Positions 1-64,000 of a stretch of DNA of 64,000 nucleotides are shown piece by piece. Location of the stretch: the NCBI GenBank assembly GCA_032249135.1, contig JAVVGL010000006.1, positions 1-64,000 of the forward strand. The letters are read 5' to 3'. A model generated the notes under the pieces. It saw nothing but the letters and a program-made list of their open reading frames with translations. It did no database searches and was not told where the DNA came from. This stretch comes from Candidatus Calescibacterium sp. GTDB lineage: Bacteria > Calescibacteriota > Calescibacteriia > Calescibacteriales > Calescibacteriaceae. The position numbers and the translations under genes are program-made. The number at the start of each line of letters is the position of its first letter. The stretch's first letter is position 1.

Positions 1-1170
1 GAAGATGAACGATATATTTGGGCTCTAAAAGATGTATCTTTTGAAGTAAAAGAAGGTGAGGTAGTAGGAATAATAGGAAGAAACGGAGCCGGAAAAACTA
101 CTTTGCTCAAAATCTTATCAAAAATAACCTATCCTACAAAAGGCTATGCTGTTGTCAGAGGTTCAGTTGGAGCTATGCTTGAAGTGGGAATTGGTTTTCA
201 TCCGGAACTTACGGGAAGAGAAAATATATTCCTTTACGGAACTATACTCGGAATGAAAAGAAAGGAGATTGAAAGAAAATTTGATCAAATTGTAGAGTTT
301 TCAGAACTTGCAGATTTTATAGATACTCCTGTGAAATACTACTCATCTGGTATGTATGTTAGGCTTGCTTTTGCAACTGCTGCACATCTTTCAGCAGATA
401 TATTGCTTGTGGATGAGGTTCTTGCGGTTGGTGATGTGGGTTTCCAGAAAAGGTGTTTTCAGAAGATGGGCGAGATATCATCGGAAGAAGGAAGGACAGT
501 TCTTGTTGTTTCACATAATATGGATGCAATATTGAGGTTTTGTCAAAGAGCTATTCTTATTGATAAAGGTAAAATAATAAAAGATGGAAATGTTTCAGAA
601 GTCGTAAATGAGTATCTCAAATTCTTTGCTGAAATTCCTCAAAAAAGAGAATGGGATTTTGACTATGCCCCTGGAGATGAATTTGTTAAACTAAAATCTA
701 TAAAAGTAAAAAATAAGTACGGCGAGGAGAATTTTTTGTTTGACTCAACGGAGCCTATTTTTGTTGAATTTGAATTCTGGGTCTTAAAGCCAATAAATGC
801 TTGTGCAAATATAGATTTAAGAAATTCAAGAGAAATAATAATTTTTATCTCGGGAGAAGGTTTGCAACCCGAAAGAGCTTACAAAATCCTCAATCCAGGT
901 TTATATAAAGCCATATGTGAAATTCCAGCAAATCTCCTCCCAGACGGAACTTATAATGTAAGGGGAGTGATTACTTCTCCAAGAAAAGATAATAGACCTT
1001 TATATCATGTAGATATTCATAATGCAGTTTCTTTTCAAGTAAATGTTCCTCTTGGTCCAAATTCTCCACGCGGTGATTGGACAGGAGGGTATCCGGGCGT
1101 TATTTGGCCTAAACTCAAATGGGAAACATTTCTTGTGAAAGAAAATAGAGAAGTAGAGAAAATATTTTGA
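1..1170 (+). CDS. wzt: Polysaccharide/O-antigen ABC exporter ATP-binding subunit with C-terminal Wzt domain (5'-truncated by window edge)
   Basis: Frame is open from base 1 (WALKDVSFEV...GRNGAGKTT Walker A at ~76-102). YSSGM signature, LLVDEVLAVGD Walker B, VSH motif, C-terminal extension. Confidence 0.92.
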   Translation, partial: EDERYIWALKDVSFEVKEGEVVGIIGRNGAGKTTLLKILSKITYPTKGYAVVRGSVGAMLEVGIGFHPELTGRENIFLYGTILGMKRKEIERKFDQIVEFSELADFIDTPVKYYSSGMYVRLAFATAAHLSADILLVDEVLAVGDVGFQKRCFQKMGEISSEEGRTVLVVSHNMDAILRFCQRAILIDKGKIIKDGNVSEVVNEYLKFFAEIPQKREWDFDYAPGDEFVKLKSIKVKNKYGEENFLFDSTEPIFVEFEFWVLKPINACANIDLRNSREIIIFISGEGLQPERAYKILNPGLYKAICEIPANLLPDGTYNVRGVITSPRKDNRPLYHVDIHNAVSFQVNVPLGPNSPRGDWTGGYPGVIWPKLKWETFLVKENREVEKIF

Positions 1171-1178
1171 AAGAATTT

Positions 1179-2711
1179 ATGCTTTCTCAAAGAAGAGCTG
1201 GGGTTCTTTTGCATATTACATCTTTGCCCTCTGATTTTGGTGTCGGAGATTTAGGTAAAAGTGCTTATGAATTTGTTGATTTTCTCTCAAAAGCAGGTCA
1301 AACACTCTGGCAAATATTACCTATAAATCCTACAACCTATAATTTTGGAAATTCACCTTACCATTCACTATCCACATTTGCAGGAAATTATATTCTCATA
1401 AGTCCTGAAAAGCTTTATGAATCAGGTCTTGTCAAAAAAGAAGATTTAGAAGAAATAAAAGTGAAAAGGTCAAATAAGGTTGAGTATAAATTGGTATATG
1501 ATAACAAAAAAAAGATTTTGCGAAAAGCCTTTTTGAATTTTGATATCAAAAAAGACGAGTTTCAGAGGTTTCTTTTTGAGCAAAAATGGTGGCTTGAATC
1601 TTATGCCGTTTTCTCTGCAATAAGAGAAAAAACAAAAAAAGAATGGTACGAATGGGACGATGAACTCAAAAAAATAAAAAAAAGAGAGGGAGAAAAAAAA
1701 GAACATGAAAACAAAGAAAAAGACGAGAAGAGTATCAGTGGCTTTGAAAAGCTCAAAAAAGAACTTGAAGACGATTTTTACTTTTTTGTATTTGAGCAAT
1801 TTATTTTCTTCAAGCAATGGTTTGAACTCAAAAGTTATGCTAACTCAAAAGGTGTTTTCATAATAGGAGATATGCCGATTTATCCAGCTTATTCAAGCTG
1901 TGATGTATGGGAAAATCCTCATCTTTTCAAATTAGATGAAAATATGAACATGGTCTTTGTCTCCGGTGTCCCGCCTGATTTTTTCAGTCCAACGGGGCAG
2001 CTTTGGGGAAATCCTGTTTATAACTGGCGGGAGCATGAAAAAGAAGGTTTTAGGTGGTGGATAAAAAGGTTCTCCCATCTTATGAAACTTTATGACTACA
2101 TAAGAGTTGATCATTTCAGAGGTTTCATAGCTTACTGGGAAGTCCCATCGTATGAAAAAACAGCAATAAATGGGAAATGGGTTCAAGTCCCATATTTTTC
2201 ATTTTTCAAAACTATTTTCAGAAGCTTTCCTTTTTTGCCTATAATAGCTGAAGATTTAGGATTTATAACAGAAGATGTAAAGTATGTGAAAGAGTATTTT
2301 GGTATTCCGGGGATGAAGGTTTTGCAGTTTGCTTTTTACGAAGAAAATAGTCCTTATTTGCCTCATAATGCAGAAAAAAACTCTATAATTTATACTGGAA
2401 CTCACGACAATCCTCCAACAAGAGCTTGGTTCAAAAAGCTTGATCCTGAAACAAAGCTTAAAGTTGAAAAATATGTTGGATTTCCAATCACAGAAGATAA
2501 TATATGCTATTTTATGATAAGGTTAGCTTATGCTTCGCCATCTCAATTTGCGATTATACCCATCCAAGATATACTGAGTTTAGATGAGGATTCAAGAATG
2601 AACACTCCGGGTAAGCCGGATGGTAATTGGGAGTGGAGGCTTGAAAATTTACCAGATGAAAAATTGGCTTTTGAACTTTATGAGCTTTCAAAAATCTACG
2701 GAAGAATCTGA
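1179..2711 (+). CDS. malQ: 4-alpha-glucanotransferase (amylomaltase, GH77)
   Basis: RRAGVLLHITSLP, SPY...FAGN, GVPPDFFSPTGQLWGNP, RVDHFRGF, IAEDLG, YTGTHDN, RMNTPG..GNW. ATG 1179 preferred over TTG 1167. Confidence 0.96.
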   Translation: MLSQRRAGVLLHITSLPSDFGVGDLGKSAYEFVDFLSKAGQTLWQILPINPTTYNFGNSPYHSLSTFAGNYILISPEKLYESGLVKKEDLEEIKVKRSNKVEYKLVYDNKKKILRKAFLNFDIKKDEFQRFLFEQKWWLESYAVFSAIREKTKKEWYEWDDELKKIKKREGEKKEHENKEKDEKSISGFEKLKKELEDDFYFFVFEQFIFFKQWFELKSYANSKGVFIIGDMPIYPAYSSCDVWENPHLFKLDENMNMVFVSGVPPDFFSPTGQLWGNPVYNWREHEKEGFRWWIKRFSHLMKLYDYIRVDHFRGFIAYWEVPSYEKTAINGKWVQVPYFSFFKTIFRSFPFLPIIAEDLGFITEDVKYVKEYFGIPGMKVLQFAFYEENSPYLPHNAEKNSIIYTGTHDNPPTRAWFKKLDPETKLKVEKYVGFPITEDNICYFMIRLAYASPSQFAIIPIQDILSLDEDSRMNTPGKPDGNWEWRLENLPDEKLAFELYELSKIYGRI

Positions 2712-2780
2712 AAAGAAAAAGAAAATTTGAAAAGAAAAAATTGCATTATTTTACTTTCATTTTTTTACAATTTTTTCTAT

Positions 2781-4187
2781 ATGGGGAATATTTCTTCTCC
2801 ATCTTTGTTTATTGACCTTTATGAGCTTACTATGATGCAGAGTTATTTTTTCAATAACAAAAACGACATTGCCGTCTTTGATTTTTTCATAAGAGATAGG
2901 GAAGGAGCACCAAGAAGGTTTTATGTTTTTGCTGGACTTGAATTTTTGATTGAATTTATAGAGAACTTAAAATTTTCAGAAGAAGATATAAAGTATATTT
3001 CGGAGCTCGGACTTTTCAAAGATGAGTTCCTCGATTACCTCAGGAACTTCAAGTTTGAGGGGGATATTTTTTCAGTTGAAGAGGGTAGAATAGTTTTTCC
3101 GGGGGAGCCTTTGGTTGAGGTTGTTGCTCCGTTGCCGCAAGCTCAAATTATAGAGACAGCTCTTATAAATCTTTTACAATTTCCTATACTTTCTGCCACA
3201 AAATTTGCAAGGTGCTTTTTAGTTTCAAGGGGGAAGGTTCTTATAGATTTTGGTGCTCGGCGCGCTCATTCCCTTTGGTCCGCAGAAGTCGCAGCTAGAT
3301 GCGCATATATTACAGGATTTCATGGAACCTCTCTGCTTTCGGCAGGAAAAAGATACGGAATTCCTGTTTATGGAACTATGGCTCACTCTTGCATTATGAT
3401 TTACGAAGATGAAAAACAGGCTTTTGAAGATTTTGCAAGGCTATATAACGGTACAGTTTTACTTGTTGATACATACGATGTTGAAAAAGGGGTAAAGAAT
3501 GCAGTTGAAGTTATTCAAAAGCTCAAAGATTACGGTATAAAAATAAGAGGAATAAGAATAGATAGCGGAGATCTTGTAGAGAACTCAAAAAAAGCAAGAA
3601 GAATTTTAGATGAGGCAGGACTTCAAGATGTTTTCATTTTCCTGAGCGGTGGAATAAATGAGTATAAAATAAAAGAGATTTTAGAAACTTTTTCAGATTT
3701 GGCTGGATTTGGAGTTGGAACCGAAGCCACAGTTTCATCTGACCTACCTTATCTTGATTGTGCATACAAACTCGTAGAATATGGTGGAATACCGCGAATG
3801 AAACTTTCAGAAGGAAAGAAAACTTTTCCCGGAAGAAAAAATGTAAAGCGTCTTTACAAAGCAGGAAAAATGGTGTGCGATGTTATTATTCCTTTTTCTA
3901 ATCCAGATGATATGCCAGAGGAATCTGAATTTGACTCTGATTTTGATTCTTACGAGATTTTGCTCAAAAAAGTCGTAGATCACGGTCAAGTTGTAGAGAA
4001 GATAGAAGATAAAAGAAAATATATTCTCTATTGCAGAGATAGATTTATGAGAGATTTTGAAATGCTACCCGAATATCTCAAAAAACTTGATCCACCAAAA
4101 GAAGGAGAAAAATATCCGGTTTTATTTGGAAAAGAATTCTCTACTATTTTACATAGTACAGAAAGAAAAATTCAGGAGAAAATTTGA
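2781..4187 (+). CDS. pncB: Nicotinate phosphoribosyltransferase
   Basis: DLYELTM, DFGARRAH, GTMAHS, LLVDTYD, GIRIDSGD, YKLVE. ATG 2781 is more plausible than TTG 2727. Confidence 0.94.
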   Translation: MGNISSPSLFIDLYELTMMQSYFFNNKNDIAVFDFFIRDREGAPRRFYVFAGLEFLIEFIENLKFSEEDIKYISELGLFKDEFLDYLRNFKFEGDIFSVEEGRIVFPGEPLVEVVAPLPQAQIIETALINLLQFPILSATKFARCFLVSRGKVLIDFGARRAHSLWSAEVAARCAYITGFHGTSLLSAGKRYGIPVYGTMAHSCIMIYEDEKQAFEDFARLYNGTVLLVDTYDVEKGVKNAVEVIQKLKDYGIKIRGIRIDSGDLVENSKKARRILDEAGLQDVFIFLSGGINEYKIKEILETFSDLAGFGVGTEATVSSDLPYLDCAYKLVEYGGIPRMKLSEGKKTFPGRKNVKRLYKAGKMVCDVIIPFSNPDDMPEESEFDSDFDSYEILLKKVVDHGQVVEKIEDKRKYILYCRDRFMRDFEMLPEYLKKLDPPKEGEKYPVLFGKEFSTILHSTERKIQEKI

Positions 4188-4269
4188 TTTGTGCGCAAAA
4201 TTCAATCTGTAATCTCAATTTACAGAAATAAGGATGTAAGGTCTCTGATAGTTTCCAGAAGAAAATAGA

Positions 4270-4515
4270 TTACACTCTTATTCTTATCATGTTCCCTCTG
4301 GTTGGCGATAAATTAATTGTTTGGTTTCCTATCTTGATTGGTTTTATTTCCGGTATAGATATTCTGATTTCTGGTGTAGATATTTTTATAGGTCTTATTT
4401 CGGTTGCACCAGAGAGTAATTGATTTACAGCTTTCTTCTGGAAGTCCATCAAATATCTTACATTTGATATGGAAACTCTTGCTAAGCTTATTGATATATC
4501 ACCAACGTGTGGCAT
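4270..4515 (-). CDS. Small protein, YjfB-like (putative motility protein family), tentative
   Basis: 81-aa ORF. Pattern MD.Q..AV.QLL and C-terminal P.RG.MI.IRV resembles YjfB. Internal EIRPIKI/EIKPIKI repeat. Confidence 0.45.
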   Translation of the reverse strand: MPHVGDISISLARVSISNVRYLMDFQKKAVNQLLSGATEIRPIKISTPEIRISIPEIKPIKIGNQTINLSPTRGNMIRIRV

Positions 4516-4627
4516 ACCTATAATTTAATTACAATCGTAATTTTTTGTTAAAAATTTAGTGTTTTTTATAAATTAGGAGATTTTTCATTTTTCTGATTTT
4601 TATTTGTTTTTTGGATTGGATAAAGTT

Positions 4628-5149
4628 TTATTCTAGTACTTCAATGAATATATTTTCGTTTGAGTAAATAGATATTTCTGCTGAAAGTTTTACTGCTTCT
4701 TTCGCTATTTCTTCTGGGGGTAGGTTTGAGTGTTTGAGGAGAGCTTTTGCGACTGCAAGTGCTATTGGACCACCAGAGCCAATTGCTGCGACATTATCAT
4801 CTGGAACTATGACATCTCCATTACCTGATATTACAAGGATGTTTTGCTTATCTGCTACAAGTAGCATAGCAGAAAGCTGGCGCAGAGCTCTATCCATTCT
4901 CCATTCTTTTGCAAGTTCTATTGATGCTCGTGTTATATTTCCCCCGAATTCTTGGAGTTTTCTTTCAAATCTTTCAAGTAAAGCCATTGCATCTGCTGTT
5001 GCTCCTGCGAAACCTACAAGAACATTTCCGTTAAAAACTCTTCTTATTTTTTTTGTTGTTCTTTTGAAGATGGTATCTCCGAGTGTCATCTGACCATCAC
5101 AAGCCATTACGACTTTTCCGTCTTTGAAGAGGGCGATTACTGTTGTCAA
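4628..5149 (-). CDS. hslV: ATP-dependent protease subunit HslV
   Basis: N-terminal MTT (catalytic Thr), DGQ.TLG, GFAGATADA, LAKEWR.DR.LR.L, AIGSGG. Confidence 0.96.
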   Translation of the reverse strand: MTTVIALFKDGKVVMACDGQMTLGDTIFKRTTKKIRRVFNGNVLVGFAGATADAMALLERFERKLQEFGGNITRASIELAKEWRMDRALRQLSAMLLVADKQNILVISGNGDVIVPDDNVAAIGSGGPIALAVAKALLKHSNLPPEEIAKEAVKLSAEISIYSNENIFIEVLE

Positions 5150-5158
5150 ATTAAAGTA

Positions 5159-5235
5159 TGGCGGGGCTGACGGGACTTGAACCCGCGACCTCCGGCTTGA
5201 CAGACCGGCGTTCTAACCAGCTGAACTACAGCCCC
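5159..5235 (-). tRNA. tRNA-Asp (GTC), CCA encoded
   Basis: Reverse complement GGGGCTGTAGTTCAGCTGGTTAGAACGCCGGTCTGTCAAGCCGGAGGTCGCGGGTTCAAGTCCCGTCAGCCCCGCCA folds as a cloverleaf with anticodon GTC. Confidence 0.97.
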
Positions 5236-5270
5236 ATCTGAAAAAGAAAAAATACACTAACTAAAAAAAT

Positions 5271-5299
5271 AATATAAAACTTCAACGCTACAAAGTCAA
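5271..5299 (-). promoter_or_regulatory. Sigma70-type promoter for tRNA-Asp/hslV
   Basis: Minus strand TTGACT-17 nt-TATATT, about 35 nt upstream of the tRNA. Confidence 0.65.
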
Positions 5300-5312
5300 A
5301 ATTTCTGAAAAT

Positions 5313-6011
5313 TTATGGCGGGAAATTTTTAAGATAATCTGGAAATGTGAGAGGTCTCCTCCAACCGGGACTTTTTCTTTCTTTTCTCATTATAGTAAAT
5401 CCTTGCCTTATGAAAAGAACCCCAGGAGAAAATGCTGGAACCTGAGCTATTCCTGTTTTTATTCTTAAACCCCATACTTCTTTTTCAAATTCTGTTATAT
5501 TCCCGCCATACCCGAAATTTCCAAATTGATCATATATATATCCCAAGGTTTCAATTTCATAAACTTTGTTCCCTTGAGGACAAGTTATATGTTTTATTTC
5601 TATCACAACTCTACTTATGTGATCTGCCCAATATGCTGTACCGTGAGCATAGCAGCCGGTCATATCTACATATCCGTCGGCAGGTGTGTAAAATCCATCT
5701 TCTATTCTGAAAACAACTGGACCTGGGTCAACAACTGTTCCTGGCAGAGCTACGGAAATTCCTGTAAGAAGAGTCCCAGTTGCCCATGAGCCAGTAGGAA
5801 CATTAAAGGTCTGTGAAATTCCTTCCTTCACAACTATAAAAATATGGAAGAAAAATAAGAATGGGAGAAAGGAGGACAATGTATAAAATTTTGGTTTGTA
5901 TTTGAAAGCTATTTTCTTATCATTTGTTCTATTCTTCTTATTTGTTCTATTATTTTTATTAGTCATATTGCTAATATAAAAATCTATATCGGAAGTTTTA
6001 CGGTTTCTCAT
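5313..6011 (-). CDS. Exported protein with TraB/VirB10(TrbI)-like core domain; true start uncertain
   Basis: Hydrophobic signal segment, then VPTGSW..GTLLTG...PVVFRI...DMTGC...G.A...SRV.I...ITC...GYIYD..G..GY.G, matching the F-type TraB C-terminal pattern with its two Cys. Confidence 0.6.
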   Translation of the reverse strand: MRNRKTSDIDFYISNMTNKNNRTNKKNRTNDKKIAFKYKPKFYTLSSFLPFLFFFHIFIVVKEGISQTFNVPTGSWATGTLLTGISVALPGTVVDPGPVVFRIEDGFYTPADGYVDMTGCYAHGTAYWADHISRVVIEIKHITCPQGNKVYEIETLGYIYDQFGNFGYGGNITEFEKEVWGLRIKTGIAQVPAFSPGVLFIRQGFTIMRKERKSPGWRRPLTFPDYLKNFPP

Positions 6012-6072
6012 AAGGTAAATTCCCCGTAAAGTGAGAGTTATATTTGAGCAGTTATTTTTTCTCTATCAATTT

Positions 6073-6846
6073 TTACTTCTTTTTGATTATTGCAAAAATC
6101 ACTGCAACTACACTCATTATAGAAATTACAGTTGGAGATGTTGGAACATCAAAAGTTATAGATAGAATAAAACTTATAGTTGTTGAGACGAGTCCGAATA
6201 TCCAGCCGAAAATGAGGTTTTTCCTATCATCTTCTCCAAAAATAATTTTAGCCAAAAATGTTGGAATTATAAGATATGAGAACACAAGTAAAACTCCTGC
6301 AAGGGAGACCGAAGATGTAACTACCATTCCGAAAGTTGTAAAAAATAAAATTTCCCTGCTGAAACCTGAAAGATTTTTTCTTCTCAATATCAAGCTTATG
6401 ATGAGTATTGATATATAGAGTAATGATGCTTTTGCAACATCTTTGAAATCAACAAAGAGTATGTTTCCTATGAGCATGTGTCTTAAAATTTCGGTTCCGG
6501 ATGGGTTTTTGCTCAAAAGTAAAATGGAAAGAGCCGATGACATAGCATATATTACCCCAACAAAAGCTTCCTTCAAAACTACATTCTCTTTTTTTAAAGC
6601 AGATATTATCAGACCAAAAAGTATAGCCGAAGCCACTCCGAATATATAGTGATTATGAATCCCGAGTAAAAAAGCAGATATTGAACCTAAAAACGATGCC
6701 TGAGCCAAAGATATATCAACAAAAATTATTCCTCTTTCAAAAACATTTAATCCAAACCATACATGAATCAAAATCAAAAACACGCTCAGCGAAAATGCAG
6801 GTAATATAACCTCAAAAACATCAAAGATATTTTTTGCCTCTCCCAT
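6073..6846 (-). CDS. Zn/Mn-type metal ABC transporter permease (ZnuB/MntB family)
   Basis: Polytopic. RGIIFVDISLAQ, EAFVGVIY, L.GNILFV, GVLLVFSYLIIP. Confidence 0.9.
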   Translation of the reverse strand: MGEAKNIFDVFEVILPAFSLSVFLILIHVWFGLNVFERGIIFVDISLAQASFLGSISAFLLGIHNHYIFGVASAILFGLIISALKKENVVLKEAFVGVIYAMSSALSILLLSKNPSGTEILRHMLIGNILFVDFKDVAKASLLYISILIISLILRRKNLSGFSREILFFTTFGMVVTSSVSLAGVLLVFSYLIIPTFLAKIIFGEDDRKNLIFGWIFGLVSTTISFILSITFDVPTSPTVISIMSVVAVIFAIIKKK

Positions 6847-6908
6847 TTTCTAACTCCTTTTTCTTTTTTTGTTTTGTCTGTTTATTTTTTTCTTCACTTT
6901 TTTATTTT

Positions 6909-7802
6909 TCATTTTTCCTCCAAAGCATAAATGATTTTGCTGACATTATATTTTATCAAGCTCTCATAATCTTTCAGCTCTTGAATCTCAGGAACGCAAT
7001 CCTCGTATATTTCCACACCTTTTATTCCAGTTTTTTCTTCCAGCATTTTTATCTCTCGTTTTGGTCTGAAAGGTTCATAAAGTAAAAGTTTTATATTTCT
7101 TTCTTTTATAACTGATATTAGTTTCGTAAGGTGAGCAGATGTAGGGGGTATTCCCGGGTAAGGTTCTATATGTTCTACCATTTTCATTCCTAAAAATTCT
7201 GCAAGGTATTGCCAAGATTTGTGATATCCAATAGCCTCTATGCCTTTGTATTTTGAAAAATCTTTTTTTATGTTGTTTGCAAGCTCGTTTATTCTTTCTT
7301 CAAATTTCCGAGCGTTTTCAAAAAAGTAATCTCCATTTTCAGGAGAAATTTCTTTTAATCTTTTCGCTATATTATGTGCAATTTTGATAGCATTTTCAGG
7401 TGAAAGCCAGTAGTGAGGATTTCCTTCCGGATGTATATCTCCTATTCTTGCCTCACCTATTTTGAACTCTGGAACTTCAAGAAGATTTATCCCTTCATAA
7501 GCTACGATATATCCTTTTTGCCCTTCTATAACTTTTCTGTTCCCTGCTGAGTTTATCAAAGATATAAACCATGAATCAAAGCCCAAACCAACAGGTATTA
7601 CTGCATCTGCTCGTCTTATATGCATAAGCATAGATGGTCTTGGCTCTACAAAATGAATATCAAACCTGCCGTCAGACAAATTTATGACTTTTACTTTTTC
7701 ACCACCAACATTTTTAGCAATATCGCCGAGCGAACATGTAGATGTTACAATCTGAATTTCTTTACTTATGAGAAAATAAGAAATCAGAAAAGCAAGTATC
7801 AT
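6909..7802 (-). CDS. Zn/Mn ABC transporter substrate-binding protein (ZnuA/TroA family)
   Basis: DIHFVEPRPS, GDIHPEGNPHYWLSP, YHKSW.Y, IEP.PGIPPT.AH. Confidence 0.93.
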   Translation of the reverse strand: MILAFLISYFLISKEIQIVTSTCSLGDIAKNVGGEKVKVINLSDGRFDIHFVEPRPSMLMHIRRADAVIPVGLGFDSWFISLINSAGNRKVIEGQKGYIVAYEGINLLEVPEFKIGEARIGDIHPEGNPHYWLSPENAIKIAHNIAKRLKEISPENGDYFFENARKFEERINELANNIKKDFSKYKGIEAIGYHKSWQYLAEFLGMKMVEHIEPYPGIPPTSAHLTKLISVIKERNIKLLLYEPFRPKREIKMLEEKTGIKGVEIYEDCVPEIQELKDYESLIKYNVSKIIYALEEK

Positions 7803-7827
7803 AATATTTGCCTCCTTTTTTGTTTAT

Positions 7828-8919
7828 TTAAAATTGTAAAACATGAGCATGTGATCCCATACCAAACAAGAACTGGAAGAAAATTATGTTTTTCACATCG
7901 CTTTGAGGGAAAAAGCTCCACTGAAACCTTATTTTTGTTGTTTCTGTGAGTAAAAATGCAAATATGGAAGATATTCCCAGTTCCAACTCTGATTGAGAGT
8001 GTTCATTTTCGTTATGAGAGTTTCCGTTATGAGAGTGTTCATTTTCATGATTTTGTTTTGAGAAAAGGTCAAACCTAAATCCTACCTGAAATCTTCTTTG
8101 CGAATAAAACAGAGAAGAATAAAGTCCTCTGAACTTTGTCTCTTTTTCTCTTAATTCTACCAGAGGTTCTAAAATGAAGTTTATCTTTGTGTATCCTCTT
8201 GCGAAAAGATATGAGAGATCTGTACCGAATATATTAGAAAATATTTCTTTTGTCATTCCTTCTTGAAATAGTTCTGATTTTCCACCTGCGTAGCTTATTC
8301 CAAACGAGATTTCTGATTCACCTATTCCGTAGGATGTAAATGTTCTTCCTGTGAAGAAAACATCTTGGAATTTTCCTTCAAACTTTCTCCAAACTCCTCC
8401 TTGCAATCGGAGTAAAAATGGAGTAGGAGCTAACCACTCAATTTGTCCTCCATCTCCTATGAAGTTAAAACTTTGAAAGGTTTCTTGCAAGACTTTCGGA
8501 GGGTCTATGTAAGCCCACTGTTCTGGGTGGAGAGGATTGAACTTCCCAAATTCTATGTATTTTCTTCCGAGCTTTCCGCTAAAACCTGCTCCTATGTTGA
8601 GAAATGAGATATAAGCTTCTTCTATATCTGGTCCGATATGTGCATAATTTTCTGATTCGGTATGTGTGTGTCCGAATGTTGGTCCATGAAAAGAAACAAA
8701 GACATCGGCTCTTATATCTGGAAAAAGGAAAGACTGGAATGCGAATTCAAACTCTCTCAAAGAAAAATTATTTTCTACTTTTTTCCCTAATCTTGACTCA
8801 TTTACTATATCTCCTATTACAGATATATCTGGCATCAAAAGGGCCCTGCCTTTTATTTTTGGTTCCTCTTGCGTTGGCTGTTGGTTTAAAATTAAAACTA
8901 AAAAAACTAATGTTTTCAT
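7828..8919 (-). CDS. Putative outer-membrane beta-barrel metal-uptake protein
   Basis: PDISVIGD, F.LRE.E..F, EEAY, FGKFNPLHP, His-rich loops, C-terminal G.HAH..QF. AAGGAG SD lies 9 nt before ATG 8919 (the ORF track uses TTG 8928). Confidence 0.8.
   Translation of the reverse strand: MKTLVFLVLILNQQPTQEEPKIKGRALLMPDISVIGDIVNESRLGKKVENNFSLREFEFAFQSFLFPDIRADVFVSFHGPTFGHTHTESENYAHIGPDIEEAYISFLNIGAGFSGKLGRKYIEFGKFNPLHPEQWAYIDPPKVLQETFQSFNFIGDGGQIEWLAPTPFLLRLQGGVWRKFEGKFQDVFFTGRTFTSYGIGESEISFGISYAGGKSELFQEGMTKEIFSNIFGTDLSYLFARGYTKINFILEPLVELREKETKFRGLYSSLFYSQRRFQVGFRFDLFSKQNHENEHSHNGNSHNENEHSQSELELGISSIFAFLLTETTKIRFQWSFFPQSDVKNIIFFQFLFGMGSHAHVLQF
7994..8049 (-). repeat. His/Asn-rich coding repeat (HENEHSHNGNSHNENEHS)
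   Basis: gagagtgttcattttc occurs twice, with an intervening gttatgagag repeat. Confidence 0.75.
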
Positions 8920-9038
8920 TTTTTTCAACTCCTTTTTTTGTTTTTGTCTTTGTTTTTATTTTTTGTAAGCTTGTTAGGTTTTATATGTTTTTTTATTTTG
9001 TGTTTGTTTTTTGTTAGGGAATTTTGGGGATAATGGCT

Positions 9039-9317
9039 TTACACCTCAGGAGGAGCTCTTGAGTTCTTTTCTGTTTTTGCTATAAATTTTTTGTTTTGTG
9101 GTTTTTGGATTTTTATACTATTTTTTTGAAATGAAATTTTTATTTCAGGGGTCGTAGTTTTATCAAATGTTTTGTCATGTGATACTATGCATACTTGACA
9201 TGAACTATTTTTCCCAACTTTGTGGTTATGGAAAGATTCTAAAAATATTGATGTTGTGAATAGTAGGGTACAGAGAGTTAAAATAGCAAAAGAAATTTTT
9301 TGTGGAAAATTTTTCAT
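9039..9317 (-). CDS. DUF2946-like leader/arrest peptide (TM-HxH-CxxC-linker-RAPP)
   Basis: N-terminal hydrophobic helix, FHNH, CQVC, C-terminal SRAPP; first gene of the metal-uptake operon. Confidence 0.8.
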   Translation of the reverse strand: MKNFPQKISFAILTLCTLLFTTSIFLESFHNHKVGKNSSCQVCIVSHDKTFDKTTTPEIKISFQKNSIKIQKPQNKKFIAKTEKNSRAPPEV

Positions 9318-9386
9318 TTCTTTTTTAATTTTATGTTAAAATAAACTTTTTCAACTTTAATTTATAACTTTCAGTTTTTTTTGAGC

Positions 9387-9785
9387 TTATTTTTCAATTC
9401 TATCTGAATTGTTATAGATTTTACTTTTATTTCCCTTATGGTTTCTGAATATTTTGGAAAAGTCTTCCCAATTTTCCGCTCTTATTGCTTCTTTTTTTAT
9501 CTTTTCCAACCGGTTTATATCATTTATTTTATCTAAAAGGTTTTTGATTTGTTTTGCCTTTGAGCTACCAAACTTTACCTGAATATCTAGCAGAATTGCT
9601 TTTTTTAGACCTTTTATAAGTCCTCTCTGTTCTCCCTCCTTTAGCCCCTCTCTCTTTCCCTCCTTGAATCCTTCCTCCCTTCCCCATTTATAAAAAGGAA
9701 CTTTTCTTATGTCTATCTGAATTGGCATAGGCTTTACTTTTATCTTAACATCAAACAAACTCGCCAAAAGATTTATATCATTCAT
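9387..9785 (-). CDS. Rpn/YhgA-like family C-terminal part (EG-repeat helical domain)
   Basis: GREEGFKEGKREGLKEGEQRG, KFG, I.DI.RLE; ATGA overlap with the upstream ORF. Confidence 0.7.
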   Translation of the reverse strand: MNDINLLASLFDVKIKVKPMPIQIDIRKVPFYKWGREEGFKEGKREGLKEGEQRGLIKGLKKAILLDIQVKFGSSKAKQIKNLLDKINDINRLEKIKKEAIRAENWEDFSKIFRNHKGNKSKIYNNSDRIEK

Positions 9786-10363
9786 ATATATTTTATAACT
9801 TCTTTTTTGCTAATGACAATTTCTAAAATCCTTTTCACAACTTTACTGAACGTCTCTGGTTTTTCTCTGTATTTGCCAGCTAAAATTCCGATGATAACCT
9901 CTTCCGGCTTTCGGCTCTTTATAAACACATCTGGATCTACTCTCTTCATATCAAGAACTTCATATTTTAAAGTTAGTTTAGGAGTTTTATACTCCGATGG
10001 AGGAGGGTTCCCTTTACCAATAAATAAGACAATTTGCATAGGTTCTTTTTTGTATTTTTCTACTATCGCATAGTAATACTTGAACATTCTTTCAGGTATG
10101 GTTTTATCTTGCTGAGCCTGAATTTCAATCTGAAACATCTCACCTCCTATTTCAAATAGAACATCAGGATAAAGAGATTTAGCTAATCTTATTTCTGCTG
10201 GAAAAATTCTGAGTTTGCCTTCTACTTTTCTACCGGTTGCTAACCAGATAATTTTGCTTGCAGCTTTTGAGATAATCTCTTTCAAAATAGGATCAAATCT
10301 TTTTAGCTCTTTTCTGCGCTTATATTCTCCTTTTTCTTTTTGATGTTTGGTTTTCTTCTTCAT
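9782..10363 (-). CDS. Rpn family recombination-promoting nuclease N-terminal part; frameshift-split from 9387-9785 (possible pseudogene)
   Basis: FDPILK, PDVLF...IEIQ...D..IPERM..Y, QIVLFIG (PD-(D/E)xQ nuclease pattern). Confidence 0.75.
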   Translation of the reverse strand: MKKKTKHQKEKGEYKRRKELKRFDPILKEIISKAASKIIWLATGRKVEGKLRIFPAEIRLAKSLYPDVLFEIGGEMFQIEIQAQQDKTIPERMFKYYYAIVEKYKKEPMQIVLFIGKGNPPPSEYKTPKLTLKYEVLDMKRVDPDVFIKSRKPEEVIIGILAGKYREKPETFSKVVKRILEIVISKKEVIKYI

Positions 10364-10639
10364 TCCAAAATTTTGTATTTTACTTATTTAGTACAGAATG
10401 AAGCATCTGGTTTATTAGTTAATTTTACTTTTTTGTTTGAGTTATTTATGTTTTATATTACCAATATTTCTCTTTTACTAGTCTTTTTTTTGGCTTGCTA
10501 AATCGTAGTGAGGAATTTGCCTTGCCGTCCGTTTTGAAGTATTCCGCTGAAAAGAATATTTGTTGGTTTTTTGAAAATCTATATTCATTTTGAAATAAGG
10601 GAAATTTATAATTTTTGAGATAAACTATAACTTTTAGTT

Positions 10640-11113
10640 ATGTTAATCCAATCTCAAGAGGAGCTTTTTGGGGGAGTAATAAATTTAAAGCACATAACTG
10701 AAAGAGGGATAAAGGTATCAAAGCTTTTTTCCAAGGATGGGCTGAAAGCAATCTTTCATGGTGAGGTGAAAAGGAAAGGCGAGGAGATTGAGATATTAGG
10801 TAAATTTTTCATTGAAAAAAAAATGGAATGTGCAAGGTGTCTTGATGAATTTCTATTTAGTGCAGAAGAAGAAGTTTTTTTAGTTTTGAAACCTGCCTCT
10901 TCATTACCTCGTTCTGAGAGAATAGAGCTAAAGATGGAAGATTTAGATGAGGATTTTTTTGAAAGTCCGGAAATTGATTTTTATGACTACATGGGTCATC
11001 TTGCTGAGCTATTTATACCACAAATTTCTTTCTGCAAGCCAGATTGTAAAGGAATTTGTAAAAACTGTGGAGAAAACCTAAATTCTGGAAATTGTTCCTG
11101 TAGTAAGAGATAA
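10640..11113 (+). CDS. DUF177/YceD family metal-binding protein
   Basis: CARCL and C-terminal CKPDCKGICKNCGENLN...CSC. Confidence 0.88.
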   Translation: MLIQSQEELFGGVINLKHITERGIKVSKLFSKDGLKAIFHGEVKRKGEEIEILGKFFIEKKMECARCLDEFLFSAEEEVFLVLKPASSLPRSERIELKMEDLDEDFFESPEIDFYDYMGHLAELFIPQISFCKPDCKGICKNCGENLNSGNCSCSKR

Positions 11114-11194
11114 TTTTCTACTTGCTTTTTGTTTGACAAGTTTATATTTTCTGTTTTGTGCTATATTTCTCTCATTAATTACTAAAATTATTAT

Positions 11195-11893
11195 TTGGAG
11201 ATGGAGAAAAAGGGAGAAAAAAGGATTGAAGAAAATGTTGTTCCGCTTTTGCCGATTTCGAACATAGTTCTATTTCCTAAAACGAGAACCTCTATTTTGA
11301 TTTTTGATGAAAGACAGAAAAAAATTGTTTTTGACTCAATAGTGACATCCGGAATTGTTGGAGTATTTTTCCCAAAATCAAGATATTTAAGAACAAGAGC
11401 GGAGAACGTAGAATTCTTTCCAGTAGGATGTGCAGGAAAAGTTGTTTCATTTACTGAGGCTGGGGAGAATGTGTATAACATACTTATTGAGGGAATTTTC
11501 AGAATGAAGTTCATAGATATTATAAGGGGCGAGGATTATGATAGAGTAAGATTTGAGATTCTTCCAGAGATCTTGCCACCAGAACCAGTTCAGGATAGGT
11601 TGAAGATGGAGATAATAGAGAAAGCATCGTCTTTTCTCGCAAGGTTAGGGGAAGACCCAGTGAGGATAAGAGAAATAATGCAGATTGCAGGTATGATGAA
11701 ATTTGAGGAAGTTGTGAACTGGGCTATATTTCTGCATCCTATGAAGTTTAATATAAAGCTTGAACTTATTGAAGAAAATAACGTTGAACAAAGAGCAAGG
11801 AGGTTTTTGGAAGAGATAGAAAAGGATATCACCTACCTCAAAATTATTGAGTTATATAGACCATTAAAGCCACGAGATCCCCGTGTAAATTGA
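11195..11893 (+). CDS. Stand-alone LON peptidase substrate-binding (N-terminal) domain protein
   Basis: VPLLPI.N.VLFP, IFDER, VGCAGKV, YNILIEG..R; no AAA+ or protease domain. Confidence 0.85.
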   Translation: MEMEKKGEKRIEENVVPLLPISNIVLFPKTRTSILIFDERQKKIVFDSIVTSGIVGVFFPKSRYLRTRAENVEFFPVGCAGKVVSFTEAGENVYNILIEGIFRMKFIDIIRGEDYDRVRFEILPEILPPEPVQDRLKMEIIEKASSFLARLGEDPVRIREIMQIAGMMKFEEVVNWAIFLHPMKFNIKLELIEENNVEQRARRFLEEIEKDITYLKIIELYRPLKPRDPRVN

Positions 11894-12030
11894 AAAAAAC
11901 GTAAAAAGATAACGTTGAGGGAAACAAATTCTGAAGAAAAAATTTTTGTTTTTTACCTAAAAAGATATTTTTGTTTTTAACATAAAAAAACTTTCAAAGG
12001 GTTAAAATAAAAGAACAGGAGGGAAATATT

Positions 12031-12474
12031 ATGGCAGAAGAAAAAAGTTTAGCTGAAATTGAGGCGGAGCTTCCTGAAAAAGTAAGGAATATAGTTGATT
12101 CTATAAAATCACTAAATGTTATGGAACTTGTCCAGCTTGTGAAAGCGTTGGAGAAAGTTTTTGGGATATCTGGTGTTCCCGTTGCAGCGGCAGTGGCGCC
12201 TGCTGCTGTTGCAGCAGCTCCGCAACAGCAAGCTGAGGCAGAACAGCAAGCGGAGAAAAAATATAAAGTTGTGCTCAAAGATGCAGGTCCGAACAAATTA
12301 CAAGTTATAAAGGAATTAAGAGCTGTACTTCCAAATCTGAATATAAAGGAGGCAAAAGATTTTGTGGAGAGCCTTCCGAAAACCATAAAAGAAGATGTTA
12401 GCGAAGCTGAAGCAAAGGAGATAAAAGAAAGGTTCGAAAAGGTAGGAGCAAAAGTAGAACTTACGCCAGCTTGA
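12031..12474 (+). CDS. rplL: 50S ribosomal protein L7/L12
   Basis: L.V.EL..LVK.LE..FG, Ala-rich hinge, K..VIK..R, KEAK..VE..P..IKE, GAKVEL; GGAGG SD. Confidence 0.97.
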   Translation: MAEEKSLAEIEAELPEKVRNIVDSIKSLNVMELVQLVKALEKVFGISGVPVAAAVAPAAVAAAPQQQAEAEQQAEKKYKVVLKDAGPNKLQVIKELRAVLPNLNIKEAKDFVESLPKTIKEDVSEAEAKEIKERFEKVGAKVELTPA

Positions 12475-12610
12475 CCGACCAGAATATAAAACAGATGACC
12501 TAAACATGGGAATAAAAAATGTAAAGCTTTGGAAAAAGCATAATTGGTAAAAAACTTTTTTGCTTTTTTTGTTTTTTGAAGAAAAAATTTTTATATTTTC
12601 CACGCATTAG

Positions 12611-15600
12611 GTGGAAAATATGAAAGGAGAAAATTCTGTGAATTCTTTGTATTCTTTGAAGGAATATCCTTATTTTGTTTGGGAACTTTCAGAGCGTTTC
12701 AAACCAAAAAGATTGGACTTGGAACTTCAAATACCTGACTTACTTGCAGTTCAAAAAGAATCTTATGATAAGTTCTTGCAAGATGGAGTTCCTCCGGAAA
12801 AAAGGCAGAATGTTGGAATACATAGAGTTCTCTCAACTTTGGTTTTTGAGACCAAAAGGAAAAGGTTAGAATATGTGGATTATGAGCTCACTCCACCTAA
12901 ATATACACCGGAAGAGTGCAAAGCTCGGGAGCTAACTTATGCTTCAATAATGAGAGTTAAATTCAGACTCATAAGCTATGAAGATGATGAAAATACAAAA
13001 ATAAAGCAGATAAAAGAGGAATGGGTTTATTTCGGTGAAGTTCCAAGATTAACTCCAAAATGTTCATTTATAATAGGAGGAACAGAAAAAGTTGTAGTCA
13101 GTCAGTTACATAAATCTCCTGGTGTTTATTTTGAGTATGATAAGTATAAATTGAGAACCGCTTCAAGATTTGTCCCAATAGCTCGTATAGTTCCATATAG
13201 AGGGCAGTGGATAGACTTTGACTTTGATCTCAAAGATATTTTCTATGTAAGGTTGCAGAAGAAAAAGAGAATGAATGCATGGATTTTCCTTAAAGCAATT
13301 GGATTTGACCTTGAAGATCTACTTGATATATACGAGAAAGAAGAGATAATTTTAAGACCAAAAGATGGCAAAATTGAAATCCTCAAAGAGCTAAAACCAG
13401 ATGTTCTCAGATACCAAAAAGCTTCTATGACATATAGGGGAATCGTAGAAAAAGGAGAGAGATTAACGCTAAGATTGATAGAAGAGCTAAAAAATAAGGG
13501 TATTCCAGAAAATATAGATGGGAAGCTTTTCATACCAATATCTGACGAGGAGTTCCCGGAGTCAGATAGTAAGGAAACTCCTGCTTTTGGGTTCAGAGTT
13601 CTTGCGCGAACAATTAAAACAAATGGAAAAACTTTCCCTGCTGGAACACTCATTACCAAAGATGTTATAGATGAACTTTTCCAAAGTGGTATCAGGCGGT
13701 TTGAGACAGTCTGGTACGATGATGTATTTGTATCAGGTTCTATAATAAGAACATATAAGGAGATGGAGAAAAAATACAAGATAAAAACTAAGGAAGAGGC
13801 AGCTGTAGAATTTTTCAGAAGAACAAGACCCGGAGAACCAACTGATCCTCATATAGTCTATGAGTATGTTAGAGCAATGTTTATGTCGCCAGCAAGATTT
13901 AACTTGTCTCGAACCGGTAGAATAAGAATTTCTAAAAGATTTGACTTGGAAATTCCCGTAGAGATAGTAATAAGAGAGGATGGAAGAATATTGAAAAAGA
14001 TAGTAGATGGATTGACGAAATTCCAAGTCGCATCGGAAGAAATTGAAATTGAAGATGGTCTGAAAATTGCTCCTGGAGAGAGAATAAAAGAGGAACACAT
14101 AAAGAAAATGAGAGAGAATGGAATAGAATATATTCCAATATCTGAAGATGAACTTATGGAATATGCCCCGGTTGAAGATATAAAAGATGATGAAGATAAA
14201 GTGATAGTCCGAGCAAAAAGAAATATAACCAAGCATGAAATCGAAGCTCTTAAAAACATCGCAAGGAGAAAGGGAGAATTTAGGTTTCAGGCTTTTTGGT
14301 ATCCGGAAAGCTTGACTTATGCCGATATTTTCCACACTATAAAGTATCTTTTCGAGCTCAGAGCTGGAAAACCCGGAAGAACAATAGATGATGTGGATAA
14401 CCTCGCAAACAGACGTGTAAGACCTGTTGGAGAACTCGCAGAGATGGAGCTACTCCGCGGTATAGAGAGAATAAGAAAATCTATTTTAGAAAAACTTACG
14501 CAAGCAGATCCAGAAACAACTTCTATAAAAGATATTGTCAATTTCAAACCTGCTGCTTCCGCTCTGAAAGAGTTCTTCTCTATGGGGCAACTTGCTCAGT
14601 TCCTTGATAACACAAATCCTCTTTCGGAGCTCACACATAAAAGAAGACTTTCAGCACTTGGAACAGGAGGTCTAAAAAGAGAAACCGCAGGAATAGAGGT
14701 CAGAGATGTTCATTCATCTCACTATGGGAAAATATGTCCGGTAGAAACCCCTGAGGGACAAAATGTTGGACTTATTACCTCACTGGCTATTTTCTCAAAA
14801 ATAGATGATCTCGGTCTCATTCAATCGCCATACAGAAAAGTTGTGAACGGTAAGGTAACAGATCAGATAGAATACCTATCCGCACTTGATGAAGAAAAAA
14901 TACCCATAGCTCCATATGGAGTTGAAATAGATTCTGAGGGTAAAATTGTTCCAGAGGTCTTGCCCGCAAGGGTAGGATCTGAAATAAGACTTGTAAAAAG
15001 AGAAGATATAAAATATATAGATGCAGTTCCTTATCAGATTCTTGGTGTTTCTGCGTCTTTGATACCATTTTTTGAACACGATGACTCAAACAGAGCTCTT
15101 ATGGGGGCAAATATGCAAAGGCAAGCGGTTCCCTTGATTTTTACTGAACCTCCTCTCGTTGGTGTGGGGCATGAAAAGCAAGTTGCAAAGGAGGCTTTGG
15201 CAGTAGTTGTAGCAAAACATGGAGGAATAGTAAAATATGTTGATGCGGAGAGAATAGTTGTAGAGGTCGATGACCCTGATTTTCCCGAGCTTAGAGGAAC
15301 AGCAGATATATACACCCTGACAAAGTGGGCAAGAACAAATCAATCAACTGCAATAAATCAGAAACCAATCGTAAGAGTTGGAGAGAGAATAAAGAGGGGA
15401 CAGATAATTGCAGATGGACATGCGACATCTGGTGGAGAGCTTTCACTTGGAAAGAATGTCGTTGTTGCTATAATGAGCTGGAGGGGATATAACTTTGAAG
15501 ATTCTATCGTAATTTCTGAAAGACTCGTTTCAGATGATGTTTATACTTCTGTTCATATAGAAGAGATATCAGTTGATGTCAGAGAGACAAAATATGGACC

Positions 15601-17329
15601 GGAAGAGGTAACACGAGATGTTCCCGGAGTTGCCCCTGAACTTCTAGCAAATTTGGATGAAGATGGAATAATAAGAGTGGGAGCTTTTGTGAACCCCGGA
15701 GATATAATTGTTGGTAAGCTCACTCCAGTTGGAGAAGTTCCGCTTACACCTGAGGAGAGGTTGCTCAAATCTATTTTTGCAAAAGCTGTTGAGACAACAA
15801 GAGATACTTCTGTCAGATGTCCACCTGATATAAGGGGAACGGTAATTTCGGTATATGTCCATTATAGAAAGGGTACAGTTAAAGACCAGAGAATAAAAGA
15901 TCAAGAGGAGTACCTTATATCAAAAGTGAGAAAAGATATGAGGGATGCTGTTGAAATTTTAAGAGGGAGATTGTGGGAGAGACTTGGTAAATTTGTGAGC
16001 TCACTCAAATTATTCAAACCTGTGAAAATAGGAAAAGATGAATTCTCAGAAAATACTACCGAGTTCAGAGAGGCACTTTTTGCGAAACTCAAAGAATATA
16101 AGGAGATAACTGGTATGATAAAATTTTTAGAGAGCATAAGAGAGAATGTTGACGGAGAAATTCTTGATAAGATTATTCAAACAATAGAAGATTTTAGGAA
16201 AGAAGAAGATCAAATAAGACAACGATTTGAGGAAAAAATATCAGAAATAAGGAAGGGAGAAGAATTACCTCCCGGAGTTCTCAGGAGAATAAGAATACTT
16301 ATAGCATCAAAGAGAAAGATACAGGTTGGAGATAAATTGTCAGGTAGGCATGGAAACAAAGGTGTTATATCTATAATTTTACCACAAGAGGATATGCCAT
16401 TTTTACCCGATGGAACTCCCGTTGATGTAGTTCTCAGTCCTCTTGGTATTCCATCAAGAATGAATATAGGACAGCTTTTGGAACTGCAACTTGGTTGGAT
16501 TTCCCGTGAGCTTGGCAAAAAAATATCACAAATTGTTCAAAATCTTCAAGACGAATATATAAAAATGCATGCAAGTGAATTGAAAAGAAAAATAAAGGAT
16601 TTGTTCCAAAACGGTGAAGACAGAACTGGTATTATCTCAAAGTTTTTTGAGTTTTTGGACTCCCTTGATGAAACTGAATTTTTGAAGTTCGTTAGAGAAG
16701 CTGAAAGGTTAGGAATAAGGTTTGCTGTACCGCCATTTTGTGGAATATCAGAGGAGGAGTTAAAGGAGCTTGCAAGAAGGATAGGAATTCCTGATAGCTT
16801 TACTGTTAAACTCCGAGACGGAAGAACCGGAGAAGAATTTGACCAACCCGTAGCGGTTGGTGTGATGTATATTCTGAAGCTTATTCATATGGTTGAGGAT
16901 AAAATTCACGCAAGATCAACAGGTCCATATTCTTTAATAACTCAGCAACCTCTCGGGGGAAAATCAAGGGGAGGAGGGCAGAGGTTTGGAGAGATGGAAG
17001 TTTGGGCGCTTGAAGCTTACGGGGCAGCCTATACATTGCAGGAAATGCTCACAGTCAAATCAGATGATATATCTGGTAGAGAAAAAACAGTGTATAATAT
17101 AATAAATGGGAAACCAGTTTATACTCCATCTATGCCTGAATCTTTTGTCGTCCTTATAAAAGAGCTTCTTGCTATGGGTTTTGATGTAGAACCTATGACT
17201 CAAAGAGAGCTGGAAGAGTTAAAGGAGGAATTGGAAGGAGAAGAAGTTCGAGAGGAGGAAAAAGTACAAAAATTATCAAAATCGGAAGCAAAGGTTTTCA
17301 CAAAATTAAGAAAAGGGGAGAAAAAATAA
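12611..17329 (+). CDS. rpoB: DNA-directed RNA polymerase subunit beta
   Basis: SQLHKSPG, NPLSELTHKRRLSALG, CPVETPEG, RALMGANMQRQAVP, GYNFEDS, GDKLSGRHGNKG, HARSTGPYS, GQRFGEME. Confidence 0.99.
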   Translation: MENMKGENSVNSLYSLKEYPYFVWELSERFKPKRLDLELQIPDLLAVQKESYDKFLQDGVPPEKRQNVGIHRVLSTLVFETKRKRLEYVDYELTPPKYTPEECKARELTYASIMRVKFRLISYEDDENTKIKQIKEEWVYFGEVPRLTPKCSFIIGGTEKVVVSQLHKSPGVYFEYDKYKLRTASRFVPIARIVPYRGQWIDFDFDLKDIFYVRLQKKKRMNAWIFLKAIGFDLEDLLDIYEKEEIILRPKDGKIEILKELKPDVLRYQKASMTYRGIVEKGERLTLRLIEELKNKGIPENIDGKLFIPISDEEFPESDSKETPAFGFRVLARTIKTNGKTFPAGTLITKDVIDELFQSGIRRFETVWYDDVFVSGSIIRTYKEMEKKYKIKTKEEAAVEFFRRTRPGEPTDPHIVYEYVRAMFMSPARFNLSRTGRIRISKRFDLEIPVEIVIREDGRILKKIVDGLTKFQVASEEIEIEDGLKIAPGERIKEEHIKKMRENGIEYIPISEDELMEYAPVEDIKDDEDKVIVRAKRNITKHEIEALKNIARRKGEFRFQAFWYPESLTYADIFHTIKYLFELRAGKPGRTIDDVDNLANRRVRPVGELAEMELLRGIERIRKSILEKLTQADPETTSIKDIVNFKPAASALKEFFSMGQLAQFLDNTNPLSELTHKRRLSALGTGGLKRETAGIEVRDVHSSHYGKICPVETPEGQNVGLITSLAIFSKIDDLGLIQSPYRKVVNGKVTDQIEYLSALDEEKIPIAPYGVEIDSEGKIVPEVLPARVGSEIRLVKREDIKYIDAVPYQILGVSASLIPFFEHDDSNRALMGANMQRQAVPLIFTEPPLVGVGHEKQVAKEALAVVVAKHGGIVKYVDAERIVVEVDDPDFPELRGTADIYTLTKWARTNQSTAINQKPIVRVGERIKRGQIIADGHATSGGELSLGKNVVVAIMSWRGYNFEDSIVISERLVSDDVYTSVHIEEISVDVRETKYGPEEVTRDVPGVAPELLANLDEDGIIRVGAFVNPGDIIVGKLTPVGEVPLTPEERLLKSIFAKAVETTRDTSVRCPPDIRGTVISVYVHYRKGTVKDQRIKDQEEYLISKVRKDMRDAVEILRGRLWERLGKFVSSLKLFKPVKIGKDEFSENTTEFREALFAKLKEYKEITGMIKFLESIRENVDGEILDKIIQTIEDFRKEEDQIRQRFEEKISEIRKGEELPPGVLRRIRILIASKRKIQVGDKLSGRHGNKGVISIILPQEDMPFLPDGTPVDVVLSPLGIPSRMNIGQLLELQLGWISRELGKKISQIVQNLQDEYIKMHASELKRKIKDLFQNGEDRTGIISKFFEFLDSLDETEFLKFVREAERLGIRFAVPPFCGISEEELKELARRIGIPDSFTVKLRDGRTGEEFDQPVAVGVMYILKLIHMVEDKIHARSTGPYSLITQQPLGGKSRGGGQRFGEMEVWALEAYGAAYTLQEMLTVKSDDISGREKTVYNIINGKPVYTPSMPESFVVLIKELLAMGFDVEPMTQRELEELKEELEGEEVREEEKVQKLSKSEAKVFTKLRKGEKK

Positions 17330-17381
17330 AGTAAAAAGGAAGGAAACAGGAGAGAGTACAAAAAAAGAAAAAAAGAAAAAA

Positions 17382-17410
17382 TTGACATAGGGGATGGTCA
17401 TTGGTATATT
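17382..17410 (+). promoter_or_regulatory. Sigma70-type promoter upstream of rpoC (extended -10, A-tract UP element)
   Basis: TTGACA (17382-87), 17-nt spacer ending TGg, TATATT (17405-10); long A-tracts immediately upstream. Confidence 0.75.
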
Positions 17411-17460
17411 TTTCAAGTTGAGAAATTTAAAGTAAAAATTTAAAAAGGGGGGAAAAAAAT

Positions 17461-20400
17461 ATGGAGATAGGATATGAATCTCGTTTAAGTATAAACGATA
17501 TAGAGGCAGTTAGGATATCTATTGCATCACCGGAGAAAATAGCATCTATTGCCCATGGTGAAGTCAATCGTCCGGATACCATAAATTATAGAACAGGGAA
17601 ACCAGAAAAAGAGGGACTTTTCTGTGCTGTTATCTTTGGTCCAATAGAGGATTTCAGATGCTTGTGCGGTAAATACTCCGGTCAAAGGTATAGAGGGCAT
17701 GTCTGTGAAAGGTGTGGAGTTGAGATAACATCAAAGAGAGTAAGAAGGGAGAGGATGGGAAAGAAAACATTAGCATATCCCGTTGTTCATATATGGTTCT
17801 TAAAAATACCGCCCAATCCTATCCCAACATTACTTGATCTTTCGCAGAGAGATATAGAGGATGTTATATCTTTTTCAAGTTGGGTTATTGTTGAGCCACC
17901 GGAGAAAATTCATGAACTCAGAATACAAGAGAAAGATATAGAAAAAATGATCTCTGACCTTATGGAGCATTCCCCCGTCAAAAGGGAACAAGAATTCTAC
18001 AAAAAATATGCAAATCATATAGAACAGCTAAGGAAAATTGAAAGCGTTCTCAAAGGAATTGCTTTGAGAAGGTTGTTGCTCTCAGAAGCATTTGATGAGG
18101 AGAAGATTCAGAAGAAAGATCCATATTTGCTTTGTTCATCAATTCTGGAGAAGATTAAAAAATTTGGACAAGATCATGCAGAAGATTTTAATAGCGATCT
18201 GACAAAAGTGAGGGAGAGGTTAGAGGAGCTGATAGCAAATCTTGAAAATATGAAAAAAGAGGAGAGGAGTTTGAGATTTGATGAGATAAGAAAGAGAATA
18301 ATCCTTGATGCTATAAAATTTCCAGAGTATGTTATTGTTGAGAGAGAAGTTGTTGCTTTACTTGTAAGTCATTTCCCGAAGATATTTTTACCTACGACCA
18401 TTCTTGGTGGAATAGGGGGAGATATAATAAAAAGTTTTAATGAGAGGGGGGTAGAGGTTGAGAGAGAAAGTTTTGGGAAAGATAAGATAGCTCTCGTGGT
18501 TGCCAAGAAAGATGTCGGCAAACTTAAACTTGAACCACAAAACTTTATCGTCGGCTCCGGTGCAGAAGCCATAAGATATATGCTCAAAAAATTAGACCTT
18601 GATAGGCTCAGCGAGATAATAAAGATAGAGCTAGAATATGAATCAAGTAAAGGAACTAATATTTCAGGAGAAGAATCTTCAAGAATTGTCAAACTTTCAA
18701 GGAGATTGAAAATTGTCTCAAGTTTTAAGTCGTCAAAGAATAAACCAGAGTGGATGGTGCTTGAAGTCCTACCTATTTTACCACCAGAGCTCCGACCAAT
18801 AGTCACACTTGAAGGTGGAAGAATAGCGAGGTCCGACCTCAATGAGCTTTACAGAACTATCATACAAAGAAACCTCAGGCTCGTCAGGATGAGGAAAATG
18901 ATAGAACTTGGCATAGGTGTTCCTGACATCATAATAGAAAATGAGGTGAGGTTACTTCAAGCCGCTGTTGATGCACTAATAGACTCTTCCAAAGCAAAGC
19001 ATCCTATGACATCAAGGACCGGAAGAACTTATCGCTCTCTTGCTGATATAATAAAAGGTAAATATGGTAGATTTAGACAAAACCTTTTAGGAAAAAGAAC
19101 AGATTTTTCCGCAAGATCTGTTATCGTTGTTGGACCGGAACTCAAACTTCACCAGATAGGAGTGCCAAAGGAGATAGCTCTTGAACTTTTCAAACCATTT
19201 ATAATATGGTGGTTGATAAAGAAGAAGGGAATAGTAAGCAGTGTCAAAGAAGCGAGAAAATTGTTTGAGGAGAAAAAATATGCTGCGATGAGCGGGAAAT
19301 TAGATGATTTCACACGAGCACTTTTTATTGCCCTTGAAGATGTTGTAAAGGAGAAACTCATACTTGCAAACAGAGCTCCTACGCTTCACAGAATGAATGT
19401 TCAAGCATTTGAGATAGTGCTCGTTGAAGGAAAAGCTATAAGGCTTCATCCTCTGGTTTGCACAGCTTATAACGCAGATTTTGACGGTGACCAGATGGGG
19501 CTTTTCCTACCTTTATCTATCCAGTCCCAAACAGAAGCAAGGGTTCTCATGCTATCAACTCATCAGATTCTCTCACCAGCTCACGGCAATCCAATTGTTT
19601 ATCCAACCCAAGATCAGGTTATGGGAATATTCTGGATGACTATGGAACGAGTTGGAGAAAAAGGAGAAGGTAAAATCTTTTCCTCTGCAAGAGAAGTTTT
19701 TATAGCTTATGAAAACAAAGAGGTTTCAATTCACGCAAAAATAAAGTGTTTGCTTACATGCCTTTGTGATGAACACAAAGGAAAAGAAGAAATTTATGAT
19801 ACAACACCGGGAAGAGTTATTTTCTATCAGGATGTTCTCCCCAAAAAATTGTGCTTCAAACTTGTAAATAGACCTCTTGGGAAAAAAGAGATAATAGACC
19901 TTGTTGCAATTTCTCGGCAGATAGCAGGTGAAAAAGAAACAGTCATATTCCTTGACAAAATGAAAGAAATAGGCTTTGAGATGCTAACGAGATCTGGTTT
20001 TACTCTTTCCCCTGATCACTTTATAATTCCCGAGGAGAAGCAGAATCTCATTCAAGAAGCGGAAAAAATAGTTAAAGACATAGAAGATAAGTATTCAAGA
20101 AGATTGATAACTTGGGGAGAAAGGTATAATAAAATAACTCAGGTGTGGCTTGACTATACAGAAAAAATTGGACAACTTGTGAAAGAAAAAATTTCAACGG
20201 AAGAGGTTATAGTGAATGGAACTCGTGTCAAGACTATGAGTAAAAATCCTGTGTTTCTGATGGTTCATTCTGGTTCTCGAGGTTCATATGAGCAAATAAA
20301 ACAGCTTGCTGGTATGAGAGGAATAGTTGCAAAACCAACGGGAGAGCTGATTGAGTTCCCTATAAAGCACAATCTCCGCGAAGGTCTTACTCCGTTAGAA

Positions 20401-22275
20401 TACTTTATTTCAACTCATGGGGGGAGAAAGGGGCTTGCTGATACAGCTCTGAAAACAGCAAAAGCTGGATATCTTACAAGAAAGCTCGTTGATGTTGCCC
20501 AGGATATAGTAGTTAAAATTGAGGACTGTGGAACTAAAAAATCAATAACTATGACTGCGCTAACGCATGGTGGTGAAGTTTTAAGGTCTCTCTCTCAGAG
20601 AATTTTTGGAAGAGTTGCAGCAGAGGACATAACATCACCAGAAACCGGTGAGATAATAGTCAAAAAAGGAGAGTTCATTACCAAAGATAAAGCAAAGCTC
20701 ATAGAGGAACTCGGTATAGAATCTGTGAGAATAAGGAGTGTGATTACATGTGAGGTTGAGGATGGAGTATGTGTAAAATGCTATGGATGGGACCTTTCTT
20801 CATGGAAACCCGTCACTCTCGGTGAGGCTGTTGGAATAATTGCAGCTCAAAGTATAGGGGAACCCGGAACACAGCTTACGATGAGAACATTCCACTACGG
20901 TGGTGTCGGAGCGATAGCGGAAAGAGGAGATATTATAGCACATCATGATGGAGTTGTAAGAATAGATGCTAAAACGATTGAACTTGCTATCTCGCGGGAT
21001 GAGATGGAAAAGCTTGGTTTAAGCAAAGAGGAACTCATAGATGGAAAGAAAATTTTGCGTGTCGTATCAAGATTTGGGTATCTTGATATACTATCAGATA
21101 AGGGAAGAGTTCTTGAAAGGTATGAGCTCCGCTATGGAGCTTCTGTTCTTGTTAGACCGCAGGATAAAGTTAAAAAAGGGCAAAGGCTTGCAGTGTGGAA
21201 CCCATTTGCTAACCTTATCCTTACGCATGTTTCCGGGAAAGTTAAGTTCAAAGATATAGTATCAGGAGTTACTGTTGTAGAGAAGAAAGAAGAGGTAACA
21301 GGAAAAATTGTCAGGACAATTGTTGAACCAATAGGTGAAGCTTCGCAAAAGCTGAGACCTTCCATTATTGTTGAAACAGATAGTGGAGATGAGGTGGTAT
21401 ATCCGTTGCCGGTTAAGGCTACGATATCGGTTGAGGAAGGAGCATATGTTAGAGCAGGTGAGGAGATAGCAAGAGTTGAGACAGGGTATGCGAAAACCAA
21501 AGATATAACAACGGGTCTGCCCAAAGCTGAGGAATTCTTTGAGGTAAGGAAACCAAAAGATGAAGCGATAGTTTCTGAAATATCAGGTAGAGTTGAAAAA
21601 ATAGAAGACCTCAGAGATGGAAGAAAGAAGGTTGTAATAAGAGCTGGGAGAATAGTAAGAGAATACAAAATTCCAAAAAATAGGCATGTTATTGTCGTAG
21701 TGGGAGATGTGGTTAGCGCGGGAGAGGCTTTGACAGATGGAACACCGAACCCCAAAACACTTTTGAGAATAAGAGGACCAGAATATGTTGGCTACTTCCT
21801 CCTGAACGAGATACAGAAAATATACTCCTCTCAGGGAATAGATATAAACGATAAACACTTTGAGATAATAATCCGTCAGATGCTAAGGCGTGTGAAAATT
21901 AAAGATCCGGGAGATAGTCAGTTTACTCCGGGTGAAATTGTTGATAGATTCTTTGTAGATAGAGTAAATAAAGAGCTCAGGGCACAGGGCAAAAGACCAG
22001 CTACTTACGAGTACACTCTTTTAGGTATTACCAGAGCCGCTCTTTACTCCGATTCCTGGATTGCAGCAGCGTCTTTCCAAGAAACTCCAAAAGTTTTGGT
22101 TCAGGCAGCTATTGAATCAAAAATAGATTATCTCAAGGGGATAAAGGAGAATATAATTGTTGGAAAACTTATTCCGGCTGGAACAAACTTCCCACTATAT
22201 AGAGATACTGGAATAACAATAGAGGATCAACATATAACTGAAGAAGCCGTTGAACGAGAATTACTTTCGGCATAG
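17461..22275 (+). CDS. rpoC: DNA-directed RNA polymerase subunit beta'
   Basis: C.CGKY...CERCGVE zinc ribbon, NLLGKR.DFS, NRAPTLHR, YNADFDGDQM, GRKGLADTALKTA, EPGTQLTMRTFH, AASFQET. Confidence 0.99.
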   Translation: MEIGYESRLSINDIEAVRISIASPEKIASIAHGEVNRPDTINYRTGKPEKEGLFCAVIFGPIEDFRCLCGKYSGQRYRGHVCERCGVEITSKRVRRERMGKKTLAYPVVHIWFLKIPPNPIPTLLDLSQRDIEDVISFSSWVIVEPPEKIHELRIQEKDIEKMISDLMEHSPVKREQEFYKKYANHIEQLRKIESVLKGIALRRLLLSEAFDEEKIQKKDPYLLCSSILEKIKKFGQDHAEDFNSDLTKVRERLEELIANLENMKKEERSLRFDEIRKRIILDAIKFPEYVIVEREVVALLVSHFPKIFLPTTILGGIGGDIIKSFNERGVEVERESFGKDKIALVVAKKDVGKLKLEPQNFIVGSGAEAIRYMLKKLDLDRLSEIIKIELEYESSKGTNISGEESSRIVKLSRRLKIVSSFKSSKNKPEWMVLEVLPILPPELRPIVTLEGGRIARSDLNELYRTIIQRNLRLVRMRKMIELGIGVPDIIIENEVRLLQAAVDALIDSSKAKHPMTSRTGRTYRSLADIIKGKYGRFRQNLLGKRTDFSARSVIVVGPELKLHQIGVPKEIALELFKPFIIWWLIKKKGIVSSVKEARKLFEEKKYAAMSGKLDDFTRALFIALEDVVKEKLILANRAPTLHRMNVQAFEIVLVEGKAIRLHPLVCTAYNADFDGDQMGLFLPLSIQSQTEARVLMLSTHQILSPAHGNPIVYPTQDQVMGIFWMTMERVGEKGEGKIFSSAREVFIAYENKEVSIHAKIKCLLTCLCDEHKGKEEIYDTTPGRVIFYQDVLPKKLCFKLVNRPLGKKEIIDLVAISRQIAGEKETVIFLDKMKEIGFEMLTRSGFTLSPDHFIIPEEKQNLIQEAEKIVKDIEDKYSRRLITWGERYNKITQVWLDYTEKIGQLVKEKISTEEVIVNGTRVKTMSKNPVFLMVHSGSRGSYEQIKQLAGMRGIVAKPTGELIEFPIKHNLREGLTPLEYFISTHGGRKGLADTALKTAKAGYLTRKLVDVAQDIVVKIEDCGTKKSITMTALTHGGEVLRSLSQRIFGRVAAEDITSPETGEIIVKKGEFITKDKAKLIEELGIESVRIRSVITCEVEDGVCVKCYGWDLSSWKPVTLGEAVGIIAAQSIGEPGTQLTMRTFHYGGVGAIAERGDIIAHHDGVVRIDAKTIELAISRDEMEKLGLSKEELIDGKKILRVVSRFGYLDILSDKGRVLERYELRYGASVLVRPQDKVKKGQRLAVWNPFANLILTHVSGKVKFKDIVSGVTVVEKKEEVTGKIVRTIVEPIGEASQKLRPSIIVETDSGDEVVYPLPVKATISVEEGAYVRAGEEIARVETGYAKTKDITTGLPKAEEFFEVRKPKDEAIVSEISGRVEKIEDLRDGRKKVVIRAGRIVREYKIPKNRHVIVVVGDVVSAGEALTDGTPNPKTLLRIRGPEYVGYFLLNEIQKIYSSQGIDINDKHFEIIIRQMLRRVKIKDPGDSQFTPGEIVDRFFVDRVNKELRAQGKRPATYEYTLLGITRAALYSDSWIAAASFQETPKVLVQAAIESKIDYLKGIKENIIVGKLIPAGTNFPLYRDTGITIEDQHITEEAVERELLSA

Positions 22276-22276
22276 T

Positions 22277-23758
22277 ATGGAAATTATTATATCTGCTCTT
22301 GAAGAAGATGGCATAATTTCTCGCAAGAAATCCGAAGAAATAAGAAGGTGGGTTACAGAAAGAGGAAAAAGAGTTTCGGAAATCCTCATTGAAACAGGAA
22401 TCTTCGGCGATGAATCATTTTGCGAGTGGATGGAAAGAAAATTTGGATTTCAATCCGTAAGGTCAGAGGATGAGATATGGGAATCGCTCGTAAAACTTTT
22501 CCCAAAAAGTATGCTTACAAACTTTATGTTCATACCGGTAAGGTATGAAAATGAAAAATTAGTTGTTGCATCTCCTGAACCTTTTGATGTACCTACAAAT
22601 AAAATATCTGAAATATCCGGATCAGAAGTTGAAGTCAGAGTTTGTTCTCCTCGTCTTGTGAAAAAATTGATATCGGCTTCATTTCGGGAAGGTGAAGAAG
22701 GCGGAGCAGAAGAATTCTTAAGCAAAATAATATCAGAAGCAATAAATAAAAATGCAACAGATATACATATAATACCATCCGAAAACGAGTGTAAGATAAA
22801 ATTCAGAATAGATGGGAGACTGAGGGACTTCCAGAAAATATCAAATCTTACTTTTCGTTTGATTACGAACAGAATAAAGGTTCTTTCTCAACTTGACATA
22901 TCTGAAAGAAGAATGCCGCAGGATGGCAGGTTTTCTTTCGAAGGATACGATATAAGAGTTTCCGTAGTGCCAACGATATATGGAGAGAAAACGGCTTTGA
23001 GGATTCTCAAAAAAACTTTTGACTTTTCGCTCCAAAATATAGGTTTAAATGATTCACAAATAAAACTCATCAAGGAGGCGGTTAATAAACAATCAGGGTT
23101 CATTTTCGTAGCTGGTCCAACTGGTTCAGGAAAAACTACGACAATATACTCAATTTTGCTTGAAATTCCAAGAGATGAGTTCAATGTTTTTTCCATAGAG
23201 GATCCTGTGGAGTATTTTGTAGATGGAGTAAATCAAATACAAATAAACGATGCAATTGGGCTCACTTTCTCAAAAGTTCTCCGTCATGTTTTAAGGCAGG
23301 ATCCAGATGTTATTTTCGTGGGTGAGTTGAGAGATTTTGAATCGGCAGATATTGCGATAAAATCGGCTCTTACGGGACACCTTGTTTTGACCACAGTACA
23401 CGCAAAAGATGTTGCATCAGCAATTTTGAGGTTCATAAATCTTGGAGTGCAACCTTACATTCTTGTTTCAGCTTTAAGTTTTGGAATATCTCAGAGATTG
23501 GTGAGGAAAATTTGCCAAAATTGTGGAGGAAAAAAGTGTAGTGTGTGTAAAACAGGATTTTTGGGAAGGCAGGCTGTATTTGAGCTGATATACTTTGATG
23601 AGAAATTGAAATCAAAAATAAGAGAAAAAGAAAATTGGACGGAAGAGGAATTGAGAGATTTGTTCAGAAAAATGGGATTTAGTTTGCTTGAAGACGAAAT
23701 AAAAAAGAAAGTTCAGGAAGGAATAACAACTGAGGAGGAAGGAAAATTTGTTCTTTAA
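22277..23758 (+). CDS. GspE/PilB family secretion ATPase
   Basis: ATDIHI.P, LDISERRMPQDGR, GPTGSGKTTT, IEDPVEY, LRQDPDVI.VGE.RD, TGHLVLTT.H, CQNC...CSVC. ATG 22277 lies 1 nt after the rpoC stop. Confidence 0.93.
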   Translation: MEIIISALEEDGIISRKKSEEIRRWVTERGKRVSEILIETGIFGDESFCEWMERKFGFQSVRSEDEIWESLVKLFPKSMLTNFMFIPVRYENEKLVVASPEPFDVPTNKISEISGSEVEVRVCSPRLVKKLISASFREGEEGGAEEFLSKIISEAINKNATDIHIIPSENECKIKFRIDGRLRDFQKISNLTFRLITNRIKVLSQLDISERRMPQDGRFSFEGYDIRVSVVPTIYGEKTALRILKKTFDFSLQNIGLNDSQIKLIKEAVNKQSGFIFVAGPTGSGKTTTIYSILLEIPRDEFNVFSIEDPVEYFVDGVNQIQINDAIGLTFSKVLRHVLRQDPDVIFVGELRDFESADIAIKSALTGHLVLTTVHAKDVASAILRFINLGVQPYILVSALSFGISQRLVRKICQNCGGKKCSVCKTGFLGRQAVFELIYFDEKLKSKIREKENWTEEELRDLFRKMGFSLLEDEIKKKVQEGITTEEEGKFVL

Positions 23759-23854
23759 AAAACTTCTAAGTGAAGAGAAAAAGCAAAATAAAGTGTTGGA
23801 AAAATTTTGTTTAAAAAATCAAAAGTTAAAAAATAAAAAGTTAATCTATAAAGG

Positions 23855-24328
23855 ATGAACAAGGTAATAATACCAGAGGGGGTTAAGGCAAAAAATGTTG
23901 AAAGGCAACCGGGAATAATTGAAAAAATATACGCAAGCATAGTGGGTGGATTTGGAGTAACTTCAAAACACATCTTTGAGAAGAAAGTCACATTAAGATA
24001 CCCGGAGGAGAGAAAAGAGCTCCCAAAAGATTACAGGGGAAGACATTACCTTGATATAGAAAAATGTGTAGCTTGTGAATTCTGTGCATCAGCTTGTCCG
24101 GTAGATATAATATTCATAGTAGGTGAACCTCATCCAGAAAAAGTCCGACACCCGAGAGTTTTTAATATAGACATTCTCAAATGCATATTCTGTGGATACT
24201 GTGTTGAAGCATGTCCAACAGGAGCGTTGCAGATGTTGGATGTATATGAAGTTTATTCTCCTGAAAGATTTATTCTCACCATAGATGAACTTACGAAGAA
24301 ACCAGAATTTTTTGAAGAAAAAGCGTAA
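23855..24328 (+). CDS. nuoI: NADH-quinone oxidoreductase subunit I (2x[4Fe-4S])
   Basis: T..YPEE, RGRH, CVACEFCASACP, F.IDI.KCIFCGYCVEACP. Confidence 0.9.
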   Translation: MNKVIIPEGVKAKNVERQPGIIEKIYASIVGGFGVTSKHIFEKKVTLRYPEERKELPKDYRGRHYLDIEKCVACEFCASACPVDIIFIVGEPHPEKVRHPRVFNIDILKCIFCGYCVEACPTGALQMLDVYEVYSPERFILTIDELTKKPEFFEEKA

Positions 24329-24367
24329 GCAAAAATTTTAGATTTTATTTCTTTTCTTTCAATAAAT

Positions 24368-25750
24368 TCAGTTGACAGGGAGTGAAAGAGCGACGAAATT
24401 ATTTGTTTTTTCGGACTCTTTTAAACTTAATATTTTTACCGGGATCAAATCTCCGAGTTTATAATTTTTCGTTGAATTGAAAATAATTCGGATATAATTT
24501 TCTGTTGTTCCAGTAAAATATCCTTCCTCATTACTCTCCTCAATTAGGGCATAAAAGACTTTTCCGAAACAACTTCTTATGAATTCCTCCCTTTTTATCC
24601 GAGCTAACTTTATGAGTTCAGATTCTCTTGATTTTACTTCGCTTTCTGGGAGTCTTTTCATAAAATATGCAGGTGTTCGTGGTCTTGGAGAAAATGGAAA
24701 AACATGGATGTGCCCAACAGGAGATTTCTTGAGGTTCTCCAAAGTTATTCTGAAATCTTCTTCTGTTTCTCCTGGGAAACCTACTATTATATCTGTTCCT
24801 ATGCATGCATCTTTGAAAATATCAAGGAGTTTTTGAGAATCTGAGATGAAGTCTTCAAATGTATGCCATCTTCTCATAAGCTTTAAAATGCGGTTTGAAC
24901 CGGACTGAACTGAAATATGAAAGTGAGGACAGAAAATTTTTTTCCCCAAAGAAAGTCCCTCAAGTAGATCATCATCTATTTCTCCCGGTGATAAAGATGA
25001 GAACCTTATTCTAAAATCGGAAAATCTATAAAAAGCTTTTGCTATTTCTTTTACAAGTTTTCCAAAAGTCATATCAGATGAATTTGTTTTTTTTCCAGTT
25101 TGTCCATATAACGCAAGATGAGTTCCGACCAAAACTACCTCCTTTATTCCAAAATCGTAATACCTTTTTATATATTCTATTACCTTTGATTTATCAAGGA
25201 ATCTTGGCAAGCCACGTGTTAGTGGAATGGAGCAGAATGTACAAAATCTTGAACAACCCTCTTGTATTTTGAGATAAACTCTGTGTCTTGGAAAAAGATC
25301 TGGGTAAAGTGAATATTCTTCATCTTCTATTTCATTTTCTACTTGTTCTCCGTTTGTTTTTTGATTTTCACCGTTGGTTTTTTGATCTTGGTTTTGTACT
25401 CCTAAAATTTCACTTATCACCTTTGATATGTTTTCTTCTGTGTATTTTCCAGCTCCTATTGTGATATCTGCTCCGAAACTCATAACTTTTTTCAAATCAA
25501 GGTTGGGTAAGCAACCTGATACGAATACTTTTTTTCCGTGTCTTTTTGCTCTCCTTATATATTTTGCGAGCTCTTTTTCTGCGTCTTCGGTAACAGAGCA
25601 CGAATTCAGAATCACAAAATCTGAGTTTTCAAGATCACTTTCTTCAAAATCAACATATTTTCTGATCTTCCCAAGAATATAAAAAAGGTCTGCAAAGTTT
25701 GTTTTACAACCAAAATTCTTAAAATGTATTTTTATTTTTTGAGATGACAT
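24368..25750 (-). CDS. mtaB: tRNA t6A37 methylthiotransferase (MiaB/RimO/MtaB family, MtaB-like)
   Basis: FGCKTN, NSCSVT, GC, KIQEGCSRFCTFC radical-SAM motif, HISVQSGS, HVFPFSPRP.T.A, TRAM-like C-terminus. Confidence 0.87.
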   Translation of the reverse strand: MSSQKIKIHFKNFGCKTNFADLFYILGKIRKYVDFEESDLENSDFVILNSCSVTEDAEKELAKYIRRAKRHGKKVFVSGCLPNLDLKKVMSFGADITIGAGKYTEENISKVISEILGVQNQDQKTNGENQKTNGEQVENEIEDEEYSLYPDLFPRHRVYLKIQEGCSRFCTFCSIPLTRGLPRFLDKSKVIEYIKRYYDFGIKEVVLVGTHLALYGQTGKKTNSSDMTFGKLVKEIAKAFYRFSDFRIRFSSLSPGEIDDDLLEGLSLGKKIFCPHFHISVQSGSNRILKLMRRWHTFEDFISDSQKLLDIFKDACIGTDIIVGFPGETEEDFRITLENLKKSPVGHIHVFPFSPRPRTPAYFMKRLPESEVKSRESELIKLARIKREEFIRSCFGKVFYALIEESNEEGYFTGTTENYIRIIFNSTKNYKLGDLIPVKILSLKESEKTNNFVALSLPVN

Positions 25751-25765
25751 GTTTATTTATCTTTT

Positions 25766-26818
25766 TTATTCTGATTCTCTTCGGTTCTTTTCACTTCTTA
25801 TATATTGTAATATTTCGTTTTTGGTGATATTTAAAATTTCTTTTGCAATTTTATTTTTATCTTGAAGTTTTGAAAGTTCTTTCCAATCTTGAACTTTCAG
25901 GTTGAACCCTGCGGCATTTTTGTGTCCTCCGCCTCCGTATTTTCTTGCTATTTCTGCTACATCTATTTCACCTTGTGACCTCATACTAACTTTGAAAATT
26001 CCGGGATACTTTTCTCTTACAAAAATTGAAGCTACAACACCATCAATACTCCTTATCAAATCTATGAACTCATCTGAGTCTTCATCTTTTGCCGATGATT
26101 TTTCAAAATCCTCCAGAAGAAGATAAGATGAAGAAATTGAATCTTCTACTTTTAGTCTTGAAAGGAAGAAAGAGAGTAATTTGTATTTTCTTAAAGTTGC
26201 ATATTTTAGAGTTTTCATAACAGCTTCAAGATTTGCACCGCTCTCAACAAGTTCTGCAGCAATTTTTAAAGACCTTGAATCAACGGTAGGAAGTATGAAT
26301 CCCATAGTATCTTTTGCTATTGCGGCATAGATGTTTGTTGCAATATCAGGGGTTATCTTCACTTTGAGCTCTTTTAAAACCTCATATATAAGTACTCCGC
26401 AGGAGGGAGCGGAAGGGTCAACATAATTGAATGTTCCAAAATTTTCCCCTTTTGAATGGTGATCTATATTAACTATTGTTGTGCGTACGGCAAAACTTTT
26501 TGCTTCTTCTCCTATTCTATCTAATGTTGCACAATCTACAACGCAGAATATATCAGGTAGAAAATCTGGAAGGTGATTTTTTATTTTCTCATAACCCGGC
26601 AAAAACTTCGCAGATTCAAGGCAATCTTTGTTGTAAATGAAAACTTTTTTCCCGAGCATTTCAAGGGCAAGTCCCAAAGCCAAAGATGAGCCTATCGCAT
26701 CTGGTTCTGGTCCTTCGTGCGATGCTATAACAATACTATTTGCTTCTGCAAGAACCTCTGCTACGATTTTTCTCGGATGATAAATTACATTTCCATCTTT
26801 TTCAATTTCTTCAAACAT
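25766..26818 (-). CDS. DHH/DHHA1 family phosphoesterase (NrnA-like)
   Basis: H..P.PDAIGS, VDC, NIDHH, KVSMRS, GGGGH.NAAG. Confidence 0.9.
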   Translation of the reverse strand: MFEEIEKDGNVIYHPRKIVAEVLAEANSIVIASHEGPEPDAIGSSLALGLALEMLGKKVFIYNKDCLESAKFLPGYEKIKNHLPDFLPDIFCVVDCATLDRIGEEAKSFAVRTTIVNIDHHSKGENFGTFNYVDPSAPSCGVLIYEVLKELKVKITPDIATNIYAAIAKDTMGFILPTVDSRSLKIAAELVESGANLEAVMKTLKYATLRKYKLLSFFLSRLKVEDSISSSYLLLEDFEKSSAKDEDSDEFIDLIRSIDGVVASIFVREKYPGIFKVSMRSQGEIDVAEIARKYGGGGHKNAAGFNLKVQDWKELSKLQDKNKIAKEILNITKNEILQYIRSEKNRRESE

Positions 26819-26891
26819 AAAAAGTAATATAAATTAAAAAAGAAGGAAAGGTTAAAGAAAAATACAGAAAAATCTAACTTTACCTTAAAAA

Positions 26892-28910
26892 TTAGTTTTT
26901 TCTTTTTTCTCTCCTTTTTACTATCAGAAATATCAAATATAAGATCAGATTAAAGTATGTTCCGATTATGGAGAGTAAATTTACATTATAAGATGAGCAG
27001 GAGCATCCGAATTCACCGGATGCTCCGAATTTGTCCTGAGGTTTGTTTCCCAAGGTAGTTTCTGGATTTTGGACCTTGACAACCCAATTTCTTATCTCCT
27101 GAGAAATGCAATTAGATGCCCGAATAGAAAATCTGTAAATGCCTTCAGATGGAGGGGTTTTCCATATGATCTCTGCATATCCTTCATATGTGCTAATAGA
27201 TTTTGCTTTTCCGCCATCGGAAAAATTAGCTCCATCGGGTTCTATTATTTCCAGAAAAATAGGAGGGGTGCCATTAATGTATATAGTTGCTTTATATTCA
27301 CTTGATGGGGGTGCAAAATCATATTTTTCAGCATCCTTTATATTTGGGCTTCTCAGAACTACTTCTTGAGAGATTGGAGTTGCTCCCACATTTATTCTAT
27401 CAGGAAATTTCTCAAAAACAGCAATAATGACATCATGAGGCTTGCCTTCGTAGCCATAAGCCGCTGTTGCAGAATCTGGGAATACATCCCCTGATTTCCA
27501 GAAATCATTTGGTTGGCTTTCTAAACATTTTACAGATTCATTCTCTTTATTTATATCAATTTTTTCAAACCTCCAAACATCAGAATAAGTTCCTGTATTT
27601 TCATTATATTTGAAAGGCAAAACAACTTTCACTCCGTAATGCCTTGAACATGTAATAAAGTTTCCTTTGCTATCTTTTACTTCACCGCATGAATTTCCAC
27701 ATCCGGGGAAACATTCATAGACATTTACAGAGTTTGAACTAATACCGGAATTTACTATGTTTTCATCAATATGCCATATGAGGACTCCTTCGGAGGGAAA
27801 ATCAGAATCAAATAGTTCTTTTTTTCTGAACTCAATAAGAAAATATTCGGTTTGAGAGGTTCCGCCATAAGCTGGAATTTTTAAAAAGAATTGAGAGTTT
27901 GAGCTTGAAGAAATTGCATCACAGAAATCGTAAGTTACAAGTTTTGGAAAAGCCCAACCCAGATAAATTTTCTCCCACGGGGAAAGATTTGCCGGCAAAG
28001 TTCCAAAAGGAGTCCCTTTATACAAACCATATCCCATAAGGGAGTAAGGTCCGACACCACAAGATTGAATTCCGCCTTGTGAGTATCCGGCATCGTATAG
28101 ATCCGGTAGCCCGAGAAGATGACCAAACTCATGAGCCATAAGTCCCATATTGCCTTTTGGGAAAAACTGAGATATACCTGCTGCAATGACTCCGCCTTTT
28201 ATAATTTTTCTCTCCTGCGTTGTAATATAAGTATAAAAAGCGTGAGACCAAATATCACAACACTTTGGATCATCATATGAATAAGGCAGAGTTTCAGCTC
28301 CTTGACCAGAATGTATAATAATGAAGCAGTCTACGATACCATCTGAATTTCCGTCAAATTTTGAGAAATCTATATCTTGGTCTGTGATTTGGACGAGCTC
28401 CCGCGCGAGATTTTGAGTCCCATTTCCCATACCACAATACCGAAAGCTTCCGTTTTTTGTTCCGCAAGCATAATCTGAAAGATTTGAGGAAACCGTATAA
28501 GGTCCAAAAACTTCTCCGCTTATTTTTAATTTTCCTTGGGAGTTTATAAGCCAGAAATCTCTAAATGAAGGGAATTTGTAGATGGTGTTAGAAGTTATTG
28601 AGCCAACCATAAGCTCAGAAAAATATGATTTCGGGTCTGCGGAAACTCCGTATTTTGACAAATCAAATTTTTTATCTTGGAACTCTACTAAAATGATAGC
28701 ACATCTGACATTACCCTCCCGTGGTGCTACTTGTTTTGGAGTTATGAAAGCCTCTGGAGATATTCTCATCAGAGATTTTGATGATTTGAAACCAAGCCTT
28801 GTTGGCGTCCAAACTCCAGGGTATGGTGGAGCAGATAGAACATCAACTTGAAGCGATGGGAAAAATGATAATAATAAAAAAAGTGAAACCATAAAGAAAA
28901 AAAGTAGCAT
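26892..28910 (-). CDS. Secreted M6 family (immune inhibitor A-like) metalloprotease with Cys-containing C-terminal sorting signal
   Basis: Signal peptide, ILVEF.D, DFS.FD...DG.VD, IWSH, HEFGHLLGLPDLYD, SLMG.G, EYFLIE.R, G.LIWHID, FGCSCS-TM-KRREKRK. Confidence 0.92.
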   Translation of the reverse strand: MLLFFFMVSLFLLLSFFPSLQVDVLSAPPYPGVWTPTRLGFKSSKSLMRISPEAFITPKQVAPREGNVRCAIILVEFQDKKFDLSKYGVSADPKSYFSELMVGSITSNTIYKFPSFRDFWLINSQGKLKISGEVFGPYTVSSNLSDYACGTKNGSFRYCGMGNGTQNLARELVQITDQDIDFSKFDGNSDGIVDCFIIIHSGQGAETLPYSYDDPKCCDIWSHAFYTYITTQERKIIKGGVIAAGISQFFPKGNMGLMAHEFGHLLGLPDLYDAGYSQGGIQSCGVGPYSLMGYGLYKGTPFGTLPANLSPWEKIYLGWAFPKLVTYDFCDAISSSSNSQFFLKIPAYGGTSQTEYFLIEFRKKELFDSDFPSEGVLIWHIDENIVNSGISSNSVNVYECFPGCGNSCGEVKDSKGNFITCSRHYGVKVVLPFKYNENTGTYSDVWRFEKIDINKENESVKCLESQPNDFWKSGDVFPDSATAAYGYEGKPHDVIIAVFEKFPDRINVGATPISQEVVLRSPNIKDAEKYDFAPPSSEYKATIYINGTPPIFLEIIEPDGANFSDGGKAKSISTYEGYAEIIWKTPPSEGIYRFSIRASNCISQEIRNWVVKVQNPETTLGNKPQDKFGASGEFGCSCSSYNVNLLSIIGTYFNLILYLIFLIVKRREKRKN

Positions 28911-28939
28911 AAAAATTATCTTAACAAATTAAATCAAAG

Positions 28940-28971
28940 AAAGTATTTTTTTGAAAAAGTATTTTTTTGGA
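28940..28971. repeat. Tandem 16-bp direct repeat between cysS stop and M6 protease start
   Basis: aaagtatttttttgaa / aaagtatttttttgga. Confidence 0.6.
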
Positions 28972-28977
28972 AAAGAT

Positions 28978-30429
28978 TTATTCGGTTTTGAATTCTGAGT
29001 AAGGAATTTTTTTTGCGCCAAAAGGTGTATCTTGTAAATATATTCCTATGTCAAGGAGCTTTTTTCTTATCTCATCAGCTTCTTGAAACTTTTTTTGTTT
29101 TCTCAATTCCTCTCTCTTTTCTACTAATTTGCAAACTTCATCGTAAGAAATACCGTGTTCCTTACATCTTCTTATAACTTCTTCCTCAATAAAACTTTTT
29201 TGAGATATAAGAGGAATTTTTCCGAAAAGTCCCGTTCCCTCATAAACTTTTTTCAGAAAAGCTAAAAACTTTATAAGTTCATCTTTTGAGTTTGATTTTC
29301 GTACATCTTCAAAAGCTGAAAACACAAGAGAAAATGCAGAAGGAGTGTTGAAATCGTCATCCATAAATTTGCAGAAAGAATCTATAAGATTTTTTACTTT
29401 GCTATCATCTTTCATTTTTTCTATTTCATGTTCGCTGATTTTTGCTTTTTCAGTTTCAAATTCTAATGTATAGTAAAAATTGATGAGAGCTTTTTCGTCT
29501 TTTTTTATGTTATCATCCGAAAACTCAACAGGGCTCCTATAGTGGTATTTTGCTATTGAGAACTTTATGACTTCTGGATGGAATTTTTTGAGGAGCTGGG
29601 GAATATCTATAACATTTCCCAAAGACTTTGACATTTTTTCTCCTTTCAGTGTGAGGTGTCCTGTGTGAAGCCAGTATTTTGCAAAACCTTTACCTGTTGC
29701 AGCGCGGGATTGAGCAATTTCATTTTCGTGATGGGGAAAAATAAGGTCCTGTCCTCCACCGTGAATGTCAAATTCTTCCCCAAGGTATTTCATACTCATA
29801 GCGGAGCACTCTATATGCCAACCTGGTCTGCCTTCTCCCCAAGGAGAATTCCAAGATGGTTCATCTTGATACTTTTTAGATTTCCACAGAACAAAATCAA
29901 GAGGATTTTTTTTCTTCTCATCTGGTTCTACTCTTGCACCGGCAAGCATATTTTCAAGAGACATTCCTGAAAGCTTTCCATAATCCTTGAAAGATAGTAC
30001 ATCAAAATAAACATCTCCATCAACAACATATCCGTAACCATTTTTTATTATTTTCTTTATAAGTTCTATTATATCTGGTATGTGTTCTGTGACTCGGGGT
30101 TCAAAATCGGGTTTTATTAATTCAAAAGGTTCTATATCTTTTCTGAAAAGGTCTATATATTTTGAGGATACATCATAGGCTGAAATTCCTTCTTCTCTTG
30201 CTCTCTGAATTATTTTATCGTCCACATCTGTAAAGTTTCTGACAAAAATCACTTTAAATCCTTTGAATCTCAAATACCTTACAATGATATCAAAAGGAAT
30301 AAAGCTTCTGAGGTGTCCTATATGCATCCTATCATACACTGTAAGTCCACAGACATAAATTCTCACTTCACCCTCATTGAGAGGTATAAAATCTTGATAA
30401 ACTCCACCATAAGTGTTTTTGACCTTCAT
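28978..30429 (-). CDS. cysS: Cysteine--tRNA ligase
   Basis: [54 protein letters not shown]. Confidence 0.98.
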
Positions 30430-30497
30430 TTTTTCTTCACATCTTTATCTTTATTTTTCCTTATTTTTCCTTTCCCATTTCATTTTTCTTCTTTTAT

Positions 30498-30896
30498 TCA
30501 TTCTTCTTCTTTTATTTTTATTTGTTTTGCATCTATCCAGAGACCTTCTATATCGTAGAATTTTCGCGCCTCATCTTCAAAGATATGCAATACTATATCT
30601 CCTGTATCAACTATGTTCCAGGGTGATTGAGGGTTGAAATCAGAGAACAGAATAGAAATTCCGATTTTATCTGCTTTTTCTTCTATCTCATCTATTATGG
30701 CTTTTCTGTGAGTACTGCTATCTGCTGTGCATATTATAAAAAAATCAGCTATGTGCTCAAAATTTTGCAAATCTATTACTACAACATCTCTTGCCTTCTT
30801 TGATAAAATCAAATCAACTATTCTCCTTACTTTCTCATCAATTACATCACCTGGCAACCTCTCTCTCAATTTGGAAAATTTCTTTTTATCCATCAA
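30498..30896 (-). CDS. rsfS: Ribosome silencing factor
   Basis: KKA.DV..ID, ADFFIICT, W..VD.GDIVLHIF..E.R.FYDIE.LW. Confidence 0.94.
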   Translation of the reverse strand: MMDKKKFSKLRERLPGDVIDEKVRRIVDLILSKKARDVVVIDLQNFEHIADFFIICTADSSTHRKAIIDEIEEKADKIGISILFSDFNPQSPWNIVDTGDIVLHIFEDEARKFYDIEGLWIDAKQIKIKEEE

Positions 30897-31002
30897 ACAA
30901 AAAATCCAGAGCCTACAAAAATATCTTAAAGATAATTTTATAATTTATAATAGGAGAATAATTTTTGTAGCAAAAAAATTCTGAAAACGAAAGCTAGAAA
31001 AA

Positions 31003-32820
31003 ATGAGAACGAATTTTCAGAAACGGCTTTTCTTATTTTTTTTCTCAATAACAATATTTTTTGCGGAGGTGATAACTCCGAACGCTCTCGCTCAGCAGAG
31101 ACAACAAGATAGGAAAGAGAGATTAGTGTTAGAACCTCCTAAAATTACAAGTTTCATACCAGAACGCACTGCAAGAGAAAAACTGAAAATAGAAGGAAAA
31201 ACATGTCCCAATTGCAATGTGGTAATAGAGATAAATGAAAGCAGGGTAGAGGCATCAGGTGGAGCGGATGGAAAATTTAGAGCCGAGGTAAAACTTGAGA
31301 AAAATAAAAAGAACATATTGAGAATATATTCACTCTCGGGTAAAGCAAGTTCAGATTTTATAGAATACAGTATAATTCATGCGGATCTCCCTCTCCCTAA
31401 AAATTTGAATGAACCCCCGAGTGTGGATAAGGATTCCATACCTCCTTATACTCGTGAGGCTGGTGTGGTGATTTTTGGTAGAGCTGTTCCTTTGACGAAA
31501 GTAGTCGCAAGAGGTGGTTCAAGTCCAGCAAGTAGTATGTCAGACAAAGATGGATACTTTGAACTTCTTGTGTTTCTGAACTTTGATACTTTGAACGAAA
31601 TAGAAATATATATGGAAGATGAGAAAGGTTTTCTTTCTCCGAGGGAAAAAATTGAAATATATCAAATATCAAAAGCCCCTCCTGCTCCAAGATTATATGA
31701 TGCCCCTGCGGCTACAAATCTTGAAAAGGTTAGCTTGAGGGGAAAAACGATCCCTACTATGAAGGTACTTGCGGAACTTAAAGCTGGTGGAAAGTTTGAA
31801 ACGATAGCCACAAAGAAAGGAGAATTCGTAATAGATGTTCCTCTGGTGCGGAACTCCGAAAATGAGATAAGCTTATTTACTGTTGATCCTGCGGGAAATA
31901 TTTCTGCACCGACTAGATTGAAAATAATTCAGGACTCATCTCCCCCTCCGCCACCAATTATAGAAAGCTACCCTTCAAAAGTAGTTGAGAATAAGGCAAC
32001 AATATCGGGCAGGGGTGAGGCGGATGCGAAAATAATAGCGAAAATATCTGATACTGAAAAAGTAGTGGGAACAGTAGGAAAAACTGGGGATTTTACGGTA
32101 GATGTTGAGGTTTTGAAATATGAAAGACAATTGAGAAGAAATTACATACATATTATCTTGGAAGACGAGGCTGGAAATAGGTCTGAACCAGCTCTTATTA
32201 TAATTGATAGACTACCAGATATAAGGAAAGTAGTCGTTGATGCTGGGCTCAGCTTTCATACTTTTCACAACCTTGTAGGAAACGAATACTTTGAAGGAGG
32301 TATCAAAACTTCTCCATATAAATTTTGGGGTTTTGGTCTTGAAGTTGAACCTATATATATCTTTCAACGACGCAGTGGATTGGCATTAGGATTAGTAGCA
32401 GGTGTATATCCTCAAACATCTCAGAAAATAGAAATGAATATCCCCCCTGATTTGCGAGGAGAGGGAGAACTAGATAAGGTATCTTTTTTCAAGGGATTTA
32501 TTGCTATTTCTCCAAAGGTTGTGTTCTTTGCGGAAAACTTTGACTTATTTTTTGGAATAGACATCGGAAATGTTTTTCTGATAAGAGGAGCAGCGGAATA
32601 CAATGCAATTGAGGGAAAATATAGGAGAGAAAATAGATTATTTAATGCGCTCATGCTGAGGCTATCGGGGAAAATAAAATATTTTCTGAACCCAGCTATT
32701 GCTTTATTTTTTAGTCCGTCCGTAGGTTATGCTCCAATAAAGAACGCAAATGAGTTTGGGCATACATTAGATGCAGGTGGAGTAAGTGCAACATTTGGGG
32801 TAAGTTTTAACTTATTCTGA
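31003..32820 (+). CDS. Exported protein with ~4 Ig-like repeats and a C-terminal outer-membrane beta-barrel-like domain
   Basis: Signal peptide (ALA-Q); repeated P.I...I.G......G.F...V.L....N.I.....D.AGN.S units; amphipathic strands ending GVSFNLF. Confidence 0.75.
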   Translation: MRTNFQKRLFLFFFSITIFFAEVITPNALAQQRQQDRKERLVLEPPKITSFIPERTAREKLKIEGKTCPNCNVVIEINESRVEASGGADGKFRAEVKLEKNKKNILRIYSLSGKASSDFIEYSIIHADLPLPKNLNEPPSVDKDSIPPYTREAGVVIFGRAVPLTKVVARGGSSPASSMSDKDGYFELLVFLNFDTLNEIEIYMEDEKGFLSPREKIEIYQISKAPPAPRLYDAPAATNLEKVSLRGKTIPTMKVLAELKAGGKFETIATKKGEFVIDVPLVRNSENEISLFTVDPAGNISAPTRLKIIQDSSPPPPPIIESYPSKVVENKATISGRGEADAKIIAKISDTEKVVGTVGKTGDFTVDVEVLKYERQLRRNYIHIILEDEAGNRSEPALIIIDRLPDIRKVVVDAGLSFHTFHNLVGNEYFEGGIKTSPYKFWGFGLEVEPIYIFQRRSGLALGLVAGVYPQTSQKIEMNIPPDLRGEGELDKVSFFKGFIAISPKVVFFAENFDLFFGIDIGNVFLIRGAAEYNAIEGKYRRENRLFNALMLRLSGKIKYFLNPAIALFFSPSVGYAPIKNANEFGHTLDAGGVSATFGVSFNLF

Positions 32821-32861
32821 TTATATTCTGATTAATTATTTTTTTGTTTTCGATTATATTT

Positions 32862-33314
32862 TTATTGCTGAGTTTCTGCTTTTCTTTTAAGTTCTATCCA
32901 AGGATTTCTTCCAACAATTGCGGTTTTATATTGGAGCTTATCTGCTGCAAGCTTTAAAGCTCTGAAAGCATCCTCTTGTGAGACTCCATCTAATTCAAAT
33001 AAAACTGTTCCTGCTTTTACCCTTGCCTCATATCCCACGACATCTCCTTTTCCTCCTCCCATTCTTGTTTCGGCAGGTTTTTTAGTCACAGGTCTCCACG
33101 GGAAAATTCTTATCCAAAGTTTTGCACTTGAAGGTAAAGATCTCAAAATTGTAAGCCTGCAAGCTTCTATTTGCCTTGCAGATATTCTTGCCGGTTCAAG
33201 GACTTTCAGACCCCATTTTCCAAAGACAACAGTGTATCCTTGTGAAGCTTTTCCCCGTGTTCTTCCCTTTCTCCATTTTCTGTATTTTAATTTTTTTGGT
33301 TGGAGTAATGACAT
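32862..33314 (-). CDS. rplP: 50S ribosomal protein L16
   Basis: LQPKK.KYRK, RQIEA.R, WIRIFP..PVT.KPAETRMG.GKG, A..KL; AGGAG SD. Confidence 0.98.
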   Translation of the reverse strand: MSLLQPKKLKYRKWRKGRTRGKASQGYTVVFGKWGLKVLEPARISARQIEACRLTILRSLPSSAKLWIRIFPWRPVTKKPAETRMGGGKGDVVGYEARVKAGTVLFELDGVSQEDAFRALKLAADKLQYKTAIVGRNPWIELKRKAETQQ

Positions 33315-33361
33315 ATTTTATCTCCTCCTTTATCTTTTTTTTATCTCATATATCTTTTTTT

Positions 33362-35530
33362 TTATCTCATAAGCGTAAGTCCAACGCTATCAGATGTTAA
33401 TTTTGATATTTTTGTTATAAGTTTTGGATTTAGGTTTTTTCCAAAAAGTTCGGTGTATCTTACCTCTTTTTGCAAAATTGAACCTTTTTCTTTTCCATAG
33501 AGGAAATCCATATAGAATATAACGGCTACAAATTTTTTGTATGGGTCAAGCTTTTCAAAGACATCGCGGCTTATGTTCAGAGTCTCTCTTATTTGTTCGG
33601 AAACATCATAAGGTAAAGAAGAGAAAACAGAGTAAATCAATTCAAGGTCCTGAGGGGTAAGTCCCAATTTTCTGAGTAGTTGTGGATTTACCTTATACAG
33701 AAGCAAAGAAACCTCATTATATTTTTGTTTGAGAACTTTATCATCTTTTTTTTCTGTTGATTGAAAATAGTTTTCAATAGTTTTCTTTGCGACATCATAC
33801 TTTCCTCTCTTTATAAGGAAATCAACATATTCAACAAGATAATCTGGGTTATTTTGGGAAAGTTCAAATGCTCTTTTGTAATTAGTTTCAGCTAAGTCTT
33901 GATAACCTGGGTTTTTTGAGTAAAGTCTTGCGAGCTTTATATAAGCTTCTTGATTAGTTTTATCGTATTTTAATACATTTTCCAAAGCAAAAATCAAATC
34001 TTGTTCCTCAACTCCGATTTTTTCTAAAAGAAGGACATAATCATATCTTATTTTTCCATCTTTTGCGAAACGGGAGTCAAGTGAAAAAAGTTTATCATAA
34101 AAGCTCTTGGCTTCTTTGAGTTTTGATTTATCATCGGATTCAGAAAAGACTCTTGCAAGATACAAGAGTGCACTATCGGAAAAAGGATTTATCTCTAAAG
34201 CTTCTTTTAGTTCTCTTATTGCTTCTTCTTTTCTTTGAGTTTCAGCATATGTTCTTCCAAGCAAAATTTTGTATTCTGCGAGAGTTTTTCTTAATTCGGT
34301 ATCATATTTTATTTCCGGTTTTTGTGATATAAGTTCAATAGCTTTTCTTGCGGGTTCTGATGCTTCGTCGTATCTTTGTAGTTCAAAAAGAGCTAACGCT
34401 CTTTTGTAATATAGATCGTGTCCGCCTTTTTCGCCTAAAATATCTATTGCTTTTCTCAAAGTTATTTCAGCATCCTGAAATTTCATCATAGCCATATATG
34501 TATCTGCAAGCTTGATATATGGTGTGGCATCAGATGGTGAAAAATCTATTGCTCTCTTATACATATGAACCGCGTCCTCATATCTTTTTTCTTGTCTATA
34601 TATATCTCCCATGGCGATATATGGGTCAGGGAAATTTTCTTTTATTTTAACGGCAGACCTGAATTTATCAAGGGCTTGGGTATTGTTTCCTTTCTTCATA
34701 AGTGCTAATCCTTCCTCGTAAAGTGAAAGAGCCGTGCAGAAATTATCAAATTCTTGAACTTTTGCAAGAAGTCTTTCTGGGAGGCAGAAGTATTTTTTCA
34801 AATCTTCTAATCGCTTTTTTGGAGAACAATCTCTTGCTGAAACTTTTACTGATATAGAGTCTACTTCTGTCCATATTTTATCAACAAAAGATTGGTATAT
34901 ATCTTTTACATCTTGAAGAGCTAATTCTCTTATATCTTCGCTGAGTGCATTTAGCTCTGATTGAGCTGATACATACGCATTACAGAAATCTTGCTCTTTT
35001 GCGTTAGATAAACCTTCCCTTATTCTGATATATCTCATTACAACATCAGATATTGATGGCTTTACTGAAACTTCTAATTTGCACATAAGGTCATAGCCGT
35101 CTTTATCTTTGTCGCCTTCTTTACAATAAGGTTCTTTTTTGAGCTCCTCAAACCTCTTCATTAGAGCTTGTTTTGAAAAGACAAGAAATTTTAAAGATTC
35201 CACATTTATTGTTACTAGATAAGATTCGTCTTCAATATCAAAGTCAAACCTTGAAGAAGTTCTGAGATCAGATGATAGATTTGTTGTTTTTTGTTTTTGC
35301 ATAATTAATCCCTTTTTTTTATCAATGACTTTTGCGGATGAGGTAATTCCTACCTTTGTGATAACCGGCATTAGCCTTTCAAAGTTTTCTTGCGATATAT
35401 TTTCCGGTCTTTCTATTTTTGTTTGAACATCAAAAACATACTTTTTTGGTCCACCGCACGATATAATAAAGAAGGAGAGAAAATAAAAACCTGTAAGGAA
35501 CAAAAGAAAGCAATAATTATGATTTCTCAT
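33362..35530 (-). CDS. Tetratricopeptide-repeat lipoprotein
   Basis: Lipobox-like IISC, multiple TPR units (e.g. YIAMGDIYRQEKRYEDAVHMYKRAI). Confidence 0.85.
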   Translation of the reverse strand: MRNHNYCFLLFLTGFYFLSFFIISCGGPKKYVFDVQTKIERPENISQENFERLMPVITKVGITSSAKVIDKKKGLIMQKQKTTNLSSDLRTSSRFDFDIEDESYLVTINVESLKFLVFSKQALMKRFEELKKEPYCKEGDKDKDGYDLMCKLEVSVKPSISDVVMRYIRIREGLSNAKEQDFCNAYVSAQSELNALSEDIRELALQDVKDIYQSFVDKIWTEVDSISVKVSARDCSPKKRLEDLKKYFCLPERLLAKVQEFDNFCTALSLYEEGLALMKKGNNTQALDKFRSAVKIKENFPDPYIAMGDIYRQEKRYEDAVHMYKRAIDFSPSDATPYIKLADTYMAMMKFQDAEITLRKAIDILGEKGGHDLYYKRALALFELQRYDEASEPARKAIELISQKPEIKYDTELRKTLAEYKILLGRTYAETQRKEEAIRELKEALEINPFSDSALLYLARVFSESDDKSKLKEAKSFYDKLFSLDSRFAKDGKIRYDYVLLLEKIGVEEQDLIFALENVLKYDKTNQEAYIKLARLYSKNPGYQDLAETNYKRAFELSQNNPDYLVEYVDFLIKRGKYDVAKKTIENYFQSTEKKDDKVLKQKYNEVSLLLYKVNPQLLRKLGLTPQDLELIYSVFSSLPYDVSEQIRETLNISRDVFEKLDPYKKFVAVIFYMDFLYGKEKGSILQKEVRYTELFGKNLNPKLITKISKLTSDSVGLTLMR

Positions 35531-35637
35531 CTCTTTTCACCTCACTTTACAAATAATTAATAATTTAAAAACAGTTTATTGTTTAAAAATAATTTATGCT
35601 GAAAATTACCGAAGGTATTTTTATAGTCTAAGATTTC

Positions 35638-36339
35638 TCACTTTTTTATTACTCCTGCATTTTTTAGTTTTTCTATGACATCGTAGGGGGTTTTTGTTCT
35701 GATTATTTTTTTGTCAATCAGAGACTTTATTTCTTTTTCCGAGCTTTCTGTCAAGAATCCCCATTCTGCGAGTATAAAATTTGCTCCGATATTTGATGCA
35801 AATATGAGGTCATTTATACCGTCTCCCAAAACGAATAAAGGTTCTTTTATGGGAAATATATTTTTTATTATTTCAAAGAGCTTTGGATTTGGTTTTTTTG
35901 CGTCAAATGTATCTCCACAAACTATGAGGTCAAAAATTTGTGTTATTCCGAGCTGTGAGAGTAAAATTGATGTAAGATGCTGACTTTTGTTTGTCAGAAG
36001 TATTATGTCCCACTTTGATTTTTTCAGAGTGAAAATCAGCTCAATATTTCCCTGATAAATGTAAGTTTTTTTTGCTATGTTTTTTCTGTAATTTGAAAGA
36101 AAATCTTTTAGAACTTTTTCTAATTCTTCAGTTCTTCCCAATTGATTTAGTGTTTTTTCTATAAGAGGCTTTACACCATTTCCTATATATGAAAGAGTTG
36201 TTTGAAAATCTATCTCTCCTATTTTGAACTTTTTTAAAGTTGAGTTCAGAGAGAAAAATATGTCTTCCGATGTATCAAGTAAAGTTCCATCAAGGTCAAA
36301 AAATAAAGTTGGCATTTTTAATTCCTTATTCTCCTGCAA
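35638..36339 (-). CDS. HAD family hydrolase (phosphoglycolate phosphatase-like)
   Basis: FDLDGTLLDT, IGNG, LTNK, KKP.P, GDG.ND. Confidence 0.9.
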   Translation of the reverse strand: MQENKELKMPTLFFDLDGTLLDTSEDIFFSLNSTLKKFKIGEIDFQTTLSYIGNGVKPLIEKTLNQLGRTEELEKVLKDFLSNYRKNIAKKTYIYQGNIELIFTLKKSKWDIILLTNKSQHLTSILLSQLGITQIFDLIVCGDTFDAKKPNPKLFEIIKNIFPIKEPLFVLGDGINDLIFASNIGANFILAEWGFLTESSEKEIKSLIDKKIIRTKTPYDVIEKLKNAGVIKK

Positions 36340-37444
36340 TTACCCAAACTACATTATATTGATGAAAAGGTGTCCACGCGTTAGCAACCCCTCTTCTTAA
36401 AGATTTTCTTATATCCATTTTATCTCCGACAAGTCTTTTTACTAGTTCTATCATTCTTATAAGTCCGGTCGCTCCCGGAGGATTTCCGCAGAGGGCACCA
36501 CCGGATGCATTTACGGGTAATTTGCCTTCTTTCAGAAGGGACCCATCGTGTATGGGTTTTACAAGTCTTTTTTCTGCAATAAGTTCAAGTGCTTCAATTG
36601 ACATAAGTTCTATATGAGGGAAGCATTCCATTATTTCTGCAAAATCAACCTCTCTTTTTGGATTCTTTATTCCGGAGTTTTTATATGCTTTCCTTGCTGC
36701 ATATCTTAGTGAGTTAATATGAGCTATATCCTCATAACCTGGGTAATATGGACCTATATTTGTTCCGAAACCGTCTACCCACGCTCTTCTTTGCTTTGTT
36801 TTAGCTATATCTCCTCTTGCGAAAATTATAGCAGCTGCTCCGTCTGTTCTTGGTGGCATCATAAGTTTTCTTATGGGTTCAGCTACATACTGAGAAGATA
36901 AGATTTCATCTAAAATAACTTTTTCTCTTATGTGAGCATCTTCATTATCAAATCCATTTCTTCTATTTTTTATAACTATTATTCCGAGTTCTTCTTCACC
37001 TATTCCGAGTCTATCCATAAAAGCTTTTGCCTGTAAAGCTGTGAAGTTTATCCAGTCTAATCCTGTTTTTTCAAGGTAATTCGCTTTTGTGTATAAATTT
37101 GAGAAAGTTCTCATGTTTATTTCAGAAGATTTTCCATATCCGACTACAAGAGCTATTTTACTTTCACCGGTCATTATTTTTGTTACTGCGTATACTGCTC
37201 CAAAAGCACCATCTATATTCCTCAGAAAAGTGTGGCTTTGAGGTTTCAAACCGGATTTTTCTAAAAAACTTGAAATTTTCGTGTATGAGAACGCGCACTC
37301 AACTACATAATCTATATCTTTTGGATCTATTTCAGCATACTTTATTGCCTTTTGAGCAGCTTCAACCGCAAGCTCTACATCAGAAAGCGGAGACATCTCC
37401 TCCTGTCTTGATATACCTATCCCTATTATCCCTACCCTCAACAT
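36326..37444 (-). CDS. Thiolase-fold protein of SCP-x/lipid-transfer (Ltp) type, catalytic motifs divergent
   Basis: ALVVG..K.S, P..DGAAAII, A..AY...GI..P, VDFAEI, G.LPVN.SGG.L..NP..ATG. Confidence 0.82.
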   Translation of the reverse strand: MLRVGIIGIGISRQEEMSPLSDVELAVEAAQKAIKYAEIDPKDIDYVVECAFSYTKISSFLEKSGLKPQSHTFLRNIDGAFGAVYAVTKIMTGESKIALVVGYGKSSEINMRTFSNLYTKANYLEKTGLDWINFTALQAKAFMDRLGIGEEELGIIVIKNRRNGFDNEDAHIREKVILDEILSSQYVAEPIRKLMMPPRTDGAAAIIFARGDIAKTKQRRAWVDGFGTNIGPYYPGYEDIAHINSLRYAARKAYKNSGIKNPKREVDFAEIMECFPHIELMSIEALELIAEKRLVKPIHDGSLLKEGKLPVNASGGALCGNPPGATGLIRMIELVKRLVGDKMDIRKSLRRGVANAWTPFHQYNVVWVIAGE

Positions 37445-37465
37445 AAAGTTTTTATGTTAATCTTG

Positions 37466-37494
37466 TGTGATAAAATTTTAGATTTTACATCACA
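37466..37494. promoter_or_regulatory. Imperfect inverted repeat upstream of the thiolase-like gene (operator or hairpin)
   Basis: TGTGA-TAAAAT-tttag-ATTTTA-ca-TCACA. Confidence 0.4.
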
Positions 37495-37554
37495 TTTTAC
37501 CTTTTAATTTTTTTTCACCTTATTACTTTTTTTACACCTTTACTTTTTTGTCTT

Positions 37555-39096
37555 TTACCTTACTATCTTGAACTCTATTTTCTGTGATTTTTTTACCTTT
37601 GCTTCCGTCGTTATTTTCCCATCACTTTTATCACATTCAGCCGTGCTGCCAAAGTATGCATTAGATGGAACTTTCTTATATACGCTTTCATTAAGTGGTT
37701 CTAAATTCCCTGAACAGTATATATCTACAACATCTAATATGTCTGCGACAGCAAATATTTCTATGCCGTAGTTTCCCGGAAATGTCAAGGATACTTGAAA
37801 ATCATTTACTACCAGCCCATAGGCTCTTCCTTCTTTATTCATTTTATACACAAGTTTTTCTTTTTGCCCGTCCAAACTTGTGAATCTCAAAACAAAATAA
37901 ATATCATAAGGTGCATCATCAAAGGTTAAAATATGAAAACTTATAGCAACTCCACCTTCAAATGATGCCCCTTGAGGATTTTTTCCTAAATTATCTTTCG
38001 CTTCTACATAGATTGAAGGAGAAGATTTGAATGAGTGCACATCGGCTATTTTTTGTATACTTATTTTTCCTGCACTATCTTTTACTATAACAGAGATTGA
38101 GAAACTTCCTTCCTTTGTATAAGTATATGATGTTCTGAATATATATTTTGAACCAGAGGCTATTATATATTTGTTAGGGTCAAGTTTTTGAGCAGTGCCA
38201 TCGCCCCACTCAACTATAATATAGTCTATTTTATCTCCGTCTCTGTCGCTTACACCTATGAGTATCTGAACAGTAAATGGAGGAATTCCGATAGCCATAT
38301 TTTCATTTCTATAAATTTCCTTTTCTGGTTCCAATATTTTCTCTACTTGTCCAAATATTGCGGGCGGAGAATTCTCGGGAGATGCTGCACCGGAGAAAAC
38401 AGAAATCATAATCTCTACAGAAGCTGAAAGTGGATATGGAGCGAATTTATTATCATCAAAAACCAAAACCTTTAATATGTAATCACCTTCATTTATATAT
38501 CTATGTTTCCCATAGCATGAGTTTGTTTCCTCATAACTTCCGTCTCCCCAGTCTATTATGACTTTACTTATTCCGTTTGTGTCTTTGCATATCGCTTTGA
38601 AATAAACGATGCTTCCCGGAGAGAATTCTGAAGTTATTTCTGCAAAATCTTCATCTCTTGCTGTTGTGGGATTTAATATTGTAGGTCTGTCATTTGTAAT
38701 TATTGTTGTTTTTGCTTGGGAGACTCCCGAGTCATCCATGCCTATAAGTTGCACTTCAAAGACTCCTAAACCCTCATATGTTTTAGTTACTGCGACTTTA
38801 TCACCTTTTATGCTGTTTGTAATATCTTCCTGGGTTCCGTTTCCGTAATCTATAATGAGTTTCTTTATTTTGCCACGGGATGGAATAACCGTAATATTGA
38901 ATGAAACTGTGAGAGGTATTTCTCCATAAGTTTGAGAAGGTGAAAGTAAAATAAACGGTCCTCCTGCTGGTGTTGGTTTCTCATTTGAGCAACGAATAAA
39001 GTATAACAACAATAACAAATTGAATAAGGGAAAAATGATACGGAATCTCCTCGCCACAAAATTAAATTTAGTCCTCATTTGCATGCTTTTCCTCAT
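37555..39096 (-). CDS. PKD-domain putative lipoprotein
   Basis: Hydrophobic leader ending FIRC; G..PLTVSF, IDYGNG, IDWGDG, VEWGDG; YT..G.F...V. Confidence 0.8.
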   Translation of the reverse strand: MRKSMQMRTKFNFVARRFRIIFPLFNLLLLLYFIRCSNEKPTPAGGPFILLSPSQTYGEIPLTVSFNITVIPSRGKIKKLIIDYGNGTQEDITNSIKGDKVAVTKTYEGLGVFEVQLIGMDDSGVSQAKTTIITNDRPTILNPTTARDEDFAEITSEFSPGSIVYFKAICKDTNGISKVIIDWGDGSYEETNSCYGKHRYINEGDYILKVLVFDDNKFAPYPLSASVEIMISVFSGAASPENSPPAIFGQVEKILEPEKEIYRNENMAIGIPPFTVQILIGVSDRDGDKIDYIIVEWGDGTAQKLDPNKYIIASGSKYIFRTSYTYTKEGSFSISVIVKDSAGKISIQKIADVHSFKSSPSIYVEAKDNLGKNPQGASFEGGVAISFHILTFDDAPYDIYFVLRFTSLDGQKEKLVYKMNKEGRAYGLVVNDFQVSLTFPGNYGIEIFAVADILDVVDIYCSGNLEPLNESVYKKVPSNAYFGSTAECDKSDGKITTEAKVKKSQKIEFKIVR

Positions 39097-39550
39097 TTAT
39101 TTGTCTTTTCAGTTTCGCCATATATATAGCGTTTACACCCCATTCGTATCCTTTATTACCATATTTCCCGCCGGCTCTATCAATAGCCTGATTTATATTT
39201 TCTACTGTTAAAACCCCAAAAATTATAGGGATTTCTGTTTCTAACATAACTTTCAAGATACCTTCTTGGACACCTTTTGCTACGAAATCAAAGTGGTATG
39301 TCTCCCCTTTTATGATGCATCCCAAAACCAATATTGAATCATATTTTTGGGTTTTCGCTATAAATTTTGCTGCTATTGGTATCTCAAAAGATCCAGGAAC
39401 ATATATGACATCATAGCTTATTCCATTTTCTTCTAATGCTCTTTTTGCCCCATCAAGAAGTCTTGATGTTATGAATTCGTTGAACCTTGAAACTACAATT
39501 CCTATCTTTATTGTTGTTTTATTTTTTTGTTTTTTTTTCTCTTCGTTCAT
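39068..39550 (-). CDS. ribH: 6,7-dimethyl-8-ribityllumazine synthase
   Basis: IVVSRFN..IT..LL.GA, VPGSFEIP, G..IKGET.HF, FGVLT, QA..RAG.K.GNKG. Confidence 0.97.
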   Translation of the reverse strand: MNEEKKKQKNKTTIKIGIVVSRFNEFITSRLLDGAKRALEENGISYDVIYVPGSFEIPIAAKFIAKTQKYDSILVLGCIIKGETYHFDFVAKGVQEGILKVMLETEIPIIFGVLTVENINQAIDRAGGKYGNKGYEWGVNAIYMAKLKRQINEEKHANED

Positions 39551-39713
39551 ATATTTTTAGTAAAAATCGGAATAGCAACTTTTTTTGTTTTTTGTCTTTA
39601 ATTCTTTTTAACTCTCTGAATTCTGCTTTTTTCTTATGTGATGGAAATAACAGGGAACTAAAAAAACAGAAAAATCTATAAAGTATGAATTACTACATTA
39701 CAAATTTTCTGAT

Positions 39714-41075
39714 ATGGAGATAAAGAAAATTCTTGTTGCAAATAGGGGAGAAATAGCAAGGCGTGTAATATACACTTGTAAAAAACTTGGAAAAAAAACT
39801 GTTGCTGTATATTCTGACGCAGATAAAGATTTACCTTTTGTTGAGGAAGCAGATGAAGCTATAAGGATTGGAGAGCCACATCCTCTAAAAAGTTATCTCA
39901 ATATTCCGGCAATAATAGAGGCAGCAAAGAAAACGGGTGCTGACGCAATTCATCCAGGATATGGTTTCCTTTCAGAAAGAGAAGATTTTGTTAAAGCTTG
40001 TGAAGATGCAGGGATAATTTTTATAGGTCCGACAGCAAAAAGCATGGAGATAATGGGAGATAAAGCTACTGCGCGAGCTTTCGTAAAAAATCTTGGAATC
40101 CCTATTCCACCTGGAACTGATATTTTGAGCTCTCCCGAGGAAGCCGAGGAATTTGCAGAAAAAATCGGATACCCTGTTCTTATAAAAGCTGCTGCTGGTG
40201 GCGGGGGAATAGGTATGATGAGAGTAGATAGAAAGGAGGATTTGAAAAAAGCTTACGAGACCGCAAAATCTCGGGCGCTTTCAGCATTCGGAGACGATAG
40301 AGTTTATATGGAAAAATACCTTGAATCTCCACACCACATAGAAATTCAGGTTCTCGGAGATGGGAAAGGAGGTGCGGTGACTTTTCCAGAAAGAGAATGT
40401 TCAGTTCAAAGAAGACATCAGAAAGTAATAGAAGAGTCTCCATCTACTTTTGCAGATGAAGATTTGAGAAGAAAGCTCAGGGATGCTGCGAGAAAAATAA
40501 TGTCTGAGCTAAAATATAAATGTGCAGGAACGGTTGAGTTTGTTGTAGATAAATACAAGAATTTTTATTTTCTTGAAGTTAATACGAGATTGCAGGTTGA
40601 GCATCCAGCAACGGAAGCCATAACAGGATTTGACCTTGTTGAGTGGCAAATAAGGATAGCAGAGGGTGAAGCACTCCCGAAGGAGGAGGATATAAAGTTT
40701 CAAGGATGGGCAATAGAGGCAAGGATATACGCGGAGGACCCAATAAAATTTTTACCATCTCCGGGAGAAATAAAAAGGTTGGTTGAACCTAAATCTTCAA
40801 AGTTCAGCTGGAATTCAGAAAATGTAAGACTTGATTGTGGTTATAAAGAGGGGAACAAAATTACTCCTTTTTATGATCCGCTTATTGCAAAGTTAATAGC
40901 TCGTGGTAAAACCCGTGAAGAAGCAATTGAGAATATTTTGAGAGCTCTTGATGAGTTCATAATTGAGGGTCCAAAAACTAATATACCATTTTTGAAAGAG
41001 GCTATCAATTCACCGCTTTTCAGAAATGGCGGATATGATACACATTTTATTCCACGCCTCCGGGGACTTGAATAA
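39714..41075 (+). CDS. accC: Biotin carboxylase subunit of an acyl-CoA/pyruvate carboxylase
   Basis: ILVANRGEIA, AIHPGYGFLSE, KAAAGGGG.GM, RECSVQRRHQK, EVNTRLQVEH, RIYAED, YDPLIAKL; no fused biotin carrier. Confidence 0.9.
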   Translation: MEIKKILVANRGEIARRVIYTCKKLGKKTVAVYSDADKDLPFVEEADEAIRIGEPHPLKSYLNIPAIIEAAKKTGADAIHPGYGFLSEREDFVKACEDAGIIFIGPTAKSMEIMGDKATARAFVKNLGIPIPPGTDILSSPEEAEEFAEKIGYPVLIKAAAGGGGIGMMRVDRKEDLKKAYETAKSRALSAFGDDRVYMEKYLESPHHIEIQVLGDGKGGAVTFPERECSVQRRHQKVIEESPSTFADEDLRRKLRDAARKIMSELKYKCAGTVEFVVDKYKNFYFLEVNTRLQVEHPATEAITGFDLVEWQIRIAEGEALPKEEDIKFQGWAIEARIYAEDPIKFLPSPGEIKRLVEPKSSKFSWNSENVRLDCGYKEGNKITPFYDPLIAKLIARGKTREEAIENILRALDEFIIEGPKTNIPFLKEAINSPLFRNGGYDTHFIPRLRGLE

Positions 41076-41080
41076 GGACT

Positions 41081-41965
41081 GTGAATGGTAAAGTTATAGA
41101 TACATCTGAGATTTTCTTTTTTGAATCATTACCAGATGATCCTCTACTTTTAACAATTACATTCTCAAAAAAATTTTCTTTGTTTGAAAAAGGAGATAAA
41201 GTTCTTGTGGGACTATCAGGCGGAAGAGATTCGGTTTTTCTTACATACATACTTTCTACCTATAAATCAAAATTTGGCATATCAGAAGTAGTTGCTGCAC
41301 ACTTTAATCATGGAACACGGGGAAAAGAATCAGAAAGAGATGAAAAATTTTCTGTGTCATTTTGCGAAAGGCTTGGAATAAAAATAATTGTTGGCAGAGC
41401 TACTTTACCTTTAAAATCAGAGGATGAGATGCGCAAAGAAAGATATAAGTTTTTTGATGAATCAGCTAAAAAGTGTGAAGCTACAAAAATAGCAACAGCT
41501 CACACACTTGACGATAATTTTGAAACTTTTCTTATAAACCTTGTAAGGAGAAAAGGTTTTTTCTCTTTTGGAATATCTCCTAAAAATTACTCTCTGTGTT
41601 CTGTTCCAGTAGTTCGTCCTCTGCTTTCGGTGAAAAGAAGTTCAATAGAAAACTACCTCAAATCAAAAAATATAAGTTTTGTTTCAGACACATCAAATCT
41701 GAATCTCAGATATCTCAGAAACAGAATAAGAGCTTCTTTATATTTAATGCCGCAAGAAATTTACGATAGCATTCTTGAAGGATTTTTGAGGTTTTGGGCA
41801 AGTTGCTATGCTGTTCAGGTTTTCCTTTCAGAAACATTTCAAGAAAACAAAGAAAAAATCCCTCAATTTTTAAGATTTGAAATTGAAAATTTTGTGAAAG
41901 GTGAAATAAAAAGTTTTGAAGATATGAAAAAGTTTATTTCAGATATAAAAAGAAAAAGAAAATAA
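41081..41965 (+). CDS. tilS: tRNA(Ile)-lysidine synthase (short form)
   Basis: SGGRDS PP-loop, HFNH..R, R..RY.F, TAH..DD..ET, RPLL, D.SN....Y.RNRIR. Confidence 0.9.
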   Translation: MNGKVIDTSEIFFFESLPDDPLLLTITFSKKFSLFEKGDKVLVGLSGGRDSVFLTYILSTYKSKFGISEVVAAHFNHGTRGKESERDEKFSVSFCERLGIKIIVGRATLPLKSEDEMRKERYKFFDESAKKCEATKIATAHTLDDNFETFLINLVRRKGFFSFGISPKNYSLCSVPVVRPLLSVKRSSIENYLKSKNISFVSDTSNLNLRYLRNRIRASLYLMPQEIYDSILEGFLRFWASCYAVQVFLSETFQENKEKIPQFLRFEIENFVKGEIKSFEDMKKFISDIKRKRK

Positions 41966-41969
41966 ACTT

Positions 41970-43133
41970 ATGCTTTACATTCTATGTGCTTTTTTGGCAA
42001 CTTTACCTTGGTTCATAGTAAAATTCACGATAGGGCATCCAAATCCAATTTTGCAAACATTACTTACTGGTTTATCAATAATAGGAGCTGGATTTATTCT
42101 GACATGGGCTTCTGATGGTTCAAGAAAATTTATATCCGGAGCTCTTGCAATAGCTATTGTAGCTTTACTTGCAGTTCTGCCGGAATATTCAGTAGATATA
42201 TATCTTTCGTGGAAGGCAGGAATAAATGAAGAGTATACGCATTATGCAGTCGCAAATATGACAGGAGCAAACAGATTACTTATAGGCATAGGGTGGACTG
42301 TGATATTATTTGTTCATTTTTTCAAAACAAAAAGAAGTGAAATAGCGTTTGACAGATCTTTGATGGAAGAACTTATTATACTTTTTGCAGCGACGGTTTG
42401 GTCAATAAATATTTTCTTCAAAAAAAATATATCATTAGTTGATTCTTTAATTTTGGGTGGGCTATTTATTTTTTACATTTTAAGGGTTTCAAAAAAAGAG
42501 ATAGAAGAACTTGAAGAAGATTTTGAACCAGTAAAGACAATCCAATCTCTACCTCCAAAAAAATCTATTCTTCTTATAATCTTTATGTTCGTGTGGGCTG
42601 GTTTTTCTATATTTATCTCAGCAGAAGCGTTCGCAGAAGGATTAATAAATATAGGTAAAAAATTAGGGGTGAGCGAGTTTTTACTTATACAGTGGCTCGC
42701 ACCAATAGCTTCCGAAGCGCCAGAATTTGTAGTCACACTTATATGGGCAACAAAAGGAAGAGGTCAAGACGCTATGAGAGCTCTCGTTTCTTCAAAAGTA
42801 AATCAGTGGACTTTACTTATAGCTTGCATTCCGATCGCTTTCATAATCTCAAAAATATATCACGCAACAGGAGATTATCTTTCTCCTATGCCGATGGATT
42901 CAAGACAGCAGTGGGAAATTCTTCTGACAGCAGCACAATCTTTACTTGCATTTTTTATTTTGCTTGACCTAAATTTTTCTGTTATTGAAGCTTCTATCTT
43001 ACTTATTCTATTTTTATCTCAATTCATTTTTGAACACATAAGAGAAGAGGTAACCTTTGTGTATTTTGTTCTCTGCATACCTATGATTCTCTACAAATTC
43101 GGGAAAATAAAAATACCTTTTGGTAAAAAGTAA
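41970..43133 (+). CDS. Sodium:calcium (CaCA family) antiporter
   Basis: Alpha repeats AVLPEY...ANMTGANR and APIASEAPE...SSKVNQWTL. Confidence 0.88.
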   Translation: MLYILCAFLATLPWFIVKFTIGHPNPILQTLLTGLSIIGAGFILTWASDGSRKFISGALAIAIVALLAVLPEYSVDIYLSWKAGINEEYTHYAVANMTGANRLLIGIGWTVILFVHFFKTKRSEIAFDRSLMEELIILFAATVWSINIFFKKNISLVDSLILGGLFIFYILRVSKKEIEELEEDFEPVKTIQSLPPKKSILLIIFMFVWAGFSIFISAEAFAEGLINIGKKLGVSEFLLIQWLAPIASEAPEFVVTLIWATKGRGQDAMRALVSSKVNQWTLLIACIPIAFIISKIYHATGDYLSPMPMDSRQQWEILLTAAQSLLAFFILLDLNFSVIEASILLILFLSQFIFEHIREEVTFVYFVLCIPMILYKFGKIKIPFGKK

Positions 43134-43594
43134 TGAAAGAGAAAATTTATTTTATTACACTCACATTTTTTGGTGTAGGGAAAATACCAATTGGGCAGGG
43201 TACAGTAGCATCACTTATTTCAGGAATTTTATATTTTTCTTTTATCTCTGGAAACAAATTTTTAGAGATATCTATTAACATTTTCATTCTCGCTGTATCT
43301 TTTCTTTCCATAAAAAAAGTAAAAAATTTTTGGGAAGGTAATGACCCTCACGAGGTTGTAATAGATGAGGTAGCTGGAATGTTTTTGTCTCTTCTTTTGC
43401 TACCGAAGGGTTTTTTAGTTTTTGTAGCAGCGCTTTTGATATTCAGATTTTTAGACATAACGAAAATTCCTCCAATTATTTTTTTTGACAGAATGAAATC
43501 TCCGTACGGAATACTTCTTGATGATATAGTATCTGGGGTAATTGCGAACTTTATAGTAAGGCTACTGCTAAAATTCAATATATTGCCAATCTGA
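43133..43594 (+). CDS. pgpA: Phosphatidylglycerophosphatase A
   Basis: G.G..P...GT.AS, DP.EVVIDEVAG, FR.LDI.K, G.LLDD..SG. Confidence 0.93.
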   Translation: MKEKIYFITLTFFGVGKIPIGQGTVASLISGILYFSFISGNKFLEISINIFILAVSFLSIKKVKNFWEGNDPHEVVIDEVAGMFLSLLLLPKGFLVFVAALLIFRFLDITKIPPIIFFDRMKSPYGILLDDIVSGVIANFIVRLLLKFNILPI

Positions 43595-43622
43595 AACCTG
43601 ATTTGCAGAGAAAACTTGATTT

Positions 43623-43651
43623 TTGAGAATAAAGGCAATTTGTGATAAAAT
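43623..43651 (+). promoter_or_regulatory. Sigma70-type promoter for tRNA-Arg
   Basis: TTGAGA-17 nt-TAAAAT with TGn extended -10. Confidence 0.65.
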
Positions 43652-43677
43652 TTTAATTTTTAATATTTGATTTAGGT

Positions 43678-43753
43678 GTCCCTGTAGCTCAGAAGGAAGA
43701 GCACGGTCCTCCTAAGTCCGGGGTCGCGGGTTCGAATCCCGCCAGGGACACCA
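43678..43753 (+). tRNA. tRNA-Arg (CCT), CCA encoded
   Basis: GTCCCTG acceptor/CAGGGAC-A-CCA, GCTC/GAGC D-stem, loop CT-CCT-AA, GTTCGAATC T-loop; one T-T mismatch in the anticodon stem. Confidence 0.93.
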
Positions 43754-43762
43754 AATCAAATT

Positions 43763-44788
43763 TTGAAAATACTGGGTACTGTAAATGGAATAACATTCAT
43801 ACACATAAAGGGGAGAAATTTTGGGTTTATAGATTGGCGCGACAAAACAATCTTTATAGCGGAGCTTACAAGAGAGCCAGAATATGATGGCAAAGAGCTA
43901 CCTTCTTTCTCACTTGGATTTCTTGGTGAGGAAAAGAAGATTTATGTCAGGTGGGATATTATAATCAGACCTATTCACATTATACTTTTTGTTCTGACCG
44001 CAATAACTACAACAATAGCGGGAGCATTAATGCAGGGGATATCTCCTCTCTCGGTGGATATTTGGAAAGGAATATATTTTTCTGGTCCTTTACTTTTTAT
44101 TCTTTTGTGTCATGAATTTGGACATATATACTCTATGTGGAAGCACAAAATCAGGAGCACATTTCCTTATTTTATTCCAGCTCCGAACATAGTTGGAACA
44201 TTTGGGGCGATAATGGTGTTGAGAGAGAAAATTCAAAAGAGTTCTCAAATAATAAAGACGGGGGCAGCAGGACCTATTGCAGGATTTGTAGCTGCTATAC
44301 CAATAGCTTTGATTGGTTTGCTACTTTCCGAAGTCGTAAACGAAACCGAGATGTCAGGAGTACATACTATAAAGCTCGGAACTCCTCTTATTTTATCTTT
44401 GATGCAAAATATGATTTTCGGTTCTTTGGAACTCTCAAAAGATATTATGCTTCACCCTGTGGCTTTTGCCGGATGGATAGGATTTTTTATAACAGCTATG
44501 AACCTCATTCCAATAGGTCAGACCGACGGAGGACATATAGTTTTTGCTCTTTTCCCATCCTGGCACAGAAAAATTTCTTTTTTCTTTATAGCTGTTCTTT
44601 TTGTTCTCGGTATCTTTTTCTGGTATGGATGGCTATTTTGGGCATTTCTTACCGCAGTTTTGAGTATAAAAAGGATTCCATATTCCCCGGTAAAAGATGT
44701 GAAATTTTCGGATAAAGTCTTGGCAATAGTGGCAGGGGTTATATTTGTTTTAACTTTCATTATTTCTCCATTTCAGATTGAATTTTGA
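43763..44788 (+). CDS. Site-2 protease family (M50) intramembrane metalloprotease
   Basis: HEFGH, PYFIP...GTFGA, AGP.AG, LHP.AFAGW.G...TA.NLIP.GQ.DGGH. Confidence 0.93.
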   Translation: MKILGTVNGITFIHIKGRNFGFIDWRDKTIFIAELTREPEYDGKELPSFSLGFLGEEKKIYVRWDIIIRPIHIILFVLTAITTTIAGALMQGISPLSVDIWKGIYFSGPLLFILLCHEFGHIYSMWKHKIRSTFPYFIPAPNIVGTFGAIMVLREKIQKSSQIIKTGAAGPIAGFVAAIPIALIGLLLSEVVNETEMSGVHTIKLGTPLILSLMQNMIFGSLELSKDIMLHPVAFAGWIGFFITAMNLIPIGQTDGGHIVFALFPSWHRKISFFFIAVLFVLGIFFWYGWLFWAFLTAVLSIKRIPYSPVKDVKFSDKVLAIVAGVIFVLTFIISPFQIEF

Positions 44789-44829
44789 AAAATTCGGAGA
44801 TATAAATTATCTGATTAAAATAAGAGATT

Positions 44830-44902
44830 GGGTCAGTAGCTCAGTAGGTAGAGCGGTGGACTCTTAATCCACAGGTCGCGGGTTCGAATCCCGCCTGACC
44901 CA
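44830..44902 (+). tRNA. tRNA-Lys (CTT), CCA not encoded
   Basis: GGGTCAG/CTGACCC-A acceptor, GTGGA-CT-CTT-AA-TCCAC anticodon arm, GTTCGAATC; followed by CAC. Confidence 0.96.
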
Positions 44903-44912
44903 CACATAAAAT

Positions 44913-45161
44913 ATGGAAGAAATAATAAGGTCTATGGCAAAATTTATAATTCTGACCGGAATAATACTCATATTAGTTGGAGCGCTGTTTTTTTTAGCTT
45001 CTTCATCTCAAGTTTTTGATTTCAAACTAAAAAAGCTCCCGGGCGACATACTAATAAAGAAAGATAATTTCACTTTCTTTTTCCCTATAACAACATCTAT
45101 AATTTTGTCAGCCATCTTAACTTTGATCTTAAACATAATAGGGAAAATAATAAGGCATTAG
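44913..45161 (+). CDS. DUF2905-like small membrane protein
   Basis: LPGDI.IK..NF.F.FPITTSII.S..LT. Confidence 0.85.
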   Translation: MEEIIRSMAKFIILTGIILILVGALFFLASSSQVFDFKLKKLPGDILIKKDNFTFFFPITTSIILSAILTLILNIIGKIIRH

Positions 45162-45203
45162 TTTAGTAAAACAAAAACTCATTTTAGGACGAAATAATTT
45201 ATA

Positions 45204-47138
45204 GTGATGAAATTCTCCGGAAATACATCAAAAAGAAAGAGAGTTAATCTTATAATTTCCATATTTTTTTTACTTTTTTCGTTTTTTTCTTCTCATATTG
45301 CTCTTGCAGAGGAAAGAGTTTCTATGAACTTCAAAGATATTGACATATTAGACCTTGTTAGGCTTATTTCAGAATGGTCTGGAAAAAACTATCTTCTTGA
45401 CCAGAGAATAAGGGGAAAAGTTACGATAATTTCTCCGAGACCTGTTACAAAAAGGGAAGCGCTTGAGATATTCAATTCTATCCTTTATGCTAATGACCTT
45501 GCGCAGGTTGAAGTTGGAAATATCGTAAAAATAGTTCCTGCCGCTGAGGCTCGTCAAAGTCCAATAAAAACCGTAATAAAAGAGAAAAAACTTCTACCAT
45601 CAGAAGAGTATGTGACTTTGGTCTTAACTCCTCGTTTTGCAAATGCTGACCAAGTTGCAGGTGTTCTCAGAAATCTGCTTTCCCGTAATGCGTTTTTACA
45701 AACTTACATGCCTACAAACACAATAATACTCATAGAAACAAAAGCAAATATAGAAAGATTAATGCAGATATTAGATGAAATAGATGTTCCTCCACCTCTT
45801 ACCACTGAAATGATAAAGCTCAAATACTCTATTGCGCAAGATGTCGTAAATATTTTAACTCAAATAATACCATCTATCCCCCGTGTTGCAGTATCACCTC
45901 AGCAGCAACCCAAAGTTATAGCTGAACCGAGAACTAACTCTATAATAATCGTAGCTCAACCCGATGATATAGAGTATCTCAAAAAAGTTATAGAGAAGGT
46001 AGATGTTCAAGAGGAGAGAGGGGAGGTTAATGTTGTTTATCTCAAATATGCAAAAGCAGAGGAAGTTTCATCTATTTTACAAAATATAGTAGGTGGTGGG
46101 CTGAGACAGCAACCGGGACCTCAGGTCGTTCAGGCACCGGTGAGAATAGCCGCAGATAAATCTACGAACTCACTCATAATCATAGCTTCTCCACCAGACT
46201 TTGAAAAAATAAAAGATATAATAAATAAGATAGATGTAGAAAGAAGGCAGGTTTTTGTTTCCGCTGTTATTATGGAAATTTCTTCTTCAAGACTTGCTCA
46301 ATACGGTCTATCTTTTCTTGGTGGAAAAGATATATCAGTTAGAATGGAGGGGACAACAAAGAAAGGTATAGCTGTTTTAGGAGAATCCGTTGGAGCTCCT
46401 TTGCCTTTTCAGATAATAGATCCTACTAAGATAGCTAATATATCTGGACTTCTTTTCGGGTTTTCTTTACCGCCCGCGAGTGTTGAAGTTGGTGGGCAAA
46501 CTATATCTTTACCTCCTCTTGCCGCTATCTTGAACGCTCTCGCAACTGATACACAAGTTGATATTCTTTCAACCCCTCATATACTTACGCTTGATAATAA
46601 AGAAGCAGAAATAAGGGTTGCTACAAATGTCCCGTTCCCAACAGGTCAAATAATAACTGCTGCTGGTCCAGGAGGCGCTGCTGTGCCAACTATAACTATA
46701 CAAAGACAGGATATAGGAATAATACTTAAAATTACCCCTCATGTTATAAAAGAGGAGAAAAAGCTTTCTCTTGATATATCAGTTGAGATTTCAGATGTCG
46801 CAGAAGAACCACCGCCGGGACTTGCAGTTCAGCAACTCGGTATAGCTACAATAAGGAGAACCTCAACAACTTCTATTTTAGTAGAAGATGGTCAGACAGC
46901 AGTTATTGGAGGTCTTATGAGAACAAGAACTTCTCTTTCAAGGGCAAAAGTTCCAATCTTAGGAGATATACCTGTCGTGGGTTTCCTTTTCAGATCATCT
47001 CAAAAAAGAGTTCAGAAATCTAATCTACTCATATTTATAACACCAAAAATAATATGGTCATCCAGTGAAATGGAGGATATAAAGTCAAGAAAAATTCAGG
47101 AAAATATCAAGATGAGAAAAGATGAAGGCATGTATTAA
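45204..47138 (+). CDS. gspD: Type II secretion system secretin GspD
   Basis: MNFKD.DI..L, N-domains with R/STNS.II, QV.V.A.I.E, ILSTP.ILTLDN.EA.I, DIGI.LKITP, KVP.LGDIP..G.LFRS, NLLIFITP. Confidence 0.94.
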   Translation: MMKFSGNTSKRKRVNLIISIFFLLFSFFSSHIALAEERVSMNFKDIDILDLVRLISEWSGKNYLLDQRIRGKVTIISPRPVTKREALEIFNSILYANDLAQVEVGNIVKIVPAAEARQSPIKTVIKEKKLLPSEEYVTLVLTPRFANADQVAGVLRNLLSRNAFLQTYMPTNTIILIETKANIERLMQILDEIDVPPPLTTEMIKLKYSIAQDVVNILTQIIPSIPRVAVSPQQQPKVIAEPRTNSIIIVAQPDDIEYLKKVIEKVDVQEERGEVNVVYLKYAKAEEVSSILQNIVGGGLRQQPGPQVVQAPVRIAADKSTNSLIIIASPPDFEKIKDIINKIDVERRQVFVSAVIMEISSSRLAQYGLSFLGGKDISVRMEGTTKKGIAVLGESVGAPLPFQIIDPTKIANISGLLFGFSLPPASVEVGGQTISLPPLAAILNALATDTQVDILSTPHILTLDNKEAEIRVATNVPFPTGQIITAAGPGGAAVPTITIQRQDIGIILKITPHVIKEEKKLSLDISVEISDVAEEPPPGLAVQQLGIATIRRTSTTSILVEDGQTAVIGGLMRTRTSLSRAKVPILGDIPVVGFLFRSSQKRVQKSNLLIFITPKIIWSSSEMEDIKSRKIQENIKMRKDEGMY

Positions 47139-47144
47139 AAAAAG

Positions 47145-47870
47145 ATGGAAGAGCGGAGTAAACCCGGTACTTTTTTTCGGTTTTTGTTTTTGTCTTTGAT
47201 TTTTTGGCTTCTTTCTTATTCTTTCTCTCTTTCATTTGCTGACGAAAAAAAATCTGTACTGCAAATTCTGGCTTCTGACATATCCTTTGAATTCCAAAGA
47301 AAAAAGGAGGAGTTTCCAAAAATAATTGTTGGAACTACGGTAGCCTTAACCGCTGCCATACCATTATCTCTGGCTGATCAGTATGTAAGAAACCTTGTTT
47401 TATCTTCTTATAATAAAACAAAATATGCAGGAGAAGTTATGAGTTTTTTAGGTGAAGGAATTTTTCTTGTTCCTTTCTCTTTTGCAGGTTATATTTTTGG
47501 TTTGGTTTCAGATAACGAAAAAGTGAGGTTGGGGTTTATGAGAGCTATTTACAATTTGGCTTTTACTACCTTCATAGTTCAATCTCTGAAATTTTCTGGA
47601 AGAGAGAGACCAGCTTGGGCAGAATACCAATATTCTTTTTCTCCTTTGAGATTTGAAGATAGATGGAGGTCATTTCCGTCAGGACACTCCCAAGCGAGCT
47701 CATCAGTCTATTTCACCGTAGCAAAAGATGTCTGTGAAAGCAAATTATGTTCTGCGGTGTTTTATTCTTTACCTTTTATTGTAGGTGCGGGAAGAATTCT
47801 TGTGAATGATCACTGGCTTTCTGATGTTGCTGGTGGTATAATAATAGGATTTTCATTTGAGGTTTTTTGA
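47145..47870 (+). CDS. PAP2 family phosphatase
   Basis: K...R.RP, SFPSGH, R....HW.SDV. Confidence 0.9.
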   Translation: MEERSKPGTFFRFLFLSLIFWLLSYSFSLSFADEKKSVLQILASDISFEFQRKKEEFPKIIVGTTVALTAAIPLSLADQYVRNLVLSSYNKTKYAGEVMSFLGEGIFLVPFSFAGYIFGLVSDNEKVRLGFMRAIYNLAFTTFIVQSLKFSGRERPAWAEYQYSFSPLRFEDRWRSFPSGHSQASSSVYFTVAKDVCESKLCSAVFYSLPFIVGAGRILVNDHWLSDVAGGIIIGFSFEVF

Positions 47871-47933
47871 AGATACCCAGAGTTAATTTTTTTGAATTCT
47901 GGGGTTAGAATTACTGAATTGGTTTGAAAGACC

Positions 47934-49070
47934 ATGGGCGAGTTAGTAGATATATGTGTTGTTGGTGCCGGACCTGCTGGTCTTTCGTTTGCTTTGAGTT
48001 TTCCTGAAAAAAATAAAATTTTGGTTTTAGAAAAAGAATATTTCCCTCGTGATAAAGTTTGCGGTGGAGGACTTATACCAAAAGCAGTAAAATTACTTTC
48101 TGAGCTCGGACTTGTCCCCGGCAAAGATTTTCCTGCAAAGAAAATAAAAAAGATTGTCTTCTCCTCTGATTTGGGTGAGAAAATTTTTGATGTATCTGAT
48201 AAGAATTTTATGGTAACAAAAAGATTAGATATGGATTTTGCACTTTTCAAAAAAGCAAAGCAATGCGGCGTCAAAATTGAAGAAGGAGTGAAATTTTTGG
48301 GATACTCAGAAAAAAACGGAAAAATTTTGGTTTCAACAACAAAAGGTTATGTTGAGTGCAAAAAACTTGTGATAGCTATGGGTTCTTACCTTAAAAGAGA
48401 CTCCTACAAGGCTGTAAGGTGGTTTGAAAATCAGAATGTAGAAGATAAGATGTTGTTCTCTATTGAAAGTTTTGGAGATGAGTTTGTGTGGTTTTGGAAA
48501 TTTGATGGCTACGGTTTTTCTGATATAGGCTTTATGTCCCTCAACAAAGACCTCCAAAAAATAAAAGAAAAGATGAAAAAAAAGGAAGAAAATGAAAATA
48601 ATAATAACAATAATAAAAGCCAAGTTGAGAACAAAAAAGAATTTTTTGTCATAAATAAGTTCAATCCAAAGACAAAATTCAAAAAAGGAAATGTTTTTTT
48701 TATTGGAGATTCATACGGAGTAGATACTTTGACAGGGGAGGGAATTTCATCTGCCCTTCACCATGGAATAATGCTTTCTCGTGTTTTGCAAGGTGGTTCG
48801 GATTTGAATCCTTTTCTCTTTTTATCTTTTCGGTCTCTTTTTTATTTTTATAGCTCTTCTCTTTTCAGAAGGCTTTTGATCTTCTATTTTTTTTCAAACT
48901 TTTTTTATAGAAACGAGAAAACTTTGGATTTAGCGAAAAAAGTTTTGCTTTCTGATGAGTTTTCAAAATTTGTCAGTGGTTTGAAATTTGAAAGTGATGG
49001 AAAAATATCACAGGTACTGGACTTTTTGAAGATTGTAGCCAAAGTTTATTTCAAAAACTTATTGGTTTGA
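47934..49070 (+). CDS. Geranylgeranyl-reductase-family FAD-dependent oxidoreductase
   Basis: VVGAGPAG, LEK..FPRDKVCGGG, R..MD..L, IGD.......GEGI..A. Confidence 0.8.
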   Translation: MGELVDICVVGAGPAGLSFALSFPEKNKILVLEKEYFPRDKVCGGGLIPKAVKLLSELGLVPGKDFPAKKIKKIVFSSDLGEKIFDVSDKNFMVTKRLDMDFALFKKAKQCGVKIEEGVKFLGYSEKNGKILVSTTKGYVECKKLVIAMGSYLKRDSYKAVRWFENQNVEDKMLFSIESFGDEFVWFWKFDGYGFSDIGFMSLNKDLQKIKEKMKKKEENENNNNNNKSQVENKKEFFVINKFNPKTKFKKGNVFFIGDSYGVDTLTGEGISSALHHGIMLSRVLQGGSDLNPFLFLSFRSLFYFYSSSLFRRLLIFYFFSNFFYRNEKTLDLAKKVLLSDEFSKFVSGLKFESDGKISQVLDFLKIVAKVYFKNLLV

Positions 49071-49127
49071 AATTTGATTAAAATAAAATTGAGTGTAGAG
49101 GAGGGTAAAAAATTAAAAAATAAAAGT

Positions 49128-49934
49128 ATGCAGACTTTCAAGGCTTTAATTTACTCTTTCAGATTCCCTCAGTTTTTCTTCTTTATTTCGGTTTTGATGA
49201 TGGGATTTTTTTCAGGAGGAACAAAACAAATATATTCTATCACTATCATATTAAAGCTTACTTTTTGTGCGGTTTCAATTTTTTTTCTTTGGTGGGGGAA
49301 CTCACTTATTAATGATCTTTACGACCTTGAAATAGACAAAATAACAAATAGATCAAGACCTTTGGTGAGAGGACTTGCAAGACCGGAGGATTTCAAAAAA
49401 TTCGGGTTTTTATTCCTTTTTTTATCTCCTATTCCAGCATTATTTGTTGATTTTTGGGTATTTCTTATAAGCCTTTTGTATGTTTTTTTATCGATTCTGT
49501 ATTCACCTTTGAGATGGGGAAAAAGTCCTTTTTCGTCTTTGTTTATAGCGTGTGGTTCATCTTTGGTTTTCTTGCAGGGGAGCTTGATTTCTGGGAAAAT
49601 AGATTTGATATTTTCTCTTTTTCTTTTCTTATCTTTGTCTTTGGCTACTACATCAAAGGACTTAAAAGATTACGAGGGTGAGAAGGGCAAAGTTTTAAAT
49701 GTCTTTACTTTTTTCGGGAGAGAGAAAGGCAAGGTTATAAATTTTTTCTTGAACTTTTTGGGTATTTTTGTTTGGGTATTTTTGGTTCCAAAACTTTTTT
49801 GGTTTTTAGTTTTTAGTTCTTTGATCCTATCTTTATTTTTCTTCTTCACAGAAAAACTAAAAATCCTTATGTTTCTTTATCTTCTTGTTCTATCTTTTGT
49901 GTTCTTTTTTTATGTAAAACCTTATTATTATTGA
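49128..49934 (+). CDS. UbiA family prenyltransferase
   Basis: NSLINDLYDLEID..N..RPL..G (motif I), YS, KDLKDYEG (motif II); polytopic. ATG 49128 preferred over TTG 49074. Confidence 0.88.
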   Translation: MQTFKALIYSFRFPQFFFFISVLMMGFFSGGTKQIYSITIILKLTFCAVSIFFLWWGNSLINDLYDLEIDKITNRSRPLVRGLARPEDFKKFGFLFLFLSPIPALFVDFWVFLISLLYVFLSILYSPLRWGKSPFSSLFIACGSSLVFLQGSLISGKIDLIFSLFLFLSLSLATTSKDLKDYEGEKGKVLNVFTFFGREKGKVINFFLNFLGIFVWVFLVPKLFWFLVFSSLILSLFFFFTEKLKILMFLYLLVLSFVFFFYVKPYYY

Positions 49935-50983
49935 TTTGACAAAAAGAGGGCTTCAAGGCACAGTGCACAAGATAAAGCTTTTACTCCTAAAAGATATTTT
50001 CTTTCTGGATCACCTGCATAAATGTATTCCGGTTCTTTCATTTCTATTACTTTGTTCATGTGCTCAGAAATTTTCTCTATTTCTGTTCTGTCAAGTTTTG
50101 CATTCAGTTTAAGAAGCGATGAAATTATAGCGCACCTTGTTGTTATGTTTAAATCTTTGTCATAAATTAAGGCGTAAGTTAAGGTTTTTTCAATCTTATC
50201 TTTAATCTCATTTTTATTCTGGCATTTTATATACGGAAGCGCCCTCACTATGTTGTAAAGCGCAAGATAATCTGAAAGGTAATATGTTCTGTACCATATA
50301 TCTTTGAAATTTTGTGGGTTTGAAACAAAGTTATGAATGAATTTACATATTCTCTCAACTCTTTCGTTGTATATATCGTATACTGAAAAAGCCCATAAAA
50401 CATTTGCTGCAATCCCCAAATCCCCAGATTCCGTAAATGGACTCCCACCAGCAATCCAGATTTTTACCGTGCCATCTTCTCTTATGAATTGAGTTAGGCT
50501 TTCTACAAACTCCTTTGGTATATTTTTGAAATTTGTAATTTTGAATATAGCTAAAACTACGGAGGTAGTATCTATATCTGGAATCTCCATAGCTTTGATT
50601 TCTTCTGGTCCGATCAAGCTTTCATATCCCCACAGATACTCTCCTTTTTTGTTTTTATTTTTCCAGACAGATGAAAAAATCTTTTCTGCGAGGTTTTTAC
50701 TTTTTTGTTTTAGTTTTTTGTCTTTTGTTATCTTGGAAAATTGCCATAGTATATAACCTACTTGGACAGAATCAAAAATACTTTTTCCAGTGGAAGTTTT
50801 TCCCTCTATTCTTCTGAACATAGTGTAGTCAAAGAGTGCGGTTTGGTCCAATTTTTTTTCAAAAAAATCAAGTGTTTTTTCGTATTCAGATTTTTGAGGA
50901 CAAACTGAAAACACCAAAGAAAAAAAAGAAAAAGGAAAAAAGAAAAAAAGCAATAACGCCAATAATAATCGTTTAGATTTCAT
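49928..50983 (-). CDS. Exported helical protein, possible alpha/alpha-barrel (terpene cyclase/prenyltransferase-like fold)
   Basis: Signal peptide; WGY...PDIDTTS, REDG..K.W, D...AANVL, YY. Confidence 0.5.
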   Translation of the reverse strand: MKSKRLLLALLLFFFFPFSFFSLVFSVCPQKSEYEKTLDFFEKKLDQTALFDYTMFRRIEGKTSTGKSIFDSVQVGYILWQFSKITKDKKLKQKSKNLAEKIFSSVWKNKNKKGEYLWGYESLIGPEEIKAMEIPDIDTTSVVLAIFKITNFKNIPKEFVESLTQFIREDGTVKIWIAGGSPFTESGDLGIAANVLWAFSVYDIYNERVERICKFIHNFVSNPQNFKDIWYRTYYLSDYLALYNIVRALPYIKCQNKNEIKDKIEKTLTYALIYDKDLNITTRCAIISSLLKLNAKLDRTEIEKISEHMNKVIEMKEPEYIYAGDPERKYLLGVKALSCALCLEALFLSNQ

Positions 50984-51085
50984 TTTGCAACTTATATTTT
51001 AATTTTGTAATGTAAAGAGAATTTTTTATTTCCGTTTATTTTTTAAATTTTTTGTAGCTATATTTTTTATAGCAGGTGAGAAAAT

Positions 51086-51718
51086 ATGCGGAAATCGTTA
51101 TCAGAAGAAGCTACTGAGGTTTTAGAAAGTAAGCTCGGTAAGGCGGAGGCGAAAGCTTTTGTGAGAGCTGTTGATGAAGTAATATCACAAATTACTGAAA
51201 TCAAATGGAAAACAACAAAAGATGAGCTCCTTAGTGCAATAAGAGAAGAATTCATAAATAAAAATGTCTTTGAAGAAAGAACATTAGCAATACAGCAAAG
51301 TATTAACTCATCAAAGTTAGAGCTTAATGCAAGGATAGACGGGGTTAATGCAAAGGTAGACGGAGTCAAAATGGAGCTTAATGCAAGGATAGAAGGGGTA
51401 AGAGCAGAGCTTACTGAAAAGATAGACGGAGTTAAGATGGAGCTTAATGCAAGGATAGATGGGGTTAATGTAAAGGTAGATAGTATCAAGGCAGAGCTTG
51501 ATGCGAAGATAGAAGGAGTCAGAGCAGAGCTTACTGAAAAGATAGAAGGAGTTAAGACGGAGCTCAGTGCAAAAATAGATAAAGTAAAGTCAGACCTTGA
51601 AAGACAAATACAAAAAACTGATATGAAGCTTAATTTCCTTATTGTATTGACTATTATTGCCATTACTCTTATGAACCCAGTTGTAGCTGAAATCATAAAA
51701 TCACTTCTCAAATTTTGA
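51086..51718 (+). CDS. DUF1640/CCDC90-like membrane-anchored coiled-coil repeat protein
   Basis: Head domain, TTKDEL neck, 11- and 18-aa repeats, C-terminal TM (FLIVLTIIAITLMNP). Confidence 0.75.
   Translation: MRKSLSEEATEVLESKLGKAEAKAFVRAVDEVISQITEIKWKTTKDELLSAIREEFINKNVFEERTLAIQQSINSSKLELNARIDGVNAKVDGVKMELNARIEGVRAELTEKIDGVKMELNARIDGVNVKVDSIKAELDAKIEGVRAELTEKIEGVKTELSAKIDKVKSDLERQIQKTDMKLNFLIVLTIIAITLMNPVVAEIIKSLLKF
51320..51586 (+). repeat. Coding tandem repeat: 120-bp unit (54+33+33 bp) x2 plus partial
   Basis: Units begin gagctt at 51320, 51374, 51407, 51440, 51494, 51527 and gagctc at 51560. Confidence 0.9.
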
Positions 51719-51775
51719 TGACATAATTTTTTCAAATAATTAGAAGGTTCTGAAAACTTGCTCTAAATTAAAAAT

Positions 51776-52600
51776 ATGTCTTGCTCTGTGTTCTTTATTT
51801 TTGCTCTTTTTCTTGTCTCTCAGCAAACAAGTATATATGATGGGATTTTACTTGAAGTTGAAAGACTTGTTGGCTACCTTGAAACCATCCAAAGACAAGA
51901 TGGAAGGTTCTCAAATTCAAACTCAGATTTTGAGGATGTCCTTGTTTTATTTTCTCTTTATGATGCCGAAAGAGTAGCTCACCCCAAAAATAAAATTCAT
52001 GAACATTTTTCAAAAATAATAAGAAAGGCAGATGAAAATGGTGTTTTTTCTTATCTTTCAAATTCCAGGGACCCAAAGGCACGCTTTAAATGGTATAGAT
52101 TTTTGGTCTATACAAATTCTTTGAAGCAACCAGACCTTAAAGCGGAGATAGAGAAGATAGACTGGCAGAAGCAAAACGATGTGGAATTTTTTGCTGTGGT
52201 TCATGAAACCGCCTCAATGGCGGGTCTCAAATATGATTTTTTATGCCAAAAAATTGAAAGTTTCCTTGAAAAATTCATACAAAATCCAAAAATTCAAGAC
52301 CTTGAAAAAGTGTATTTTATTTTTCAGTCGCTCAATTACTCAAACTGTGAAAAGTTTAGCAAACATTCTCCATTTGTTTTTGAGGTTTTGAAAGGGGTGG
52401 AGAAACTTAAAGATCAGCTCAAAAAAAATCCTTCTTTCGTATGTATGTACTTTGATGTTTTATCTAATTTTTCTCGCTCTCGTTCTTTTAACTTTGAAGA
52501 ATTTGAGCTTTTGTTTGATGCTTTGAAAAAAGTGAGGAGACCAAAAGAAGTTGCAATATGTATAAGCTCTGCTGTGAAAGTTCTTTTGAGAAGGATGTAA
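51776..52600 (+). CDS. Exported helical hypothetical protein with QW-like repeat
   Basis: Short signal peptide; YL..IQRQDGRF and ADENGVF resemble prenyltransferase/squalene-cyclase repeats. Confidence 0.5.
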   Translation: MSCSVFFIFALFLVSQQTSIYDGILLEVERLVGYLETIQRQDGRFSNSNSDFEDVLVLFSLYDAERVAHPKNKIHEHFSKIIRKADENGVFSYLSNSRDPKARFKWYRFLVYTNSLKQPDLKAEIEKIDWQKQNDVEFFAVVHETASMAGLKYDFLCQKIESFLEKFIQNPKIQDLEKVYFIFQSLNYSNCEKFSKHSPFVFEVLKGVEKLKDQLKKNPSFVCMYFDVLSNFSRSRSFNFEEFELLFDALKKVRRPKEVAICISSAVKVLLRRM

Positions 52601-52669
52601 TAAAATCTTGTTTTTTCTTCCCAAAATGATTATTATATATAAAAATTGCTAAATTTTTTTGTAAAAGGT

Positions 52670-55600
52670 ATGACAGAACAAAAAAAATTGGGAGCAATTT
52701 TACTCAATATTTTCATCGTCTTATCTTTACCACTGATAATAAAAGGGGAAGAAATAAAAAGAGGAGACACTGATAACCAATATGAAACAAAAGGAGAGAA
52801 CACCTATGACCAATATGACGAACAAAGAATAATGCGCGAATTAGAGCTTTTACCTATACTATCTCTTGAAAGAACAAGGAGAGAAACGGGAAGAGCGGGA
52901 AGAATGTATATTGGGTTTGCTGATGAAGTTTTCAGAGGTAGAATTATTCCGAAAGTTGTTCCAAAAACCGCAACGCTCGCAATTGATGGCATAGGCTGCG
53001 GAATATCAACCGGAAATATCATCGGTCCTTCCTCAACTTGGGGTCAATCATTCCAAGCAAGGTGGGGATATGAAGTACTGAATGTTGGTTGTCCAAACGA
53101 CGATGCCGGTTGGTGTGACGATAAAGACTGGCCAGCACCATCTGCTTGTGTTGATGCTAACAGAGATTATATTTGCGACTGCGGATGGGGCGGATGCGTT
53201 GGAGGTTGTGATGATATAAACGCTCCGGACTGTGGATATAGAGAAAGGTTAGGGGATATGACGGGAGAATTTGAAGGGCTTTTACAATATGTAGCCGAAC
53301 GACTAAAAGAAGCTCTCGTTCAGCGAGATTTGAGAATACTTGTAAATAAATCTCTTTGTGGAAAAGGTAGTTGTGTAGATACACCGTGGCCACTTGACCA
53401 CCTCTGCCTCACAGTAAATCAAGACCCAACAGATAATGCTAATATCAGGGAGAGATGTTGGGCACCGAGTAAGCCTTTGGACCCCTGGGTTGTATACTAC
53501 AACAAAACTTTTGTTGAGGTATTTCCAAATCCCGGTAAAGGAACAATTGATGTTATTTTACTTTTGTGGGCAGAAGGAGGTGTTCCAGGGGACCCTCAAG
53601 GTATCCCTGTGAGTAATAGAAGTAATGGCAACACAAATCCATCAAGTGATGTTTGTGTTGAGTTGAGGTTGTGTGGAGATTCAAGTGGTGGTGGTGCTTT
53701 CTATGCCGATGCCATAGCTATAAAAGCCTCTCTTTATCTTGTGGTTCAAGATAACTTAGTAGATGTCTGTGTAAAAGATACTGAACTTGATATTATAAAT
53801 TCTCATGTTTACCTTGAAGGTTGTGTTGCTGGGTGTTTCTGCGATGCCAATCCAGAAAGCCCGCCTTTGGGTAATCAGAGTTTATCGGATGAAGGATTAG
53901 AGGAGACACTTGGGGCCTCAATTGCTCCTGGAATTGATAATTTCCTTCACGGAAACTGCCCAGGTGATAGAGCCTTATCTTTGTGCCCAAAAGTTGCTTT
54001 CAGAGGTTGGGGTTACCGGGGACCCTGTGCCCCATCAATAGGGTGTAGTTTTGATGCAACAACTGGTGAGATGTCTTGTACTTGTCAGGTCTGCCCTGAA
54101 AATAATAGCTATGGACCTTGCCCCCCTGGTTCTGTGCAGTGCACTCACGGAATTTTTCCTATTGATTTAAATGAGCTTTTGGGAGGGAGAAGCTTTTCTG
54201 TTACGCAATATTGTGGGAGACCTCAACATTTTGCTGGTGAGAATGCCGCGCACCTTGACCCTCTCAAATGTTGGCCAGGACACTACAAAGCAGGCGACCC
54301 AACTCCACCTCCTCCTTTTAACAACCCTCTTACATGGTATGGGACTATGAGCTGTGGTAAGGGGATATATGATATTGGTTGTTATATGTCAAAACCTCCT
54401 ATTTTGACTGGAACCGGTTGTTCTGCTCAGATTGATGCGGCAATAAGACCTCGTGATTTGTCTCAGTCTTGCTCTGAGATGAGTTTTGACGGCTATCCTG
54501 CATCTCCTACCTTTTCGGGGACATCTGGTTTTGTTGTAAGAGCCGCATTTGATGCTGATAACTACACGCCTGAACCTCTTCTTTTTCCTCAGTCGGTCCC
54601 AGCGGCTGGTACAAACTGCAATATTCAGGGAGATGGAGTAGATGATGACAATGGCTACTGTTCTGTTTCAATTCCTTTTACTTTTAATTTTTACTTTGGC
54701 TCATACACTTCTATGTGTATTTCTACTAATGGTTTTGTAAGATTTGGCGCGGCAGGTGCAGATTGTGGAGACGCAACTCCCGACCCCATCCCGTATACTA
54801 ATACTCCTAATGCGTGGGCTGGACCGATGTGGGCAGACCTTTCCATAGAGAACGAGTATCTCTACTATGTCTCAGAAGTTGTTCCAGCAACTTGGATAGA
54901 TGCTTACTCTTGTAGAATCATGGGAGCTATGGATGTTGGGGCGAGCGCGGGCGACCCGTTAGATGATACATTAGTTGGAAATGTAAATTCTGCTTGCGCC
55001 GGCTCAAATATCTGTGGCGTCTCATCCCTTTGCAACGATGAACATTCTGAACCATCCTACACAACATACAACGACTGTTCATATAACCAATCCATAGGAT
55101 GGAGTTTTCCATTTTTTGGTTCAAATTTCTCAAATGTATGCATAAGTTCTAATGGTATAATATATTTTAGGAACGATGGAATATGTCCAGCAGGTGCTTT
55201 GAATATACCAACTTCACCAGCAGCCGGGGGACCTAACTACTCAATAGCAGTCGTATGGAAAGACCTTGACCCCCTCACAATGACCTCAGATGAAGATTGC
55301 AGCGGGTGTGCAAGTTGTTCTTTTCTTTGCACCGGGCATGATAGGCACAGAGGGGAGTTTAATGGCTTTGGTTCGGTCTACAAGCATTACATATCTGGCA
55401 CATGCCCAACTTCCGGTGGTTCGTGTTCCGCTTTGGTTATAACATGGTATAGGGTTGTAGATTTTAATGTCCAACCAAATAATGCAGATAACTGCTCTGA
55501 TAATAACGATTCAAATGCAGATTGTACAAACTACGCAGCTGGAAGAGATTGGTGTGAAGTCAGGGAAGGAAGTAACCTCTATGACTGCGGTTGTAATCCA

Positions 55601-58600
55601 GATTGTGGCGCATATGGTGGTTGCAACGCCACAGACGACAGCAACTGTAGGAGAATTTGCAGGTGTTGTATTCAGGGTTGTCAGGATCAGGCGAGGGCTG
55701 GGCAACCGAATGAATGGGAAGCTTATAAGCGGCAGGTTCAAAACACAAACACATTTCAGGTCGTCTTGTGGCAAGATGGAACAATTGATATAAATGTAAA
55801 GGAATTTACAGATACCGCCGGAAGCTGTAATGGAACAACGCCACGCGCTCGTATGTTTTTGAAACAAAATTCATCAAGATATATTGAGTTAAGCATAGCA
55901 CCGAATAAGTCTTATAGAATCTTCCCCCTGGGTTATGCAAACACAGTTTGTGGTACCGGGCGAGTAATATATGGTTCTGGAACTTGCACAAGAACAACCG
56001 GTTCAGGAACTGCAAACTGTGTCAGAGTCAGATGGGAAAATGTCCATGTGAAAGGGCAAGGCATATGCATAACTATGGAGGCAAGAATTATGCAAGATTA
56101 CACGGGGACGGGAGCGGGAGCAGGTTCAAACTACGATATTGTGTTTTTCATGGAAAGATTTGAGGTTCCGATAGCTTCACTATCTCCGGAGCAAAGGAAA
56201 CAGCTGGCAAGACTATCAGACTTTACAAGGAGCCCCGGTGTGGAAAACGCTGCCGGTGATGTGGGAGCTTATGCTTATATACCTCCTGATGGGAATGGTT
56301 TGGTTATGAGGTGGCAAGGTCCGTGGACATACTGGATTGGTGTGGGTATATCACAAGATTTGATGACTGACGCATCAAACATGCTATACTCTGGGGTGAT
56401 GTGTCTTTCTGCAAATGTGGGCGGAGTTAATACTGCAGATACCCAAAAATACTACGATATTTTTACTACAATTTTACCGTTTAACTTATCATCAGCCGAT
56501 TCTGCAAAAACACTATTTCCATTTATCACGAATTATTGCGATCCGGATGGTCAGGTTGAGTTGAGGATGAAACCATCTGGTGTGACGCAAGCGAGCGCAA
56601 GAACAGGCTTGCAAATCCCATCTGTTTTAATTGCAGGCTCTACCCTTGATACATTCCCTTATGAGGGAGCGCTCGGAATTTCTGTTCCACAAACATGCAC
56701 CGAGTGGGGGTTTTCACGATGTGCAGATGTCGTCTTCTCTTTCCCGAATTTCAAAGCGGAAATTTGGTGCCACAAAAACAACCTCCCAACCTTTGCGTGG
56801 ATAAAAGACGGTATAACAGGTCCTCCAACCTATGTTTTGGGAATAACATCAGATTGGTTTATCGGAGCCGATATAGAATACGCTTACATATCAACGGGAA
56901 TTTCTATGCAGGCAAAATTGCAGGATGCGTCAGGAGGAAATGAATATGTCTATGTGAAAATAGCCGATGTCTCCTGTGCAATAGCTTCGGGAGATATACT
57001 TGAATATTGGATAAGGGTTGACCCAGCTACAAGACGCTGCGCCCTTGATGCATATTTCTCGGGGGGAGGCGTTCTGAGAAATGTACCAGGACTTACCGAC
57101 CAGAACGGAATACCTGCTCACCCTGATGGTAATTTGCAGACTTTCTGTCCTGACCCTAACTGCACAAAGACTGCACCAAACACAAGTTGTAGGTGCCCCG
57201 TACAAGATTGGTATAGGAGAAGAATATCGCTTTCTAGTTTTGCTGGGCAAACTTTGCAGGAGCTTGCAATAGGTGTTGAGGAAGATGCAAACGGTGGATA
57301 TTCTTGCCAAATAATGGGTATTAAGGTTTTAAATAGTTCCGGTGGAGTAAAATGCTCTTTTTCTGGTCTAAGAGATATGGGAATATGGGCTCGAGGAGGG
57401 ATAAGCAGCATGCAACGATATTCTTACTCTGTTGCTGGGAACACCATAGGAGATATATTTATTTTTGCAGATGTGAAACCGAACCCAAGACAGATTCAAT
57501 CTTCTGTTTTGCTACCAAGTCAAATTATAGGAGGAATCGCAGACATTTTCGGAGATATTCTCTCTGGTTGGTTGCAAGGCAGAATAAGAACAAAATTCAA
57601 TATACCTTTGGAAATAAACATGCCTTTGCATTTTGTTTTCAAAAAAGTCAAACCACAAGGACCTGATATTCAAACAGATGAGACTAACTTTAACCCATGG
57701 CTAAGTTATGGTTATCCTCCCGGAAATATAGCTCCTGATTACTTGGTTATTTACATAGATAGATTTTTGGGGAATATAGATGTTGTATCTTTGATGATGG
57801 GTGGTCTTTCTTTGGCTCCACCCGCACCTTATCGTAGGTCTCAAGTTTCAACATCTGAACTTATATCTTTTGATATTCCAGAGTGTTCCGGGAAAGGTGA
57901 AAAATGCGTTCTGACTCCTGATGTTGCTAAAAAATATTTCACAAATTTTGGTCCAAATAATGTGAATTTGAGATTTGGAGGAGGTGTTATAAAATACTCG
58001 TGGAGGAAAAATGGGAGTATGTGGAAGCTTCCAAATTCTGCCGCACAAAGCACACTTGATATAGGTACCTTGCTTGAAGGACCAAACATAATAGAGATAG
58101 CTCCAATATTAGATGATGGGTACTTTTACGATGAAAATCCAGTTATTTTGGCTATATATATGGATACCCAACCACCTTATGTTAGTTTGAGAGGAGGGAG
58201 GGAGCTTGAAACAGGTATTATGTATTTTTCCGGTGTTCCAGTGTTTGTTTTAGAATACTATGATATGAGCGGTGAGGTTTTCTGGTCTTATAAGATAGAT
58301 GATGGTGAGTGGTCAGAATGGATAAAAGGAGGAGTTGATAATAACGGTAGCGGAACAGGTAGAATAAAAGCAGATGTGAGCAAAGGCACACATGTTCTTT
58401 ACCTGAAATTGAAAGATAAATGGGGTAATGAAACATCAATTTCTAAACCATTTTATTTCGCAAAGGAGGGAGTTTTTGGATGCTCATCGCTGAGCGAAGT
58501 TGAAGTCCAAGAGATTGTATGGAAGGGAATTTCTTTTGCTATTTTCTTCTTCCCAGTTTTAGTCGTAGTTCTTATGGTAAAAAGGAACGGTAAAAAAACG

Positions 58601-58618
58601 GTAAAAAGAAAGAAATGA
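52670..58618 (+). CDS. Giant Cys-rich surface protein with nidogen(NIDO)-like, CBM-like and Ig-like modules and a C-terminal Cys sorting signal
   Basis: Signal peptide after ATG 52670 (ORF track starts at TTG 52646); two F.F.F.G..Y...CIS.NG...F motifs; YSWRKNG/SYKIDDGEWSEW Ig-like modules; FGCS-TM-KR..KK. Confidence 0.85.
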   Translation: MTEQKKLGAILLNIFIVLSLPLIIKGEEIKRGDTDNQYETKGENTYDQYDEQRIMRELELLPILSLERTRRETGRAGRMYIGFADEVFRGRIIPKVVPKTATLAIDGIGCGISTGNIIGPSSTWGQSFQARWGYEVLNVGCPNDDAGWCDDKDWPAPSACVDANRDYICDCGWGGCVGGCDDINAPDCGYRERLGDMTGEFEGLLQYVAERLKEALVQRDLRILVNKSLCGKGSCVDTPWPLDHLCLTVNQDPTDNANIRERCWAPSKPLDPWVVYYNKTFVEVFPNPGKGTIDVILLLWAEGGVPGDPQGIPVSNRSNGNTNPSSDVCVELRLCGDSSGGGAFYADAIAIKASLYLVVQDNLVDVCVKDTELDIINSHVYLEGCVAGCFCDANPESPPLGNQSLSDEGLEETLGASIAPGIDNFLHGNCPGDRALSLCPKVAFRGWGYRGPCAPSIGCSFDATTGEMSCTCQVCPENNSYGPCPPGSVQCTHGIFPIDLNELLGGRSFSVTQYCGRPQHFAGENAAHLDPLKCWPGHYKAGDPTPPPPFNNPLTWYGTMSCGKGIYDIGCYMSKPPILTGTGCSAQIDAAIRPRDLSQSCSEMSFDGYPASPTFSGTSGFVVRAAFDADNYTPEPLLFPQSVPAAGTNCNIQGDGVDDDNGYCSVSIPFTFNFYFGSYTSMCISTNGFVRFGAAGADCGDATPDPIPYTNTPNAWAGPMWADLSIENEYLYYVSEVVPATWIDAYSCRIMGAMDVGASAGDPLDDTLVGNVNSACAGSNICGVSSLCNDEHSEPSYTTYNDCSYNQSIGWSFPFFGSNFSNVCISSNGIIYFRNDGICPAGALNIPTSPAAGGPNYSIAVVWKDLDPLTMTSDEDCSGCASCSFLCTGHDRHRGEFNGFGSVYKHYISGTCPTSGGSCSALVITWYRVVDFNVQPNNADNCSDNNDSNADCTNYAAGRDWCEVREGSNLYDCGCNPDCGAYGGCNATDDSNCRRICRCCIQGCQDQARAGQPNEWEAYKRQVQNTNTFQVVLWQDGTIDINVKEFTDTAGSCNGTTPRARMFLKQNSSRYIELSIAPNKSYRIFPLGYANTVCGTGRVIYGSGTCTRTTGSGTANCVRVRWENVHVKGQGICITMEARIMQDYTGTGAGAGSNYDIVFFMERFEVPIASLSPEQRKQLARLSDFTRSPGVENAAGDVGAYAYIPPDGNGLVMRWQGPWTYWIGVGISQDLMTDASNMLYSGVMCLSANVGGVNTADTQKYYDIFTTILPFNLSSADSAKTLFPFITNYCDPDGQVELRMKPSGVTQASARTGLQIPSVLIAGSTLDTFPYEGALGISVPQTCTEWGFSRCADVVFSFPNFKAEIWCHKNNLPTFAWIKDGITGPPTYVLGITSDWFIGADIEYAYISTGISMQAKLQDASGGNEYVYVKIADVSCAIASGDILEYWIRVDPATRRCALDAYFSGGGVLRNVPGLTDQNGIPAHPDGNLQTFCPDPNCTKTAPNTSCRCPVQDWYRRRISLSSFAGQTLQELAIGVEEDANGGYSCQIMGIKVLNSSGGVKCSFSGLRDMGIWARGGISSMQRYSYSVAGNTIGDIFIFADVKPNPRQIQSSVLLPSQIIGGIADIFGDILSGWLQGRIRTKFNIPLEINMPLHFVFKKVKPQGPDIQTDETNFNPWLSYGYPPGNIAPDYLVIYIDRFLGNIDVVSLMMGGLSLAPPAPYRRSQVSTSELISFDIPECSGKGEKCVLTPDVAKKYFTNFGPNNVNLRFGGGVIKYSWRKNGSMWKLPNSAAQSTLDIGTLLEGPNIIEIAPILDDGYFYDENPVILAIYMDTQPPYVSLRGGRELETGIMYFSGVPVFVLEYYDMSGEVFWSYKIDDGEWSEWIKGGVDNNGSGTGRIKADVSKGTHVLYLKLKDKWGNETSISKPFYFAKEGVFGCSSLSEVEVQEIVWKGISFAIFFFPVLVVVLMVKRNGKKTVKRKK

Positions 58619-58673
58619 TAGAAGGAAAAGGAGAGCCAAAAGAAGAAGATTAATAGATAAATAAAATAGATAA

Positions 58674-59960
58674 ATGATTTTCGGTTTAGTCTTTACCGCA
58701 AGTCTTATAAGGGGAATATTAGAAATACTACTTCTGACAAAAATAAGAGATATTCGGGAAATTTTTCCTTTTTTGTCTTTTTGGATTATTTGGTATTTTG
58801 TAGTCTTTTATACTGCATCAGCTATCATAAGCTTTTTTGCAAAAGAAAAGCTTGAAGATGTCATGAAGTTCATTTCAAAGTTTTTCTTTTTGATTATTTT
58901 GCCACCTATTGTAGATAGATTTTTGTTTGGAAGAACACAGCCTTATTTTTATGAAAAACCAGAAGATATTCTGAAACATTTTTTCTCTTTTTTCCTCACA
59001 ACAGAAAGAGTAGGTAAGGCTTTGGTTTTGAATGTTCTTTTCATTCATTTTTTTGTCTTTTTGTACACTTTTTTTGTTGTCTTCAAAAAAGAGAGGGTTT
59101 TCTCAAATTTTTCAAGGGCGTTCCTCAAAGCGTTCGCAAGAGCTCTTTTATGTTTCATCTCACTTTATACTGCTTCAAGTTTTTACGCGGTAGGAGGGTT
59201 TTTACCCGTAATTTTCCCTCTTGTTCCTATACTACCCTCGGTAGCTATACCATTTTATAATTCTGTTCATGGTTTTTTCTTTTCTGTTTTACTTTTTTTT
59301 CTGTTTTTTATAACACAAGCTGAAAAGTTGAAATTAGCCAAAACAAATCTAAAAAACTTTCTTTCTTTTCTTCATAGTTTTGGGTTTAATGCAAAATATA
59401 TCATACCTTTTTTGAGCGGATACATATTTTCTGGTTTTGGGATTTGGTATTTACCTACATTTTTTTATGTAGGTATTTCTGTTTTGTTTTTTGATGGCTT
59501 CAAAAGGGGCTCACAAATTTTTTTCCCTATTTTAGCAATAGCTTTATTTTCGCCTTACATCCTTGTTTCTTTCCTTATTTTAGTTTTGCTTCGCTACATC
59601 AGAGAGTTTTTTATTAAGGAGTTGGAGAGTGAGGATTTGGGGGAGCGTTTTTGGAACTTGAGCTTGGTTGTTTCGTTTTTCATGGGTTATGCGGCAGGAA
59701 AAATATATATTTTCTTCATTATAGATTTATTCCTTACTTTGTTTTTTTTATGTTTAGCTTTATTTTTGAATAATTTATATCTTTCTTTTTTGGGTTTTGT
59801 TCCGTTTTTGATTTTAGGAAAACCAGAATTTATTTTCCTATCTTTTGTTGGATATATAGTTTGTGTTTTATCTCAAAGGTACTGGAAATATGCAGTTTTG
59901 GCTAGTGTAGCTTTGATTTACTTTGTTCTGAAAAATTTAGAGTTTTGGTTTGGATTGTAA
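58674..59960 (+). CDS. Polytopic membrane protein, C-terminal half possibly a degenerate UbiA-like fold
   Basis: 12 or more hydrophobic segments; IILPPIVD motif; no Asp-rich motifs. Confidence 0.6.
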   Translation: MIFGLVFTASLIRGILEILLLTKIRDIREIFPFLSFWIIWYFVVFYTASAIISFFAKEKLEDVMKFISKFFFLIILPPIVDRFLFGRTQPYFYEKPEDILKHFFSFFLTTERVGKALVLNVLFIHFFVFLYTFFVVFKKERVFSNFSRAFLKAFARALLCFISLYTASSFYAVGGFLPVIFPLVPILPSVAIPFYNSVHGFFFSVLLFFLFFITQAEKLKLAKTNLKNFLSFLHSFGFNAKYIIPFLSGYIFSGFGIWYLPTFFYVGISVLFFDGFKRGSQIFFPILAIALFSPYILVSFLILVLLRYIREFFIKELESEDLGERFWNLSLVVSFFMGYAAGKIYIFFIIDLFLTLFFLCLALFLNNLYLSFLGFVPFLILGKPEFIFLSFVGYIVCVLSQRYWKYAVLASVALIYFVLKNLEFWFGL

Positions 59961-59975
59961 AAAAAATAAGGAATT

Positions 59976-62426
59976 TCACCTATTTCCTACAAGAAAAGAG
60001 GTTATGGAATCTGATAAGTTTATATTTCTTTTTTTTAGAGCCTTTTGAATTATGGCTAAAACATCGCTCAAATCTTGTAGATCTGGATTTTTCCATCCAC
60101 ATACCGCTTGAATTTCGTTCTGAATTTCTTCGCTTTGAGCAAAATTTAATGCCCAACACTTTTCTATAATAAAAGAGCCAGAAAAAGATGGGTCTTTGAA
60201 CTTCGCATAAATTGCCCCCGCTATTCCATCTTTTTTCAGCACATCAAAATGCTCAGTATCTTCGTCGTCTTTTTCAAAATCTATTTGAAATACTGGAACT
60301 ATTCCTTGCTCAGTAAATTGTAAAGCTGTTTCTGGTAGGTAATCACGCAGTGGCTTTGTTATAAACTTTGATAAACTTATTTTTATGAATGTTATAGGGA
60401 GTTGGAATTGCGGTAAAGGAAAGAAATTTATGAGTTCTGATACCTCAACAAATTCTGATTCTACTTTATCAAAAAAATCAAGCGTTTTCACAAGGTCAAA
60501 TGGAACTTGAGCGAAATAAATTTTTTTGTTCTCTGTGTTCTTGCATATTACATTTTCAGAGGGACAAATTGGAGCATTATCATATGCTTTCCCAAGTTCT
60601 ATTTTTGCTCTTTCAAGATTCTCTTTGAACGAATTTACAAGTTCGTTCACATCTACACCTTCTTTGAAATAAAGAGATTTATCAGAAAATGTTGAAGGTA
60701 TAATTTTTATTGTCTCAGGACTCACTTGACCTTGAACGATTTTTTTCAATCTTTCTTTGAAATCAAGATTATGACTTAGGATATATTTTGTTATTCCGTA
60801 AATGAGCCTTGTGATTGCAGATATAAAATTTGCTTCTGCATATCCAAAGTATCCAGATGTAATGAAAAAATCAATTTTCTCTGGAGTTGTCCATCGCGCA
60901 TTCTGAACCCTCTCGTAAATATCAGAAAGTTTTGAATGCAAATACTCTACTATATCAAGTCCAAAGCTCGGTATCTGTCCCCCAATTACGCTTTTTACAT
61001 CAATTATTATACCTATGATGTTAGATTCAGGTTGACGCCCAAACCTTCTTTCAAACTCATCAAGATACTTTATGCTTATTTTCAAATCCTTCTTTAATGA
61101 TTTCAGCATGTAAGATATTATGCAATCTTTTTCATCCTCTTCACACAAAAATATTTTGAGATTGAGGTTTTCTCCATAAGGTACGATCAAATCAAAGAAA
61201 GGGAAAAAGCCGTCTTTTTCTACCGTCAAAGTTATCCCATAAGGATACATTTTGACAACAACTATAAATTCTCCGGAGCTATCTGTTATTTTCTCTTCGC
61301 TTCCTTCACCAATAATTACTTTTGCCCCCGGGATTGGATTACCTTTTGAATCAAAAACTTTACCGGTTATGAGAATTCCCGATGAAAGAACAATTTGAAC
61401 TTGCGAGCTTTCCTCAGTCGGAGTTATAGAAACCTGCTCTGGGAAAAATCCCTGCTTCATCGCATATAAAACTCGTGGTTTTTGAGCGGGCAAATTCATA
61501 TACGCTATACCGTCGCTCCAAGATGACATCGCAAGAAAATCATCTCCAGCATAAATTATTACTCCTCCTTGACCATCTTCTGAAATTGCCTTTACCAGAA
61601 GTGTAATTTGAGGGAAAGACAAACCAGAAAATGGGTCTGTTCCTTTTTTGATTTCAAAATCGTTATCATATCCATCTCCATCTGCGTCAAAATCTTTTTC
61701 ATTTGGAATTGAATCAGAATCTAAATCTTTTGGATTGAAAGGAATATCATATTTGAACTCATGTGTTATGGAGCAGGGGAAGTTAAATATGAACCAGTTT
61801 TGAGTTATAAACCTGAAACTTGCTCGCTGATTCTTACTCCACGAAAATAAGTCCGGAGGACATATTATGGGAGCGAATTTTTCAGGGTTCTGAATAGGTG
61901 GTTCATCAAGAACAGTATCTCCGGTTATTACAACATCTACCGAGTTTATTATAATTCCTGCATCTTGCAATTCGGAAAAGATTATTTTGTGTTTGCCATA
62001 AGGTGCGTAGAGTGTATATTTTCCATCTTCTTTTACGGGTGCAAAAAATGGTAAGAATGCAACTCCAACGAGTTTGGGAAATCCCCGGAAATATGCTCCT
62101 CCCCATATTTTTGCTGCACCTGTTATATTTATGTTAAAATGTGTATCTTTTGTGATTTCAATTTCATCTGAGAACGCAAGATTGTCTTTTTTTGCGTAAA
62201 TGAGGTATTTGCCTTTTTTTAAGCTGAATTTGAAATTCCCATTTATATCGGTCTTTTGCGGTGGTGCTCCAACTATTCCTACTTCTGCTTGAATTACCGG
62301 TTCATCTCCATACAGAACTTTGCCTTCAAGTATAAAATACTCCTTTTTCCCGCAAAAAGAAAGAAAGTTTAAGGCAATAAGACAAAAGGATATTACTATT
62401 AGTTTCTTTTTGTTTCCAAATTTCAC
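59976..62426 (-). CDS. Lipoprotein with carboxypeptidase-regulatory-like beta-sandwich domains and a thrombospondin type-3-like Ca-binding repeat
   Basis: Lipobox-like LSFC; G.V...EPV..AEV, ITGKVFDS.GNPIPGAKV...TDS.GEF; DLDSDSIPNEKDFDADGDGYDN..E...GTDP. Confidence 0.8.
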   Translation of the reverse strand: MKFGNKKKLIVISFCLIALNFLSFCGKKEYFILEGKVLYGDEPVIQAEVGIVGAPPQKTDINGNFKFSLKKGKYLIYAKKDNLAFSDEIEITKDTHFNINITGAAKIWGGAYFRGFPKLVGVAFLPFFAPVKEDGKYTLYAPYGKHKIIFSELQDAGIIINSVDVVITGDTVLDEPPIQNPEKFAPIICPPDLFSWSKNQRASFRFITQNWFIFNFPCSITHEFKYDIPFNPKDLDSDSIPNEKDFDADGDGYDNDFEIKKGTDPFSGLSFPQITLLVKAISEDGQGGVIIYAGDDFLAMSSWSDGIAYMNLPAQKPRVLYAMKQGFFPEQVSITPTEESSQVQIVLSSGILITGKVFDSKGNPIPGAKVIIGEGSEEKITDSSGEFIVVVKMYPYGITLTVEKDGFFPFFDLIVPYGENLNLKIFLCEEDEKDCIISYMLKSLKKDLKISIKYLDEFERRFGRQPESNIIGIIIDVKSVIGGQIPSFGLDIVEYLHSKLSDIYERVQNARWTTPEKIDFFITSGYFGYAEANFISAITRLIYGITKYILSHNLDFKERLKKIVQGQVSPETIKIIPSTFSDKSLYFKEGVDVNELVNSFKENLERAKIELGKAYDNAPICPSENVICKNTENKKIYFAQVPFDLVKTLDFFDKVESEFVEVSELINFFPLPQFQLPITFIKISLSKFITKPLRDYLPETALQFTEQGIVPVFQIDFEKDDEDTEHFDVLKKDGIAGAIYAKFKDPSFSGSFIIEKCWALNFAQSEEIQNEIQAVCGWKNPDLQDLSDVLAIIQKALKKRNINLSDSITSFLVGNR

Positions 62427-62546
62427 TTATGTAAAAATTTTAGTTCTAAAATTTATTTTTGTTATTACTTTTTTTCTTTTTATATTTTTGATTAAGCCGA
62501 GATTTATTTTTTTATTTTTTTGTTTGTTTTTTGTTTGTTTTTTGTT

Positions 62547-63227
62547 ATGAATTTTGTTTTATATGAGTCAGCGATTTGTGTTTTGATTTCAGCTTTCGGT
62601 CTTGCTTCAACAAGGTTCAAGTTTTTGGAGCTCAAACACTATGTTTTTATTGTTTTTATATCTGCTCTTTTGGTTCTTACAAGATACTTTTTCTCAAAAC
62701 AAGAGAGCAGAATAAGGCTTTTGTCTCTTCCATCATCTCTTTTGCTGATTTTTCTTTCTTTGCCATCTCCGAAGCTTTTTTTAATTTCATTTGTTGCGCT
62801 TTACATTTTTTCAATTGAGATATTTTCTCCTTTTGAGTTTGGAAAAAAAATTCCTTTCTTGATAAAACCTGTTATTTTTGTAGTTTTTTATTTTTTGGGG
62901 TTTTACTATGTTGCAAATCCATTTTCTTTTGCAACTTATGATGCTCTTTATTATGCTCTTTTGATTGCAATTTTCGGCTTATTTTTTTCACTATCACAAA
63001 AACATTTTGCTTTCGGATTCCCGGCAGTTTTGACTTTTCCCATCTTCCACTCATCTTTACCTGTTATAGCACTATCTGGACTTACTCTTTTATCTTTATT
63101 TTTTATGAGAAAAGAGAAAAAGAACTTTTTGCCCTCTGTTTTATCTTTGTTTTTTCTCGTCTTTTTTATCTTGTACCTTTATGATGCACAAAGTATGCTC
63201 CCAGCAGGAGCTATATATATTTTTTAA
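62547..63227 (+). CDS. Polytopic membrane protein, possible degenerate UbiA paralogue
   Basis: About 8 TM segments; FLIS...SI..SP...GK..PF segment resembles the UbiA at 49128. ATG 62547 preferred over TTG 62520. Confidence 0.55.
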   Translation: MNFVLYESAICVLISAFGLASTRFKFLELKHYVFIVFISALLVLTRYFFSKQESRIRLLSLPSSLLLIFLSLPSPKLFLISFVALYIFSIEIFSPFEFGKKIPFLIKPVIFVVFYFLGFYYVANPFSFATYDALYYALLIAIFGLFFSLSQKHFAFGFPAVLTFPIFHSSLPVIALSGLTLLSLFFMRKEKKNFLPSVLSLFFLVFFILYLYDAQSMLPAGAIYIF

Positions 63228-63273
63228 TTGATATATATTTTTTGATTGATTTGATTTTTTTGCTAACTAATAT

Positions 63274-63984
63274 ATGTTGCCGCTTATACATTTGGGGTAT
63301 GGAATATACATTCCTATATATCCTATTGCAACTGCTATTTCAATATCTTTGGTAGCTTACCTTATTTTAAGGGAGGATGATAGATTTGCAGTTGAACTTG
63401 GGTTCTTTATTGTGTCTTTTATTTTATCTTCAAGAATTTTTTTGGGAAAGAAAATTCTGAATTTTTGGGAGAGCGGATATTCTCTCATGACGGGGGTAAG
63501 TATATCTTTCCCCCTCACACTTATTTTTCTTCTTATAAGAAAAAAAGATTTTTTATATTTTTTTGACCTGTGCTCAAAATATGCTCCGGTGGGACTTGCC
63601 ACACACAGAATATTCGGATGTTTCCTTGCAGGATGCTGTTGGGGAGTTCCAAGCTCTTTTGGTCTTGTGCCTCATCCTTGGTCACTTGCATTCAAATATA
63701 CTGGATACCAAAAACTTTTCCCAGTCCAGATTTTTGAAGGTTTGTGGTGGGTGATTTCTTTTTTCCTTGTGAATAAATCAAAAGACAAAACATTAACTTT
63801 TCTCCTTTGCCTTTTTATATCAAGACTATTTGAATATCTGAGGGGAGATATTGACCTTTTTTTCTACATAGGTAGAATAAAAGTTTCATTTTATCAGATT
63901 TTGGCAGCTTTTTTACTCTTATCTACCGCAGCAGTAAAATTTTTATTGAGTAAGAGAAAAGAAAAAAATAAAGGGAAAAATTAA
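63274..63984 (+). CDS. lgt: Prolipoprotein diacylglyceryl transferase (Lgt) family protein, divergent
   Basis: M.P.I, SRI, D.....P.GL...RI.GCFLAGCC.G.P, P.QI.E, R..EYLRGD, YQIL. Confidence 0.75.
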   Translation: MLPLIHLGYGIYIPIYPIATAISISLVAYLILREDDRFAVELGFFIVSFILSSRIFLGKKILNFWESGYSLMTGVSISFPLTLIFLLIRKKDFLYFFDLCSKYAPVGLATHRIFGCFLAGCCWGVPSSFGLVPHPWSLAFKYTGYQKLFPVQIFEGLWWVISFFLVNKSKDKTLTFLLCLFISRLFEYLRGDIDLFFYIGRIKVSFYQILAAFLLLSTAAVKFLLSKRKEKNKGKN

Positions 63985-64000
63985 AGAAAAGAAAGAAAAA

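Follow-up and report, generated by a model that had tools for sequence, protein, structure and literature searches.

A probable composite of MYXO-CTERM-type sorting cargo and an accessory prenyltransferase island in a deep-branching bacterial lineage

For proteins of the MYXO-CTERM class, published work has proposed Cys lipidation, cleavage by a myxosortase and surface display that depends on the type II secretion system (T2SS). Myxosortases are related to Rce1, a CaaX protease active on prenylated Cys, and EExxxR and HxxxN motifs have been defined for them. Furthermore, in E. coli, a host with ordinary Lgt only, MrtX was able to process its substrate, which indicates that a dedicated Lgt paralogue is not required in principle.

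Here, we analysed a window of 64,000 nucleotides from Candidatus Calescibacterium sp., in which the genes listed between 47145 and 63984 in a preliminary description are largely present as described (Table 1). With a probability of roughly 55%, this stretch is a composite of three parts, namely a MYXO-CTERM-type sorting cargo, an accessory prenyltransferase island and the flanks formed by gspD-PAP2 and the Lgt paralogues. The link between the unusual lipid-enzyme genes and the Cys tag of the giant protein is suggestive; the lipid on the tag Cys and the chemistry of its attachment are what we infer.

Table 1. Features of the window and its immediate border.
Feature	Position	Strand	Basis and remarks
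GspE-type secretion ATPase	22250..23758	+	PF00437 355.1 bits; T2SS background, outside island
M6 (InhA-like) peptidase	26892..28910	-	PF05547 84.2 bits; second tagged substrate in window, tail ..GEFGCSCSS-TM-KRREKRKN
T2SS secretin GspD	45204..47138	+	TIGR02517 473.7 bits (cut-off 351)
PAP2 lipid-phosphate phosphatase, LpxE/PgpB-like	47145..47870	+	PF01569 60.6 bits (cut-off 27.2)
Divergent flavoprotein, geranylgeranyl-reductase (GGR) superfamily	47934..49070	+	TIGR02032 93.6 bits (cut-off 158.8); first island gene
Stand-alone UbiA-superfamily prenyltransferase, uncharacterised clade	49074..49934	+	PF01040 73.3 bits (cut-off 34.2)
orf351, exported, probably lipoprotein, all-helical, probably alpha/alpha toroid	49928..50983	-	Signal peptide and Cys
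cc210, coiled-coil repeat protein, C-terminal TM segment	51086..51718	+	Not constant in module
orf274, exported, predicted alpha/alpha-toroid protein	51776..52600	+	AF2 pLDDT 85.2, pTM 0.82; constant module member
Giant Cys-rich exported protein, 1990 aa	52646..58618	+	ORF and N-terminal signal sequence; cargo of sorting system
Tripartite C-terminal sorting signal	58469..58618	+	Sequence: GVFGCSS, linker, TM helix, K/R cluster
poly428, polytopic protein	58674..59960	+	N-domain matches domain preceding UbiA in fusion relatives
lipo816, probable lipoprotein	59976..62426	-	CarboxypepD_reg PF13620 43.8 bits; weak TSP3 repeat (TSP3_bac E 0.0026)
poly235, polytopic, no known family	62520..63227	+	Directly upstream of Lgt paralogues
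LgtP1, divergent Lgt paralogue	63274..63984	+	PF01790 54.8 bits (cut-off 24.9)
LgtP2, tandem partner of LgtP1	contig 64002-64757		PF01790 80.2 bits; just outside window

Both the reading frame of the 1990-aa protein and its FGCS-TM-basic ending, as first described, were borne out. Its C-terminus reads ...EGVFGCSS-(14 aa)-TM-KRNGKKTVKRKK, and no Pfam or NCBIfam family matched the protein. The motif [GKS]C[SYFP] occurs in 12 of the 106 C-terminal TM-plus-basic tails of the genome, compared with 1.35 expected for random windows of 24 aa. A 13th Cys-tailed protein was seen in a separate look, so that 12-13 proteins of this 2.1-Mb genome share a tail of the form [G]-C-[S/Y/F], TM and K/R; tagged proteins are present also in the relatives G006 and G001. 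The MYXO-CTERM 'GC_trans_RRR' model TIGR03382 was passed by one of 11 tails (17.6, cut-off 15.85). Together, the data support the tail as a genuine MYXO-CTERM-class sorting signal that contains Cys, of a kind known from myxobacteria.

The genome contains a single PF02517 (CPBP/Rce1-like) gene, which lies on a contig other than that of the cargo; in Myxococcus, too, the protease gene is distant from the cargo genes. The best NCBIfam families of the encoded protease are all myxosortases (MrtP 105.2, Mrt_core 93.0, MrtC 85.5 and MrtX 74.8), with the Mrt_core score just below the curated cut-off of 100 bits. It possesses an EExxxR-like motif (PEEFFFRG) and an HxxxN motif (HTFSN), and orthologues scoring 88-99 bits were found in all six other family genomes. 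We show that this protease belongs to the myxosortase family. Since Cys tails recur and the protease scores best as a myxosortase, a MYXO-CTERM-type sorting system is present in this deep-branching lineage. Following the Myxococcus model, the giant protein would be exported by Sec and then held by its C-terminal helix, its tag Cys would be lipidated on the outward-facing side of the inner membrane, the myxosortase would cut after this Cys, and the T2SS (GspD here, GspE upstream) would deliver the now lipid-anchored giant to the cell surface. Three observations speak against a sorting system, namely the Mrt_core score below cut-off, the TIGR03901.2 cut-off, which none of the 11 tails reached, and the distance of the protease gene from the cargo.

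GspD orthologues with 68-90% aa identity occur in all six other family genomes. The PAP2 gene, whose best solved relative is LpxE (6EBU, E 9e-6), starts 7 nt past gspD and also follows it in G001-G003, there without GGR or UbiA. The gspD-PAP2 pairing holds at the genus level and is distinct from the island. For the set of PAP2, GGR and UbiA behind gspD, the proposed gene identities and order hold, with the GGR model below its cut-off, but the pair does not belong to the module, being kept in the genus without the rest, while loci L060 and L061 have the module without the pair.

Among the seven family genomes, searches for GGR, UbiA, orf274, poly428, lipo816 and poly235 in each case found the present one alone, apart from a weak UbiA match in G006, fragments in G001, including GGR, and, in G004, a short stretch weakly matching lipo816 (E 3.7e-4); orf274 was not found in G001-G006. 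As these genes were not found in the six other family genomes, 47934-63227 constitutes an accessory island. The order GGR-UbiA-(orf351)-orf274-giant is kept in three genomic contexts, behind gspD-PAP2 (L058 and L059), behind EF-Tu/NusG/S58 (L060) and behind GlnD/ParB (L061, about 72% aa identity). Orthologues of orf274 and of the giant (76-90% identity) are present in all four loci; cc210 measures 166-261 aa in L058-L060, with a repeat number varying between strains, and is absent from L061. This shows that, in the species, the giant and the island genes make up an accessory island of about 15 kb, with their order kept across contexts. Linkage in relatives extends to GGR, UbiA, the toroid protein and the giant, but the neighbours around distant UbiA relatives differ, a nearby GGR occurring in only 2 of 80 loci. 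All cases of module linkage come from close relatives (72-93% aa identity) and could reflect common descent. Speaking against a tie between giant and module, G006 has a distant homologue of the giant, adjoining gspD, without the module.

The GGR match spans positions 2-290 of the 297 of TIGR02032, nearly the whole length, though below cut-off. The UbiA gene starts 3 nt past the GGR gene, and in its product N80, D84 and D88 as well as the second Asp-rich motif are conserved. The enzyme does not fall in the ordinary quinone or heme clades and is nearest to DGGGP synthase. Archaeal-type ether membrane lipids have reportedly been proposed for some FCB-group bacteria, and the GGR-UbiA pair could make such lipids as DGGGP synthase and reductase, with no tie to the giant. 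Consistent with this, the only PDB match of the UbiA protein is DGGGP synthase (6M31, E 1.7e-13), its best NCBIfam models are those of archaeal prenyltransferase and DGGGPS, and GGR lies beside a UbiA relative in 2 of 80 loci, both archaeal. However, the scores are far below the cut-offs for DGGGPS (49.6 versus 296 and 44.4 versus 353), the search for a GGGP synthase found no PcrB/GGGPS at cut-off in the 87%-complete genome, GGR and UbiA are accessory within the family, and the nearest UbiA relatives, which come from CPR, DPANN and Thermoplasmatota, are N-domain fusions instead of the ~280-aa DGGGPS type. We therefore regard ether lipid synthesis as highly improbable.

The UbiA protein is matched by 146 sequences at E<=1e-10 among 1.84 billion representatives. 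Most of its best 150 relatives measure about 470-550 aa and carry UbiA in their C-terminal half, and most of the nearest ones (about 490-550 aa) are fusions of an N-terminal polytopic domain with UbiA. The N-terminal 130 residues of poly428 match this fused domain (hhalign 98.6%, E 7.3e-16; BLASTP to P0016, E 6e-9), and its C-terminal half is without both Asp-rich motifs. The resemblance of poly428 and poly235 to UbiA noted at first was not confirmed, as neither matched PF01040; the poly428 N-domain is not a UbiA fold, and poly235 shows no relationship with UbiA (hhalign probability 0.5%) and matches no Pfam or NCBIfam family, a search of 5.8 billion proteins yielding only 3 close homologues. 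TSP3_bac repeats, weakly matched in lipo816, occur in proteins next to fused UbiAs in 8 of the 24 loci examined. In addition, orf351 weakly matches P0049 (residues 539-820, E 0.002) and P0022 (E 0.02) in BLASTP, two UbiA fusions with an extra C-terminal alpha/alpha-toroid-like domain alignable over the length of orf351. In L078, the gene immediately after a fused UbiA encodes a homologue of this toroid domain (E 4e-57). Based on these fusion relatives, with a poly428-type N-domain before UbiA and in two cases an orf351-like toroid, we show that GGR, UbiA, orf351, orf274, poly428 and probably lipo816 represent an uncharacterised membrane prenyltransferase system in split form. Other genomes encode the same system as one protein (polytopic N-domain and UbiA, sometimes with the toroid), whereas here it is divided into separate genes. 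Most likely, it would make a polyprenyl-derived, possibly reduced, membrane lipid.

Of the two exported helical proteins said to have cyclase/prenyltransferase-like motifs, orf274 is confidently predicted to be an alpha/alpha toroid, and the model of orf351 is poor (pLDDT 54.6), its weak fold matches again being toroids; no Pfam prenyltransferase or cyclase family matched either. Foldseek aligned orf274 with class II terpene cyclases, GH76/GH105 and ribophorin II (TMq 0.49-0.61), with no match at E<=0.001, and the ESM Atlas gave TM 0.72-0.75 to squalene-hopene cyclase domains. Merosterol synthesis pairs a UbiA enzyme with the monodomain cyclase MstE. UbiA, a class II cyclase-like toroid and the reductase could form a small terpenoid or meroterpenoid pathway, with the giant hitch-hiking on a mobile stretch. 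The toroid models match drimenyl-diphosphate synthases, squalene-hopene cyclases and MstE, P0022 carries DLDDTA where orf351 has DIDTTS at the aligned place, and polyprenyl synthase genes lie beside fused UbiAs in L077 and L140. We nevertheless consider this pathway unlikely, because glycosidases and ribophorin II score equally, the full DxDD motif is missing from orf351 and orf274, and the signal or anchor sequences of orf351, orf274 and the L078 homologue place all three outside the cytoplasm. In the split prenyltransferase system, the toroid parts would act outside the cytoplasmic membrane.

It had also been suggested that the locus makes a saturated isoprenoid lipid and/or attaches a lipid to the C-terminal Cys of T2SS-exported proteins. 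The data support the Cys sorting signal, the placement of UbiA away from quinone and heme enzymes, the linkage and, through fusion proteins of other genomes, a tie of UbiA, poly428 domain and toroid, but they do not support gspD-PAP2 membership, a GGGP synthase or an isoprenoid on Cys. A prenyl- or archaeol-type anchor on the giant would suit the togetherness of GGR, UbiA, toroid and giant in three contexts, the published view that the tag class is lipidated by an unknown enzyme, and the kinship of myxosortases with Rce1. It would also suit L074, where two giant secreted proteins flank a fused UbiA, and L083, where the fused UbiA is embedded in a 3478-aa ORF. Around distant UbiA relatives, however, an ORF of at least 1000 aa occurs in 4 of 19 fused-type UbiA loci (one being RpoB) versus 1 of 31 unfused loci, and L085 has the only possible Cys-tailed neighbour. 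The established chemistry of UbiA enzymes is C- and O-prenylation, and their active sites are generally described as cytoplasm-facing, unlike the tag Cys, which sits on the outer side of the membrane. Moreover, the remaining 11-12 tagged proteins have no such neighbours in this genome, relatives keep tags (G006, G001) and protease (6/6) without the island, and giant proteins are associated with only 3 of the 19 fused-type loci. An isoprenoid on the tag Cys is accordingly distinctly unlikely.

LgtP1 and LgtP2 are the most plausible candidates for the enzyme lipidating the tag Cys, ahead of UbiA. The divergent Lgt noted earlier was upheld by its PF01790 match, and LgtP1 was aligned to E. coli Lgt. 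With the canonical Lgt on contig C5 (PF01790 163.2 bits), the genome has one canonical and two divergent copies, the latter scoring under the TIGR00544 cut-off. The tandem paralogues sit between two giant Cys-motif proteins, the 1990-aa giant and a second one whose C-terminus comes directly after its Cys motif. G007 is an unrelated, myxosortase-positive genome, its Mrt_core score of 118.9 exceeding the cut-off. There, two genes for PA14 proteins that end in Cys-TM-basic tails are followed, 4 nt away and on the same strand, by a divergent Lgt (93.6 bits), apparently as an operon. A common clade of the f1 and G007 paralogues was not recovered in a quick tree (support 54).

As cautioned earlier, the genome does look shuffled, with gene order poorly conserved even within the genus, and gspD-PAP2, island and Lgt genes differ in phyletic pattern. 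Both would fit chance neighbours in a heavily rearranged genome, functionally unrelated and with the tag alone meaningful. This is very unlikely in view of the fusion proteins that tie the poly428 domain, UbiA and toroid, the block kept in three contexts despite shuffling, and the independent Lgt/Cys-tail operon of G007. The motif 'C-F-x-x-G-C-C' was rejected as a special mark of Lgt paralogues, as many unrelated genomes have it in their only Lgt. Each of the six other family genomes has one Lgt paralogue, which in G005 lies 2.6 kb from an orthologue of the second giant.

The window takes up the first 64 kb of a 104-kb contig, in a 2.10-Mb genome of 51 contigs that is an estimated 87% complete. 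In the genome sample, the source lineage is represented by only seven species genomes, beyond which there is no kin closer than 'same domain'. Gene order is unusually scrambled, as the preliminary description had cautioned: within 12611-23758, a GspE-type secretion ATPase directly follows rpoB and rpoC, and the genes for ribosomal proteins L7/L12 and L16 stand isolated among unrelated genes. Overall, the observations in that description were largely right and its interpretation partly right.

Genes from the T2SS secretin to the second giant (window positions unless the contig is named)
Feature	Position	Remarks
gspD, T2SS secretin	45204-47138	TIGR02517 473.7 bits, cut-off 351
PAP2 phosphatase	47145-47870	downstream of gspD
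GGR, geranylgeranyl-reductase-superfamily flavoprotein	47934-49070	TIGR02032 93.6, cut-off 158.8
UbiA prenyltransferase	49074-49934	PF01040 73.3, cut-off 34.2; starts 3 nt after GGR
orf351, exported	49928-50983	convergent with UbiA
cc210, coiled-coil protein	51086-51718	
orf274, exported	51776-52600	
giant, 1990 aa	52646-58618	
poly428, polytopic, 428 aa	58674-59960	
lipo816, probable lipoprotein, 816 aa	59976-62426	opposite strand
poly235, polytopic, 235 aa	62520-63227	
LgtP1, divergent Lgt	63274-63984	
LgtP2, second divergent Lgt	contig 64002-64757	just past window end
second giant, 1343-aa paralogue of giant	contig 65612-69643	1.6 kb past window end

The C-terminus of the giant reads ...EGVFGCSS, followed by 14 residues, a TM helix and then KRNGKKTVKRKK. 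This FGCS-TM-basic tail, recognized earlier for the giant, was confirmed and proved to be genome-wide: among all ORFs, 12 of 106 C-terminal tails with a TM helix and basic end carry [GKS]C[SYFP] just before the helix, compared with 1.35 expected from random 24-residue windows, and a 13th tagged protein, a small paralogue, was picked up with a looser rule. The tagged set contains an M6 peptidase within the window (26892-28910), two giants (1365 and 2066 aa) and four more proteins that are 757-877 aa long. In other family genomes, a 2161-aa homologue of the giant (G006) ends in VMGC-linker-TM-basic and a small protein (G001) in KFGCSS-TM-basic. The genome's tails have the tripartite architecture of invariant-Cys motif, TM helix and terminal basic cluster. 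When 11 of them were scanned with NCBIfam, one exceeded the TIGR03382 cut-off (17.6 vs 15.85); the same tail gave the best TIGR03901.2 score, 16.0 against a cut-off of 20 that none of the 11 reached. One other tail had a weak match and nine had none, and short tag models of this kind are lineage-specific according to their author (10.1101/2023.06.07.544157, section 13).

The genome contains a single Rce1-like/CPBP gene, on contig C19. The four top NCBIfam matches of its product are all myxosortases (MrtP 105.2, Mrt_core 93.0, MrtC 85.5 and MrtX 74.8), with the Mrt_core score, 93.0 or 95.5 in two scans, under the cut-off of 100. Its PEEFFFRG and HTFSN stretches correspond to the core motifs EExxxR and HxxxN, which are named for MrtX in the available part of PMC11980579. 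Orthologues are found in all six other family genomes (Mrt_core 88-99 bits), and the cut-off was exceeded by four unrelated genomes among 41 sampled.

With the MYXO-CTERM/myxosortase systems (MrtX, MrtC, MrtP) of Myxococcota and Bradymonadales, as far as these are described in the available parts of 10.1101/2023.06.07.544157 and PMC11980579, the source genome shares a three-part tail whose invariant Cys is sometimes doubled (GCSC, CGC), about a dozen tagged proteins, the presence of a T2SS, and a lone CPBP protease that is encoded at a distance from its substrates and scores best with myxosortase models. It differs in its sub-threshold protease and TIGR03901.2 scores, in tails that are K-rich instead of R-rich with G-C-S-S as the usual motif, and in one giant family of the lineage that stops right after the Cys, without a helix. 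Taken together, the tag, the family of its protease and the T2SS around it assign the giant to a kind of system already known, here in divergent form and in a new lineage; judged from sequence, the sorting system of this genome appears to be a divergent MYXO-CTERM-type system. For Myxococcus, the same two sources, in the parts available, describe lipidation of the Cys, a cut beyond it and display at the surface that depends on the T2SS. If these post-export steps are taken over from that work, the tag Cys would be lipidated after export by an enzyme not named there, cleavage distal to the Cys would follow lipidation, and T2SS-dependent surface display would be the last step. With this system, myxosortase-type sorting would reach into an uncultured lineage that branches deeply, and it would include a variant cargo with a CaaX-box-like end.

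That variant is the second giant, which ends ..GIFSCSQ, and its orthologue in G005 (L044:7996-11937, 58% identity), which ends ..GIFGCGGM. In both proteins, neither a TM helix nor a basic tail follows the Cys motif, and there is no space for a helix between the end of the gene and the next one. Among the exported proteins of the genome, the second giant alone ends in this way. Common to this arrangement and Rce1/CaaX processing (eukaryotes; archaeal MmRce1) are a protease of the same CPBP family and, as in the CaaX box, a terminus of Cys plus two or three residues (CSQ, CGGM). In contrast to the CaaX system, the proteins are exported and not cytosolic, the toroid proteins of the window lack Pfam prenyltransferase repeats, and no protein prenyltransferase alpha/beta pair was identified. 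The second giant is thus an odd variant: it is exported yet has a CaaX-like end, it is encoded beside Lgt paralogues, and the sorting protease of the genome is related to Rce1.

Besides a canonical Lgt on contig C5 (163.2 bits), the genome encodes the tandem paralogues LgtP1 and LgtP2 (54.8 and 80.2; PF01790 cut-off 24.9). Thus, the divergent Lgt reported in the window is indeed a family member, and both paralogues, which are short (236 and 251 aa), stay under the TIGR00544 cut-off (30.1 and 42.5 vs 118.9). In an alignment that compared the conserved catalytic positions of E. coli Lgt, the paralogue retains the counterparts of R143, G154 and R239, as well as the HPxQxYE stretch, and has Ile, Cys and Cys in place of H103, N146 and E151. 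Compared with E. coli Lgt (5AZB), the paralogues thus share PF01790 and these kept positions, but they lie as second copies beside C-terminally Cys-tagged proteins instead of being a lone housekeeping gene. Each of the six relatives has a canonical Lgt and one paralogue, which is fused to an exported domain of ~280 aa in four and is a separate gene in two; neither for the exported domain that is fused to Lgt in G003 nor for the G005 neighbours was a homologue detected in the source genome.

Three arrangements bring such paralogues close to cargo with a Cys motif. In the source genome, LgtP1 and LgtP2 lie between the giant and its 1343-aa paralogue, and in G005 the paralogue operon is 2.6 kb from the 58%-identical orthologue of the second giant. 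In an unrelated genome, G007, a divergent Lgt (93.6 bits) forms an apparent operon with two PA14 proteins, which it follows by 4 nt on the same strand (L156:9504-12370, minus) and which end GGGC...TM...KFKRR and MFGC...TM...KRGEA; this genome also has a myxosortase over the Mrt_core cut-off (118.9 bits) and six Lgt-family genes, including an Lgt-x-x-Lgt cluster on contig L155. A common clade joining the paralogues of the source lineage (f1) with those of G007 was not retained, given an SH-aLRT of 54 in a quick tree, long branches and an unfinished careful search. Since the quick tree does not unite them, the two sets look like independent expansions. The motif C-F-x-x-G-C-C was also rejected as a clade marker, as R-I-G-C-F-L-N-G-C-C occurs in the sole Lgt of many unrelated genomes.

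The case for the paralogues as the enzymes that lipidate the tag is circumstantial and fits a published guess: the available part of the MrtX paper (mBio 2025, PMC11980579) treats an Lgt-like enzyme as the leading candidate for lipidation of the tag Cys, the enzyme itself not being identified, and also reports that processing took place in E. coli, where the ordinary Lgt is the only one. The Cys-modifying enzyme of MYXO-CTERM-type tags is an acknowledged gap, and the gene arrangements in the source genome and G007, which combine tag, protease, canonical and paralogous Lgt, make the idea testable.

The UbiA of the window belongs to its superfamily by PF01040 score and by two Asp-rich motifs; across 62 aligned sequences, N80, D84 and D88 never vary, and D196, D199 and D203 hardly do. 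It does not fall in an ordinary quinone or heme group, as the preliminary reading presupposed, in that no such equivalog (UbiA, MenA, CtaB) was matched at E ≤ 0.01. Three further UbiA genes in the genome are, judging by motif, presumably of the MenA, heme O synthase and decaprenyl-phosphate phosphoribosyltransferase (DPPR-synthase) types. An exhaustive HMMER scan of 1.84 billion representatives gave one UbiA relative at E ≤ 1e-30 and 146 at E ≤ 1e-10, and the best 150 are mostly ~470-550 aa long with the UbiA domain in the C-terminal half. The 62 aligned members match PF01040 alone, and against named NCBIfam equivalogs none of them has an E-value below 1e-32. Word-index protein searches returned 6 matches for UbiA, 3 for LgtP2 and 3 for poly235.

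The preliminary reading compared GGR and UbiA with the archaeal DGGGP synthase and reductase pair; by equivalog score and partner gene, UbiA does not qualify as a DGGGP synthase. Among solved structures, UbiA matches the Methanocaldococcus DGGGP synthase alone at E ≤ 1 (PDB 6M31, E 1.7e-13), and the window shares with the archaeal DGGGP synthase and geranylgeranyl reductase the UbiA fold, both Asp-rich motifs and a GGR-superfamily flavoprotein 3 nt upstream. However, the DGGGPS equivalog scores are far under their cut-offs (49.6 vs 296 and 44.4 vs 353), and a GGGP synthase, for which the preliminary reading advised a search, was not found over the Pfam cut-off in this 87%-complete genome, the best PF01884 match being 22.6 against 23.9 on ordinary frames of 253-254 aa. 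Furthermore, the pair is accessory and not core, and in the relatives of the window UbiA a further polytopic domain stands at the N-terminus, in some cases along with a toroid domain. GGR is not over the TIGR02032 cut-off, yet it aligned to model positions 2-290 of 297; its PDB matches are confined to the FAD-binding N-terminus. Among the titles listed by a literature search, nothing specific was found on this UbiA clade in CPR and DPANN organisms.

The N-terminal polytopic domain of the fusion relatives (N-domain) has the conserved motifs R..E, LPPxxD and GRxxxY and is not part of the window UbiA. The N-terminus of poly428 is homologous to it (BLASTP E 6e-9 to the relative P0016; hhalign 98.6%, E 7.3e-16), and in a 13-sequence alignment R13, E17, P78, D81, Y91 and Y131 of poly428 are invariant and the protein is gapped at both Asp-rich motifs. 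Of the two polytopic proteins said to resemble UbiA, poly428 is related to the N-domain of the fusions, not to the UbiA fold itself, and poly235 was rejected as a UbiA relative (probability 0.5% against the UbiA-family profile); poly428 and poly235 have no similarity to each other. An ESM Atlas search with poly428 gave a best score of 0.76 and no model, and complex prediction of UbiA with poly428 residues 1-215 scored 0.08 against a mark of 0.32, a result given no weight for or against an interaction.

Two of the relatives, P0049 (831 aa) and P0022 (769 aa), have an extra C-terminal domain with a sub-threshold SQHop_cyclase_C score (25.0 vs 26.1) and a DLDDIS or DLDDTA motif. orf351 aligns to this domain almost end to end, with weak scores (E 0.002 and 0.02), whereby its DIDTTS falls at the position of that motif, and in a Methanosarcinales MAG a homologue of the domain is the gene directly after the fused UbiA (E 4e-57). 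For orf351, the AF2 model built on a 6-row alignment served only as a weak lead, because its pLDDT is low (54.6) and all Foldseek rows lie above E 0.01. The toroid fold of orf274 is confident (AF2 pLDDT 85.2; TM-scores to toroids of 0.49-0.61 as Foldseek TMq and 0.72-0.75 in the ESM Atlas), and the two proteins match each other with E 0.007 over 92 aa only. The description of both as exported proteins with cyclase/prenyltransferase-like motifs was therefore right for the toroid of orf274 and less so for the motifs: the Pfam repeats PF00432, PF13243 and PF13249 have no match in either, and the DxDD acid motif is incomplete in both (DIDTTS in orf351, DFEDV at a comparable place in orf274). The alpha/alpha toroid of orf274 is shared, at TMq 0.5-0.6, with monodomain class II terpene cyclases/drimenyl-diphosphate synthases (6SBC, 7XQ4, 9M7F) and the ribophorin II toroid, from which the window proteins differ in the lack of a significant Foldseek E-value, in the incomplete DxDD and in being extracytoplasmic. 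A signal or anchor sequence stands at the start of orf351, orf274 and an archaeal homologue (L078), and hence the toroid parts are expected outside the cytoplasmic membrane.

The fusions suggest that the island, the stretch from GGR to poly235, is a split version of an N-domain+UbiA(+toroid) system. They also define an uncharacterised prenyltransferase family, in which a polytopic N-domain and UbiA are optionally followed by a toroid, and which is common in small-genome CPR/DPANN organisms, where envelope lipid biology is poorly understood.

Across the family, gspD is present in all six relatives. PAP2, whose closest solved relative is the lipid A phosphatase LpxE, follows gspD only in three same-genus genomes, where neither GGR nor UbiA is next, so that the proposed linkage of PAP2 with GGR-UbiA falls away. 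GGR, UbiA, orf274, poly428, lipo816 and poly235 were each found only in the source genome among the seven, except for a 34%-identical UbiA in G006, a weak match to lipo816 over a short stretch in G004 (E 3.7e-4) and short TGA-interrupted fragments of GGR and poly428 in G001. Because the six relatives are 82-86% complete, these genes are called 'not found' there, not 'absent'. Both G001 fragments (G001:C50:219-476, GGR, 59% identity; G001:C52:757-906, poly428) are interrupted by an in-frame TGA. In this closest sequenced congener, they may be what is left of a decayed island or an assembly artefact; the genome is listed at 5% contamination.

Close UbiA relatives were found on four metagenome contigs. 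Two of them (~92% aa identity) have gspD-PAP2-GGR-UbiA-orf351-cc210-orf274-giant in the same order. The third (~92%) has GGR-UbiA-orf351-cc210-orf274, one inserted gene and the giant, without gspD and PAP2, in a block behind EF-Tu, NusG, a response regulator and an S58 peptidase, and the fourth (~72%) has GGR-UbiA-orf274-giant behind GlnD and a ParB-like gene. These gene orders show GGR, UbiA, orf274 and the giant together in three contexts, in a lineage that otherwise rearranges freely. Of the 17-kb locus first proposed, this linked unit remains, and PAP2 and gspD are bystanders to it. The isoprenoid genes make up a genuine module that is mobile and inherited as a set, and it belongs to an uncharacterised family. 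Among close strains, the number of ELNARIDGV-type repeats in cc210 varies (166, 210, 221 and 261 aa); a 60%-identical paralogue lies on contig C39, and an antisense ORF of 222 aa (51067-51735) is a shadow of cc210.

A one-genome-per-species scan gave 319 relatives of UbiA, of which the best 80 were taken. These come from Thermoplasmatota, CPR/Patescibacteria, 'Bdellovibrionales'-labelled MAGs, DPANN, Aminicenantes, Ignavibacteria and others, and 26 of the 79 UbiA ORFs at these loci are of the fused type. Among 24 fused-type loci examined, an exported ~350-aa protein with TSP3_bac repeats was found at 8, an unknown family of 235-673 aa at 10, an unknown ~650-aa family at 4 and a polyprenyl synthase at 2; lipo816 has a weak TSP3 repeat too. 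The TSP3_bac protein and the two unknown families form a small conserved cluster by the fused UbiA (L075-L110; CPR and 'Bdellovibrionales' MAGs), of which no homologue was detected in the source genome. A GGR-like gene is near 2 of the 80 loci, both archaeal with short UbiAs, and phmmer with orf351, orf274, PAP2, LgtP2 and the giant gave no match in the 80. A possible Cys-TM-Arg tail is seen in one neighbour only (L085). These neighbours tie the broader family to exported proteins, not specifically to Cys tags. In a Thermoplasmatota MAG (L074:3-13190), the fused UbiA has a giant secreted protein on each side, the two being paralogues, and in a Woesearchaeota MAG (L083:3900-14336), the N-domain+UbiA membrane core sits within one 3478-aa ORF with long extracellular parts on both sides. 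A general association of fused UbiA with giant proteins was judged weak and set aside, as an ORF of at least 1000 aa occurs at 4 of 19 fused-type loci, one being RpoB, compared with 1 of 31 unfused.

Two linked readings go further. In one, the divergent Lgt paralogues would be the long-sought enzymes that lipidate the invariant Cys of MYXO-CTERM-type tags, whose topology is inverted relative to the lipobox; in the other, the N-domain+UbiA(+extracytoplasmic toroid) family would be an unrecognised machinery to supply or attach an isoprenoid anchor for very large surface proteins. This family occurs widely among CPR bacteria and among archaea of the DPANN and Thermoplasmatota groups; in some cases, giant extracellular proteins flank it or are fused to it. 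We consider these readings improbable, at roughly 0.17.

On contig C49 of G006 (L050/L051, ~17.8-20 kb), three tandem genes for ~355-aa proteins with a C-terminal CxxCPxYY(R) lie upstream of the homologue of the giant, which is itself convergent with gspD. These three proteins may be maturases of the radical-SAM/SPASM type.
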